From: Botryllus schlosseri
Taxonomy: Eukaryota
Reading direction: 5' to 3'
NCBI GenBank assembly: GCA_051294905.1
Contig: CM119375.1
Coordinates: 4,030,001 to 4,094,000 of the forward strand
DNA: 64,000 bases
Position 1 is the first letter of the stretch. Each line of letters begins with the position of its first letter. Under the pieces are notes generated by a model. It made no database searches, was not told the DNA's origin, and saw nothing but the letters and a program-made list of their open reading frames with translations. Made by a program: the position numbers and the translations under genes. This document shows, piece by piece, positions 1 through 64,000 of the stretch.

Positions 1-124
1 GTGCTTAATTTGAGAGAAGCATGGGTAATCTGATACCGAGCTATTACGCTGTGATGTTATCCACTGATCAATTGATCATATCTAGAATCCAAGCCAGCAA
101 TTCTTTTTCACAGTGTGGTACGAC

Positions 125-530
125 TAGGGTTGCATTTAAAACAAACGTTGTTTTAAAACACGTTGTCTAAAATATGTTTTAAACAAAGGCCTTTTAAAAA
201 ATATAGTTTTTTAAGTTGTAAAATTATGCCATAATTGTGTAAATACTTTCCAAAATACATGTTGCATGAGGCTACGGACAATTACCACCCGGTATAGTCG
301 ACGAATATCGATATGGGATGGTTGGAACCCTCAAAATGGTCGGTTCAACAGCAATAGTTTCGTCAAATAAGCTATATTTACCCTGTGTTTTCAATTGTCA
401 ATGTCAATCCATTATGACGTTACAATTGAATATTCGTGACGTCGTGACTTAAAAAAACAATAAAAAACATGTTTTAAACACGGGCCTTGTTTCAAACATG
501 AAATTGATTTTTGTTTTAAATGCAATCCTA
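125..530. mobile_element. hAT-type MITE (TIR TAGGGTTGCATTTAAAACAAAC)
   Basis: TIRs at both ends; partial TSD ggtac; second copy in opposite orientation at 30521..30840. Confidence 0.7.
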
Positions 531-723
531 GGTACTGGTACAACCTGGGAGCACCCACACACACAGTATTACTGCATTTTGGCGATTATTTAATTATGCC
601 GCATTGTTGTATCATAAAACACAGCCTATTAACAACACGCATCGTCAGAGTAGATCGCTATTGATACCTTAAGTCGCTAAACAGAAATTGAAACTAGCGT
701 TCATCATTGCAATTGTCATAGAA

Positions 724-2319
724 CAGGGGTCGGCAACCTTTTGCTAGTCACGGGCCAAATTTCGAGTGTACAACTTTTGGCGGGCCGGAATTTTTCTTAA
801 TACTATATTTTACGCTCACTTCGGTACATTATCCTACATTGCTACAATCTCAATCATACCATTGATAAAACACAAGTATTTACACTTCAACAACGCCGAA
901 TAAATGTGACAATTGACGCAGCTTGCTTTTTGAAAGGTTTTCGACTTCTGGTAACAAGTCAGATGAAGCAAGAATCAGACAATATTTCAAGTGGGTGTCC
1001 GAAATACGTGATCTTGGCTTGCACTTCGTTAATTTCATTGCTCAAAATTAATGCTCACATGCATACGTGCTACCAAAAATCGATGCAATGTCTTTTGCAT
1101 CGTTGGACAAGCTGGGATAAAGATCAATTTCAAAAACGTGCTCCTTGTCAAAGTCATGCAGCGATATGCTCTTTGTATGAAATTTGTCATTCAATCCAAC
1201 TGCATCGCATTTCAAAAATTCCCAGTTGAAATTTTCAGGCAATGGTATTGGCGTCCACATTAAATGAAGTACTGAATAGTCAGAATTTGTTTCGTATAGA
1301 AGGAACGTCGGCAAAGCGGTTGAATATTCAGTAATTAAAATTCGTATCACAGTTACAAATATAGTGTTGGTACTAGGTTTTCTCTCCTCCAGTATAGGAA
1401 AGTGAGAATAATATTCTCACTACAGTTGACATTCCCCGAGACGCGGATTTGTTTCTAATGCGCATCAACATCTCATTTATTCAGTTACCCCCCCCCCCCC
1501 CGAAAATGCAAATTCTATTTGTTCAGATATGACGTTAAATGTAGGCTTACCAGGAGAGCAAGATTAGATACCCATTTTCGATTACAAGATTATGAGTCGG
1601 CGATACTTGTATTTTCGAGGAAAGTTGCTATTAATTTCTCGTTCATAGACTCGTGCAGGCATAGCTGCTCGATTTAATGCGCGAACATGGCAGATCTACA
1701 TTACATCGCCATATTGATTCTATGCTTATAGTAATATCTGGCGTAACAATTTTCGGGATTCAGTTTGTGAGACAAAATCATATTTACAGTTTTAATCATT
1801 GTGGCCAAAACTCTTCAGGTTTGTTGTCTTGGCGCACAATTCCTTCTGGTGAATTAAACTATGAATAACTAACCTACGGATACTATAGTTAGGCTATCTA
1901 TAATTAAACAGTGTAAGTTTGAGATTTTGTCATTGCGTCCGAGATATTCCGAGCGTTTTTGAAGCAGAGGAAGGACACCTTTATTGTCACACCCCATCGG
2001 TAAACCCTTTAAAAAGTATGGTACACCTTTGGTTGAGAGATACACCCGATTGATAAGCACTGATCTAGTCTACTCTAGACAATCTTGATTTCCTACTTCA
2101 ACCGCCTTCGTTTTATGGCGTCACAATGGACTAATACGATGTAGGCAACTTATATCGTAGCGATGCCACATTCTTTCCAAGCAGTGCTGCACTGCTGATT
2201 GAAACTCATTGTGAGACGGCGGGCCGTATTCTTGTGTTAAATAATTATTAGGCCACGGGCCGGACGATTTCGCTTGGCGGGCCGGATCCGGCCCGCGGGC
2301 CGTAGGTTGCCGACCCTTG
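724..2319 (-). mobile_element. hAT (Buster/Charlie/SPIN-type) element with decayed transposase
   Basis: TIR CAGGGGTCGGCAACC / GGTTGCCGACCCTTG; perfect 8-bp TSD TCATAGAA. Confidence 0.9.
880..2060 (-). pseudogene. Frameshifted hAT transposase (GTF2IRD2/SPIN-like C-terminal half)
   Basis: Motifs across frames: NKGVLPLLQK..LHCLI, HQKELCAK, QYGDV..CHVRALNR, SIFGSTYACE, MKLTKCKPRSRISDTHLKYCL; many stops. Confidence 0.8.
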
Positions 2320-2427
2320 TCATAGAATAATGGTCGTTCGTTGATCGAAATGAATGATTGGTGGAGCAAATGGGCTAGCTGTTCAGGTGTACCGGCAATG
2401 ATCAGATGGTGCTTGACAGACCGTAAA

Positions 2428-2492
2428 TTACGAACCCGTTTCACAGTGATCGACCAAGGCCCACCGACTTTCATTAAACCGTCGAAATAACC
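2428..2492 (-). CDS. Tentative terminal exon of gene 2 (RLFRRFNESRWALVDHCETGS-stop)
   Basis: Acceptor tattgtgtcag 48 nt after the CCP4 donor, phase-1 compatible; no poly(A) signal seen, and the gene may instead continue beyond the window start. Confidence 0.3.
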
Positions 2493-2540
2493 CTGACACA
2501 ATAGGCCTACTCAGTGAAAGTGACAGATGGGTATACTTAC

Positions 2541-2723
2541 TCAACTCGCACTTAGGGTCTTCTCCGATTTTCCATTTGCCACCATCCAAGCAGATATCGC
2601 CTCCAGGGCCTACGAGCTTGTATCCTTTGTCGCATCGGAAAACCACTTTCACGGTGGGCACAATAGGCGTGCTGGAGTATGACAAGCTTCCCTTGTTCGG
2701 GGCTTTTCGAGATGGGCAAGTGA
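2541..2723 (-). CDS. Gene 2 CCP4 exon
   Basis: tgttacag|ITCPSRKAPNKGSLSYSSTPIVPTVKVVFRCDKGYKLVGPGGDICLDGGKWKIGEDPKCEL|gtaagt; 183 nt. Confidence 0.93.
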
Positions 2724-5700
2724 CTGTAACACGCGAAGCAGTACATTAATTTTCTCCCATCGTGGTGTGTGTCATCCAGACTGTGGATGTTAGCATGCAT
2801 TTAAGTGACGAATTGACAAGACTTGTCACAAACAAGAGTGATATTGTATGTCGTAATTCTGGAGTACCGGGGATAGAGGACCAGTTGCTTTATGCGTGTT
2901 GATAACAACAATGTTCCCTCTAATTTTTGACCAGTCTGCGCGCAGTCACCAACTCACTGCGCGGTCTCTTGGACAACAGTGCGGAACGACTAAAAAAGGT
3001 CATCCCTTCGGATTTTTTGTGCGCAGCTTAGATTTTCTGTGCGTAGAGACCGTGTCAGCACTGTGAATTTGCGCACGTGCGCAGCTTAGAGGGAACATTG
3101 GAAATGGGAACATAGGTTATGGCTCATGTCGTCACTCGTCACGCGTGACTCGTTTAGGTCAGTTTTATCCTTCGTTTCTTTCCAGCTCAATCATCTATTT
3201 CAGTTGATAAACCCATAAGAATAGAGATATAATTGTACAATTTGCGGATCAAGGTGACTTTTGCACTTGTGAGCAATATGTGTTGTTGATTGACGACACA
3301 CTTCAATTTTCCCGAGGTTGTGCCTGCTAGTTGTGCTTACTCAAGTCCGTATCTTTTTAGACTTCCAGTTGAAGAGTTTTGTCGTCGAAACTACGCAACA
3401 TTTCACACTATGGATTTCGAAACTACTTATACTTCAGTATTTTTTCAGATCTACAATGTCAGCTTCTATACTTAAACTAGTTTTCGCGTGTCTTTGAAAA
3501 CCATCAATGCGCACAGTACGCAGTGCGCACTTTACCTAAGCAACAAAGGGTTGTTTACATAAGTAGTATCTGTAGTAGTATATGCATATAAGTAGTATAG
3601 TATATGTGTTGTAGTAATATGTATTTAAACTATATAGTGTATGTGTAGTAGTATATGTATATTATGTATATGTATATGTATAATGTATACCAGGGACGGG
3701 CAACATACGGCCCGTCTTACGTGAGGTGACCCGCGGCCCGAGTCTGCCGAGACTCCCCACTACTTGCTTAAACGTCAAATTTTAGTGAATGTATGTTATT
3801 ATATACGTGTGACCGTTGCGCACTAGGCCATAAATGGCTAAAAGCACCACTCATATTTGTAATAATAATAATAATAACAACTATTATTACTATTATTACA
3901 AATATGAGTGGTGCTTTTAGCCATTAACAACTATCTGTAATCTGACTTCTCCGTGTATTGCATAGTAATAACAATTTGAAATATTACTGAAATTTTAAAA
4001 ATTTACTCCAATGTCGCCATTTTCCTTTGGGGGCAGGTTGCTCCCGGATTATTTATTTACCAGTTTTACTGTGAATAAAGAATATAATAATAATATACGT
4101 GTGTGCGCAGCGTGCGAAAGTGGAGCTTACGCGTAAGGTCTTCGAAGCGAGATGACTTGCACTATCGGCATTTACGATGTACTCAACCCTAATGAATTGG
4201 TATCTTGGTAAATTTGGAGTACCGGGCTTATCGAACGCCTTGAAATCTTAATTAAGAATTGCACCGTGTGTTTATTGATCAGAGAGAAGCAGATATGGTG
4301 GTGCCTGTGTGACAGTGCTGTTCTCAAATCCACATTGCCTTCGTCATTATCAGCGAGAAACAGCTTTGAAATGACGTTGCTGTCGTTAAATTACATTCAT
4401 TAAATATGATTCATTCCTTGTATATGTGGATAAATGGGCGAATAATGTATCAATTCAGCAATCCGGCCCGCCAAGTACTTAATTTTCCTATATCCGGCCC
4501 GCCGACTGGAGAAGTTGTCCGCCCCTGATGTATACGATTGAAACGATGGAATACTTACTGAGCACGCATTTTGGCGTTTTGTCGACCTGCCACGAACCAT
4601 CCTTCTGACAAACGTCATCCTTCTCTCCCACGAGTCTGTAGCCGTCTTTGCACGAGAATCGGAGCTTGGTGCGGGGGATGAGAGGCCTCTGCGAGAACTT
4701 AACGAATCCCTGTGATGGCGCAGAGCGATCGGGGCAAGTGACTGAAATAATTTTGACGCGCTTGTTAGTACGATATTGTAATCAATGTCAACACGTTGAC
4801 GCGACCAAGTATTGAAGCCATACGTGGTCAGTGACTAAGTATTTCTACTTTTTCGGAGTACTAAACTATGTATATTCCTACTTCCAATTCAAGCCATTTT
4901 GACAGGTCTTGGAAATCTCGCCTTCTACCTGTAATCCAGTAGAAATATATAGCGTTACTTCTACTTGAGTGGCTGTGCAGACTGCACTTTGACAGCCTCT
5001 GATAGAAGACAATATTTCGAATGCATATGCTCATATGCAATTTTCACAAATTTCAATGGCTACTTCATAACTTGTTGGGTTGCCCAAAGAAAACGCTCCA
5101 CACAAGCTTTTGCTCAATTCCGACCCGTAGAAGCGACGTTATTACAGTAGAAAACTAGGGTTTGATGATCAGATTTCACTGGCTACCTCATAAAATTACC
5201 TACATTACCGGTACCTAAAATAACTATACATTACAACTTTTGGAAAGTTTTCAACTATCCACTAGCCCAGGGGCGGCCAACCCGTGGCCCGCGAGATGGT
5301 TCTTAATGGCCCGCAAGGTAATTCTCGAAATTAGTTCTATTATAAAAAAAATATCGGGGAAATTTATTGTGAACTTGCAAGGCCAACTAAAAATTTCACT
5401 AGCCTGACCGCGAAATTTGCTACAGGGATGTTGATGACAAACTTATCAGTTCCGACGCAGTGTCGTATAGCCAGGGTCTAGCCACAATTATCGTATATCT
5501 TTGTATATGACGATAAAGTAGAATATTTCGTGGTAGCTATATTTGACTTGATATTTTTCTTAACACTTCGCGCCATTTATAGCCACTCGATTTCTTGCTT
5601 TTAGTCTTGATACCACTCCCTGAAAATTAAAAATACGCCCAATTTATAGATTTGAGTCTGACTATATTCGCAATTGAGGAACGTATTGTTAAACATCCGA

Positions 5701-8700
5701 TTTTGCATGTGCGGTGGCAGAAATATCGTCGGCAAACGAAACCTTTGCACAAAATGATTGACGGATCTTCGCCAAATCTCCGATATTTAAAAGTCCGAAA
5801 GACGAGTAATCCTGTCCTTGCCAAATCCACCGAGCGGTTATAGAGGTGACATTATATTGACCGAATTCGTTCATTAACTTTGAAAAACGTTCGCGCCTGG
5901 CGTGGTTATGACATGAATACACATTACACACTGACTTTTCGTGACATATTTGATATCGATTTTGATGCGTTTTGTTTTCACCGTTACCATGGCCTATAGG
6001 CCATGTCGTTACCTAATCAGGATCGCTCCTATCGGACGACTACAAAGGTCATCAGCATTCAAGTAGCCCGCGCAATGGTTCGTAAATCTCATGTGGCCCT
6101 TTGGTCGAAAAGGCTGGCCGCCCCTGCACTAGCCAGTCCAAAACAAAACAAGTATGCTTTGTACAACCCCGCGTGCAATTGTGCAATTTCATCAACAGCG
6201 TTACGCTACTCACTGACGCATGTTGGATTGTCCTTTATCAGCCACATGTCGTCCTTCCCGCACTTGTTCTTGGACTTTCCGATGAGCACGTATCTTTTGT
6301 CGCAAGTGTATGTGACTTCGTCGTCCAGATAGTAGTACTTCTTCAGTGGGCTGATGTCACCGTTTGGCAGCGATGGTCGCGGTCGGCATTTAACTATACA
6401 CGCAGTTTAATTAAAACGCATCGCTACGGGAATTCGTGAAATTGCGCTCAGTAACTTGGATCACCAATTGATTGGAGTGTTTTAGTTTCGGTATACAATT
6501 TGATTTTTGGTTGACACTCGCCTGGGGTAATCGTTAGCAATATAGCATAGAATTGAGAACAAGGAGTTGCGAGATAGCGTATATTGGTATAATCCATAGC
6601 TGCAACACCAATGCGTTGCGGGTTCGAGTTCGACCGAGGTCGATTCCAGAATTCCTACCTAAGTGTTTAAGGTTTATCTAGGCTCCTCCTCGCTATCCCA
6701 TCCGCGGTGTCTTATAAAAGCCAAGAAGTGAGCCGTGCTACAAGTCATAAAAATGAAGAAAATTGGTCTGGTGTAAATAACCACAGAAGTTGACAAACAC
6801 CATGAATACCTCAAACAAAATCAAGCAATTGAGAACAACTATTTCAAGTGTTTAACTGGTATTTGCAGAACTTTAATCAAATGAATCGGTGCCCTTACAG
6901 GAGACAAATTTTGTGTCTTGATGTTAGCGGTAAAACTGTCACATGACCATGCAACACCTTGTATGTGAGCAGATTTTTGACGACAGGAGTGTCAAGTAGT
7001 TCCGGAGCAGACATATCGTATTCATATCTCAAATTACAGCCGGAGCAAATTTTGTTATATGTTTACAACTATGAAACTAAGACTTTCAGCGTTTACTAAT
7101 ACTAATTTACTAATAATTGAACGTCATCATCAGCACAGATTAAGAAAAGAGTAGTCTTTAAATCCGACATGAATAACAATATGCCTCTTCAGTGTTCATG
7201 TTAAGGAAAGAATATTCATTAGATTATATCCTAAAAATGCCACAGAATAGTTTGTAGAACTGCTAACGATGTCGGGTTTGTATTATCGTGTAACCACCTT
7301 TGTGGACTTCCGTGTTTATATTTTATTCTGATACGTGATCGTTATTTCATAGACCTCTTTTAGTCTTTTATACTGAGCGTTCTCACTCACCGCGATGAAA
7401 AATGCCGCTAGGCGTCAAGCACTAGATTGTTTCATTATATAAGCAACAGAAATAACAACAACTAATCATCATAATGAGTCGTTTTATATTGATAACCATG
7501 GAAAGGCTCACAGCCGAAAAGATATGCAATACTGCGGACTTACTCTTCACGCAACTGGGGTCTTTGTTGATAACCCATTCGCCGTCTTTCCCGCAAGTGT
7601 CGGTCTCCGAACCTTCCAGGCGGAATCCCGGTCTGCAGGAGAAGCGTACTTTTTCACCGATCACGAAGTAGCGTCTGTTTTTAGGTTTGGAGACTGAGCC
7701 GTTGTCGGGGGCACCGCGACGGTCGCATCGTGCTGCAAAACGACGATTGTGTTGAATGAAGAATAGAGTAAGCTGTCGTTTTTGAAAAGTATATTCATAT
7801 CTAAATAAAGCCGAATATTTTCGGCTGACACTTGCCAATGGTAATCGTCAGCAACTAGCAGAGAATTGAAAAGAGCGTTGTATATCAAAAAAGCTCAATT
7901 CACTATTTCTAGCAACTTCTATTGGCCCAAACTAGGTTAGCGTATTTTGATAAAAGTTAACTCCGAGGCACACAAATGAAAGTGTGAACGGCCTCTCGTC
8001 TCGGTAGAATTATCCAACAAATGTTTGCAGATGGCAGAATTCGTGGTCTTGTCCTGTTCTGATTGAACTTCAGGGGACGAGTCAAGGGCTACCTTTTCGC
8101 CGAGCGCGATGCGTGTGTTTTAGTAAATCTAGGGACATGCTGTCTTATGCGCAACGTTTTGTCGTTCTTACCACATAGCCACAATCACAATGGCACTACA
8201 GACTATATTGATTTGTTGAAGGACAGAAAGAACTCTTTACGTTGTATGTCTGTCTCGGGACAAGAAAGTTCATAGACATCAAACAATCATTTTTTTCCAG
8301 ATACGTGAATGTATAATATGCATTCAAGATGTCAAAAACGAACTTACATCTCTTAATGCACTTTTTCCAGTTTACTTCCAGGCCATACCAGCCGTAGCTG
8401 TAGCATATGGCGAAATCGTGTCTACCGTCTCCCAGTGAGTAACCGGTAGGACAATCGAAATAGATTTTCGAGCCGACCTTAACTCTCCTATAACGATCCA
8501 CGTATTTCGCAGACGCCGCGTCAGGTCTCATACCGTCTGGGCGCTTGGGCCAAAGGCAGACTGTGAAAAAAGTAATACCAACATGTACGTTGACCTGCCA
8601 TCATTCAGATTATATTGCAAATGTACTTACAATCATTGTTGGCAGCAGTCAATACTACTAAACCCAAAAGGGCGGCGCATGCAACGATCGCGTGCTTCAT
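2541..8700 (-). CDS. Gene 2: secreted multi-CCP protein (signal peptide + at least 4 CCP), paralogue of gene 1; 3' end uncertain
   Basis: complement(join(2541..2723,4559..4741,7544..7732,8348..8560,8631..8700)); all introns GT-AG and phase 1; open frame throughout. Confidence 0.9.
2909..3100. mobile_element. Small hAT-type MITE (TIR CAATGTTCCCTCTAA)
   Basis: 15-bp inverted termini; no clear TSD. Confidence 0.6.
3691..4527. mobile_element. hAT MITE, uninterrupted reference copy of the family
   Basis: TIR CAGGG(A/G)CGG(G/A)CAAC; perfect TSD ATGTATAC; related copies at 46971..49694 (nested) and 51636..52098. Confidence 0.88.
4559..4741 (-). CDS. Gene 2 CCP3 exon
   Basis: tatttcag|ITCPDRSAPSQGFVKFSQRPLIPRTKLRFSCKDGYRLVGEKDDVCQKDGSWQVDKTPKCVL|gtaagt; 183 nt; absent from the ORF track. 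Confidence 0.93.
5268..6126. mobile_element. Non-autonomous hAT element
   Basis: TIR CAGGGGCGGCCA; perfect TSD CACTAGCC. Confidence 0.88.
6563..6826 (+). mobile_element. tRNA-derived SINE, full length
   Basis: A-box-like TAGCGTATATTGG, B-box GGTTCGAGTTC, CAA-rich tail, perfect 12-bp TSD AATTGAGAACAA. Confidence 0.85.
7544..7732 (-). CDS. Gene 2 CCP2 exon
   Basis: ttttgcag|RCDRRGAPDNGSVSKPKNRRYFVIGEKVRFSCRPGFRLEGSETDTCGKDGEWVINKDPSCVK|gtaagt; 189 nt. Confidence 0.93.
7990..8270 (-). pseudogene. Decayed Penelope-like GIY-YIG endonuclease remnant in gene 2 intron 2
   Basis: Frameshifted motifs CHCDCGYV-RTTKR, RQHVPRF and SAICKHLLDN, typical of Penelope GIY-YIG domains. Confidence 0.55.
8348..8560 (-). 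CDS. Gene 2 CCP1 exon (atypical, long loops)
   Basis: ttttttcacag|FCLWPKRPDGMRPDAASAKYVDRYRRVKVGSKIYFDCPTGYSLGDGRHDFAICYSYGWYGLEVNWKKCIKR|gtaagt; 213 nt. Confidence 0.88.
8631..8700 (-). CDS. Gene 2 exon 1: signal peptide MKHAIVACAALLGLVVLTAANND
   Basis: ATG, basic n-region, hydrophobic h-region; T|GTAAGT followed by a 70-nt intron. Confidence 0.9.
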
Positions 8701-8716
8701 CCTCTTTCACTTTCTT

Positions 8717-8730
8717 CCTGTAGATCGAAA
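8717..8730 (-). promoter_or_regulatory. Splice acceptor 17 nt upstream of gene 2 ATG (5'UTR intron or SL trans-splice site)
   Basis: ggctttcgatctacag|gaagaaagtgaaagaggATG. Confidence 0.4.
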
Positions 8731-9215
8731 GCCAAGTGAGTAACTCTTCGCAATCGGCCTTTTTATACCAAGACAGCTTACCACAAAATTTAACAGGCGA
8801 ATCGCCTTTAGGCTAAATTTTGTGAAAAAATAAACGATTACTTTCTTCTCATGCCCGAAACGCGGCCCGCTCAATTAAAATACTGTTTCGGCTGTTTCAA
8901 AATACGCGTTTCGAAATTTATTCAGCAGGTACGCGGGAAAGAAGTCCTCGAAAAGAAAATTAGATAGCAAGGTCGCAATTCTTTATGCGCCTGTACACCT
9001 GGTTCACAAATTGATGAAGCAGCATTCATATCTACATCGCAAGTGACCTGGTTAAGCGCGAATTCAAGAGTGGCGTTAAAAATCACGTTTGGTCAGTTTT
9101 ACGTATCGGCCAATATTGTATGTGTCAATTTGCAGTGTGGCGTGTCCCTTTAGAATATTCAAGGCATGAAGACACCACGTTGTGTATTGACAGGTTGATG
9201 CATAAAATATTAGCC

Positions 9216-9379
9216 TCCTCCTCGCCATCTCATCCGTGTGCGTAGTGTCTTATAAAAGCCTAGAAATGGGCCGTGCTACAAATCGGCAGCTACGGAATAA
9301 AAATGAAGAAAATTGGTGCATATGGTGTAAATTACCATAGCAGTCGACAAACGCCATAAATACCATAAACAGAAACAAC
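9216..9379 (+). mobile_element. 5'-truncated SINE copy
   Basis: Body matches 6563..6826; TSD AATATTAGCC. Confidence 0.8.
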
Positions 9380-9466
9380 AATATTAGCCAACACATAACA
9401 TTGGGCGAATGTGGTGTTTACTCCACGCCTTGAATTTAAAGTCTGCCGGCGTGGTCGTGTTATGGA

Positions 9467-10064
9467 CAGGGTTGTAACCAAGTCACAAGGCTCCAAGTCT
9501 CAAGTCAGTCTCACTTTTATAGGATTGACTCGAGTCAAGTCGAGTCGAGTCATTTTCAATTCACCACCGAGTCAAGTCCGAGTCCAAGTCAGCGAGGAGA
9601 GGGTCGAGTCCGAGTCATGGTATTATGACTCGAGTCCGAGTCCAAGTCATTGTGTTGACCGCTCAATTTCCAGTTAAAGTCTTGTTAAACCCACTTTTTA
9701 TAACTGTTTGGTGATATCGAATGGTTCGCATTTATAATATAGTACTTTTCCTCACTTTTATTAGTTTCTGGTTGCATATTCAAGTACCAGTACCGAGAGA
9801 CGAAATCCCAATAGGGTGGCTATTCTACTATTCGAAATTACGATGAAATGTCTGTCTTGACCGTCTGAGTCTCGAGTCATATGACTTGGTTCGAGTCATG
9901 CGCAATGACTCGAGTCCAAGTCGAGTCCGTACACAAATTGACTTTGACTTGAGTCGAGTCATTTCCGTATTTTGAGAAAATGACTCGAGTCACGTCGAGT
10001 CATCAGAAAATCGTGACTCGTATCTGACTGGAGTCGAGTCATGACTCGAGTCATTACAACCCTG
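9467..10064. mobile_element. hAT MITE with GAGTC/GACTC-rich subterminal arrays
   Basis: TIR CAGGGTTGTAA; TSD GTTATGGA/GTTGTGGA; relatives at about 27820..28248 and 43182..43688. Confidence 0.85.
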
Positions 10065-10152
10065 GTTGTGGATAACCCGAAGTAAGCCGAAATTTCAACG
10101 GTAGTTGTCATAATATCAAGTATATAACAGAGCTATGAAAAATCAAAATCGG

Positions 10153-10156
<4 letters not shown>

Positions 10157-10188
<32 letters not shown>
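10157..10188. repeat. (TC)n microsatellite
   Basis: Direct reading. Confidence 0.95.
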
Positions 10189-10192
<4 letters not shown>

Positions 10193-10390
10193 GAAGCGTT
10201 CGTATGTTTGACAGTAATACTCCAGGTGGTGCTATAATAACTCGCCACATATATGCGATTCGGATGTAGCCATTGTACAATCCATATGCATATATATGAC
10301 TTTTTTGCCCCCGCCACATTTGAATTTAAAATGGTCCAACTGTCCAGTCTGTGGTAAGATGCGATTCACAAATCAGATGTCTATATGGGG

Positions 10391-10801
10391 CAGACTTGTC
10401 AACTAGAAATTTATCAGCTTTTCCAAATTCGAACAAAATGATAATTGTAGCTATACAGTTTTTTCCAAATTAGATTAGAATTAGAAGTACTGAATTCGAG
10501 ACAAGTACGACATTGGATCCAGTTCAGTTATTACCAAGTCATGGTTCAATCTTATGGGCAAGAGAATAGCCAATGCATGTACATTGTGCATGTACAACAG
10601 CAAGCTTGGCTCGTTTCGCACTTTACAGTTCTCTCGTAGCATTTGCAGGAAAACTTAGATTTAAAATGAGTGCATAGAAATATTTTTGAAATTAGATAAA
10701 ATGATAGCAAATAATCATTTCACGAATTAGATTGGAGTTACCGGCATTTCGATCTAATTAGTCTAATTAGACAACTAAAATTATATAGTTGTCCATGTCT
10801 G
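10391..10801. mobile_element. MITE family with TIR CAGACTTG(G/T)CAACTAG and TTAGA-rich interior
   Basis: Degenerate 8-bp TSD atatgggg/atgtggag; copies at 32016..32398, 39500..40132 and partially at about 46817..46950. Confidence 0.75.
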
Positions 10802-11120
10802 ATGTGGAGCCGACATGGGGTAACGAAGATTTGTAATCGTAATCGAATGCGACGATTACAAATCTTTAAAGAATCGTTGTTGTTGTTGTTGTTGTTGTCG
10901 TCGTCAATTACATTTGAAAATATTACAAAGTTGCCGTAATCGTAATCTATTCTTTTGGATAGTAAACATGTCGCTTTCTAAAAATCCGATTATTTAACTC
11001 CTTAGTCTCACCAAGTCTGTGATATAAACTAAGCTCGATGCTCTTTAGTATATCATAAGTGTAAGGTTATGTTATTCAATTTTTTTGTAAGGAATTATAT
11101 CAAGTAAGAACTAAGAATGC

Positions 11121-11350
11121 AGTGGCGAGATAGCGTTGTGGTAGCGTAGTAGACCCCAGAATTCCAACCTTGAGTGTTGGATATTTATCTAGGCCCCTCC
11201 TCGACATCTCATCCGCATAAGCGGTGCCTTACAAACAGCCTAAAAGTAGGCCGCGCTACAAGTCGGGAGATACGGAATCAAAAATAAGGAAAATCGGCCT
11301 GTAAATGACCATAGTAGTCGACAAACGCCAGGAATACCATAAACATCAAC
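11121..11350 (+). mobile_element. SINE copy with internally deleted tRNA head
   Basis: Perfect 12-bp TSD AACTAAGAATGC. Confidence 0.82.
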
Positions 11351-12139
11351 AACTAAGAATGCCCTGGCCGGTCCGTTCTTCGTAAAGATGGCTCGAAATT
11401 ACGGTATAACAGTGTGATGGGTGTGGGAAGTTCAATTATGCACCTTTTTGCACGACCACAAAGAGTACGATGCCGGTTCCATAGCGCATGAAAGATTAGT
11501 TGGTAGTTTTCAGTACCTATTTCAGTTCGTGACCCACTATACGCCCTTTCGCGATTAACGTTTAAACCACTGTTCGTGGGTGCCAGTTTTCATGTTGTCA
11601 GTGTGTTACAGTTATCTGGTCGCGCCTAGTGTGAATATTTTCCGGAATTCATATGGCATTCATATTGCCAATTACATATACTGCTATGAATTTTTGGCGA
11701 CACCGATATTTGGAGACAGTCATTTAGGCGCCTACCGTATATAGTCCGTGGACAATTCGGCATACACATATCGAAGGTTTCGATCCTTTTCGGCAGAGGT
11801 TTTCTCACTGTCGACCTTTTTTGCTGCACAGTTCGCGGAATCGCATGTTGGCCGAAACTTGATATGTCTTGGTGTGTCGTGGAGCGGTAATGGCCGACAC
11901 TGAAAGGCCTATTTCTATAAATTATGCGCATTATTCTTTGAGGGAGATGGGTATACCGCTATTAAAACCAAGAAATCTAACGATGCCAATACACGCCATG
12001 CGCGAAGAAAACTTGAAAGAAGTTCAATAACTCTCCAAACAAATACTCCATAATTTATGTTGATTCATGAGATAATTTTGGCCCCTCTTCAAGCTCGATG
12101 TACCAATTGGGGGATTGATGATTACAGACGTGAAACGCT

Positions 12140-12268
12140 TATCTAGGCTCCTCGCCATCCGTGGACCGTGCTCCAAGTCGTCAGATGCGGAATCATAATA
12201 AAGAATATCGGCCTGGTGTAAATGACCATTGTGGTAGAAAAACACCATGACTACCACAAACAACAACA
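12140..12268 (+). mobile_element. Truncated SINE copy
   Basis: Body and CAA tail match the family. Confidence 0.7.
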
Positions 12269-12461
12269 GACGAGCAAGCGCGTATCCAATCAGCCATTCG
12301 TCTTTACGTCGAACACAAAGGAGTTATGAGTAACTTGCGTTGTGGCAATTGTTTGCTGATTATAACGACAAATCGGACTGGATTGCTGCATTTCCCGATC
12401 AACGTTCGCTAAGCCTTTGGAGGAAAGAATGAATTTCAATCTCAAGCATACGCAATAGCGC

Positions 12462-12902
12462 TAGGGTTACCATACGTCCTCTTTTAAGAGGATTTGTCCT
12501 CTTTTTTGACTTCTTTGAAAGTGTCCTCGGAGGACGCCCTTTTGTCCTTTTTTTTTGAGATTTTGTCCTCTTTTTTGAAAATTTAGGTCAGATTTAGAGC
12601 AAATTGCGAGTGATATGCCGTAAATTAGCACAGAAGTGACGCTCCGGCGGGTATTTCGTAGTGAAAAACGGTGACTTTAGCTCTGAGCGAAAAGATGACC
12701 TTTTTTTTTGTCATCCACCTAGCAATGTGGAGAGAAAAACGGTATTTTGAGCTCTGAGCGGAAAGATGACCTTTTTTTTATAGTCAACCGATCACAAAGT
12801 GGGAAAAATTCACCGGTTTTTGAAAATTCTTCTCCGGTTTTGCAGGTCTCAAATTTCTGAAAAAGCGTCCTCTTTTTAGATTTCCAAAATATGGTAAGCC
12901 TA
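12462..12902. mobile_element. hAT (Blackjack-like) MITE, TIR TAGGGTTACCATA
   Basis: TSD AATAGCGC/AATAACGC; relatives at 18390..18823, 42066..42385, 44882..45206, 50684..51220. Confidence 0.82.
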
Positions 12903-13130
12903 AATAACGCACTGTCTGATTTCACGCTGCAATCAATATGACTGTGACGAAAATCTGACTCACGAATTATTGTGAGCACGGCAACGTGGCTTGTGGCGCT
13001 TATGGGCGCAAAACAATTTAATTTGGAGGAGGAGAATGTACATTAACTCTTCTAATCTTGAGAATATTAAGTGTCTAGAATAGTTGGAAAATTGAATGCA
13101 AAAGTGTAACAGTTAGAGCGTCTTCGCGGC

Positions 13131-14153
13131 CGGGGCCGTAACAGCACTTCGTCAGCCCCCCCCCCCCCCAAAAAAAACGTTGGTCTCGGGCCCCCCATAC
13201 GGTGATAAATCTAACTTCTGGGGGGCATCGCCCCCCTGACCCCCCTCAGGCTACTCACTGTTTACCGCTACTTATCTGCTACATTAGGTGGCCCTTTAGG
13301 GAGTCAGCTTTTCTCGCCTAAACGCGCGAAGCGCGGGAAATTTCTATAATTCGTTACTGAATCGGGAAATATGATCGGGAATGGCATCTGCATTGCTATC
13401 AATTTTTATCATCTCTCCGCACACGTAATCTGATTTACCGGTAGAGCTGAGTGCGGTGTGTTTGAAAAGGTAGGACCCCTCGATAATAATTAAACATATC
13501 CGGGTCTATAGGCTACCCGCTGGCAGGAACGAAACACCAATTCGTCAGCCCCCCCCCCAAAAAAACAACCGAGTCTTGGGCTCCCACAGAGTGATAAACT
13601 GACCCCCCCCCCCCATCACGTTGTTCGCCTTTGCCACGAAATTATAGCTGCGCTGTTTAGTGAGCCAGCGCGAGGCGCGAAACTTTTCGATAATTCGTGA
13701 TAAAATCGGTCAATAAGATCGGGAATTGCATATATATTCCTAGCAATTTCCTGTCCTCACTGCTCACCAAATCAGATTTACCGGTAGAGCTGAGTGAGGT
13801 GTCGTTGAAACTTTCGAGCCCGTAAATAATAATTGAACATCTTCGGTCGGGCGGACCCGTTGGTATGACTTCTTTACATGATATTATTTCGTGACCTCCT
13901 GTCTGCTATATCAAAATATATAGAATCGCCCAAACGTACTAAAGTGAAGGATCACACGATTTCAGATTGTTATTTCTTCACTGACATATAATTTTTTCCT
14001 GCGGGGTGGTATGTGTCTGGTGAGGTTCAGATTGCCAAGACAGGAACACGCGGCGCCAGTCAATTAGGCACATATCTGGACAATTAAACCTATATGTATT
14101 TTGTATATACAACGAAGTTTTCGGGGGTTAGGGGTGCGGCAGTTACGGCCCTG
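13131..14153. mobile_element. hAT element with internal ~400-bp tandem duplication
   Basis: TIR C(G/A)GGGCCGTAAC; perfect TSD TTCGCGGC; units at about 13145-13525 and 13535-13860. Confidence 0.85.
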
Positions 14154-15412
14154 TTCGCGGCCCACCTAACATAGCTTCGCGGCACTGTTTTAGACCATAC
14201 CCTTCTCGTTGTACTTTGCGACAATGTTGTGGGTTGATCATGACTTACCGCATATGTCATTTTCACTAACGATCGTGGCTTTGTGCTACATCTTTACTCT
14301 CCTGCGAAACGAGCAATCGAGGTTTATACGGCCTTCCACAGTGGAAAATATTGACGCGTGTTACGTTAGCAGTTGAACTAGTTGTTATAGCGGGCTTTCC
14401 TGTCCGGTATGTCTTATTCTCCTAACCTATTGAATCGGGCATCAGTAATTATATTGACATTCTTTACTCAAACTTTAAATTAGCCGTCAACCACCCACTT
14501 ATATCATGCCAGCATAGGCCGTACTTGGAAAGAAAATTGGCGGATCCGAGAAATATAATCAGCGATAAATTGGCGCAATAGATATATTGTAACGTAACAG
14601 TGAATGGAATCCTTAATTTGTTAACGCATGGATGGTGCAGCCTTGTCCTCGAAGAAAATAAACTTAGTAGTGAATAATTGTGTCTACTTCTCCGTGTAAT
14701 CGTGATCATAGTAGAACACTGCGAGATTTTGCTGTACTCGTACTTGTAATCTTAATGGTATGTCTCAGAAGTAATCGTCATCGCAATCGATGATATTTAT
14801 GCAGCATGCTCCCGTATCTGGTGCCGTCGGTGTATAGCGCCATTGAAGAATAAACGAACACTGAATTCAAGGCTTCACGGCTGACAATTAGTTTCCATGT
14901 ATACTTTGGGTAGCATCGATGTGTCTGTCTGTATCCATGATATTAAACTACTATGATATCCACCAATCTTCATAGATTTTATTGCCAAAAGTTTTGATCA
15001 CCAGCGATAAAGCTGTCGTATGTTTTTGCAAGGGGCATTATCTTTCGTCGGAGACTTCAGCCGTTCGACGGCGCTATACTTAATGATGTTGAGAAGCTAC
15101 GTTGCAACATCAATTTACAACTTGTGTCTGATGCAACGATTTCAGCACCATATAGTCGACACGGCCAACGACTGCTACGTAGTATTATTGCCGCAGACTG
15201 ACTGACTAGACCGCGCGGATGTTCGGGAGTCTGCTATTGAACAAATTGTAGTTTGGGCATCGTATCAACAGTTAACATCCTATCGAGGCATATTTTCAAC
15301 GCTCTTAATTGGGGCTACAATCAAATAATTTAGCGCGATTATCTATGATTGTCGTTCTGAATTGTAGTCAGGATGACACTGAAATTACGCAATGGTCTTC
15401 AGTCATCACTCC

Positions 15413-16020
15413 GGCGATTATTTTTTGACATGTCAAAATTGTAGCGTTCGGTCACAAAATTGTAAAATTTGTTTAAAAAGTCAGAATTTGTTTGCAAGCC
15501 GAAGTGCCTTTGTGTCGTAGAGGTTGCACTGTATGCGAAATTCTCATTTTACATTCCCACCTTTTAACCTATTTTATACTGTTGTAGATGGTACATTGTC
15601 AACTTACTGTGAATCATAAACCGTTACGGCAAATATTTTGGTTGATATCGTGTGATGATCAACACACCACGAAACGTCGGTCGTAATTCATTTGCGGCGA
15701 GGATGTGTTGGTAGACCGAGCGAATGCACGACTATCAACCAGCCTCTCAAAAAGACGGGGAGCTACAAATATACGATTATCAAATTTGAATATGAAACAA
15801 GTTCACGTGGATATTGGGTATATGATCTAAAACCGTAGTATGAACAACGGCGATGCAGAAGCCATCATGATGCAGCAGGGTGTGTCGCCAGTAATATACG
15901 CTGAACTTAAGTGCTGCCTGTCAACAAACGCTACTATTAATTCTTCATTCTTGCCAAGCCACTTATTAAGAACAGACAGCTCGTACTAATTTCTTTATAC
16001 CGTGAACTTGTTATTTTTTA
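15413..16020 (+). mobile_element. Degenerate copy of the 23920..24819 hAT family
   Basis: Shares the terminal ttttttgacatgtcaaaa and a decayed dimerisation-domain segment (MMQQGVSPVIYAELKCC). Confidence 0.6.
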
Positions 16021-16826
16021 ATCGGTAAAACTCCAATACGTGATTCTGTGACAGAATATTAGAAAATGTAGATAAGTATCTATAGTTGTGCTGCGATAAA
16101 GTTCGAGTTTTTGCACAATAATGCGCAAATTAACTACTGGAGTTCTTCCTAAGTAAAAATATTGTAAAAATAGTTTTTTTTAATTTAAAAAATTGCCAAA
16201 ATTTTCAATATTTCTAAATTTGTCGTTTTTACGTCAGATATAAGTCATCAATCAACAGGACAGCTGTTCATTCGTGACGCAACAACAGAAGCATATTTCT
16301 TATTTTCCATCTCGGAATTTAGAATGTGTGGAGAATTATTCGCAGAGTCATTGTAACTTTATAACGACTTTTTGCGTCTATTCATGTATTGACTCGTGAT
16401 GTAAATATAGCATGCTCGCAACATATAACATTTCCCTTTGGAAATAAACTAAACGATTTCGCCATGCGTGGAGACTATAGCCTACGAAGTATAGCAAATC
16501 AAATATCGAATCGTAGGTAAAAAAGTTAACAGTCCGGGCCTGATTTTGCCTAAAAAATCAGAAAACCCTCCGATTTAGTTCAAATTTACCTCAATTATCG
16601 TGCAACCGCCATCGGCCGTGTGCAAATATTAACTGTAGATTAGTGATAATGGGCAACAACATGACTTTTATTGGAAATAACATCGTACCATTTATGTAGA
16701 AATTGGGAAGACTTCCTGTAGCGAATTCTGTAGCTGCATTTGTTGAATTACGCGGTCGTGTCTTGAGAGTCCACGCCGTCGATTTGATATGAACGGCTGC
16801 CAAAAATTCATTTCCACAAAGATAAA

Positions 16827-17093
16827 NNNNNNNNNNNNNNNNNNNNNNNNNNNNNNNNNNNNNNNNNNNNNNNNNNNNNNNNNNNNNNNNNNNNNNNNNN
16901 NNNNNNNNNNNNNNNNNNNNNNNNNNNNNNNNNNNNNNNNNNNNNNNNNNNNNNNNNNNNNNNNNNNNNNNNNNNNNNNNNNNNNNNNNNNNNNNNNNNN
17001 NNNNNNNNNNNNNNNNNNNNNNNNNNNNNNNNNNNNNNNNNNNNNNNNNNNNNNNNNNNNNNNNNNNNNNNNNNNNNNNNNNNNNNNNNNNNN
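16827..17093. other. Assembly gap (267 N), followed by (GTAA)n
   Basis: Direct reading. Confidence 0.99.
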
Positions 17094-18389
17094 GTAAGTA
17101 AGTAAGTAAGAGTAAGAATTACCCGTAACGCTTCAGACGACTATTTTGGGTACGATCTGGCACCAAAATTGAGAAACAGAACATATAACGTCCAGCCTAG
17201 CCATTTCTATCTAGCAGCTAATCTTGAAGTTATTCTGGAATAGCGGTTATGTATATCACAGGAAAAAACCCGAACAAAGCATCTCTAAACTGCAATATGT
17301 TTATATCAGTAGGCTATTGGCAATTAAAATGATATTGCTTAGTAGAACATTTCATCTCAGACGGCCATTCCGTTGATGTGAGTCCTAAAGTTTGAGCAGT
17401 TATGAAGCAAAACTGCCTCGTGATTTCTCCAATTAAAAAAATACAAATTAGGTTGTCGACCTTTTACAAATTTGGAAGTTTCGCGGATCCCCGGTTGAGA
17501 ATCACTGTGTCAAGCGGAAGTATTCTAAAATCACAACCACTTGAGCATTTATTCCAAGTATAGACAAACGTATTTGATTACTTTCAAAAGTAGAAGTACT
17601 TCGCTATACTGAGCACCTCTGCTTATAAATGTCCAGATGCAGCCTTTGTGGTTTATTGGCAGATAATAGGTGGTGCCTACTTTGGAGATTGCAAGATGTA
17701 TCTACGCGACTAACGCAAAATTACCGATGACAATACAAATCAGCGGACTCTTCGAAATTAGATTCAGTCACCGTGATACAAAAGCAATTTCATGCGGTTC
17801 CTATGACAATTTCACCACGAAAACTGATGAAAACTCTTTACATAATTACTTTCTACTCTTCGAAATTAATCCAAACTGTGGGAAATAAGTTTTTTTTATC
17901 TCAGGAAATGTACAAATAAAAGTTGAAATAGCGTAAAAATATAGACACCACAGTATGTAGTGCAAGTAGTCTAAACTTGTTGAGTTTCATACTGTGATGT
18001 CAAATGCAGACTGTAGGTTGTTGTAGTAGTATCTCTTTGTAGAACTAGGCTCCGCGTACAGTACACCTTAGGAGTCCTCAAACAAGTTCTAGGAATCTAG
18101 GGAGTCCGCTGAAGGGTCATGTTTAAATACATCACCAAGAAACTCTAAAACCATATTATCCTTTGGGAGTGACGACCCGAGTGGGACTGTGACTATACCT
18201 TGTCTCGTCATTAGCGAGCTTATATTAAGCATGTCTTAGGTTCAATAGAGTTGAGCTTGACGTGATGATTGGGTCACAAAGTGGGGACCTTTTTTTATTC
18301 ATTGCCTTCTGAAATTTTGAGAGTACATGCAACCGCCCGCCAAGCTAGAAGGGCTACGCGATGAAAAAAGTTCGAGAATCACTGTTGTA

Positions 18390-18823
18390 TCGAGATACCA
18401 TATGTCTTCTTTTGAGAGGATCTGTCCTCTTCTTTCAAGAAATGTAAAATGTGCTCCGAGGACGACCAAATGTCATCTTTTCTAGCAATTCGTATTCTTT
18501 ATATAGCTTTGATAGTTCGGCGACCGTACGACAAATAAAATGTCATAATAAATGAGATAACTGGATTTCGGTGGAATTGAAGGAAATTTAGCATGAAATT
18601 TACACAGGAAACACCTGAAACACCTGACTAAAAAAGGAAAAGGTCAACTCAAACCGTAAGTGTGAGGTGAAAGTGGCGGTATTTCAGGAGTCGAGTCGAA
18701 AAATGACCTTTTTGTTTTCTTTTCAATGAACCCAATAACATTAGCCGTAGAAATTTTTAAATTACCCGTTTTTAACTTGTAAAAAGTTTCCTCTTTTTCT
18801 GATATCAAAACATGGTAACCCTA
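18390..18823. mobile_element. Blackjack-like hAT MITE, degenerate left end
   Basis: Right TIR ATGGTAACCCTA; interior matches 12462..12902. Confidence 0.65.
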
Positions 18824-20439
18824 CTGGTGCTGGGAGAATTTCATGAAATGTCGAAGGGATCGAGCACTAAACGGGCTAAGAAACGCTGGGGCTGGAACGA
18901 ATATCGACTAAGTGTATAGTCGAATCATCAGGAATGCAAAACAGAACAGTACAGTTTGCCATGAAGGCAATTGAAATGGTAAGGTGGTTAGTTGCTTATG
19001 AAAATACGATAAACCACAAGATAATGGGCGCTCCCGTTTGCAAAATGATCAATATGCGACAATGTTGATGTAATTTCTTTTGTCAACGTTGGAATTTCGG
19101 GATTAGCAACAAGTCTACGAACAGATTGCCAGATTACGCCGGCACAAAATGCATCAAGTGCATGTTGCATTCATGAAATATGTAAAAACTGTTGAAACCT
19201 CGAATAAATTAATTATCCCTCTGATATTTCGTAGGGTTGGTATTTGCGGCCGAAATTTTATGTGTTATTTCCGTGTGAAACTCAACGTCTTGCTGGTATA
19301 AGCGGAAACACATCCACTCTCGACATGTTCCGTAACGAGCGTCTACTTCGAAAGTACCAACCAATTTCTATTTCTATAATGCCATACCGGTTTCCTTCAT
19401 ACATATGCATTAATTTAATTGGTTTCGAATTCGCAAGGCACCTGTCTCAGTTGTCTTAGAAATGGTAATGATGTTTTCTGGAAACGCGCAACAAATTACA
19501 AAATCGCCCGGCGATTTGAAGTCGTTAGCAGACATATCAGACGGCGCATTTAGAATTGATATACATTATAATCTGGCCATCGCTTCTGACGCGTGTAATT
19601 CATTACCTTCAGCCGTTTTCTTGTCTTACTTAAAGCATGCAGAAATGGAAACTAGTTTGCTGGTGTTTGTCTATGGTTTACTATAAGCCGCTCAAGCTTA
19701 CATCAACATGTGCATATGCGTATACAACATATGCAACATAAACGTACCCATAAGCAACATATGCGATATTGCAATAATTTATGCATATAAGGATACGCAA
19801 CATATCGCAGGGCGCACATAGCACCTGGATCACGTTTTATAGCTTAATGTAGAATAGCAGGCTGTTTCTTTAGCTACAAAATAACCCAATATCATTCATT
19901 AATTTTGTTAGGGATTCCTATATACATGCATGAGAAGACCGTGGTAAAAATTGGGCCAAGTGACATTCGGAAAATGGGACTAAAACCAACGTGATGACGA
20001 CAATAATGAACATGAGTATGTGGGAATCAAATTGTCATCACTCCCTGGCCTGATATCCCATAGAACTCGCATCGCTTCTCATCATTTTTCTGAAATATCG
20101 TTCGTTCGCATCTAGTAGCATTAATTTTCAAACTTCGCGTACGAATGTAGCGGCCGCAGGCAACGGGCCACTTGGCCTTCTCACAAAGCATGATATTTAA
20201 TTAGTATATGTCGGCTGTCGAACTGGTTTTGTCATCACTTCTTGAATTTAATCCATTAGCATCATCATTCGCATACGATGGCGTAATCTGGTGTCTATAT
20301 CAGGATGAGCATGTATTGTGATTTGAATATACGACTAATTTGAAGGCGGGTTTTGATTTAGACATGAACTTAAAAGTTATACTGATATTCAATTTCCATG
20401 CGACTTTTAAACAAATGTCAGCCATTACAGAATTTGGAC

Positions 20440-20615
20440 TTGGAATTGTACATTGCACGCATGCGCTACCAAAATAAATGAAGTCCAACACTATATCTAT
20501 TCTACATTCCAAGGTAGGGGTTTGATCATAAGAGTATTTCAAGTTGACACTTTCCTATATTTTCATTGTATCACACCGTGTGGTGTTTTGAACGATTGCC
20601 CGACATTTGAGAGTC
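20440..20615 (+). mobile_element. CR1/L2-like 3' end fragment
   Basis: Shares ttttcattgtatc..gtgtggtgttttgaa with 30380..31040 and 34960..35350. Confidence 0.5.
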
Positions 20616-20663
20616 CAACGCCTGACCGTGTAACTTTATAAAATTCAATCTAAACCTATAACT

Positions 20664-21390
20664 AGGACGGTTCTATACCAATACCGAGAAAACCAATACC
20701 GAGGATGGACATTACCGAGAATGTCATTACCGAGAATGGGGGTTACCGAGAATGTGGACATTGCCGAGAATAGACGAGGAAGCTAGTGGCGCAGTTGGTT
20801 AATCGCCAGCGTCACGACACCAATGGAAGTGGTGTCGTGCTATGTGTCAGAGGTTTATCTGGGCTCCTCATCGCTAACCTACCTGCGATTGCAGTGTATG
20901 AAAAAGCCCAGAGTGAAGTTGAGCGTAGTCAAAAAGTCGGCAGCAAAGACTGAAGATTACGGACGCGCGGAAAAACGAGAGTGACCGATGGTACGAGAGC
21001 GCGAGTCTGGAAGCCGTCCATAATATGACAAGAAAAGACCTCAAAGACATTGATTTTAATGAAATTACCGTGCTGGGTGCAAATGACCTTATAGGCGGTA
21101 AGCGCCAATATTGTGAATAAAACAAACAAACCGAGAATATACATTACCGAGAATGGCCAATTGGCCAATGCCGAGAATTTAACTCACTGATGTACTTGAC
21201 TTACTGACGTTGTCGAGAATTTTATACCTGAGAATCGACATCGAATGTGGCATTGTCCATACTCGATAATATACATTCTCGGTAATGTCCATTCTCAGTG
21301 GTGTCCATTCTCGGTAATGTCCATTCTCGGTAGTATCCATTCTCGGTAATGTCATTTTCGGTAATGGTTCTCTCAGTATTGACCGGACCC
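20664..21390. mobile_element. MITE with inverted arrays of ~19-bp ATTACCGAGAATG(G/T) repeats, carrying a SINE head insertion (about 20775..20880)
   Basis: CCGAGAATG repeats on the left, CATTCTCGG repeats on the right. Confidence 0.65.
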
Positions 21391-23919
21391 CGCTAAGGCT
21401 GGGCACAAGGATTCGAGAACTCCAATCTGAATGGAGTATTAATTAAAAGGATTCAAGTCGAGTATGGTGAGAAATAAATTTTCCGGTATAAAAATTAAAC
21501 GCTTCCTGTCATTAAGAGTTAATTTATCACCGAAAATTATAGTTTCGACACTCTTTTCCTCTGTGGAACCCTTGAAACATCGATCGGTTGTATCGCATCC
21601 GACGAAAAATGTAGTACGAAGCTACGTGTTAGTGGAAATGATATATCAGTGAAGTGATCAACCCACAAGATTGTCACAGAGTGCAATGAAATACAGTTAT
21701 GGTCGAAAAAAGGTCATATCGCATGGTCATATGTCCAGCGTCAACGGACTATTTTGTGCAGATGAAATTATAAAGAACTGGCCTGACCGTCTTAAACTCA
21801 GCAATGAGATGTCATGAGATGTCAAGACATGCATTCCGGCCCTAAAACTTATCTGTAGTTTTCCATTTGGCAAATTGCGTTGGATTACAGTTGCGGAGTA
21901 ATTGTTTGTTTTAATGCATTACCCGGATAGCATGGATGGTTTGTGCAAGATTAGACAGCCTTATAAGATTATTACTGAACCTCCCTTGTCCAGCTTCATA
22001 TACATATTCACAGATCGTGTGTATGGGTGTTATGAATCGGTGTATGTCAACAAAAATATGTAACGTCCTATTCCTATTCGTAATGCGGCCACCAACGTTA
22101 GCTTGTATACTTCCATCTAGAGTCATAAGAAAAATGTTGACTACTTCGCCACATTTGCGATGATTCGTAAGTGAATGTATTAATATATCGATTTGGAATA
22201 TATCTGACATATTTCTTTCGAGACAGTCCAGTTTTATCATTCAATTTCTGTGCTTTGCCCGGTTCTTTTCGCTGCTGGCATCTAATTACGTTGTACAGTA
22301 ACTAAACACTGAAATTTATTGTCCCTCCGAATTACATGGTCTTCAAGTGATTACTTTGTACAAAAAAGATAGCCGACGATTGAGATATTTGGTTGCTTGT
22401 CACAACTTATTGATGTCCCCTTTCAATTCAATGATTTTGCTCGACACTCGAGTCAAGACTTCGTTCGCTTTACCCGTAATGATGGAGCGGTGCTCCTAAA
22501 TCTCGTGGGTTCGAATATAAGTGTTGCATGGAAAGTTAACGTTAAACAAGCTACCAAGGTTTCGGTGGTCTTTAGGAATGACCCAGCGCCACGGACTCAC
22601 TACACCGTCACAATATTTGGCAAAGTGGCAAATGAGCACGTTTTACGCGATTAATTATGCAGCAGTAAGTTATAATATTGTGGCTGATTTAAAGGTTACG
22701 CCAAACATTTACAGCAGAAAGCACCATATTTTGACTCGGGAATGAGCCGGATAATTTTTCGTTATTGGCCCATTACACGGTTGTCGACTTGATGATTATT
22801 TTTGTTTGTGAGCGGACGTGGAATTATTGAAGCGAAAAACACAATTTATGCCGAATAAATTCGCGTAATTACATTAATTGCTGTTTCTGACGTATTTCGC
22901 AATAAAAATGACGACAGGAATTATGGCGTAAGTGGTATGTCAGGATTATTGATACGGGAAGTAGATTGATTCGACAAAAGGCCACTGGTTTACATCGAGA
23001 ACCATAACATCTCACAGATATTACGATTTGCTTTTCGGATTAAAATGAAATCAAGGTCAAAAGAACATGCCGTGACGTCTCCATAGACTTTTAAGCCATA
23101 TGCACACACTTTTTTTGTCTTGGTAGGTTATTTATGTGAAAAATGATGCGTTTTGCACGTATACAAATGTGATTAACAGTCACTTGAATTGACCATATAC
23201 AAACGATAGTGTGTTCATATACCTAAAGCTAAAATGATTTGCGTCACTAATACTTTTGTAGTATATGATAGAGGTGTAAATTTCCGATAATAATACAATA
23301 CGAGTTGAGGTATAATAAACAAATTTCATAAGCTGCTGCATGTTTTTAGTAGGCCAGGGCTGCCGATAGTATGATCAAGTATGTGAAACATATTAGTATT
23401 TCCACGAGTATTCGTTTTGAGGATCGCGTTATCAATTTCCAGAAGCCATAAATAAAGCATACAATCCCTATTTATGATTGAATCTACTAGAACAAATGTG
23501 ATTAGTCCGTGGAATGTCATCGTCTAGCGTTGAGGAGCTTGCATCATATTAATAATATGTTTGTGATCGCTGAATGTCACGGACGTCTCGCGCAAACTCG
23601 TACTGATCTCATTACGAGTTTGCATTTGTTTTGGCTAAATATTCTAAAACATATGCCGCGATATTTTATGCCACGGAAACCTTGTGGTGTGCGACGATTA
23701 AAATTATATAATGTAAACATGTCATCTAATTCGCAGAGGCGGTATTGGTCGGTGCCTGGTATATGGGATTTCATTAATCCCGTATAACAGCTATGTAGAA
23801 AGTGCTGACATGAGAGGCATTCAGGACGACCTGAGATATGTACCTTCACCTTCATGTTTGTCGGATTGAGTGTCTATAAACCATTGAAATTATTAGCGCC
23901 ACCTAGAATAACTGATAAC

Positions 23920-24819
23920 TAGGGCAATTTTTTTTTACCTAAAAAAAGGAAGATTTTGACCTAAAAAATCTAAATTTTGACCTTTTTTGACCTAAAAAAA
24001 CTGAAATTTGACCAAATTTTGACCTCACGTATGCAAATTAGGTGTTTTCGCATATAATGTTAAAATTGTACTACTTATCTTCATTTCTGGTTGGAACTGT
24101 CTGTCCTTACAAAGTAGATTGGCCTGAAAAAACGTTTTTGGCTCAAAAACTGACAGATTTTTACATGAAAAACTAGTATTTTAACGAAATCCGGCCCTAT
24201 GAAGAATTCCAGTAGTTACATTACGTATTCTGGTGGAAATAATTAAAATTTGTTGTAGTACAACGAAAGATCCTTTCCTACATTCTCGGGTAGAAAGTGT
24301 CTGTCCTTACTACGTAGCTTGCCAAGAACGGAGAAAGAACGTTCAACAGCAGCATTTGGTGGCTGACAACACTCAAGTTGTGGGCACAATGCTGGTGACA
24401 AACCGTGTTGCTTCATTCTGACAATGTTGTCTATATCACAATTTCTCAGCTTGCGCTTCTTGATATAAGAACCATGCAATGTCCAAGCAGTCTTGCTTCA
24501 GCTAGGATATTGCGGTACGTTGACCATAAAACCATGTCACTATTTGTTTCATTTGACCATTTATGATTCACAATGAGCAGACGATGGTCCGTTTACAACG
24601 GTAGGCCTATAAAGTAGGCTACAAGCTGTAAAATATCAAATGATAAGTTCTCCGACAGCGCAAAATCTACGATACAAACGAAATGCAGAGGTCAAAAAAT
24701 GTTTGACTTTGTAAACAATTTTGACAAATTTTGTAAACAATTTTGACAAATTTTGACCTAACGCTACAATTTTGACCTAATTTTGACTTTTTTTGACATG
24801 TCAAAAAAAAATTGCCCTA
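23920..24819 (-). mobile_element. Non-autonomous hAT element retaining a dimerisation-domain remnant
   Basis: TIR TAGGGCAATTTTTTTT; perfect TSD CTGATAAC; ORF 24243..24479 contains CQPPNAAVERSFSVLGKLRSKDRHFLPENV. Confidence 0.9.
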
Positions 24820-25022
24820 CTGATAACAATATCGTGAAGTACTAAGTCCTGCTGTTTCTGCGCGGCACACGAAATGACGGTATGGCGACTACAAAGAATT
24901 TATAACAATGCTTTACCGCGAATCTTCAACCATCTTCACAGCAAAGTAATCAAAAGAATTAGGTGGCAATTGAATAAATACGAAGAACGAAGAACGCCAA
25001 TTAATAACGATTAGATTGAGCC

Positions 25023-25221
25023 GTGTTGTTTGTTTGTGGCATTCATGGTGTTTGACGACTATACTATGGTCATTTACACCAGGACGATATTTTTCATTTT
25101 TATTCCGTAACTGCCGACTTGTAGCATGGCCCACTTCTAGGCTTTTTATAAGACACCGCTTGTACGGATGAGATGGCGATAAGGAGCCTAGATAAACCTC
25201 CAACACTTAGGTAGGAATTGA
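25023..25221 (-). mobile_element. 5'-truncated SINE copy
   Basis: Reverse complement of the family body and tail. Confidence 0.78.
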
Positions 25222-25467
25222 ACAGTGTTGAATTAAATTGGAAAATACATGGAATTCACAAAAACAGAGGAATGCCGCACGTACGATCCGGGAATTGTTT
25301 TCGGTACACAAATGCGCAGTAGTTATGGGTCTTATCGTAGGGCCCGGTCTAATCGTATGGGCCCGTGAGCGATTTAACACCGCGGCACCCTAATATCAGG
25401 TAGTTTTATCGGGAACGACTGACTTTACCATTGCGATGGAAAATAAGTTGATGATCTCATTCTAGAC

Positions 25468-26178
25468 CAGTGGCTCTCAACTGCCGGTCCGCCAACTATA
25501 CATTTTAATTTCATTCTTTAATCGCAAAAAGTTAGAGGTTGAAGTACTGTTCAGTGTCCATAAATTATAGAAATAAAACACCATGTTTGAAACTGATTTA
25601 TATATTTAGAATGACTTATAATGGTCTTCTCTCAACTCCCCTGAGTTTCAATTCTGCTCTCGTGGCTGTGGTGTACACAGGGGAAGTTGGGGTTCCAAAT
25701 CGAAGCCCTCTGTAATGCAAATTATTAAAAAGGTCAACTCCGCGGAAAATAGACGCGCAAAACCGGTTTTCGAGCATCAACTCGCAAAATTGACCTCTTT
25801 TCAGTTAATTCATCTGCGATCAGAATTAGGCGAATACATTTTCCGACCACATGTCCTCTCATTCGGATCCGTAAATATGAGGGGGCGAAAATTTGTGAAG
25901 AGCTTGATAAGAGGCGATGAGTCGGGAAAGGTTGGGAACCACTTTGGGATAAGGTATTTTTGTCAGTTATTCATGCAGATGTTTATACCGCAATTCCGTC
26001 GAGGACTGTTAGGTAGGTAATGAGACATTGGTTATAGATCTTAGCCTTGCTATAGCTAATACCTCGCCCTGTCTCTCTCTCTCTCTCTCGCCCTTTCTCT
26101 CTAATGATTCTAGAGAAAATTGCCGAGATTGCACGGGCGTAGCCAACGGCTCTCCGGGGTCGAGTTTGAGAACCACTG
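25468..26178. mobile_element. hAT-type element(s) with CAGTGG..CCACTG ends
   Basis: Charlie-like termini, no matching TSD; may be two remnants; contains a (TC)n run. Confidence 0.4.
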
Positions 26179-26185
26179 TGTTGGA

Positions 26186-27480
26186 TTGCGGCCGCGGTAA
26201 CCTCGGACCGTAATTAGTCATTAGCATTTCCTCTAGATTGCAGTCTTGCTCATCCTTATTTCGATTGAGCCAGGGCATGCTGCCGTAAAACAATAACTAT
26301 GCGGGCGTGTACAAAACATTAAATTAGCGTGTGTGGGCGGCCGTCAACATGCAATTTGAATTTACGAATCGGATCCCAAATCGTTGAGAGATTTTATTTC
26401 AGCCTAAACCAGTGGTTCCCAACGTGGGCGATATCACCCCCCAGGGGGCGATTTGGCGGCCTAGGGGGGCGAAAATAGACAAAGGGGGCGATAGGGGGGC
26501 GATGACGCGTTAAAACGGCTATTTTGGAGTCAATTCGGAGAAATGACCTTTTTTTTTTTTTGGTCAACCCACGGAAATTTGGTTGCAAAAGTGTAAAATT
26601 CGACAACGATCCGCAAAGTTGACCTTTTTTTTTTTTAGTCAACCCGCCGATGACTGCAAATTGTATACCGATTTTTCGGTTCACAAAATCTAGGGGGCGA
26701 TGATCGGCCTTGAGATTGAAAAGGGGGCGATGAGTCGAAAAAGGTTGGGAACCACTGGCCTAAACAATTATCTTCACACGTAGCGCGATTCATGATGACT
26801 TGGATATTTTGTTTCTAATAGAATAGTGTCCTTGCAATCTGAGCCCCGCCGTACAAATGCGAACCGCAGATAAAAAATGATGCGCCCCATAAAGAAATAC
26901 CAAGTTGGAATCGTGTGCCTCTCACGTACGAAAGTTTTTGTGGTACGTTTGGGTGTTTCCAATATATTTTAACTATACCCACAATCTTGATGGGAGGTCA
27001 ACAAATAACAACATGTAAAAAAGCGTTTAATAAAAACCTGAAAATACATCATCATCAATTTTGTGACCTAATATTTTTAGGACACCCATCCTTCAGCTCT
27101 ACCATGGACCACGTGGGCTGAGAAGGGATAAATATTGTGTGAAATATATATGTGAACAGTGAAACTACTATATATTATCGACAAAATTCAGTCAAGCTGT
27201 TGAAAAATTTTCGCGCACGACATGACCAGAAACCGTATCCCAATATCTTTTCCTAACATTTTTACTCGCGATTTGGGGGCATGTATAGTAAGCCTTCGGA
27301 GACATTCGGCCTCTACAATTACAAACTTTTATAAGAACGGTACTCTGAAGAAATCAGGAGTAGCACAGAACGCCACCAGGGCTATCCGCAGTGCAAAGTT
27401 CCCAATTGTCAATTTAACGTGAATATTTGTCGTCCAGATGGGTCATGACCACTCTCCGCTGGGATGCGGCTCTATATGCT
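26186..27480. mobile_element. Degenerate copy of the 37717..38490 hAT family, interrupted by MITE 26410..26757
   Basis: Colinear similarity (gcggccgtc.acatgcaa...cacgtgggctgagaa.ggataaatatt...atgcggc). Confidence 0.55.
26410..26757. mobile_element. hAT-Charlie MITE with GGGGGCGA repeats
   Basis: TIR CAGTGGTTCCCAAC; perfect TSD GCCTAAAC; near-identical copy at 47496..47873. Confidence 0.92.
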
Positions 27481-27819
27481 ATATATAAATTATTATCGAA
27501 ATGCTGTCAAGTATAGCAGAAAGCTTGAACACCCCTGGATTAGGCTCACTAAGAAATCGGTGTAATATGTGGTCAGGGTGTACGAGTTTTGAGTAAACGT
27601 TAAAATGGTTTAACGCGACGAAAAAAGTTGAAGAGCACTAATCTATCCTATATAAATTTCCTTTGGGCGAACCTCGATAGTCCGAAGCTTGTCGTTCGCA
27701 AACAAACCTCATCAGGTTCTTTCTTGTGAACATTTTTTCGATATAACAAAATTTTCCAGTAATCTTAACATCCACTGTCCCAATTCCTTCGCTGGATTAC
27801 GGCGAAAACTTTTCTAGTT

Positions 27820-28248
27820 TAGACTCGAATCAAGTCGAGTCATATCCAATTCACAATCTAGTCAAGTCCGAGTCTAAGTCGGGAGCAACGGGCCGAGTCC
27901 AAGTCATGGTGTTTTTTTATTGCTCAGTATCGAGTTCATGCCAGATTCAACTCATTTTTGTGAAACTATTGGGTGATATAGAAGACCTCAGATCCATAAT
28001 ATACTAAATTTTCTCACTACAAAAATGTTTATTCGAAGACATAAGAGACTGTTTCTGGGCCTATTTCTCAATTAATAGTGCTGATATACCACCCTTGGAT
28101 AAGGCATATAGAATGTGTCGTGTAATATGACCATATTCAAAGCATGCGTAATGATTCGAGTGCAAGTCAAGTCAGCACACGAATTCACTCAAGTCAAGTC
28201 GAGTCCTTTTCCATTTTTAAGAAAATGACTAGAGTCATTACAACCCTG
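27820..28248. mobile_element. Truncated GAGTC-rich hAT MITE
   Basis: Right TIR GAGTCATTACAACCCTG; interior matches 9467..10064. Confidence 0.7.
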
Positions 28249-29185
28249 TCGATCACTGCTCATGGGCTCATTCTTGGCCTAGTGGAAGCAGTAATCCAGG
28301 TTTGATGAGAGCGGAATAACAACATTACTTTTAGGGATGTGATGCAAATTTTTGCCGGGATCCTAATGCGATTTAAGGAGCTTTAATATACTGGATGCGG
28401 ATGCCATCCCTTGCGAGTAGATGCAAAGTGACCCCGGACAGATCAGAATATTTACAATGAGTTGTTACGAAATCCCGAGATACGATATTTCGTTAGCCTG
28501 ATCGTTATGAGTGAGTGAGTCAGTGGGTGTCTTGCGAATTGCGCTAATGCACTGTTATTAATAACTACCAGCACGGCAACATCTTATAATCGAAGAAAGA
28601 CAAAAGCCCTTTCCAATGCAACTCCTCATCCAGATTTTGGATCCAGTCTATGTACTGTCATCGTCTTAATGTTGCGATTGCCAATTTTACATAATTGCTT
28701 TGTAAACGTGGGCTACGCAATACTTCAGGGACTCAGCAGTTATATATAAATCCGCCACATTATGACGATGCCTTCTGTGACGCAGTCCAGAACCTAAATC
28801 TAAAGTTATTAGCAATGCGACATCACCAAATCCTTCACAGGTTCGCACCACCCTACAATGCCCTCTCATATGCAGACTTCTACGAACTCTGGATTTTCTA
28901 AATGAGCAACCAGAACTAGAACCAATACTCCTTAAATACCATTAGTAGCCAGTAACTATGGTTATTTGTATAATGTACATGTACGAGATTGGTTGTTTGT
29001 ACAGTACATGAACGTACAAGTTTGTCCATATGACCTATACCAGTTTCACGCTGCAGGCTGCAGTCAAAACGGAAGCTCGTATAGATAAAAAATGGAAATT
29101 GTACTGTCAAGTCATTATTCCATGACAAACAAAAACCAAACATCGATAGCATCTATGCCACTGCGAGTATATTAACTTCGTTATA

Positions 29186-29191
29186 TTTATT
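29186..29191 (-). terminator. Candidate polyadenylation signal AATAAA of gene 1
   Basis: tttatt on the + strand, about 73 nt past the predicted stop. Confidence 0.5.
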
Positions 29192-29263
29192 CCATAAATA
29201 TCATCAAGCGTGTATTGAACAAAGGATGTCGAAGGACGTACGAAGTGAAGTCAATCGTTCTTC

Positions 29264-29277
29264 TTAGTTGCCGGAGC
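29264..29277 (-). CDS. Gene 1 terminal coding exon (GSGN-stop)
   Basis: 63-nt intron ending gtgtatttag, then GC TCC GGC AAC TAA; AATAAA about 73 nt downstream. Confidence 0.65.
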
Positions 29278-32200
29278 CTAAATACACGAATCTCGTTAGG
29301 GTGCGAAATTACTTTTCACTGGTTGTTATCTTTTGCGTACCAGGGCATGTTTCCGCGAAATCGGAGCAGCAATTCTTAAACCATCTGCAAGTGATATTGC
29401 ATTGACACGGGTATCGTCTGTAGTCTGACCGTCTTCCACACCGACCCGCGCAGAATGAAGTCGTGGAATGCCCTGTTAAATTCAAAAAATCGTGATCAGT
29501 GAATGAAATAAGTAGTATGTAGCCTCGCCGAGCGTGTCATTTAAATTCTACAATAAATGACACCTTATCGAATCATAATTTGATATTGTGTGGCCATTGT
29601 TGAACAGCATTAAGGAGTTCAGTTACAGAAAGATAAGGGTTTGAAGGCCGTGAAATTAGTGAGAGTAACCCCTTATCATTGAGTTTTAGTAGACCATAGT
29701 CTCCCATGTGCAATATTATATATAATTTTGTTTTCCAAGGTCATCGGCGTTCGACGTTCTCTTATTCGCCCACACGTTTATCTATGTTATGAGGTAGAAT
29801 TTTAGCATGCGAGGCGGATAGAAAATGAGGAATATCTACGCTAGATTCATACTTTAAAACCTCCCGGACCTGCTGGATCTTGTCGCGTAAATTCTTTATA
29901 TAGATAAAGGCACGCGATGATCGTACGCCTAGGGTCTACATATAGATATAATCGATGCGGTTTCAAATAAGATCCAGCTTCTTGGACTGTGAAGTATTTT
30001 CTCACATTTGATCATTTTTCCGAATCAATTGCAAACTTATTGCTGGTGTTGAAGATGCAGTATTGAGTCTATTAAATCATGTATCTGCCATATTAAAATA
30101 TTATTCGCTTAATACGCAGAATTCCCAATGAACGGAACAGAACTGTTGTTGAATATACCCGGTGCAGTGACCAGTCTATCAACCAAACTAACCTTTTGGC
30201 CTATTATCGGCATTACCTCAGCTAATGTGCTTTGCATGACGTACCTGATGAGATGAATTCATCGGGAAATTGTGAGTGCAACCTAATCTATGAGATGTAA
30301 CAGTACTGTTATATTTCGTTCACCTTTTCTACTGACGTCAAAAATTTGAAGTCTACCGAGAAAATGTAAATGAAAAAGAGACACCGGCTCCGTGTCATCG
30401 AGTATGTCCGCATTCAAGTCGAAATACAAGCAATTGATACTGAATGAATACTAGTCACACCCCAAGTCTACCTGACCCCGATCTGACATTGTATCAACCT
30501 CGCCCATCGAAACATGAGTTTAGGGTTGCATTTAAAACAAACATCAATTTAAAACAAACATGTTTTATTGATTTTCCCTTTGTTTGATTATTAGTCATGA
30601 CGTCATAAGTCTTTAAATAGTGTCTTCGCAGTGGAGTGACATTGACAATTGAAAATAGAGGGTAAAGGTGATTACTTTGGCGGAAAAGGCAATACCGACT
30701 CCCGGATTAAACGGACCGAAAATATCTTTAAACCATTCCCTATACGTCGACTATATTGGGTGCAATTAGTCCGTAGGCTCATGCGACATGTTTTTTCGAC
30801 AAAGTGTTTTAAAACACTATTTGTTTCAAATGCAACCCTACATACCTTATTCATTTATATCACTATTCGTTTTATGGTATCCCTTATTTCTTTCCATCCA
30901 GGGTGCATGCCGCTTATTTACATCGCCTAGGCCCAGGTTGATGTCTGATTTCAAAGACTACTCCATACCGTTGCGACACCTTCCTATATTTTCATTGTAT
31001 CGCAGTCGTGTGGTGTTTTGAAATGATGAAAATTACTAATAAACCGATACTACTGATAGCCTACTCAGTGTAAGTGTAAAATTTACCTCTGCAATTAGGA
31101 ACAGGGAACTTCCACGTCCCATCCGACATGCATACATTAGATCCGTCCCCATGCGTCAATATGTGCCCAATGTGACAGAAGTACCGCACGGACGCCCCGG
31201 GTTCGTACCAGGGTTCTTTAGGCCTTGCCCCGCCGTTTCGGACTTCTTTTTCGGAACATCTTTGTTTGTTTGCTGCATCCAAGCGTAACTCACGCATTAG
31301 CCCGCGAAAATATTGCATAAAAATGTGTCGCATATGCATGTATGTATAAGGGGTTTTATGGTGCTCGACTACTAAGGTCTTGTGCACCAGGCCTGGGGGA
31401 GCTAATAGTTAAATCAGATACGTCTACACAATACAACAAATTCTATGACCAGATTAACCATACGCGGATCAGTCAACAGACAGTCCAAGTTAAAGCTCAC
31501 ACTGCTCCGTGCAGCTACATTTTTTAAATATTGTCTCTGGTGATAGTATCGAGGACACGTCATATGTGTCATATGTGCAGACTTGGACCACTATTCCAGT
31601 TGTATAATTAGACTAATTAGAGCGAAATGACTGTAGTCTAATTATAATCTAATTTTTGAAAATGTCCTATGCTCTAATTTTAATACTCTGCTAGTGGCGG
31701 ACGGTCACATCTGACAGCGTCAACCGAATCCGGGTTCATTTCAAAATGAATATTATATTCAATTTTCACTTACAAATGCAAAATTCCTCCATGTCCCATT
31801 CACCACCGCTGAGGCAGGTGACTTTTCCTGCTGTCTTGGGACGGAATCCATCGTCACAAGATATCTCTGCAGTGTCGCCTTCCACGAAAACGTCTTTTAG
31901 ACTCTTGTCGTCCAGTAATTTCCCGTTTTGCACGGTAGGTCTGTAGCACACTGGTACTGAAAAGCAAATGACCACTGATCAGTACGCGGCTGTGCTGTGA
32001 ATTCTGTTCTCCTACCAGACTTGGCAACTAGAGAACCCTCAAATTAGATTTCCAAATTGAATTTCCAAATTAGATTGGAATTGGAATTATTGCTACACAG
32101 CTTTTTTACAAATTACATTAGAATTGCTGAATTCGCGTGACATTGAATAAAGATCAGTTGATATCAAATCGGAGATCATCCTCATAAGCATGATAATGCC

Positions 32201-35200
32201 AAATGTCTGTACAGCAAGCTTGGCTCGTTTCGCATTATGCAATCCTCCTGCAGAATTTACAGGGATACCAGAAATTAGATTAAAACTAAAATATGCGTAG
32301 AAAGATTTCACAAACTAGATTCCAATTCGATCAACTGCATTCCCCTGTAATTAATCTATTTAAACAGCTATAGAATTATCTATAGTTGTCCGAGTCCGTC
32401 TTCTATGCGCGTTGCGAAATTAAGGCGAATTATATGTGCTGTGTAGTAACATCTACGATAGCTTAGCTAACAAGAAATCTACGCATCAGATGTCAAGTAG
32501 GATTACACAGTCGGATTAAATTGACACGGATTTAAGCTTTACGGCGCTTACAACTTTGACATGTCACGATTACGCACTTGAAAATATAGATGGTGCAAAC
32601 CCCTGAATGGCACGGGAAGGTGTGCGCTATTTATTATCGAGATTCAGTTTAATTATAGATAACTAACCTATGGATAGATACGCAACACCCGTCGTCACGC
32701 TTGCTTGCCCAGAGGCAATTACTGCTCAGCAATCTGAACGCAACATAATTGCTAATCCCGTTGCTGACGACCCGAGCGCTCAAATTAAACAGAGTTGATC
32801 TTATTTGAAAGCTACTGTCGCACTGATTCCGAAAATATACATTAAAATCTGATCAAGGCAATGGAACTCCCTTAAAATACACGTCAAAGTCTGAAAATCG
32901 GCATTGTTCTGAACAATTGCAACTACGCAAGGGCCATTGTTGTAGTCATTGTGCTGCGTCGCTGCGATTGTTTACAACAATGCCGATTCTCAGACTTTAA
33001 AGGCTATTTCGGGGTAGTTGAATTGCCTTAATGAAAATTTAATGTATATTTTCAGAATCAGTGAGACAGTAGCTTTCGAATAAGACCAACTTTACTCAAT
33101 TTGAGCGCTCTGGTCGTCAGCAATGGAATTAGCAATTATGTTGCGTTCAGATTGCTGAGCAGTAATTGCCTCTGGGCAAGCAAGCGCGACGACGAATGTT
33201 GCGCATCTATCCGTAGGTTAGTTATCTATAGTTTAATTTATGGCGCTCTACAATGTTTATAGTAGTTTGCCGTTGTTCTGTTGTGCCAAGAATTCAATTT
33301 CAAAGAATCTGGATGAAAGAAGTTGGAAATTTTTATAATTCGAAATATTTATACCATGGTGTGTGTGTACTGTACAACCTGCCAAGAGTAGTTTTCCAAC
33401 GCAAACATCTGAATTACTAAGGGTAGCACAGCGATAACTAACTGAACGGAACATTCGCACCATCGCTACTTGAAAAAGACCTATCTACACCTCCATGGGA
33501 GCCGGTAGTTTCATACATTTCCTATATGCTACTCGATTGGTATGCTTTTAGTGTACAGTCCGTAGTGCCGAGCCATTTTGAAAGACGGAACCGAAGTGGA
33601 TCGACTAACCTGTGGTATTACTGTAATATATAATGGTAGGACAAAACAGGCCATATGTTAACACAGTGCAACGTCAAGTAACCACCTATCGTAACTTATA
33701 TAACTTCCGACTACAGAAATCCTAAGGCCAGACTGCAATTATGATAATAATCGAGCCGCGATACTATGGGCTTACGCGAAATTAATATTTTGAGAAAAGC
33801 ATATCAACAATCAAAATACGTCCTGGATATGTGGCGACGTCAAAAGACATTGCACCGTAGGCTGCATATACAGTGCACAGCAGAGCTTCCCAAACTAGGA
33901 TGCGCGTACCCCTACGTCCCCTAATCGAGAGAAAATACGGTTGGACGGGAGACACTTCATTATTCTGTCACTGTGACAATTTTCTATAACAACGACTATA
34001 TCGCTTATGTGATAAGCAAATATAAAGTTGAAGCTTACTAAATGCAGCGGCTATGGCTGCTTTTACTTTGCTGTGTGACGTAATAAATGAGCCTTTACAT
34101 CGCTGTGTACCGTCTCAAACTATAGACAACTAACCTACGTAGGTTAGTTATCTATACTCAAACACATTAACAGCATATTCCCGTTTATCTACAGACGTGG
34201 TAAGGTGAGGTTTACGTAGACTACTATAGCCTACCAGTGTCATTTGATTATTGTGAAGTCTATTTACTTGATAAACGCTATTTCGATCGTCAGTGTTTTG
34301 CTTCTGTACCGTAAGCAGGCCGGCGGTCACTGCGAAGCGAATTTTCTGGCAAACCGATTTAGGCCTATGCAGAACGCCAGACCAGGGTCACTTTCCCTAG
34401 GCTATACTAAGATAACACGTCTATTATAAGCAAGATTACGGGGATTATACCATTTTAAACACTGCTTCTCTGTTTTCATTTACCCACCGCATTTCGGTAT
34501 TTTCTTTTCCCATACTCCGTCCTCGCCGCATTTGACGTAATCATCTCCAACCAGAAGAGTGGACCGTTTGCATTTAAAATGGATTTCCGCTTTGTATTCG
34601 AATCGTCTCTGTATTGCAGAGTGTACGATGTTTTCATCGTCGACTTCGTCTCTTTCGAACACGCAATATTTTCTGCATTTCGGAGTCCATCTGTATTTCC
34701 ACTCTCCGCCCTCCTCGCATACGTTCTCCGCGGGACCGTCCAAGTAATATTTGTCCTCACATGATAACTTAATTTTTTGACCCACCCTGTAGGAGCGTTG
34801 TCTGGGCGACACATCTCCCTTTTCTGGCGCCGTGCGAAATCGGCATCTATCTGTAAGGAGGTATGTTTCAGAAAATGCGGATCGACCATGTTTGTATGCG
34901 CAAGAGACGCCGTTCACACGTTGATTTGTGTGCCTTGGGATCGACTTTGATCGAGATGTTCGACCTAAAAGATCATCGCTCTATCAAATATTCCGGTATC
35001 TCGCCGACTATCCGCCAGCCGCCGACCATGTCCACATTCAAGTCGAAATACAAACAATTTTCTACTGAATCAATGCTAGTCTGCCCTCAAGTTCGAACCA
35101 CGACCGGACATATAGATCTCGATTTCCGGCACATGTCACCTCCTTTTGTCGCATGTCCTTTTATATTATCGTCTTTTACTTTTCATTCAGTGTGCATGCC

Positions 35201-38200
35201 TACTTTTTACATCGCCTAGGCCAGGTGGGTGTCTGATTTCGAACACTACTCCAAGTCGTTTTGACACCTTCTTATCTTTTCATTGTATCGCAGTCTTGTG
35301 GTGCATTGAAATGATGAATTTGTTACTAGTAAATTAAATTGAATTGAACATACGCCAACCAAGTCTGTGCCAACAGAAGGAGTTTGTGTACCTTCTAAAA
35401 TGGTACAACGAGCTTAATCGCTCTATTCGGGTTCGCCGATAATATCGAGTCGATGTGACACTTTGAAATCTGTTTTCTGTATCTGTATTCTAGTGGTGTC
35501 ACAACATAGTAATAGAGAGTCAGAAGTATATTAACTATAACGTGAATGCTGACTGGAAACATTGATATATTTCATGCAGTTTACAGATCTACATATGCAG
35601 CCTTAGATAGTTCATGCCCCAGTACAGCGATGGCTGTAGAGTGTAGAGCTGTTCAAATTATTGCTTGGAATAGTTGTAAATAGCTATTCCGTATCTCCTG
35701 AATGTTGGCTGTATTGTATATATCGGGTAGTCTGTGAAGGTGTTTTAATTGTCAGTTTATTCGGAATCGGCTAAAAATATGATATCAGTCAGAAGCTACT
35801 CATGACTGGACTTTAAAAATTTGAAATGAGTTGACTTGGCTTCAAATAGACTTACGATTTGGTCCTAACAATGCAGAGGCCTGGAGATGGACGATTGGAC
35901 GTGTGCTGAATGAAGTGTGGGATGCCGTCCACAAAACTTACAAAGCCAATACCTACAAGACCTTAGCAGGCGAAAACCTGTACTCTATTATTGTTGAAAA
36001 CCAAACATGGGGTATTCGTTTCGTAATGGTTATCGATTAGGCCTATATTTGGATAATTGGTCGCTTTTCAAAAGAAAGATTACTAGACTCTTACAGGGAC
36101 TATATACATTATACCAGTGGTCGGGAACCTATGGCTCGCAAGCCATATATGACTCTTTTGGGTATAAGATGTGACTCTTTCCCAAATATTCATTTTTGTA
36201 TTGAATTGATATATATTGTTACTAAATTTTCATCGCGGCCAGAATAATTATTCTCGTGTCAGTAAGACCAAATAAACACGTCCTTGAGAGGTAAAGACAA
36301 TGACAGCTTCAGGTTTAGGGGCTCGGACCCTCTCTTTCGAAAATCCTCAAATTTAAGTTACTGTCGCGCCGGCGACCAATATCACTCGCGAATACTATGT
36401 ACCCGACTCCAAATCTTGGATTGTGCGATATGTTGATTAATCAAAGGGCATAGCAGACATGGAAACGCCCATATCACAACGCAGTTTTCAAATACACATT
36501 GTATTCCTGATATACGGCGCGAAATGAACTGCCGTGGACGTGACATTCACAATTACAAACTCGAATTACAAACAACGCCATAGCTATCCACGTTCTTGAT
36601 TGGTAAGTAGCTCTGTAGTAAGCCTACCGGAGATTTGCGTGCAGTGCAACGTTATGTCACCGCCGAATACTTTGAGAATTGAGAAGTCGATCACTATTTA
36701 GATTCTCGGAATAAGTGTGACAGTTACATTCGATTATTATCAGTTAAAATAAATTCTAAGCTAATTACGATGGATTGCGTTATTGATAGTGAGGCTTTGC
36801 CCGTCTGTGCCTTATTACCTCTCGTTTCGAGCTTTATTTTCTAACAATAAAAACACCAGTTTTTTCTGAGAAAATTTTGTGCACTCGACGAATCCCATGT
36901 AGTAAGTTCTAATAAGTGCTACCATGACGTCACGAATTTTCAACTGTGACGTAACAGCTGATTTGCATGTGTGGCTCTTTGGGAGTTAAAATGAAAAAAT
37001 AGGTCAAATGTGGCTCTGCGGACGAAAAAGGTTCCCGACCACTGCATTATACAGTGTATAGCTTAGACCAGTGGTTCTCAACCTAGGGGGCGCGAGAAAT
37101 TGACAAAGTCTGTATGAATTCTGACTAAACATGTGTTTCACAACCATTCTGAGAAGATGATTGTTGAAGATGAAACTTATTTCGTATTAAAAAAAACTCA
37201 CCAAATTAAAACTCAAGCAGTAGCCTCAACGGAGTATAGGCTGATTTCAACTACATTTGAGCAAAATTTTGATATTCTTTGAAAATTTAGAGCAATTACC
37301 ATGTGTAAGTCATTCATGACTTCAAAGCTTTGGTAGTAGCCTAAAGCTCCGTGCGCTGGGTAGCTGTTGGTAATAGCTGGCAAACTGCACTGCGTAAGAC
37401 AGACTTAGGTGCAATATTGGTTGCCCGGTTTCGCCCTCGATTAGGCTACCCTAAATCAACACAATTTAATTCACTTACAAAACTGATCAGATTTAGCATG
37501 ACAGTACAGAACGACGCCGTGCTCTCTGCGCGTAGTCACTATCAGCAGTAGGATTAGTCTCCGTGCAACCTACCTTGAAATGAATTGATGCCCTGTTCAA
37601 TATTTTTTGCTATTTTTAAACAAGTTTGGGGAAATTTGTCAGAAATGTTAAAGACTCATCAACTGGAATGCGGATTCAAAATTAGCGTGAAACATACCAT
37701 ATGTATACTATTAGATCAGAGAGGGGCAACCTGCGGCCGCAGAAGGGAATTTGTGCGGCCGTCGACACCTAATTCAATTAGTATGTATTGGCGGCCGTCG
37801 ACATGCAAATTTAAATTACGAATTCGCTCCCAAATCATGAAATTTTCTTCGCGCTCCGCGCAATTCAACATAGCTTCATTTTTCAATTTTAATATATTAG
37901 CACCCTTCTCAATATGATCCGGAATCAGAAGCGTGTGCTCCTCACGAAAGAAATTTGTTTATGGTACATTTGAGCGATTTAAATATATTTCCACTACCGA
38001 TACAATCGACAATCCTGATGAGGCGTCAAGAAACAACAGCATGCAACAAAGGGACTAATAACAATTGGCCCACCCGAAAATGCATTATCATTTATAGCTT
38101 ACCCTAAATTTTTTAAAGCACTTCCATGAACCCTACCGGTGAATCTGATCACATGGGCTGAGAAAGGATAAATATTTGAAAGTAATATATGATACTGATA

Positions 38201-41200
38201 CTATAAATTACGGAATTCATTCGTGAATCTGACATTTTCGCGCTCCGCGCGACAATATGCAATCCCAGCAACTATTATTACCGTTAACACTCGCGATTTC
38301 GGTGCGTACAATAGGCCGTTGTGAAGAGTAGAATGGTCCGGAGTTCACCGGGAATGAATATGGACTGGACAAAATAACATAGGTATTTTGCTTCCAGTTA
38401 TTTCATTACGGCTATGCCCTGGAATGCGGCCTTAGGCTACATAAGTAATCGAAATACGGTTGTGATTGGCAAAAAGGTTGCCTACCTCTGTATCAGATGA
38501 GGGGAACGCCATTTTTTGACCATCGCCAAGGGGGGCGCATGTCCAAAAAGGTTGAGAACCACTGACTTAGACTCAACAATAAATGGTGCGATGTATCTGC
38601 AGTCAATCATTAGCATATATCATGTTATAATATCATAGTACGAGAATTGGTGGGGGTGAAAGGTCCCACAATTAATATCTTGCAATCTAACCAGTAAATG
38701 GAAATCAGTTGAATGAATTGAACTACCTTACAGGCTTTAATCCTCATTCATGGGCTATTACGTATATCATACATATTGTATCAGGTGGAAAAATATATAG
38801 TAACAATGTCAATATGGTGCGCTACCTTGCTCGACACACGTTGGCGTCTCGTCGTTGTCGTATTTCCAGAATCCAGCTTTCGTGCAGACGTTATGATCTC
38901 GTCCGATTAATTTGTAACCCTCGTCGCAGAAGTACCGCACTCGCTGTCCCGGTAATTTGTAGCCGATCACCGGCAACACATATCCACCGGCTGGCGGTTT
39001 CGGAATGTAACATACCACTGAATTCAGAAAACATCGAGCAATCAATGGCTATATTTCAGTTGGTAGACAGCCTATTGATATCTGTTCAAAAGGTGATACA
39101 CGAATGCGCGAACCTATACCCCGGAGTGATGCAGTAGTATAAATCAAACACGACGTTTTAATCCAATCGATGCTTGCAAATTAGATTAAGCACAAATGGA
39201 GTACGAAGGAACAGGATTTACAACAATGATTTCCATTATGAATCGATCAGAATCGTCTCTTTCGCAAAGTTACCCAAAAGAACAAAGCGGTTGAATATAT
39301 GAAGACAAAGAAAAACGCCGATTGATAATGATGAAAGGCTCAAGCGTGCAATAATTATAGTAAGTATAAGTATATACTTACTATGTTATATAAATATTAG
39401 TGGGGTGAACGGGTTTCTAAATTCTGAGGTATATAGGTTGTGTTTTCGTGTACGACCTTTAGGGCGTGAATACACCCCTTCCGCTAAATCCGGGACACCC
39501 AGACTTGGAGAACTATCAATTTTTTAGCTTTTCCAAATTAGATTAGAACTAAACTAATAGCTACGCTGTTTTTTGAACAGTATATTCATACTGAAATGAA
39601 CCTGAATATTTTCGGCTGACACTCGTTAGGGCTGATCGTAAGCAACTATAGTAGAGAATGGAAAGGAACATGGTATATCAACAATAGTATCACAAAATAT
39701 GACGTCACCATCGTTTTTTTTTATTAGACTAGAATTAGAACTACACATTTTATGCAAATTCGATTAGAACTAGAATTATAGATACTCAGTTTTCTCAGAT
39801 TAGAATATAATTAGAGTTGCAGCTACTCAGCATTTCTCCAGATTACATTAGAATTACTGGATCGACGAAAACTTGGACATAGAATGAAGTTCAGTTCGTA
39901 TCGAACCAGAGCTTATTCTCACAAGCATGAGATTAGGAAATGTCCGTACAGCATGCTTGACTCGTTTCTCACTGTTCCGTTCTCGTGTAGCATTTTCATG
40001 AAAAGCAGATTTTAGATTAAAATTAAAGTGACAGCAAAGGAAGATACCAAATTCAGATTAGAATTAGATTATCGTCATTTCGATCTAATTAGTTTCATTT
40101 GACAACTAGAATTATCTAGTTGTCAAAGTCTGGTAATTCCCAGTTCTGCGTAATGTAACAAGCAAACCAAGATGTAAATTACTACACAATGCAATAACAT
40201 GTGGCAATTATTCTATTTCCATGTAACATATTATCATTTATATATTACATATGCATATTGCATGTACATATATACCATTTTTACTATGTAACATTTTAGC
40301 ATATAATATGTATAGTTTCACCATGACTATTTAAAATATCAAATTGTCGGTGAGGAGAAAGTTCGCGTCACCTGCCGACGTTCAAGTGACAGTCTGATTA
40401 CAGATGCGCGCAGCACGAGTTTCGCGCTTGAAACTGCTTATTATCTATGATCGAGATGAGTACAAACCAGCGCGTTGGCTTGATAATGATCATTATGTTT
40501 ACAGGAAATTCATCCATCTCTAGATTATATACAATGAGATATGTACCTTTTTTACAGCGTGGAAGTTTACTCCAATTTCCATTGCTCCTGCACACGACTT
40601 GGTTGTCGTCTGAAGTCGAGTATCCGTCTTCACACTCGACCTCAACTTTGTCTCCCACAAAGTATTTCCGTCGCTTCGGTCTCCAATCCGAGTATTCCGA
40701 CAAATCCGCTCCCAAGCAAGTGGCTGAAAAATTAGGCGGGGAATCTATTGCTCGTTACATGGTCATGGGTAAAAGCAAAGAGCGCATTGAAAGTACTGCT
40801 GTTGCGTATTTAATGAATTGCAGCTGCGCTACACGGCAGTAATTAGTTATTAGTTAATTAGTTAGTTGTATTACACAGTACGGTATTTCGATACCAAACT
40901 TTTCATGAATTACTATGTACTATTTAATCCACAATTGTATACAATAGTGTTTTTGAGGTAGGCGAGGTAGGTGGTCGCCTATAGGCCCCCTTGGTTGATT
41001 TACGCGCGTTCGAGGCGCCTCCCTCCCCGGCTTACGCGCCTTTTTAAAACTATTCCTCCGGTTTACGCGTTTTTTCTAACTATTACCATTTTCTGAATAA
41101 CCGTGGAAGTCCGCGTGTTTTTATTGATATGGGGGCCCCTGCATGTTTCGCCTCCCCCCTACAACCTGAGGGCCACCACTGATTCTATAATATATTCATA

Positions 41201-44200
41201 TTGAAATAAGCCTGAATATTTACGACTGACACTCCTCACGGATAATCATCATCAGCCGAAAATATTCGGGTTTATTCCGATATGAATATATTATTCAATT
41301 GTATATTGCAGTTCCGTACCTCCATGAAGCTCTTCATATACAATTTACTATATTACTGTGTAACACACACATATACGGATAAACTAATACAGTAATTCTT
41401 CAAGGGCTGAAAGACAATAATATATATATCACCTGATAGAAGAACTCCACGAAACAGCAGGAAATTAAAAGCAAAGGCCTTTAGATAGGCAGAAACATTG
41501 TGTACTACAAGTAAAGGTTGTCAGTAACGCAACACTCGTACTTTTCGAATTACCTGAAATAGATTTTGCTTACTCGTACTACTTACTCAACTGGTTATGT
41601 TTTGAGCAGAGGTGGTCAAAGTAGTCACCGTCGCTACTCAAGTAGAAGTAGAAGTAACGCCGGAATTTCTACTCAAGTAGAAGTAGGAGTGGTGGTTCAC
41701 AAGTAAGTAAGTTAGTAGGTATTCCACGCCCATTTTTGCCTACAAAACTGAAAACTGCCAAGTAGAAGTAGAAGTAGTCTAAAATCACAACTACTTAAAA
41801 AGTAGTGTGAGTAGGCAAAATCTACTTCAAGTACTTCAAAAAGTAGAAGTACTTCGTTACTGACCACCTCTGGTTTTGAGACTACTTCTACTTGACAGTT
41901 TTCTGTTTTTAGGCAAAACTAGGTCTGGACCACTTACTTTTCAGTTACTTTTAAATCGCTTCTTCGATTTCTAATTGAGTAGAAATGTTTAATTCTACTC
42001 TACTTCAGTACCAGCGGGGACTGCTTTGACGGACGCAGTTGTACCAAAGTAAAAGCGAATATAAGTAGGGTTACCATACGTCCTCTTTTAAGAGGATTTG
42101 TCCTTTTTTTCAATAAATTGAAAGTGTCCTCGGAGGACGCAGCGTACGACAGAGCTTCGTAATAAATCGGGCAAAACGGAGGACGAGTCGAAGTGACGAC
42201 CATTTTTTTGTTTTCAGTCAACACCTCGGACGTAACGCAAAAATGCGGGTAACTCGGGAGTCAGGTTAACACCGGCACTATTTGTCGAAAACTTCTAAAA
42301 TTAAACATTTTCTTTTCCGGTATTACAGCTTCCGAAGTTTTTAAAAGGTGTCCTCTTTTGCGGATGCTGAAATATGGTAACCCTCAAGGCTGGCACTGCA
42401 TTATGTGTGTTCGTTGTTGATGTTAATGGATGCATCGACTTTTTTTGACCGTAACCACTCATCTTGTGTTGAAACGAACGAAGTACTGATTATTGTGCAA
42501 TAACCTGTGTCCGAAGTAAGCAGAGAATTTTCCGAAGTAACTGGAGTTTGTTTACGTGCACTTTTTACTTCTGTTCCGTTCCCGAGCACAATAATCATCA
42601 ATAATCATTAGAGTATATTTCCGTCTGCCCAAGACTCACAGAGTGTTCAATGCGTTATACAAGACACAATGTGATGTAATGAACATATAGGGGGATGCCG
42701 AAACGACCAGCTGCGGTCTCTTAATCAGGCTTGCGACTCGGCCTATTGCCCAATGTCACAGTCATCTTCGATGTTGTTCTTTCTTCGTCGCTCCTTTTAG
42801 AAGACCCTATTTATTCCGCCTTTCTTTTTTTCCTCGAGTCTTATACTGGGCGTTTTTGTCGGCGTAAGAACATCGACACGGCGGACGAGGAGCCCAAAAT
42901 AACCTCCGCATTTCGGCCGATTATAGCGGAGTCGACTGTACTTGTATTTTGCAAACGAAACACTTACTCACTTCGAATGCACGCTAGCCTCTCGTCATAT
43001 CTCCACTTTCCGTTTTCGAGACACTCATCGAAAAAGGTGCCGTTAAGGTAAGAGTCGGAACCGCAGAAAAATGTGATTTCGTCGCCGGCAAAGTATTTTG
43101 ACTTCTCAGGCTCGATGCCGCCGTTCACTGGCGTTCGCGGAGTTGGGCAGGAGACTTCATCTGTGAATTGTAATTATTACATTGAGTTGTAATGACTCGA
43201 GTCGCAATGTTTCGATGACTTGACTCCAGGCATTTTTTGAAAGATGTCAAAATAACTCGACTCGAGTCAATTAGTGTATCGAATCGACAAGAACTATAGT
43301 CATTGCGCATGACTCAACTAAGTCACATGACTCGACACATTGTATGACTATTCAGAACTCGTATATCAGGATCGATAATAATTGAAAATAGGCCCAAACT
43401 GTCTTGTATCAGTTTGAATAAACATGCCTACAATGAGCAAACGAGTATATTATGAATCTGAGGCCTTCGATATCACCCAAGAGTTTCACAAAGTGAGCTG
43501 AAGGTGACTTGAACTTGTTACTGAACAGTAAACACAATAACTTGAACTCGGACTCTGCTCGATGCACCCTGACTTGAGGTGGACTCGACTCGGCGATGAA
43601 TTGAAAATGACTCGGCTTGACTCGAGTCAAAACTATTAAAGTAAAATAGACTTGTTACTTGGAACCACGTGACTTGGTTACAACCCTGGTTCAGCGTACA
43701 TGAAGATGCATGGTCGCACCGTTGGATTCACGTTCGTGTTAGACATGCGAACCGTGATAATTTGGAACGAATGTCAGTATGTTCGATGTACAGTGATAAA
43801 TTTTGCCAAACATCAGAATGACACAATAATTTAACAATTTTTGATCAAATCTCCTAGATATTGAGGCTCCTGCCTGCCGTGTCATGCTGGCTACAATCCA
43901 TCAAGTTTAACAGAAAACTATGAAACGATTCGTTTACTATGACTGGGAAATTTTGTTAAAGTTTCGATCGTGCCAACTTCTGAATAGATTTATATCATCA
44001 TGCTTCATAATCCCCGAACGCGTGTCATACGTGCTGGTAAGATTGTTAAGACGTGGTCTTAGTCGTAAATCAAGAAGTTGTGTCACCTATCGACCATGGT
44101 AACTTAGTCATCGTGAATCCGTGAGCCACTATTCTGAAATCTAAATATACCTTCAATGCATTTTGGAGTGGACTCGTATATCCATTTTCCATCTCGTCCG

Positions 44201-47200
44201 CATTTGTTCTTTCTGCTGCCCGTTATTCTGTAGCCCTTCTGGCAGGAGAATTTAATTTCTTCGCCAGGAAAGTACGCAGAATATTCGGAGTCGGCAAAAC
44301 CTTTCGGTGGTGCTCGGAGTCTCTTGCAAGTTACTACAAAGAATTGATTGGATATAGGATGTATGACTTTAAAAATAAGGTTTTACAAAACATTTAAAGA
44401 GCTTCTTCTGTAATATTTATAGGAGAACCAGCGATTATATTAGAATTTGAAGAGCTTACTGGAGGTACAGAACTTCAATATACAAGTAATTAGTATATCC
44501 ATATTGAAATAAACCCAATTCACGAAGTACCGATCAAGAAACCGGATGCTCCCCCATTATACGCAATCTTTTCGATAGTGGACTATATATGGACACCAGA
44601 CAGTCAACGCGAGTACAATATTAATAATCTCTTGATAAACTTAACAGTGTTGGGATGACTCGAGTCACTTTGGAAAAATGACTTGACCTGACTTGACTCG
44701 GGGCTTCAGAAATGTGCATTGACTCGTGACTCGAAGTAAAATTTACGAGTCAATTTCAAGTCATCAAGTAAACGGCGTCGATTAAATCACTGTATCTTGT
44801 GTATGTTCGATTGTTCGGTGTCACTTGTGAGAGCAACCAGTCATGCACTGATTGTACGTTACACTGATCCTCCTTTGTTACATGGGTTACCATACGTCCT
44901 CTCTTAAGAGGATTTCTCATCTTTTTTGACTTTTTTGAAAGTGTCCTCGGGAGACGCAAAATGTCCTCTTTTTGAGCATTTTGTTGAATATAGGGTCAAA
45001 TTTGACTGAGATACATTAAATCAGCACTGTACTAACGCTCCGGCGGCTATTTCGAATTCGACAAAAGTGTGTATTTCTGGAGCCGAGTCGGTAAGATGAG
45101 AGTCGGGAGAAATTTACCACTTTTTCCGGATTTGACTCCAGAATTGCAAGTCTTGAAATTTTGAAGAAGTGTCCTCTTTTCACATTTCCAAAATATGGTA
45201 ACCCTATTTGTTACATCACAAATAAATTGACTGCAAGCGAAACTATCACAGATTGCGTTTCCGTAGTAGTAGAAGTAGTAGTAGGTTAATCTAATAGCAA
45301 CGTGTCTCTGTTTCTTAGACGGTTCAATTCCGCAGTGCTCACCTTCACCAACCCTTTTGCAGGATTAAAATCGAACAACTGTAGTTTGTGCGTTTATATT
45401 CTCACGGATGTGTAAATGGGTGGTGCTGGCCGTTGTACCATATCAATTTGTTTCAACTTCTCGCGGCTTCGTGTACGGCTCTATATTTTGTCTGATAATA
45501 ACTGATTGTAGCATGTAGCTGTACTAGGGCTGTTCAAAAATAACCTTTTTTCCTGAATCTTGCTGGCTACTTGATTAAATCGTTTGGTTGCCTTAAAAAA
45601 CGACGCACACCAAGTTTGAATTAATTCCAACCAATATTCGCGGGTTTCGTACACTTTGAAAATTTTGAATTTGACTTTGATTTTGAATTCTTGGATTATC
45701 CACCGATCAAGGATAATCCTAGAATTATCAAAGAAAAACTGAAATAACTCCGCTTCTACGACTTGGAATTGAGTTAAATTTGTTTTGCATAGTTTTTGAA
45801 GACAGTCCAACAATTTCATGTTGTTGGCAGAAAAATTTTTTTTGCATTTTTGGGCAAATTCAGAATTTTCAAACTGTACGAAACCCGCGAATATTGGTTG
45901 GAATGAATTCAAATTTGGTGTGCGTTGTTTTTTAAGGCATCCTAACGATTTAATCAAGTAGCCAGCAAGATTCAGGAAAAAAAGTTATTTTTGAACAGCC
46001 CTACTGTACAGTTACTCGCGTGTTTTATTAGCAGTTCTACGTTTGCGTAAGCGATACAACGTCTTTTTGCATGCATATTTAACTTTATATTCGTGATTTG
46101 CTTCAAGATAAACGGCCAATTAATTTTTTTTTCACACAGCTAGCAAAATGTAATAACATTGAATCATCTCTCATCGTTCGAAAATTCAATTTGACTTGAA
46201 TTGTGACTTGACTCGTGACTTGACTTGACTTGACTTGACTTGACTTGACTCGACTTGACTCGACTTGACTCGACTTGACTCGACTTGACTCGACTTGACT
46301 CGAGTCACCTCGAAAAAAACGGGTGACTTGACTTGACTCGAGTCACTTTCGAAGATCGTTTGACTTGACTTGACTCGAGTCAAAATATGCAATGACTCAA
46401 GATGACTCGTGACTCGCAAGTAGTGACTTGATCCCAACACTGATATTAAAATCACTTGTTTTCCTTGTAGCTGTGGTCTATGCCATGCATCTCACTGATG
46501 CATATTACTAGAAGGGGTAGGTATTCGTCTATATACCCGTAGTATTTGCTACTGGCTATACCTGCCATCTAGACAGATATCTTGTCTTAGTTCATTGTTT
46601 CAAACCTGCACGGCAAAATGGCTTCTTCTCTTCCTTCCACTCTCCGCTGTTCTGGCAAATGTCGGTCTTTGCTCCGATCAGTTTGAACCCCGTTTCGCAC
46701 GAATAAGTGATCTCATCTCCAGCAAAGTACGGGCCTTTTGACGGTGACACGCTGCCATCTCGTATACCACCGCGACCGGTGCACGTTACTGTGAGTCGGA
46801 GAAGGCAATATACTTTAGAATCGAAGTTCGACGACTAGAGAATTTTCAGCTTTTTCAAATCAGATTCGAATTAGAGCTGTAGCTACACGTGTTTTTATAT
46901 TAGATTTGAATTGGAATTACTGAATTCACGAAAACGTGTAAATGCAACAAACATCAAGTTTCATTTTCACTGTGTGTGCGCAGCGTACGATAGTGTATAT
47001 TAGGCTACGCGTAAGTTCGTCGAAGCGAGAAGACTTACATTTTAGGCATTTACGATGTAGGCTACTCAACCCTAATGTTGTTTGTGGTAATCATGGTGTT
47101 TGACGACTACAATGTTCATATACACCAGGCCGATATTTATTATTTTTGATTCCGCAACCACCGGCTTATAGCACGGCACACTTCTAGGCTTTTGTAAGAC

Positions 47201-50200
47201 ACCGCTTATGCGAATAAGATGGCGAGCAGGAGCCTAGATAAACCTCCAACTCTTTGGTAGGAATTCTGAAGTCGACATCGGTCGGACTCGAACCCATAAC
47301 CCATTGGTGTTGTAGCTGTGGAATATACCACTATACGCTATCTCGCCACCTACTTAACCCTAATAAATTGATATCTTGGTAAATTTGGAGTGCCAGAGTT
47401 TTCGAACGCCTCGAAATCTTAATTAAGGAATGCATCATAGTGTACTTTGGTGTGGATACAAGCAAATCTCACGGATCGATTACATTGGTCTACGTCAGTG
47501 GTTCCCAACGTGGGCGATATCGCCCCCCAGGGGGCGATTTGGCGGTCCAGGGGGGCGAAAATGACGAAGGGGGCGATAGGGGGGCGAAAATGGACAAAGG
47601 GGGCGACAGGGGGCGAAATTAGCTAAGGGGGCGATAGGGGGGCGATGACGCGCCAAAACGGCTGACCTTTTTTTTTATTTTTTTTTTTTTTATTTTTAGT
47701 CAACGTTTTGAGCTCTGAGAGGAAAAAAATGACCTTTTTTATTTATTTTTTTAGTCAACCCGCCGGTGATTACAGTTTGTATGCCCATTTTTCGGTACAC
47801 AAAATCTGGGGGGCGATGATCGGTGTTAAGCTTGAAAAGGGGGCGATGGTTCGAAAAAGGTTGGGAACCACTGGTCTACGTCATACTTTTCATTTGGTCA
47901 AAGACAATTTGACGGTAATTTTTGACCGGCTTGCCGAGCAGCAAATTTGATAAAATGAGTATCAATCGAAAGCTACCGTACTGATTTCGAAAATATAAAT
48001 ATTATTCTGCTCGTGGTCCTGTACCCCTCAAAATCAGCTTCGAATGTGGCATTGTAACGTAGTTTGGTATTTTGACGCATTCATATGCCATCTGAGCAGC
48101 TCAGGAGCAATTTCGCCGCGAGTGAGAGTGTGAATGCTCAATCGGTTGCGCAACAATGGCCAATACGCTTGCAGTTCACGCTGCTTCTCACCGGCTCGCA
48201 GACGGCATGGTTGCGTCAAAATACCAAACTCCGTTACAACGCAACAGTCGAGGCTGGTTTCGGGGGATTCCAGGACCACGAGAAGAATAAAATTTATATT
48301 TTCGCAAGCAGTACCACGGTATGGCTTTCGATTGATACCAATTTAATCAAATTTAACGCTCTGCAAGCCGGTCAAAAATTACCGTCAAATTGCTTTCGAG
48401 CAAATGAAGTTGTGACGTATAGACCAATTTCAGAGAGCCGTGAGATTTGCTTGTGTCCACTCCGTATAAGACACTATGATTGCAACGTGTGTTGATTGAT
48501 CAGAGAGAAGCAGGCATAGCGACGCCACTACAACAATGTCCTTCGCAAATCCACATTGGCAAGTAGTGGATTTGAAGTGGCATTGCTGTTGTTGAAATAG
48601 GGGAGATGTGGTACCGATGGATCAAAAATTGCAAAATGATCCCTGGCCCTCAAATCTTCAGCCGAGAATGGCAGATCTTTTGCTCTCTCAACACTTCGAT
48701 ACAAGCTCTACCTATCGCGGACATTTACATGAATATCCACCTTTTCAAAAAATATTTATAAACGTTTAAAATTTGTTGCTCGAACGTGTCATCGGTCCCC
48801 ACCCGGTGGGTCCAACGGCACACGACCATGGGACCTATGAGACATACGCTAAAAAACTCAAATTTGTTAACTTGTTTTGTTGTGTACTATAAGCTAAGCT
48901 ACAGCAAGTCAATGAAGAATGTTTCGTCGCGACCTTCAAGAATAAAATAGATTATATCAACTGAAATATTGGCATAAAATCATGTTTTGATATACGCCTA
49001 AACTTAGAAAATTAATGCGACATACATATTACCCGCAACACGACATTTTGAATTTCAAGTAACTCGTAATAGCGATAAAACACCACAGGTACCTATGATT
49101 TACAGCCTATATATATGTAGGCGAGTTTCTGTTGTTAAGTGATTAGTTGGCCCATCTATTTTGCTTGATTTGGCTATGGTACCATAGGTCCCTCACCCCC
49201 TAAATATTGTAATTGACTTGAAAATAGTCCACTCGAGGATGGTATTGATTAAAAAAACATGTGCCATTATATACCCTGATATAAGCCCTATACTTCACAT
49301 CAAAAATTATGGCGGGTTTGTTAGTCTGGAAGGTGATATAGAAAAATGTAAATGTCGATCCAAATTTACTTTATACCCCCTAAAACGTAAATCATTCGTC
49401 ACAGACCCCATAACTCACGCAGGTCGAATTTTTTTGCATGTGAGGAAAGATTCTGTCAGCATGTAACTGTAGACAAATTCACGGAGTGTAATCATGGAAT
49501 TATCATGGAGAATTTTTCAAGTATTTTCGGTCCCAGTGATCCATCGGTACCACATCTCCCCATTAATTAAATACGATTTATTCATTGTACATGTGGATAA
49601 ATGGGCGAATAATGTATCGATTCTGCAATCCGGCCCACAAAGTACTTAATTTTAATATATCCGACCCGCCGACTGGAGAAGTTGCTCGCCCCTGCAATAG
49701 ATTATAGTTATATTTAGATCCCTTGGATTTCACAAATATGACTAGAATTAAAATATTTAGAGCAGTGGATCTCAACCTGGGGGCGTGAAACATCTGACGG
49801 GGGCGCGAAGAAACGGTCAATTTTTTTTTACCTTCAATTCACGTGTGTTTCTCTATATATAGATCGAATTTCATATTTATTAATTCTCTCATCAACAGTC
49901 ACAAAACCTTCCCTGCCATCAAACAATCTGTTGGGGTTGCTAGCATCCCCATTTGATTTTGTGATATGACGATAAGGGAGGGGCGCGAAATTTTTCACTA
50001 TCATAAAGGGGGGGCGTGTCTAAAAAAAGGTTGAGAACCACTGATTTAGAGCGAAGAAAGAAACACTTCACACATTAGATTCTAATTGAAGTTATAGAGC
50101 ATAGAAACTCTTCACGAATTTGATTGGATTTCGATTACCGTCATTTTATTATAATTATTCTATTTAGACAAGTGCAATTATCTAATTGTCTAATTACAAT

Positions 50201-52284
50201 GCTGCCGATTCATCAGCATCTAACATTTCGTTAATTCATATTTACCTTGTAAGAAGCAAATCGGTGTGGGTGGATTCCATCCATCTGCCGTGCACTGCGA
50301 CGCCTCACTACCGAATAGCTCATAGCCCTCCGAACAGTAAAACTTCACTTTGCTACCAATAGGAAATCCACGCTTGTATTCTTTGCTTGAAAGTGTCGTT
50401 TTAAAGTTTTCTTCCGGAATAGGGCAATCTGAAGAGCGAGTGATGTTTTGAGTAGGCTATATCAATTTAACTCTCCGTTCCTGCAAGCTATCGACATCAA
50501 TTTTGAGTAGAGTATCGAAAGTGTCAAGATAGCAACATCTAACTTTAGGTCAAATTGTAGCAATGCTTACGCACACCGTTTACTTCAAAATAAAGCGTTG
50601 GGTCGGTATGTAATTTTGACGTAACTAATCCACAGAAACAATGTAAGTTTTTATAATACGTTATTTTGAGTGTCATTATATCGTAGGCCTACCATATCTT
50701 CAGCCCCCCAAAAAGAGGACATTTTTGACGGCAAGTATCACGAAAGTAGAATTGTTACTTTCGAAGTTAATGATATTTTACGTTTCCTTGGTAGTTGCTG
50801 GAAAAAGTTACAAAAAATCAGAAACAAAAACTTTTTTTTCAGATTCAGCCAATAATACTTTGCGGATCTTCTACCTTTTTTTCAAAATGGAATGATCATT
50901 TTTAACGAGTTTGTGAAATTGTTTACACGAAATATCATTGAAATTATATACAACCGTCCAGATGCTCGAAACTAATCGAACTAATATAAAACCAATTAGC
51001 CTGCCAAAAAAAAATTGCGACTGATCCTCGCATGTAAAAGGCCCAGATGTTACAGATAACGTCAATCCTTTTCCTTTCATGGTTGCAGTAATATTTAGGA
51101 AATAAATACCCGAAATGCGACAAAGGGGATATTCAGGCATTTTGGTGAGTTTGGAATAACATTCATTTTTCATGAGAAACGAGATAAATCCTCCTGAAGA
51201 GGACATATGTGGTAGGCCTATTTTAGCCATATAGTACGTATATGTGCGTTTATGGTAGGGTATATGTCACATCGGATTATTTCAGGACTATAGAAAATAC
51301 CCAAGCTAAATTTAGGGTCCCGTTGTTGTCGCGTTATCTTGTCGAAGTAGATCTCAACGAAACTCCATGCACTGGCATAATCGTTCGATATTTAGGGCCC
51401 TAGTGCCTGCATAGGCCAATTAGGAATCACGCTACTGAAAAAATCAATCATAACTTATATCCAATTTTACTCTACTAGGATTGAATTGTTAAGTTCAACC
51501 CAATGTGTTTCCGATATACACAGATAACTTGGCAAGCAGAAAAAGCTTAACTTAGCAAGCAATTAAATCCTTAACCAACCCTGTAGGCCTTTATGTTTCA
51601 ATATTAAACGTCATGCGGTACACATATCATTAAATCAAGGGGGCAACACACGGCCCGCGACTGGATTTTGACCTGCCCACTTACAGTTTCCGGTATTAAA
51701 TGATAATATGGCCCACGGCCACAATCTGCCACAATCCCCCAATGCGTGCTTAGTACGTCAAATTATAGTGACTGTAGGTTATTATTTAGTTCTTTCTTCG
51801 GTCATGAACATTAACAAGACAAAGTTGCGTTCCAATCTAACTGGTGTTTACGTTTAGTCTTTACTAAGGGTTTCTACGTCCGACACGCAACCAAAGTTCA
51901 GCGAACTTGTTGACAATTTTGATCCACCACAGATGTCTGATTGACTTCAACAGCTATTGAAGTACATTACGTTAATAAATCCATTTAATACTGTTTTGGT
52001 CTCTATGCTCTTCGACATAATTTACGGAACCGGCCTGCCAAGTAGGCTACTTCATTTCCCATATCAGAGCCGTCGACTGGAGAAGTTGCCCGCCCCTGAT
52101 TAAAGTATGGGGAAATGCTTGGGTCGGACAGTTGATGACAACAGCAATATATCATTCCAGGAATACAATATATTAGAGTGTGTAATAGACCGACAGTCAA
52201 CCACTCAAATTCGTACTTACAGTAAGTGGCATCAGCGGCTGACACAGCCAATAATACAATCGCTATCGAAACGACTCTTTCCAT
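29264..52284 (-). CDS. Gene 1: secreted multi-CCP (Sushi/SCR) protein with C-terminal somatomedin-B domain; signal peptide + 10 CCP + SMB + short tail, 682 aa
   Basis: complement(join(29264..29277,29341..29472,31087..31272,31774..31956,34488..34850,38826..39017,40547..40723,42972..43160,44151..44333,46606..46788,50246..50428,52221..52284)) = 2049 nt, one open frame. All introns are GT-AG and phase 1. Each CCP has the C..F/YxC..G[YF]..C..W..C pattern. Confidence 0.9.
29341..29472 (-). CDS. Gene 1 somatomedin-B (SMB) domain exon
   Basis: tttaacag|GHSTTSFCAGRCGRRSDYRRYPCQCNITCRWFKNCCSDFAETCP|gtacgc; 8 Cys matching C-x-C-x3-C-x5-CC-x-D-F-x3-C; 132 nt, phase 1-1. Confidence 0.92.
30380..31040 (+). 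mobile_element. CR1/L2-like LINE 3' end, interrupted by MITE 30521..30840
   Basis: Matches 34960..35350 on both sides of the MITE. Confidence 0.65.
30521..30840. mobile_element. hAT-type MITE (same family as 125..530)
   Basis: TIR TAGGGTTGCATTT..AAATGCAACCCTA; degenerate TSD catgagtt/catacctt. Confidence 0.75.
31087..31272 (-). CDS. Gene 1 CCP10 exon
   Basis: ggatgcag|NKQRCSEKEVRNGGARPKEPWYEPGASVRYFCHIGHILTHGDGSNVCMSDGTWKFPVPNCR|gtaaat; 186 nt. The acceptor has a weak pyrimidine tract, so the 5' edge is less certain. Confidence 0.88.
31774..31956 (-). CDS. Gene 1 CCP9 exon
   Basis: gcttttcag|VPVCYRPTVQNGKLLDDKSLKDVFVEGDTAEISCDDGFRPKTAGKVTCLSGGEWDMEEFCI|gtaagt; 183 nt. Confidence 0.92.
32016..32398. 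mobile_element. CAGACTTG-family MITE
   Basis: TSD tctcctac/tcttctat. Confidence 0.72.
32655..33230. mobile_element. Foldback (almost fully palindromic) P/Galileo-like non-autonomous element
   Basis: About 275-bp inverted arms starting TATAGATAACTAACCTA, loop of about 25 bp; 7-bp TSD TTTTAAT/GTTTAAT. Confidence 0.75.
34121..34156. mobile_element. 36-bp head-to-head TIR remnant (probable excision footprint) of the 32655 family
   Basis: ctcaaac-TATAGACAACTAACCTAC|GTAGGTTAGTTATCTATA-ctcaaac; perfect 7-bp TSD. Confidence 0.8.
34488..34850 (-). CDS. Gene 1 double-CCP exon (CCP7+CCP8)
   Basis: ccttacag|DRCRFRTAPEKGDVSP...EWKYRWTPKCRKYCVFERDE...GVWEKKIPKC|gtgggt; 363 nt, 8 Cys, 2 conserved Trp. 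Confidence 0.92.
34960..35350 (+). mobile_element. CR1/L2-like LINE 3' end
   Basis: RSIKYSG...IRQPPTMSTFKSKYKQF resembles the C-terminus of CR1/L2 ORF2; (ATTGA)-type tail. Confidence 0.68.
36115..37044. mobile_element. Non-autonomous hAT element
   Basis: TIR CAGTGGTCGGGAACC; perfect TSD CATTATAC. Confidence 0.9.
37069..38564. mobile_element. hAT element hosting a nested hAT insertion
   Basis: TIR CAGTGGTTCTCAACC; TSD GCTTAGAC/ACTTAGAC. Confidence 0.82.
37717..38490. mobile_element. Nested hAT element
   Basis: TIR CAGAG(A/G)(G/T)(G/A)GGCAACC; TSD TATTAGAT/TATCAGAT. Confidence 0.8.
38826..39017 (-). CDS. Gene 1 CCP6 exon
   Basis: gaattcag|VVCYIPKPPAGGYVLPVIGYKLPGQRVRYFCDEGYKLIGRDHNVCTKAGFWKYDNDETPTCVEQ|gtagcg; 192 nt. 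Confidence 0.93.
39500..40132. mobile_element. CAGACTTG-family MITE carrying a ~130-bp insert of another repeat
   Basis: Termini match 10391 and 32016; the insert at about 39557..39685 matches 7785..7890. Confidence 0.7.
40547..40723 (-). CDS. Gene 1 CCP5 exon
   Basis: tttttcag|TCLGADLSEYSDWRPKRRKYFVGDKVEVECEDGYSTSDDNQVVCRSNGNWSKLPRCKK|gtacat; 177 nt. Confidence 0.92.
40942..41181. mobile_element. hAT MITE
   Basis: Right end GGGCCACCACTG; TSD ATTGTATA/ATTCTATA; left TIR degenerate. Confidence 0.6.
41190..41291. mobile_element. ~100-bp hairpin MITE (TATATTCATAT..ATATGAATATA)
   Basis: Inverted arms of about 40 bp; one arm shared with 7785..7890, 39557..39685 and about 6490..6550. Confidence 0.6.
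41607..41872. mobile_element. hAT MITE with AGTAGA repeats, nested in a related AGTA-rich element
   Basis: TIR CAGAGGTGGTCA; perfect TSD GTTTTGAG. Confidence 0.88.
42066..42385. mobile_element. Blackjack-like hAT MITE
   Basis: TIR TAGGGTTACCATA; TSD not recognisable. Confidence 0.75.
42915..42940 (-). mobile_element. Solo Tc1/pogo (Tigger-like) terminus
   Basis: TA|CAGTCGACTCCGCTATAATCG; partner end not found. Confidence 0.35.
42972..43160 (-). CDS. Gene 1 CCP4 exon
   Basis: attcacag|DEVSCPTPRTPVNGGIEPEKSKYFAGDEITFFCGSDSYLNGTFFDECLENGKWRYDERLACIR|gtgagt; 189 nt. Confidence 0.92.
43182..43688. mobile_element. GAGTC-rich hAT MITE, inverted relative to 9467
   Basis: One intact TIR (TTACAACCCTG) and one degenerate; ends about 20 nt from the CCP4 acceptor. 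Confidence 0.75.
44151..44333 (-). CDS. Gene 1 CCP3 exon
   Basis: ttctttgtag|VTCKRLRAPPKGFADSEYSAYFPGEEIKFSCQKGYRITGSRKNKCGRDGKWIYESTPKCIE|gtatat; 183 nt. Confidence 0.93.
44882..45206. mobile_element. Blackjack-like hAT MITE
   Basis: Perfect TSD TTTGTTAC. Confidence 0.88.
45525..46003. mobile_element. Unclassified long-TIR MITE (TAGGGCTGTTCAAAAATAAC...)
   Basis: Inverted arms of at least 130 bp; flanked by the direct repeat CTGTAC (or by TA, depending on the boundary chosen). Confidence 0.8.
46186..46380. repeat. (GACTT)n / (GACTCGACTT)n tandem array
   Basis: Direct reading; lies in the subterminal region of 44645..46442. Confidence 0.95.
46606..46788 (-). CDS. Gene 1 CCP2 exon
   Basis: ctcacag|VTCTGRGGIRDGSVSPSKGPYFAGDEITYSCETGFKLIGAKTDICQNSGEWKEEKKPFCRA|gtttga; 183 nt. 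Confidence 0.93.
47077..47355 (-). mobile_element. tRNA-derived SINE, full length
   Basis: A/B boxes (TAGCGTATAGTGG, GGTTCGAGTCC); TSD AACCCTAAT, present once at the empty site 4185..4193. Confidence 0.88.
47436..48478. mobile_element. P-superfamily-like non-autonomous element (CATAGTG..CACTATG)
   Basis: Long imperfect TIRs; imperfect 7-bp TSD AATGCAT/ATTGCAA; second partial copy at 55586..~56030. Confidence 0.62.
47496..47873. mobile_element. hAT-Charlie MITE (same family as 26410)
   Basis: Perfect TSD GTCTACGT. Confidence 0.92.
48600..49561. mobile_element. Unclassified TIR element (GGGGAGATGTGGTACCGATGGATCA)
   Basis: Perfect 25-bp inverted termini; TSD unclear. Confidence 0.78.
49763..50043. 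mobile_element. hAT-Charlie MITE
   Basis: TIR CAGTGG(A/T)TCTCAACC; perfect TSD ATTTAGAG. Confidence 0.9.
50246..50428 (-). CDS. Gene 1 CCP1 exon
   Basis: ctcttcag|...YCPIPEENFKTTLSSKEYKRGFPIGSKVKFYCSEGYELFGSEASQCTADGWNPPTPICFLQ|gtaaat; 183 nt; absent from the ORF track. Confidence 0.93.
50684..51220. mobile_element. Blackjack-like hAT MITE, diverged and inverted
   Basis: TAGGCCTACCA termini plus the AAGAGGAC subterminal motif. Confidence 0.6.
51636..52098. mobile_element. 3691-family hAT MITE, internally deleted
   Basis: Right end GACTGGAGAAGTTGCCCGCCCCTG; partial TSD attaaa. Confidence 0.62.
52221..52284 (-). CDS. Gene 1 exon 1: signal peptide MERVVSIAIVLLAVSAADATY
   Basis: ATG, hydrophobic core, small-residue cleavage region (ADA-T); ends T|GTAAGT, phase 1. 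Confidence 0.88.
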
Positions 52285-52342
52285 AACGCTCTCCCCTCAA
52301 TATCCGACAAGAAAATATTGCAGGATGCGTCGACAGTTTTGA

Positions 52343-52350
52343 ACTTATAT
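52343..52350 (-). promoter_or_regulatory. Possible TATA-like element (ATATAAGT) upstream of gene 1 ATG
   Basis: Motif about 60 nt upstream of the ATG; position only, and the motif is common in AT-rich DNA. Confidence 0.2.
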
Positions 52351-53793
52351 CGCAAGGGTCTGTGTCACGATGACACCGATGCCTAGCAGGCATATTAGTC
52401 TTAAATATTTTGACTGAACTGCAGAAACATCGCATTTACAGAAAATTGCGCTTCATTAAACTTTAATTGCACCGTTGGAGAGTGGGAATTGACGCGAAAT
52501 CACAACGGCGTACTGGGAAGATGTTTTATTTGAATAAATTTAATATTTGATTGGAAGATGTTGGGTCAATTTGATCTCTATACCATATAATTATAGTCTT
52601 GTCTATGAGTTTCGTTGTAAAGGATTTCACATCATCTTCGATAGTTGGATTTTAAACATATATATTGTATATATGTAACATATATGCTATTACGTTTATG
52701 AGTAGCCTATATGGTATCTATACCTGAAATGTCATATGATAGATTTTCTTGGGTAAGGAACAGCGTCGTCTTTAATGATTACATAAAAACTTTTAATCTT
52801 ATCTCTTTACCACCAGCCCTGGCACCGCCCAAAGCGAATATTAGATTGTAAATACAGCGTTAAGAGAAATAAGGGGTCGAACCGAAACCAATCAACTAAT
52901 TCCACATTTATCAATAATTTCAACTTCCTATCAAAATATATTATGTTATCTTAATTACTGCAATTCGTGATGGCTGTGGGATTTTAGTATTACCAATGTA
53001 ACCTACCGTGCAGCCAGGTAGTAAGTAGCCGACAATTCAACGAAATGAAGAAAAAAGAATTATTACTTCAATATGCAACAAGACAGTATATGGCCAAAGA
53101 ATGATCTGGGGTTGTTTTTGTTAACTATACTGTGAACAATATAAGCATATTCCATATGAATCCTAACTTTTAACCACAGAATACCGTAAATAATTTGCAT
53201 GCATTGCCGTAATTAATAATTAAATGTTTCAAAATGCAACATCAAATTACGGCATACCTTCGCAACCGAAAAACCAAAAGGTACGCTCTCGATACATAAT
53301 TGCCCCCACAACCGGCAATTGCGAATTAATCTACTATCGACGGTTTGAATTAACTATAGGGAGGTCACATTTCATCTATGTATTGAACACCGGACATTGG
53401 CATATCTGCTCGCGAATAAGGTCAAAATAAAAGCTTTGATTCCGATCTATTTCATGAACAAATTGTTCTAATTTTACACATGTCGTGTTGGCATCCTGAT
53501 ATGTCTTGAGTAATTGCTATATTTTGCTTCGGAAACGCTTAGATATTTCATCCGGTCGGTGGTTCATATTTTGGTACCTTTCCGGGGAATGAACAGCCCG
53601 TGTAAATGCAACCATAACATGTGTAGGTAGCAAGGAGTGGCATAGAATCTTGCATCATTGAATCGGTAGCATGGATAATATCACATTTATGGAAATCCAA
53701 GTCATGGAGAGCATGTAGACCACGCACATTTTAAAGTAGTTACAAATGACGGTAAATATGCACAATGTATATATTCTAAATATAAATATATAT

Positions 53794-55241
53794 CAATGGT
53801 TCTGAACCGGTGTATCGTAAGCCAGTCTCAGGGGTTCCGTTGAGGTCACGACACACACCCCAACTCATACATATGATTTGTGAGGATATACCCGTCTTGG
53901 CCATCATTGCGGGTACACTCAATTAGTCCCGTTTAGTTGTCTGTTGTGACGGTACGTCTTGTGCAGTGGCGTACGCAGATGAGATTGGGATTCGAATCGA
54001 AACGACATCCTCCTGCAATGTCTATTCTAGCTCATTTGTTCATTTGTAATTGAGCAAATGGTACGTGCATTTTGCCGTAGCAAATAACAATACGATGCCA
54101 CTTTCCCAGGCGAAGACTCGAATTTCTGGATTGGAACAACAGAAGAATCGCTGATTTTCCATGAATATTCGTTATAATTAGGGCGATTTTTTTGACATGT
54201 CAAAATAAACCAAAATTTTCTCAAAATTGTTTACAAAGTCAAAATTTTATTGATCCCGCATTTCGTTCGTATCGTAGATATTGCACTGTCGGTGAACTTA
54301 CCATTTGATATTTTACAGCTTGTAGCCTGCCTCATAGGCCTACCGTAGTAGACGGTTCATTGTCTGTTCATTGTGACTCATAAACGGTCAAATGAAACAA
54401 ATAGGTTGACATGGTGTTAAGCTCAACGTACCGCAATATCCTTTAACTGATGCATGACTTCGTGGGTATTGTCTCTTAGATCAAGAAGCGTAAGATGAAA
54501 AATGGTGATGTAGACAACATTGACAGCATGAAGCAACACGGTGTGTCACCGGCAGTGTAGGCACAACTTCAGTGTTGCCAGCCAACAACTGCTACCGGTG
54601 ACCCTGTTCTTTCTCCATTCTTGGCAAAAAGGACAGACACCTTCTACGCGATAATTTAGCAAAGTATCTTTCGCTGCTGTACTACAACAAATTTTAATTA
54701 TTTCTACCATAACACGTGATGTAACTACTGGAATTCTTCAAAGGCCAGATTTCGTTAAAATAAAGTTTTTTCACGTAAATATTTGTCAGTTTTCAAGACA
54801 ACAACGTTTTTCCATGCTAAACTACTTCGTAAGGACAGACAGTTCCAAGTAGAAATGAAGATTAATAGTACAATTTTACCATTATATGCGAAGACACCTG
54901 ATTTTCATACGTGAGGTCAAAATTTGGTCAAAATTTATTTTGGGGGGGTCAAAAAAAAATTTTTAGGTCAAAATCTTCCGTTTTTTAGGTCCAAGAAATC
55001 GCCCAGTTATAATGTTTTCGTTTTGTGTGAAAATTATAATGATTTCGCGATCTTTTTAACAATCTATTAGTGAACAGATCATTTTGTGAACCAGTAATCT
55101 ATGTATTAGATGTCTAGTTATTTGTATATTGTTGTCATTTTTGTTTTTGATGACTCAGCGAATATGTGAGGTTTCGCGAAGCCTTGTTTATTAACTATAC
55201 CGTGAGGGTTCCGCGAGTTAGTAAAGGATTAAGAACCACTG
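53794..55241. mobile_element. hAT-Charlie-type element hosting 54179..55005
   Basis: CAATGGTTCTGAACC / GATTAAGAACCACTG termini; partial TSD atata. Confidence 0.45.
54179..55005 (+). mobile_element. Copy of the 23920 hAT family in opposite orientation
   Basis: Perfect TSD GTTATAAT; decayed MKQHGVSPAV..QLQCCQPT segment. Confidence 0.85.
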
Positions 55242-55585
55242 ATATAGTGCATTGTCCAAATTTATGAACAAATCTCGCCTAAATCATACGATATCCCCAA
55301 TACCTATATGTCATGGTAACAGCGTATAACAGCAAGAGCGGTTCATATCTACAGTTTCCGTGTCGTTGACATCAACGGAGTAAGGTTCATGATAAAAGCA
55401 AGCAGTTCGTGAAGATAGAATTGAAATATGTTCACTATTTTCAATGCCTCGCTGTCTGAGACTAGCTATTTTGACATAAGGCTACGCTATTTTGCCAGGA
55501 TGCTCCACAGGGTGGTGCTCAAGACGGGCAAGGGTGAATGATATCTGAAATATACGCTAGGTGGCGATGAATGCACGGATGAAAC

Positions 55586-56030
55586 CATAGTGTCCTATAT
55601 GGGGTGGACACAGCGAGAGTGAACGGCTCACTGCATTTGGGTAACGTGACGTCATACTTTTTATTTCGCCAAATTTCACTTTATGGCCATTTTTGACCGG
55701 CTTGTCGAGCGCAATATCCGATAGATCGGGTATCAATGGAAAGCAGGTGATGTACTGATCACGAAAATATAAATTATGTTCTGTTCCTGGCTCTGGAACC
55801 CCTAAAATCAGTCTAGAAATTTGCATTGTTGTTGAGTTTTGTCATTATGACGCAACAGGACTGTTTGGCTTCTCAGCTTCACTCACGTTTTGCCAGACAG
55901 AATTGTTGCGTGAAAAATCAATGTAACACCGATAAGCTGGAACTGCATTGAAAGAGCCCCCTGAAAACGAGAAAATAAGTTGCCAAGTAGGTAAAATACA
56001 GGAAAATATATTTCCCAGACTTAAAGCGAT
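55586..56030. mobile_element. Partial P-like element (47436 family)
   Basis: Starts CATAGTGTCCTATATGGGGTGGACACA, colinear with the 48478 end; other terminus not found. Confidence 0.55.
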
Positions 56031-56302
56031 ATCTTTTGTCGCACCAGTGTGAATTTCACGTAATCAGAGCAAATGATCTTGTGGATGTTGTCTTCACAAC
56101 GTATTATGACTATTGTTTTTCCCGATATCCTGCGGTAGAATTCTCCAGACCCGAGTATCCAACCCGAGTATCTCGCGATTCGATGTTCAAGGAATCTCAG
56201 GTCATAATTAGGTTGATAGCGATGTTGGTCTCGTGTTTTGGTATTTAAGACAACGACCCCGTAGATACGCCATGTTGAACTCCCTGTGCAATGTTTGCTT
56301 AC

Positions 56303-57849
56303 CGCTAATCTTTTCGTTGGATCACAATCTTGTGGTGTATTGAACTGTCTATCGACGGCCCAAGCTCTCTGACTGCTGAAGAAAAGGCACGGAACCAACT
56401 GGTAACATGACTGCCAACTGGTAATATGACTGACATACCTCAAACATCCCATTGTTGGTTGGCGCGAGTTTACTACGGTACATATAAATGGCCTATGTGC
56501 CCTATGATGATGCGGATCCGCTAAAATTCGAAAATAATGCCTTAGCATTCGTAATTCGCCTTGTAGAGGTATAAAGGAGTCGTGGAAAGCAAAGATCATA
56601 ACGCATTGCGAAGAAAACAGCCACAACGTCGTCATATCTACATCGATGCGACAAAAGATACCTTCGAGTATCGATATTAACCTGATGGGAAGTACATTTT
56701 GCTGTATTTCACCTGTGCGTCAGTTCATTTTCTCTTCATAGTGCCCGATTTCGGTCTTAAAAGTATTTTCTTTGCTAATATATATCACCATCGTTTTAAC
56801 GAGACTATTTCAATTTCGATGACTCATTTCCAGCAATTCAGTGTCAAATTAATTTTTCGTTAATTAGCAATTGGATTTTGGGAACCTACCAATAGTAAAA
56901 TCGCTCTACCACTACGATATCTAGGCTCTCTTTGCGCATATCACCTACTGAATGGGAAATATCGATACGCACTATTTCTGTTTATTGCACAAAGGCTTCT
57001 TTGCGAAAAATCACATCTAAATATGGATGGTTCGCATATCGATCAATGGCGGGAAACTTCTTCGTAATAATGTGTCGCAGGTAGAATGTTGCATGGAGCA
57101 CGAAATTCGAGGATATCGCAAGATATGCCGACAAGATAGCTTCTTGATCTGTAGGTCGTGGGTTGGATCCCCGCCCGGGTCAGACCATAGACCTGATCAG
57201 TAACACTGATATCCATGATTCCCCCTCTTGCCGCTCAGCATCACCGGAATAGCATGGAAGGTGGTGCAAGACTTAGAAAACCGTACAAGGCTACATCTGC
57301 ATCTTCATTGTCCAGTGGCATATGTACATCACGCACTCATGTCATGCATATGCACAGGCGTATGGTGCGCATATGCACAGATCGTGTTGATGTGTGTACT
57401 GTGTATGTATATCATGAGTCGGTGTATATGCCGCGAAAAAACATCAAACACAAAAATAGACTACGTGTTATTCATATTCCTAGAGAGTCCTATTCAAGTC
57501 CTGGAATTCAGCGCTTTTTTAAATTAGTAATTTCTGTTCCGGCATGAGTCGCTTCGACACTTGAAACCGTAGAGCGTCTACTAGCCTCAATCTTTCTCGC
57601 CTATTGAATTTCACGTCTTGTACATTTACTGTTGTACACATAGATTACATGATTAGTTTGATTTCTGAGTAATTTAAAAAGCGATGTGTATCGCTGTCTG
57701 TCGTGCTTATTAATATATCAAAACTTGAACATATGTGATTTATATTTGACAGTTCCACTTACATATGTGCCTGTGCGATATTGTGACGCTAGCCACCGAT
57801 CTTGCCCTTCCAACGAAGAGGTCTAGATTGAAGATTGGATTGCGATTCG
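56303..57849 (-). CDS. Putative gene 3 fragment: three chained exons (57763..57849, 56439..56520, 56303..56375), possibly F-type-lectin/discoidin (F5/8C)-like
   Basis: Strong splice sites. Each exon has only one open frame and the phases chain 1-1, 1-2, 2-0. Peptide: NRNPIFNLDLFVGRARSVASVTISHRHISDPHHHRAHRPFICTVVNSRQPTMGCLSSQRAWAVDRQFNTPQDCDPTKRLA. Family assignment is by eye only. Confidence 0.45.
57130..57270 (+). mobile_element. Second SINE type, degenerate (possibly MetaSINE-like)
   Basis: B-box-like GGTTGGATCCCC followed by GGTCAGACCATAGAC..TTCCCCCTCTTGCCGCTCAGCAT; family assignment from memory. Confidence 0.4.
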
Positions 57850-60800
57850 CTGTAACAACTCAGTTTTAATTTTTGCCAACTCAACATGCATACGAACCGT
57901 TTACCGTGTTTGTTAGAACTATTCGATAGCGACGACAGTCTTAGTGAGGATATATTCATCATTGACATCGGGTGATGGGGAATAAGGTTACTTCTGAATA
58001 TCCTGATCGCTTAAGGACGACATTCATGGACAAAAATGGATAGTGTATGAATGCTACAGTTGGGTTTGGTATCCATCCTAGTTCCAGAATAGGAGAGAGG
58101 TTATTCTTTTCCGATCATATTTCCTCACTATATTTATTTTGTTAGCCTCTTCTCAGATTGAGTTCTCGCAACTATTTCGCTAACGTTACATTGGCATGCT
58201 CGGTGGACGCGAAGGTATGATGGCATATGAGTGTTTACGCGTTCTGTTGTTTTTAATAAGTAACTTATCAACCGATCCTTGAAACCGTCGGCTTTCCCGC
58301 GCTTCGCCCAAATCAAACATCACCAATGTTTCGCCAAATTTACCAGCAGTAAATCTCACTGCACTGTAAATCTCATTTATCAGTTGGTGACCACATGACG
58401 AAATATAGCGCTTAATATTCGCTGCAATGATGCCACTATTTGATATTGAATTGTCGTAACACATCTATCTACACAAGTCATCTATGTAAGAGTGTATGTA
58501 CGTCCACTATACAGGTCCTGCGTTTTCAATGCTTGTAAGCATCACAGTAACTCCACTTTCAAGAAGAGGCTGTTAAAATGTATTTGTGCTATAGAGCAAA
58601 CTATGGAAATGAAAAATTCCAATAAGGTTTTACGAGGAGAGACTTGTATGTATGTGCATAGTCTTTTGCCTAGATGTCTGAAATTCAATAGAAAGTGCCA
58701 AGCAGCGGATGTCGATGGTTGGTTCGTTCTTTCTTTCTTGCATTGGCCGGTTGGCTATTCACGTCGAGTGGCCGCGTTTCATTGATAGTTCGATCCCTGA
58801 CGTCATTGGAAGCAAATACGTCATGGCGATAACCCATTTCGAACGGAACCCGCGGAATCTGACAAATATTGAACAGTCAAACACTAGCGAGTCGCGATAA
58901 CCCAATAAGCATATAAACCTTCGGCCTATTGAACGGAAAGAATGGTTCTATCATGAATTTTTTTGCTGGGCATCTATGATATGAGAACTGGTAGATACGA
59001 ACCTGCTATGAATGAGTTTCGTATTTTTTCACCTTTGCGCACTCGGTCGATATCATGATCCTACGGTCCTCGCTGTTTATTTCAACACATGCTTCACACA
59101 GCAATGGCGTATCCTTTGTCGGCTACGAGTGTTTCATGGTTCAATTATAACTCTATTTTATTCTCTACGAATACCGCTATCTAAAAATGCGATTCAGTTA
59201 TTTGTATTAATGCGATTCAGTCATTTATATTAATGCTATTGACCTCGTAAGCAATATTAGCTACGACATGCAGCCGTAGCTACCCATTTACATGGAGTTT
59301 TGATGCGTACGGATTGGTCCAAGACATATTTCATCAACGGAACGCACAGGTTATTGACAATGGAGCTCTGCATAAAATGACAACTACGGCCAACCCAAGT
59401 AACAAGGTTGTGAAGGGAATCTCGACAAAATGCCTTTAAGCCTAATAGCTATGAAGATCCTGCAAGGTTAGACAATCTCAGATATTACTTCTACGACTTT
59501 AATCAACTATACTATATTCTAGAAAGCCAACTCCATAACACTCAATCATTGAGATTGTGGCGTAAGGTAGTATATACTTGTAGAAAGCGCGGAAGAAGCT
59601 GGGACAATTCAGAATGACTGTTAATTCCGCCACGTATAACAGCACATCCTGATATTGCTTCGGCTCCTTCGCAAAACTGATCAAGTATGATTGAGAAGTC
59701 AACTCTTATAAGCGTTTATGATGTGGACTTTTTTCTGTTTCGCTTTTCCGCCATCCCACCACGGCAAGGGCTTGTCCGTCAACCAGCGCGTTTGTAATAA
59801 CCAAGCAAAGTGCCAAGACGCACCGTGCGCGCTGTTTTGTAGCTAGAATGACAGTTAACCGTATTGTCTTAGTGGGTTTGGTAAACCCAACGGTAATTAA
59901 AAACCGTCGCTTCTGCAAACACATCCAACCATACACTAATGACTCTGCGTTAATGTACAACCAGATACCAAAGCGTAGAGTGGGCAAACACGCTCTAATA
60001 TCATAAGGAGTAGGAGATGGACGACGGAAATAAGGATACGCCCAGAGCATCTCACTTTTTTGTAACGATTTGATATCGAAAGATAATTTATTGCGACTTG
60101 ATTGGTTACCAGGTAGCATCGTGTTTGCTTAGCTCGGTGCTTACGCTTCATGTTCTGTAATATCGAAACACAGCAACCGGCCTCGCCTAGACACGTTAAA
60201 ACCGCGGGCTCTTGAAAACTAAAGTTGCTTTATCGCGACACGGAAAACTACATTTTCATTTCAAGCTAGACCTTGTTTATTACAAATACTTTGATGATGT
60301 TTCATTTTACCTGACTATAATCCTCTAGGATTTAACGGAGACGCTTACCAGTCAACAAATTTTATTGCTGTGAATCTCATTTCATGCGGGAGTGAGATAA
60401 AGCCACAATTCCCAAGCATATCAAAGGATGCTCCTAAAATATAGTTTCCAATCAGTCTAGTCCGAATGCCTTTCGAAATCGTTTACAAAACCAAGACCTA
60501 CAGCATATTAGCAAAAGCCTTTGGAATTCTACAATTTCCTTCCCATGTTCAATTACAAATGCGAATTCGGTGGCAGTCTTCGGTGACCTCTTCTCGGTGC
60601 TATATCCATAACCGAATAAACATTTCACCTTGCAGTCACGAAACAAGCTCCGTCGTCTCTGAAAATAGAATTCACCGCTCACCTTCCAATACCACCGCGT
60701 AACTTCAACTCAGTACGTGGACCTAACCAAAATTCATGCGAAGCAAGACTTGCAAGTGTTGGAATAAGCATGGGATCCCACGGTGAGGGGAAAATAGACT

Positions 60801-61583
60801 CGCCGTCATTAAAATTTAACAGTCACATGATTGGATATAAGATCGACAATGAAAAGATATATAAATATATTCGGGCGATGTATAAATATTATCATTGGTG
60901 GTTGGGTTAGGCCCGAAATGCGTATTTCTCAAAAGGGTAGAATGTATAGCAGCGTAGAACCTTACATGGTTCCTTTGCGAATCAAGGTTCACATACCGAA
61001 CGGAAGTGTGGACAGAGCGTCCGTACCACCGCTAGAAACATGCATTCATTATAATAACAGTCAAGTTTTAAAACGCTCTTATCGCACCAACATGCGCAAG
61101 ACCCAATCAGTTAACTGAGTAAGAGCAAACGGCAACCCCACAAATCATTCCTTAAACCAGTGCCCTTCAACATTTTGCGGTGCGGGGCACACTTAAACTT
61201 GTTGTGTGACGAACTCATGCATTCCTTTCCATAATCGGCCGCTACAGTTTCCCCTGGACGTGAGCTGATGAAAAAAATTATCATTTTCACTTGGCACTTG
61301 CTGAATCCGTAGAAATTGAACTAGTTATTATTTAAGTTTCATATTATATATTATAAAAGATGTCAGCATCGCCGCGCTCTAAAGTGACACCTATTTCAGT
61401 AGCTGACTAATAAAATAAGGTCAGCACTTTCGTAAGTCACTTTAGACAAGAGCGTAATGATTCTTATGATCCCGTATATACCCTTTGGCATCGGGGCACC
61501 CCACACATAGGGTGCACCTTGCACACCGGCAGACACAGACACGCCGAGTGAAAAATTAAAAATAAGGTTATAATGCTAAATAG

Positions 61584-62576
61584 TAGGGATGGTGTGAACC
61601 TGTGAAAGGTTCAGGTTCGTGTGAACGCGAACCTTTTTGAAAGGTTCTGTGTGAACGCGAACGTGAATCTCATGACGTGACGCGGCGTCATATTGCTAAT
61701 TCCAACCCTACATTTCGGTGAAGTGATAGCCGATATTAATGTACACGATACCTAGCGATGACTCGGGTCACATAATGTCACAATGCTGAAGTACATATTG
61801 ACGTTTTAGACGTCGCCAAATGTATCAACCGGGGCAATCAAATGTTATTATAATAATCCCATAAAATCAATATCTTCCGCCGCTTTGCCATCAATTTCTA
61901 CGAGGACTTGCAGGGGTATATAAGCTTACGCCTTAACAGTCTAGGCCAGACCGGACAATATATTCGGCGTCTGGGTATTGCGACGTTGATATTGAGCATA
62001 GTGTAAAACGGGTTTCTATACTCGCTACCGATATTACCCCATTAACAGGTTATACATTGTAGCCAACGCACGGATTTTGTTTTTATGATACAATAGACTT
62101 ATGGAGTCAAGATTGACCCCGTATACCTGCTAGATCTTTTTACATCAGACAACGATATCAATTCCATTGAATGGTTAAATAAGCATCATTCGCTGACTAC
62201 GTGTAGTGTATTTCGCTCTTGATGTTGTATCATTGCTGGTCAAGCTCACAGCAGAGAGTCACTACATATTCACAAACGGAAAGCTGAATATTTCGAGCAA
62301 ACTTTTGTAACAAAGCAAGTAAAATTTTTGAGATTGTCAAGGTGCATGTTCGTTTAGTGTTGATTTTCTATGCTGCCAGCGCCATGCATAGAATTGCTCG
62401 CAGTTGAAATGCAATAAATTTCAACCAAAGATATTATAATGAAGTGAAAATTGTAATATATATGAAAAGGTTCACAGTGCAGAACCTACCAAGGTTCGTT
62501 TGTGAACGTGAACCTCTAAATTTCGATGGTTCACACACAGAACGCGAACGTGAACCTCACGTTCACACTATCCCTA
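61584..62576. mobile_element. Non-autonomous hAT element with GTGAAC(G/C) subterminal repeats
   Basis: TIR TAGGGAT(G/A)GTGTGAAC; perfect TSD CTAAATAG. Confidence 0.9.
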
Positions 62577-64000
62577 CTAAATAGTTTGGAGTACGCAGCT
62601 TGTACACTACGTTTCCTGCTCCAGGATCACGTAAACACGCATGAATAAGTCATCCACGCGTGACTCATCCATGATCCCAAAACATCGCAATATATGGTGA
62701 TATGGTGGAACATCGAGGTCATTATTCAATGTTTTATTGTTGCCTTATTGCTGGTACATCTGAGTACACGTTTCGAATTACAAATAATTTGAATAACGTT
62801 TGATAGTTAACGGATACAGTTAATGACCCACTTTTCACAAAGTTAACTACATTCAATTCGTTTTTCCAGTCTTCATGTAGCTTATGGTCCGCAAACTATA
62901 CATACACGCTATAGAGAACGTACATAATACCGTATTAATTGATTTTCACAGTTTACAGTATATGCACCGGACCGTGGTACAATTTGTAGGTTGTCTAGAC
63001 AATAGCCATACTTAGTTTTGTGGGAGGTACAGGCCGTGAGGCGCACTGTTATAAAAAAATCGCATGCGAAATACTCAAACTTAGTCTCCGAAAGCTTTGC
63101 GCATTTCGTGACAAACCACGACAGACCACCAACGGTCTGTTCGTTTATGGAGCTTGTATAATTATTTTGACTCGCAATCCAGATAAAACATCTACATTTC
63201 ACAATGTTCGTGTCCCTTTGTGGGCTCAGGGTAAGCATTCGCGATCAAGTAGGAATCAACAACCAAACATCTTACAAGTTTCAGCTGAGACTGGAGCCTA
63301 GTAATTGTGTGGTCATTGGCATTGACATTGGGCAAGGACGCGGTAAAGTGCTGCACCAATATCAAAATTTACATTCGTGAATACACATAACAATCTAATT
63401 AGACCATACGTCGCGATTTATATAACGTCATCTGATTGAGGGTGGGTACGGGGACAGTGTATGCACGAACATTGGCTTGCCGCCAAGCAGCGAAATAAGG
63501 ATCTTTCAGAAAATTAAATAAAGCTTCATCGGCCAACGTCCGATATGGCTCCCAGCCAAAGCCATACAGTAATGATTGCCAACAGTATTTCACTAACCAC
63601 TACGACCATCGAATTGACTTAACACTCAAGGCTGTGTGCAATAGAAGCGTCGTGAAGCACATAGGAACACCGGTATTGGCGGTGAGTTGATTACATGCAG
63701 TATTAGACAGGTTTCTTTCTGAAGTAGACGCGGTCATTAATCACGGTAAACTCACTCCACGAATTCAATTTTAACTCTCGTCCAATCAACGCAGCCCGTC
63801 CGCCATCATGGGCATAACGACATCCTCAATTCTCCAGCGTTAAGCAAACAGCGCGATAACATACACTGGAAATACCGGGTTAATCATCACCCAATCAATA
63901 TTTATGAATTTCAACGTTTTCTTAGCAAATAGATGGGAGTGGTAATGGTAAATATAAACTGCTCTGCGAAATGATAATGCGCTTGGGTGTAGTTCAAATG

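Follow-up and report, generated by a model that had tools for sequence, protein, structure and literature searches.

Probable complete gene of the Botryllus schlosseri complement control protein, a predicted secreted array of ten CCP modules ending in a somatomedin-B domain

In this study, we relate a deposited partial protein of Botryllus schlosseri to what is very probably its complete gene, encoding a secreted chain of ten Sushi/CCP modules, one somatomedin-B (SMB) domain and a four-residue GSGN tail, with exons 1-7 predicted. The gene lies on the minus strand of a 64,000-nt stretch of contig CM119375.1 (the window, to which all positions refer), where its 12 exons run from 52284 to 29264 and span 23 kb. 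The nr/PRF entry "complement control protein [Botryllus schlosseri]" (251 aa) aligns without gaps to model residues 430-680, with 245 of 251 positions identical. This entry is 3′ partial; it starts inside CCP7 and covers the end of that module, CCP8-10, the SMB and the GSGN end, the SMB exon being 100% identical to entry residues 205-247. The six residue differences suggest an allele or a population difference. Searching the whole genome with the entry returned the window's four exons only and no paralogue at E ≤ 1e-6; judged from this assembly, the gene is single-copy. What the window adds to the entry is the signal peptide, CCP1-6, the 12-exon structure and a 63-nt terminal intron, and a 30-year-old partial cDNA is now tied to a full gene and a probable complete protein.

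The entry most likely corresponds to the partial cDNA published by Pancer, Gershon and Rinkevich (1995, Comp Biochem Physiol 111B:625, PMID 8574924), and a passage of PMC5465252 cites Pancer et al. 1995 as the cDNA paper for the Botryllus complement control protein. The gene is already known: its CCP and SMB architecture is real, not new, and the caveat in the original prediction that the architecture might be known was correct, its C-terminal 251 residues being already in nr/PRF. An identical characterised protein had also been named there as a possible counter-finding. A near-identical sequence (245/251) is indeed deposited, whereas functional characterisation of that protein was not found in the literature.

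The domain assignment comes from a Pfam scan in which 11 of 11 modules scored above the gathering cut-off, ten as Sushi (PF00084; 27.7-65 bits, cut-off 20.7 bits) and one as Somatomedin_B (PF01033; 38.9 bits, cut-off 23.1 bits). Every Sushi module has four cysteines, 40 across the ten, and with the eight of the SMB the model contains 48. The cysteine spacing of the SMB, C-x3-C-x10-C-x-C-x3-C-x5-CC-x6-C, fits the family pattern C-x3-C-x9/10-C-x-C-x3-C-x5-CC-x6-C, which occurs once in the whole window. As read from the sequence, the splice junctions of the exon chain are canonical AG/GT throughout and all introns are in phase 1, giving one phase-1 exon per module, with CCP7 and CCP8 sharing one. 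These results bear out the predicted order of signal peptide, ten CCP modules, C-terminal 8-Cys SMB and stop. The predicted lack of a transmembrane segment and of RGD also stands, as the N-terminal signal peptide is the sole hydrophobic stretch of the 680-aa model and RGD is absent from the model at 680-682 aa. After removal of the signal peptide, the mature protein would comprise ~661 residues (~75 kDa, pI ~8.3), with linkers of 3-6 residues between CCP modules.

At the 5′ end, exon 1 (52221-52284) opens with the ATG at 52284-52282, encodes a predicted signal peptide (MERVVSIAIVLLAVSAADA, with cleavage predicted before TY) and ends in phase 1 at a consensus donor, GTAAGT; the A-D-A before the predicted cleavage point would match the -3/-1 rule of signal peptides. 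Six single-module exons with predicted junctions follow: exon 2 (CCP1, 50246-50428, 46.5 bits) and exon 3 (CCP2, 46606-46788, 38.5 bits), both AG/GT and phase 1-1, exon 4 (CCP3, 44151-44333, 37.9 bits), exon 5 (CCP4, 42972-43154, 31.4 bits, with an NGT sequon), exon 6 (CCP5, 40547-40723, 46.6 bits, with an NWS sequon) and exon 7 (CCP6, 38826-39017, 35.7 bits). The donor choice of exon 3 is uncertain, an alternative at 46612 giving two residues fewer. Exon 5 offers a choice of two AG acceptors, both in phase and separated by 6 nt; taking the one at 43160 adds two residues to the 680-aa model and reproduces the 682 aa originally predicted.

Downstream, the chain is seen in RNA. One spliced contig from each of three studies (X1, X5 and X6) joins, in this order, exon 8 (CCP7 and CCP8, 34488-34850, two Sushi stretches, 65 bits), exon 9 (CCP9, 31774-31956, 33.3 bits), exon 10 (CCP10, 31087-31272, 27.7 bits), exon 11 (SMB, 29341-29472, phase 1-1) and exon 12 (29154-29277, the lower end approximate in the contigs). 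The acceptor of exon 8 was set at 34850 from the sequence, and its joint to 31956 is seen in the contigs, as are both joints of exons 9, 10 and 11. The second part of exon 8 and all of exons 9 and 10 also match the nr/PRF entry. The SMB exon is thus joined to CCP10 in RNA, in agreement with the original prediction. The terminal 63-nt intron (29278-29340, GT..AG) conceals a false stop, an in-frame TAA at 29312-29310 right after the SMB. Since all three contigs lack this intron, the true C-terminus is ...CPGSGN, which is also how the nr/PRF entry ends. A frame ending in ...GTQKITTSEK, as intron retention would give, is ruled out, the intron being absent from every contig and from the entry. Exon 12 supplies the (G)SGN codons, the TAA at 29266-29264 (whose last base is the start coordinate of the original prediction) and ~110 nt of 3′ UTR with AATAAA at 29191-29186. 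The transcript contigs stop at 29154 and 29159, 27-32 nt past AATAAA, and those of the three studies show no splice joint beyond exon 12. Because transcripts terminate ~30 nt after AATAAA, a membrane exon after the SMB is ruled out, as had been predicted. In one raw RNA run (X24), depth was zero on every exon and coverage was confined to intronic repeats.

Turning to function, C3, Bf, MASP and a C9-like gene are known from B. schlosseri (PMC5465252, PMC11593599), and complement regulators are therefore expected in this species. Among solved structures, the CCP part comes closest to CR1, factor H, CR2, MCP and DAF, and the layout is of RCA type, with ten contiguous CCPs, short linkers, a signal peptide and no transmembrane segment. 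In being secreted, with tandem CCPs and short linkers, the protein resembles factor H and C4BP alpha, and C4BP also has a C-terminal non-CCP module. It differs from both in its SMB and in having no positional match to the CCP1-4 regulatory unit. To our knowledge, no RCA protein carries an SMB. Compared singly with the PDB, the CCP exons gave generic matches, with FXIII-B and beta2-GPI scoring alongside RCA proteins. The exons of CCP1-4 each matched numerous RCA modules, with factor H residues 134-189 a frequent target, as well as FXIII-B, beta2-GPI and CR2, and no ordered module-by-module correspondence to the regulatory unit was seen in these single-exon comparisons. Ordered motifs M5-M3-M1-M2-M4 over three consecutive CCPs mark RCA regulators according to Ojha et al. 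(2019; PMC6683126), from whose lists Botryllus is absent. The protein is a rod of ten CCPs (CCP1-6 predicted) with no membrane anchor, ending in a disulfide-knotted SMB and GSGN. By analogy with factor H and C4BP, we tentatively suggest that it might bind C3b-like fragments in the fluid phase of the haemolymph. In this reading the SMB would be a compact cap for interaction or anchoring and not a conserved PAI-1/uPAR site. The protein is thus a candidate, and an expressible one, for the fluid-phase regulator that the Botryllus C3 system still lacks; no new kind of system is opened.

Rather than regulating complement, the same secreted protein could quite plausibly serve in recognition, adhesion or transport, as a soluble binder of microbes, polyanions, tunic or matrix components, or another plasma protein; beta2-glycoprotein I, the factor XIII B chain and the class C scavenger receptors of arthropods would be its models. 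CCP arrays have many non-regulatory roles, and FXIII-B and beta2-GPI rank with the best matches of known structure. The alternation of basic and acidic modules along the chain, with CCP3 the most basic at net charge +7 and the SMB at pI 8.8, is compatible with polyanion binding, and this genome has so many CCP genes, and several loci that pair CCP with SMB, that not all of them can be regulators of C3. Going by passages in PMC5222524 and PMC6191154, the best-studied invertebrate CCP and SMB proteins are pathogen-binding scavenger receptors. Nevertheless, the MAM, mucin and membrane segment of those receptors are missing, and the name chosen by the depositors, together with the Botryllus C3 system, favours a complement role.

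Two known systems combine the same modules. Class C scavenger receptors (dSR-CI, MjSRC), invertebrate immune proteins in the passages cited above, likewise place CCP and SMB in one extracellular chain, but theirs has two CCPs in the order CCP-CCP-MAM-SMB-mucin-transmembrane. In the Botryllus protein there is no MAM match, mucin stalk or transmembrane segment, and the transcript ends after the SMB. SUSD2 also contains both SMB and Sushi, and among solved structures its SMB (PDB 2cqw) is matched weakly (E 0.23). SUSD2 is anchored in the membrane as a type I protein, its N-terminal SMB being accompanied by AMOP, vWD and a single Sushi (PMC5571916); the Botryllus protein differs in order and content, with Sushi and SMB matches only and none of the SMB-AMOP-vWD-Sushi-transmembrane order. 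It seems unlikely that CCP arrays with a C-terminal SMB (the window gene, the CCP-to-SMB loci of contig C4 and perhaps those of C5) make up a small humoral family specific to botryllids or tunicates. In such a family the SMB would stand in for the domains by which vertebrate RCA proteins oligomerise or are anchored, and tunicates would have complement regulators of a structurally distinct class.

As for the gene itself, exons 1-7, from the signal peptide to CCP6, are a prediction from splice-site logic and transcript-contig word share. We consider it quite unlikely that this 5′ half is mis-assembled, the true transcript starting downstream with fewer CCPs or the model including exons of another gene. 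The joints of these exons are predicted, the contigs are short (the longest on the gene being 1005 nt) and two splice choices are ambiguous, which leaves room for such an error. Yet the longest contig begins with 15 nt that precede exon 8, which means that at least one further upstream exon is joined. In addition, the seven predicted exons lie in order on one strand, in phase 1-1, with lengths of 177-192 nt and AG/GT ends, and there is no further CCP exon between 52.3 and 64 kb. Over 42.9-52.4 kb, moreover, the transcript-contig word share was 0.07-0.10, against ~0.09 expected from the predicted exon fraction.

Contrary to the original prediction, the SMB is not well described as vitronectin-like. 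Its closest relatives are multi-SMB or EndoU-type proteins, although the SMB of vitronectin, which belongs to the same 8-Cys fold family, is among the solved relatives (E 0.012). In the pocket of the vitronectin SMB, Asp22, flanked by Phe13 and Tyr28, takes the Arg of PAI-1 or uPAR, Asp22 providing the ionic bond (PMC8417595). In the HMMER alignment, the Botryllus SMB has Asn (within the N-I-T sequon of exon 11), Ser and Phe at Asp22, Phe13 and Tyr28, respectively. Whereas vitronectin has its SMB at the N-terminus, ahead of RGD and hemopexin repeats, the Botryllus SMB comes last and neither of these is present, with no Pfam hemopexin match in any exon. Vitronectin inhibits the terminal complex through its heparin-binding and hemopexin region rather than through the SMB; the Botryllus protein lacks this region, which argues against a vitronectin-like activity of this kind. 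A dual function, in which the CCP body regulates convertases and a vitronectin-like SMB binds a serpin or protease receptor or blocks the terminal complex, is very unlikely: the module is a true 8-Cys SMB with a vitronectin relative, the aromatic pair Tyr27-Tyr28 is retained as Trp-Phe and a C9-like terminal component is reported in B. schlosseri (PMC11593599), but both Asp22 and Phe13 are replaced, RGD is missing and the closest SMBs lie elsewhere.

The SMB query gave 81 matches in 1.84 billion representatives, of which the nr/PRF entry alone contains Sushi; the other matches were multi-SMB, XendoU, nuclease or other proteins. No orthologue sharing the architecture turned up in this search, although a 43-aa query is weak and could miss single-SMB orthologues. 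A homologue search with the nr/PRF entry, bounded by length window and word index, found the entry itself alone among 73 candidates, and its look-alikes in the ESM Atlas were generic Sushi clusters, none with an SMB and all scoring < 0.85. Within the B. schlosseri genome, CCP-to-SMB is a recurrent combination: CCP genes are numerous, several loci pair CCP with SMB, and in at least two or three other regions CCP exons adjoin SMB exons on the same strand.

Ten CCP-like open frames lie on the minus strand between 50.4 kb and 31.1 kb of the window, with an ATG-led hydrophobic frame at 52284 on the same strand (pattern scan and mechanical ORF list) and the window's only somatomedin-B (SMB) pattern at 29345-29452 (pattern scan). 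When each piece was scanned against Pfam, ten matches to Sushi (PF00084; 27.7-65 bits vs a cut-off of 20.7) and one to Somatomedin_B (PF01033; 38.9 bits vs 23.1) were obtained, which is far beyond chance. Setting exon borders from AG/GT sites compatible with the open frames gave 12 minus-strand exons. Seven of these are predicted: the signal peptide exon (52284-52221, donor GTAAGT) and those of CCP1 (50428-50246), CCP2 (46788-46606), CCP3 (44333-44151), CCP4 (43154-42972), CCP5 (40723-40547) and CCP6 (39017-38826). The remaining five, which spliced contigs cover, comprise exon 8, which holds both CCP7 and CCP8 (34850-34488), those of CCP9 (31956-31774), CCP10 (31272-31087) and SMB (29472-29341), and the coding part of exon 12, (G)SGN plus TAA (29277-29264). 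All introns of the model are in phase 1, and its single-module CCP exons measure 177-192 nt. The product has 680 aa, or 678 aa via a donor at 46612; an acceptor for CCP4 at 43160 yields the 682 aa of the original prediction, whose order of signal peptide, ten CCPs, SMB and stop is borne out by the Pfam matches and the exon chain, in which exons 1-7 are predicted.

The 3′ half of this order is also found in RNA. Apparent transcriptome-assembly runs contain a share of 0.07-0.14 of the words in 29.0-35.0 kb, near the exon fraction; three of these contig runs, each from a different study, were mapped to this region together with a raw RNA run. In each contig run (3/3), one spliced contig spans exons 8 to 12, with joints 34488>31956, 31774>31272, 31087>29472 and 29341>29277, all GT..AG on the minus strand, so that the expected joining of CCP10 to the SMB exon is directly observed. 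An in-frame TAA right after the SMB (29312-29310) sits in a 63-nt intron removed in all three contigs, and the protein therefore ends in ...AETCPGSGN with its stop at 29266-29264, where the gene had been placed to end. The contigs stop at 29154 and 29159, 27-32 nt past an AATAAA (29191-29186), and none of the three runs has a joint downstream of 29154, so that neither a transmembrane exon nor any other comes after the terminal one. The raw RNA run placed zero reads on the exons within 29.0-35.0 kb. Further upstream, one contig (run X1) extends 15 nt beyond exon 8, indicating at least one more exon joined there, and over 42.9-52.4 kb the same runs contain 0.07-0.10 of words, where the predicted exons would give about 0.09, which is consistent, if weakly, with the 5′ part of the model.

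The model protein contains 48 cysteines (10 x 4 + 8) and three N-x-S/T sequons, one of them within the SMB. As anticipated, its sequence has no RGD anywhere and no hydrophobic stretch beyond the N-terminal one, in agreement with a chain lacking a transmembrane segment. The mature form would have about 661 aa, about 75 kDa and a pI of about 8.3, with CCP-CCP linkers of 3-6 residues and alternating acidic and basic modules (CCP3 net +7, CCP9 net -5).

A phmmer search with the 43-aa SMB exon against 1.84 billion representatives returned 81 matches, the second of which, a 251-aa protein (P0002), matches the SMB at 100% identity and likewise ends in GSGN. Against model residues 430-680 it aligns without gaps at 245/251 identities, and the window gene is, on this sequence agreement, the gene behind that partial cDNA protein. 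P0002 is an NCBI nr entry, 'complement control protein [Botryllus schlosseri]', from PRF, whose entries come from journals. For this reason we infer its origin to be Pancer, Gershon & Rinkevich 1995, to whom a passage in a review of tunicate immunity attributes cDNAs of a putative CCP-domain Botryllus complement-control protein (PMC5465252). The caveat that this architecture may already be known from Botryllus cDNAs of the 1990s was thus well founded. The six differences (model residues 458, 459, 494, 530, 550 and 551; VD/AC, V/I, K/T, KT/ER) all fall in CCP8 and CCP9 (exons 8 and 9) and none in the SMB; variants in these two exons are present in the RNA contigs too, and the differences point to allelic or population polymorphism. 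Since the C-terminal third, in which CCP and SMB meet, became public in the 1990s with a name that refers to complement, the central finding was already known; what is added here is the protein's probable complete length, the exon layout of the gene, the terminal intron with its false stop and the recurrence of CCP-to-SMB loci in the genome.

As to function, the CCP part matches CR1, factor H, CR2, MCP and DAF, and equally beta2-glycoprotein I and the B chain of factor XIII. Searched one by one, the N-terminal exons did not line up in order with the CCP1-4 unit of a regulator. A motif signature is described that sets complement regulators apart from other CCP proteins (PMC6683126). We tentatively propose a secreted haemolymph protein whose CCP rod would do the binding, with C3b-like fragments as the most plausible partner, and whose SMB may form a knot at the end of the chain for interaction or anchoring; it is about equally likely, if still short of an even chance, that the protein acts in soluble recognition, in adhesion or as a carrier. 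Quite improbable is the originally suggested combination of a convertase regulator with a vitronectin-like, serpin- or protease-binding SMB, and the SMB itself speaks against it: in vitronectin, a pocket of Asp22, Phe13 and Tyr28 buries an Arg of uPAR and of PAI-1 (PMC8417595), and in a HMMER alignment the Botryllus SMB has Asn (within N-I-T), Ser and Phe at these positions, so the site by which vitronectin binds a serpin or uPAR is not conserved. The nearest SMB sequences among the 81 matches are moreover multi-SMB and EndoU-type proteins, and the closest solved SMB is that of human EndoU, with vitronectin next (E 0.012).

CCP and SMB are likewise combined in arthropod class C scavenger receptors and vertebrate SUSD2, but both are membrane-anchored and have other domain content, unlike the Botryllus protein. 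P0002 was the only Sushi-bearing protein among the SMB matches (1/81), and a plain secreted CCPn-SMB chain outside Botryllus was found neither by that search nor by P0002 homologue and ESM Atlas searches, all of them limited in reach.

Within the B. schlosseri assembly that contains the window (G000), only the gene's own four exons match P0002 (E <= 1e-6), and the gene is single-copy. SMB exons number at least 61, most of them within multi-SMB clusters at C15:17.30-17.54 Mb, with more than 30 of the matches, and C2:16.89-16.92 Mb, where three consecutive SMBs share one open frame; these are probably multi-SMB genes resembling the EndoU-type matches. Beside isolated SMB exons, 10-kb stretches were searched with an HMM built from the gene's own CCPs, and CCP-to-SMB loci are, as read from exon order, recurrent. 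At C4:23721687-23732299 (L018, L048; minus strand), a 10-kb stretch with about ten CCP frames directly precedes two SMB exons on the same strand, at a distance of about 670 bp; exon order marks this as a second CCP-array-then-SMB locus, which shows no sequence match to the window gene at E <= 1e-6. C4:23795600-23851599 (L045, L046, L047; plus strand) has a row of three units, each made up of several CCP frames and closed by an SMB exon (at 23805452, 23830884 and 23851455); these could be three genes in tandem or a single large one. C5:11094707-11213409 (L031-L038, L021; minus strand) looks like a tandem family, with four SMB exons 24-60 kb apart; those at 11.09 and 11.13 Mb are each preceded by a CCP exon at about 100 nt and, 4-6 kb upstream, by another SMB-like frame that is divergent.

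The window contains a second multi-CCP gene (2431-8600), which lies on the same minus strand as the SMB gene, 20 kb further downstream, and probably extends past the window start. At least four of its exons pass the Pfam Sushi cut-off (31.9-45.3 bits), a fifth CCP-like frame (8346-8558) fails it, and neither the window pattern scan nor the genome search found an SMB nearby.

Within the introns of the CCP-SMB gene, RNA contigs and raw reads reach very high depth, equally on both strands, over the segments 30400-31050, 31600-31800, 32000-33400 and 34000-34200; they align at 90-95% identity and many of their ends are loose. These segments are transposon fragments or dispersed repeats whose RNA comes from other loci, and not exons of this gene. 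In intron 3, about 220-415 nt past the CCP2 exon, a (TTGAC)n microsatellite lies next to a 37-nt repeat (46191-46382). Two dispersed repeat pairs, 26626-26762 / 47742-47878 and 4394-4527 / 49561-49694 (134-137 nt, 88-90% identical), are common to the gene's introns and neighbouring regions.
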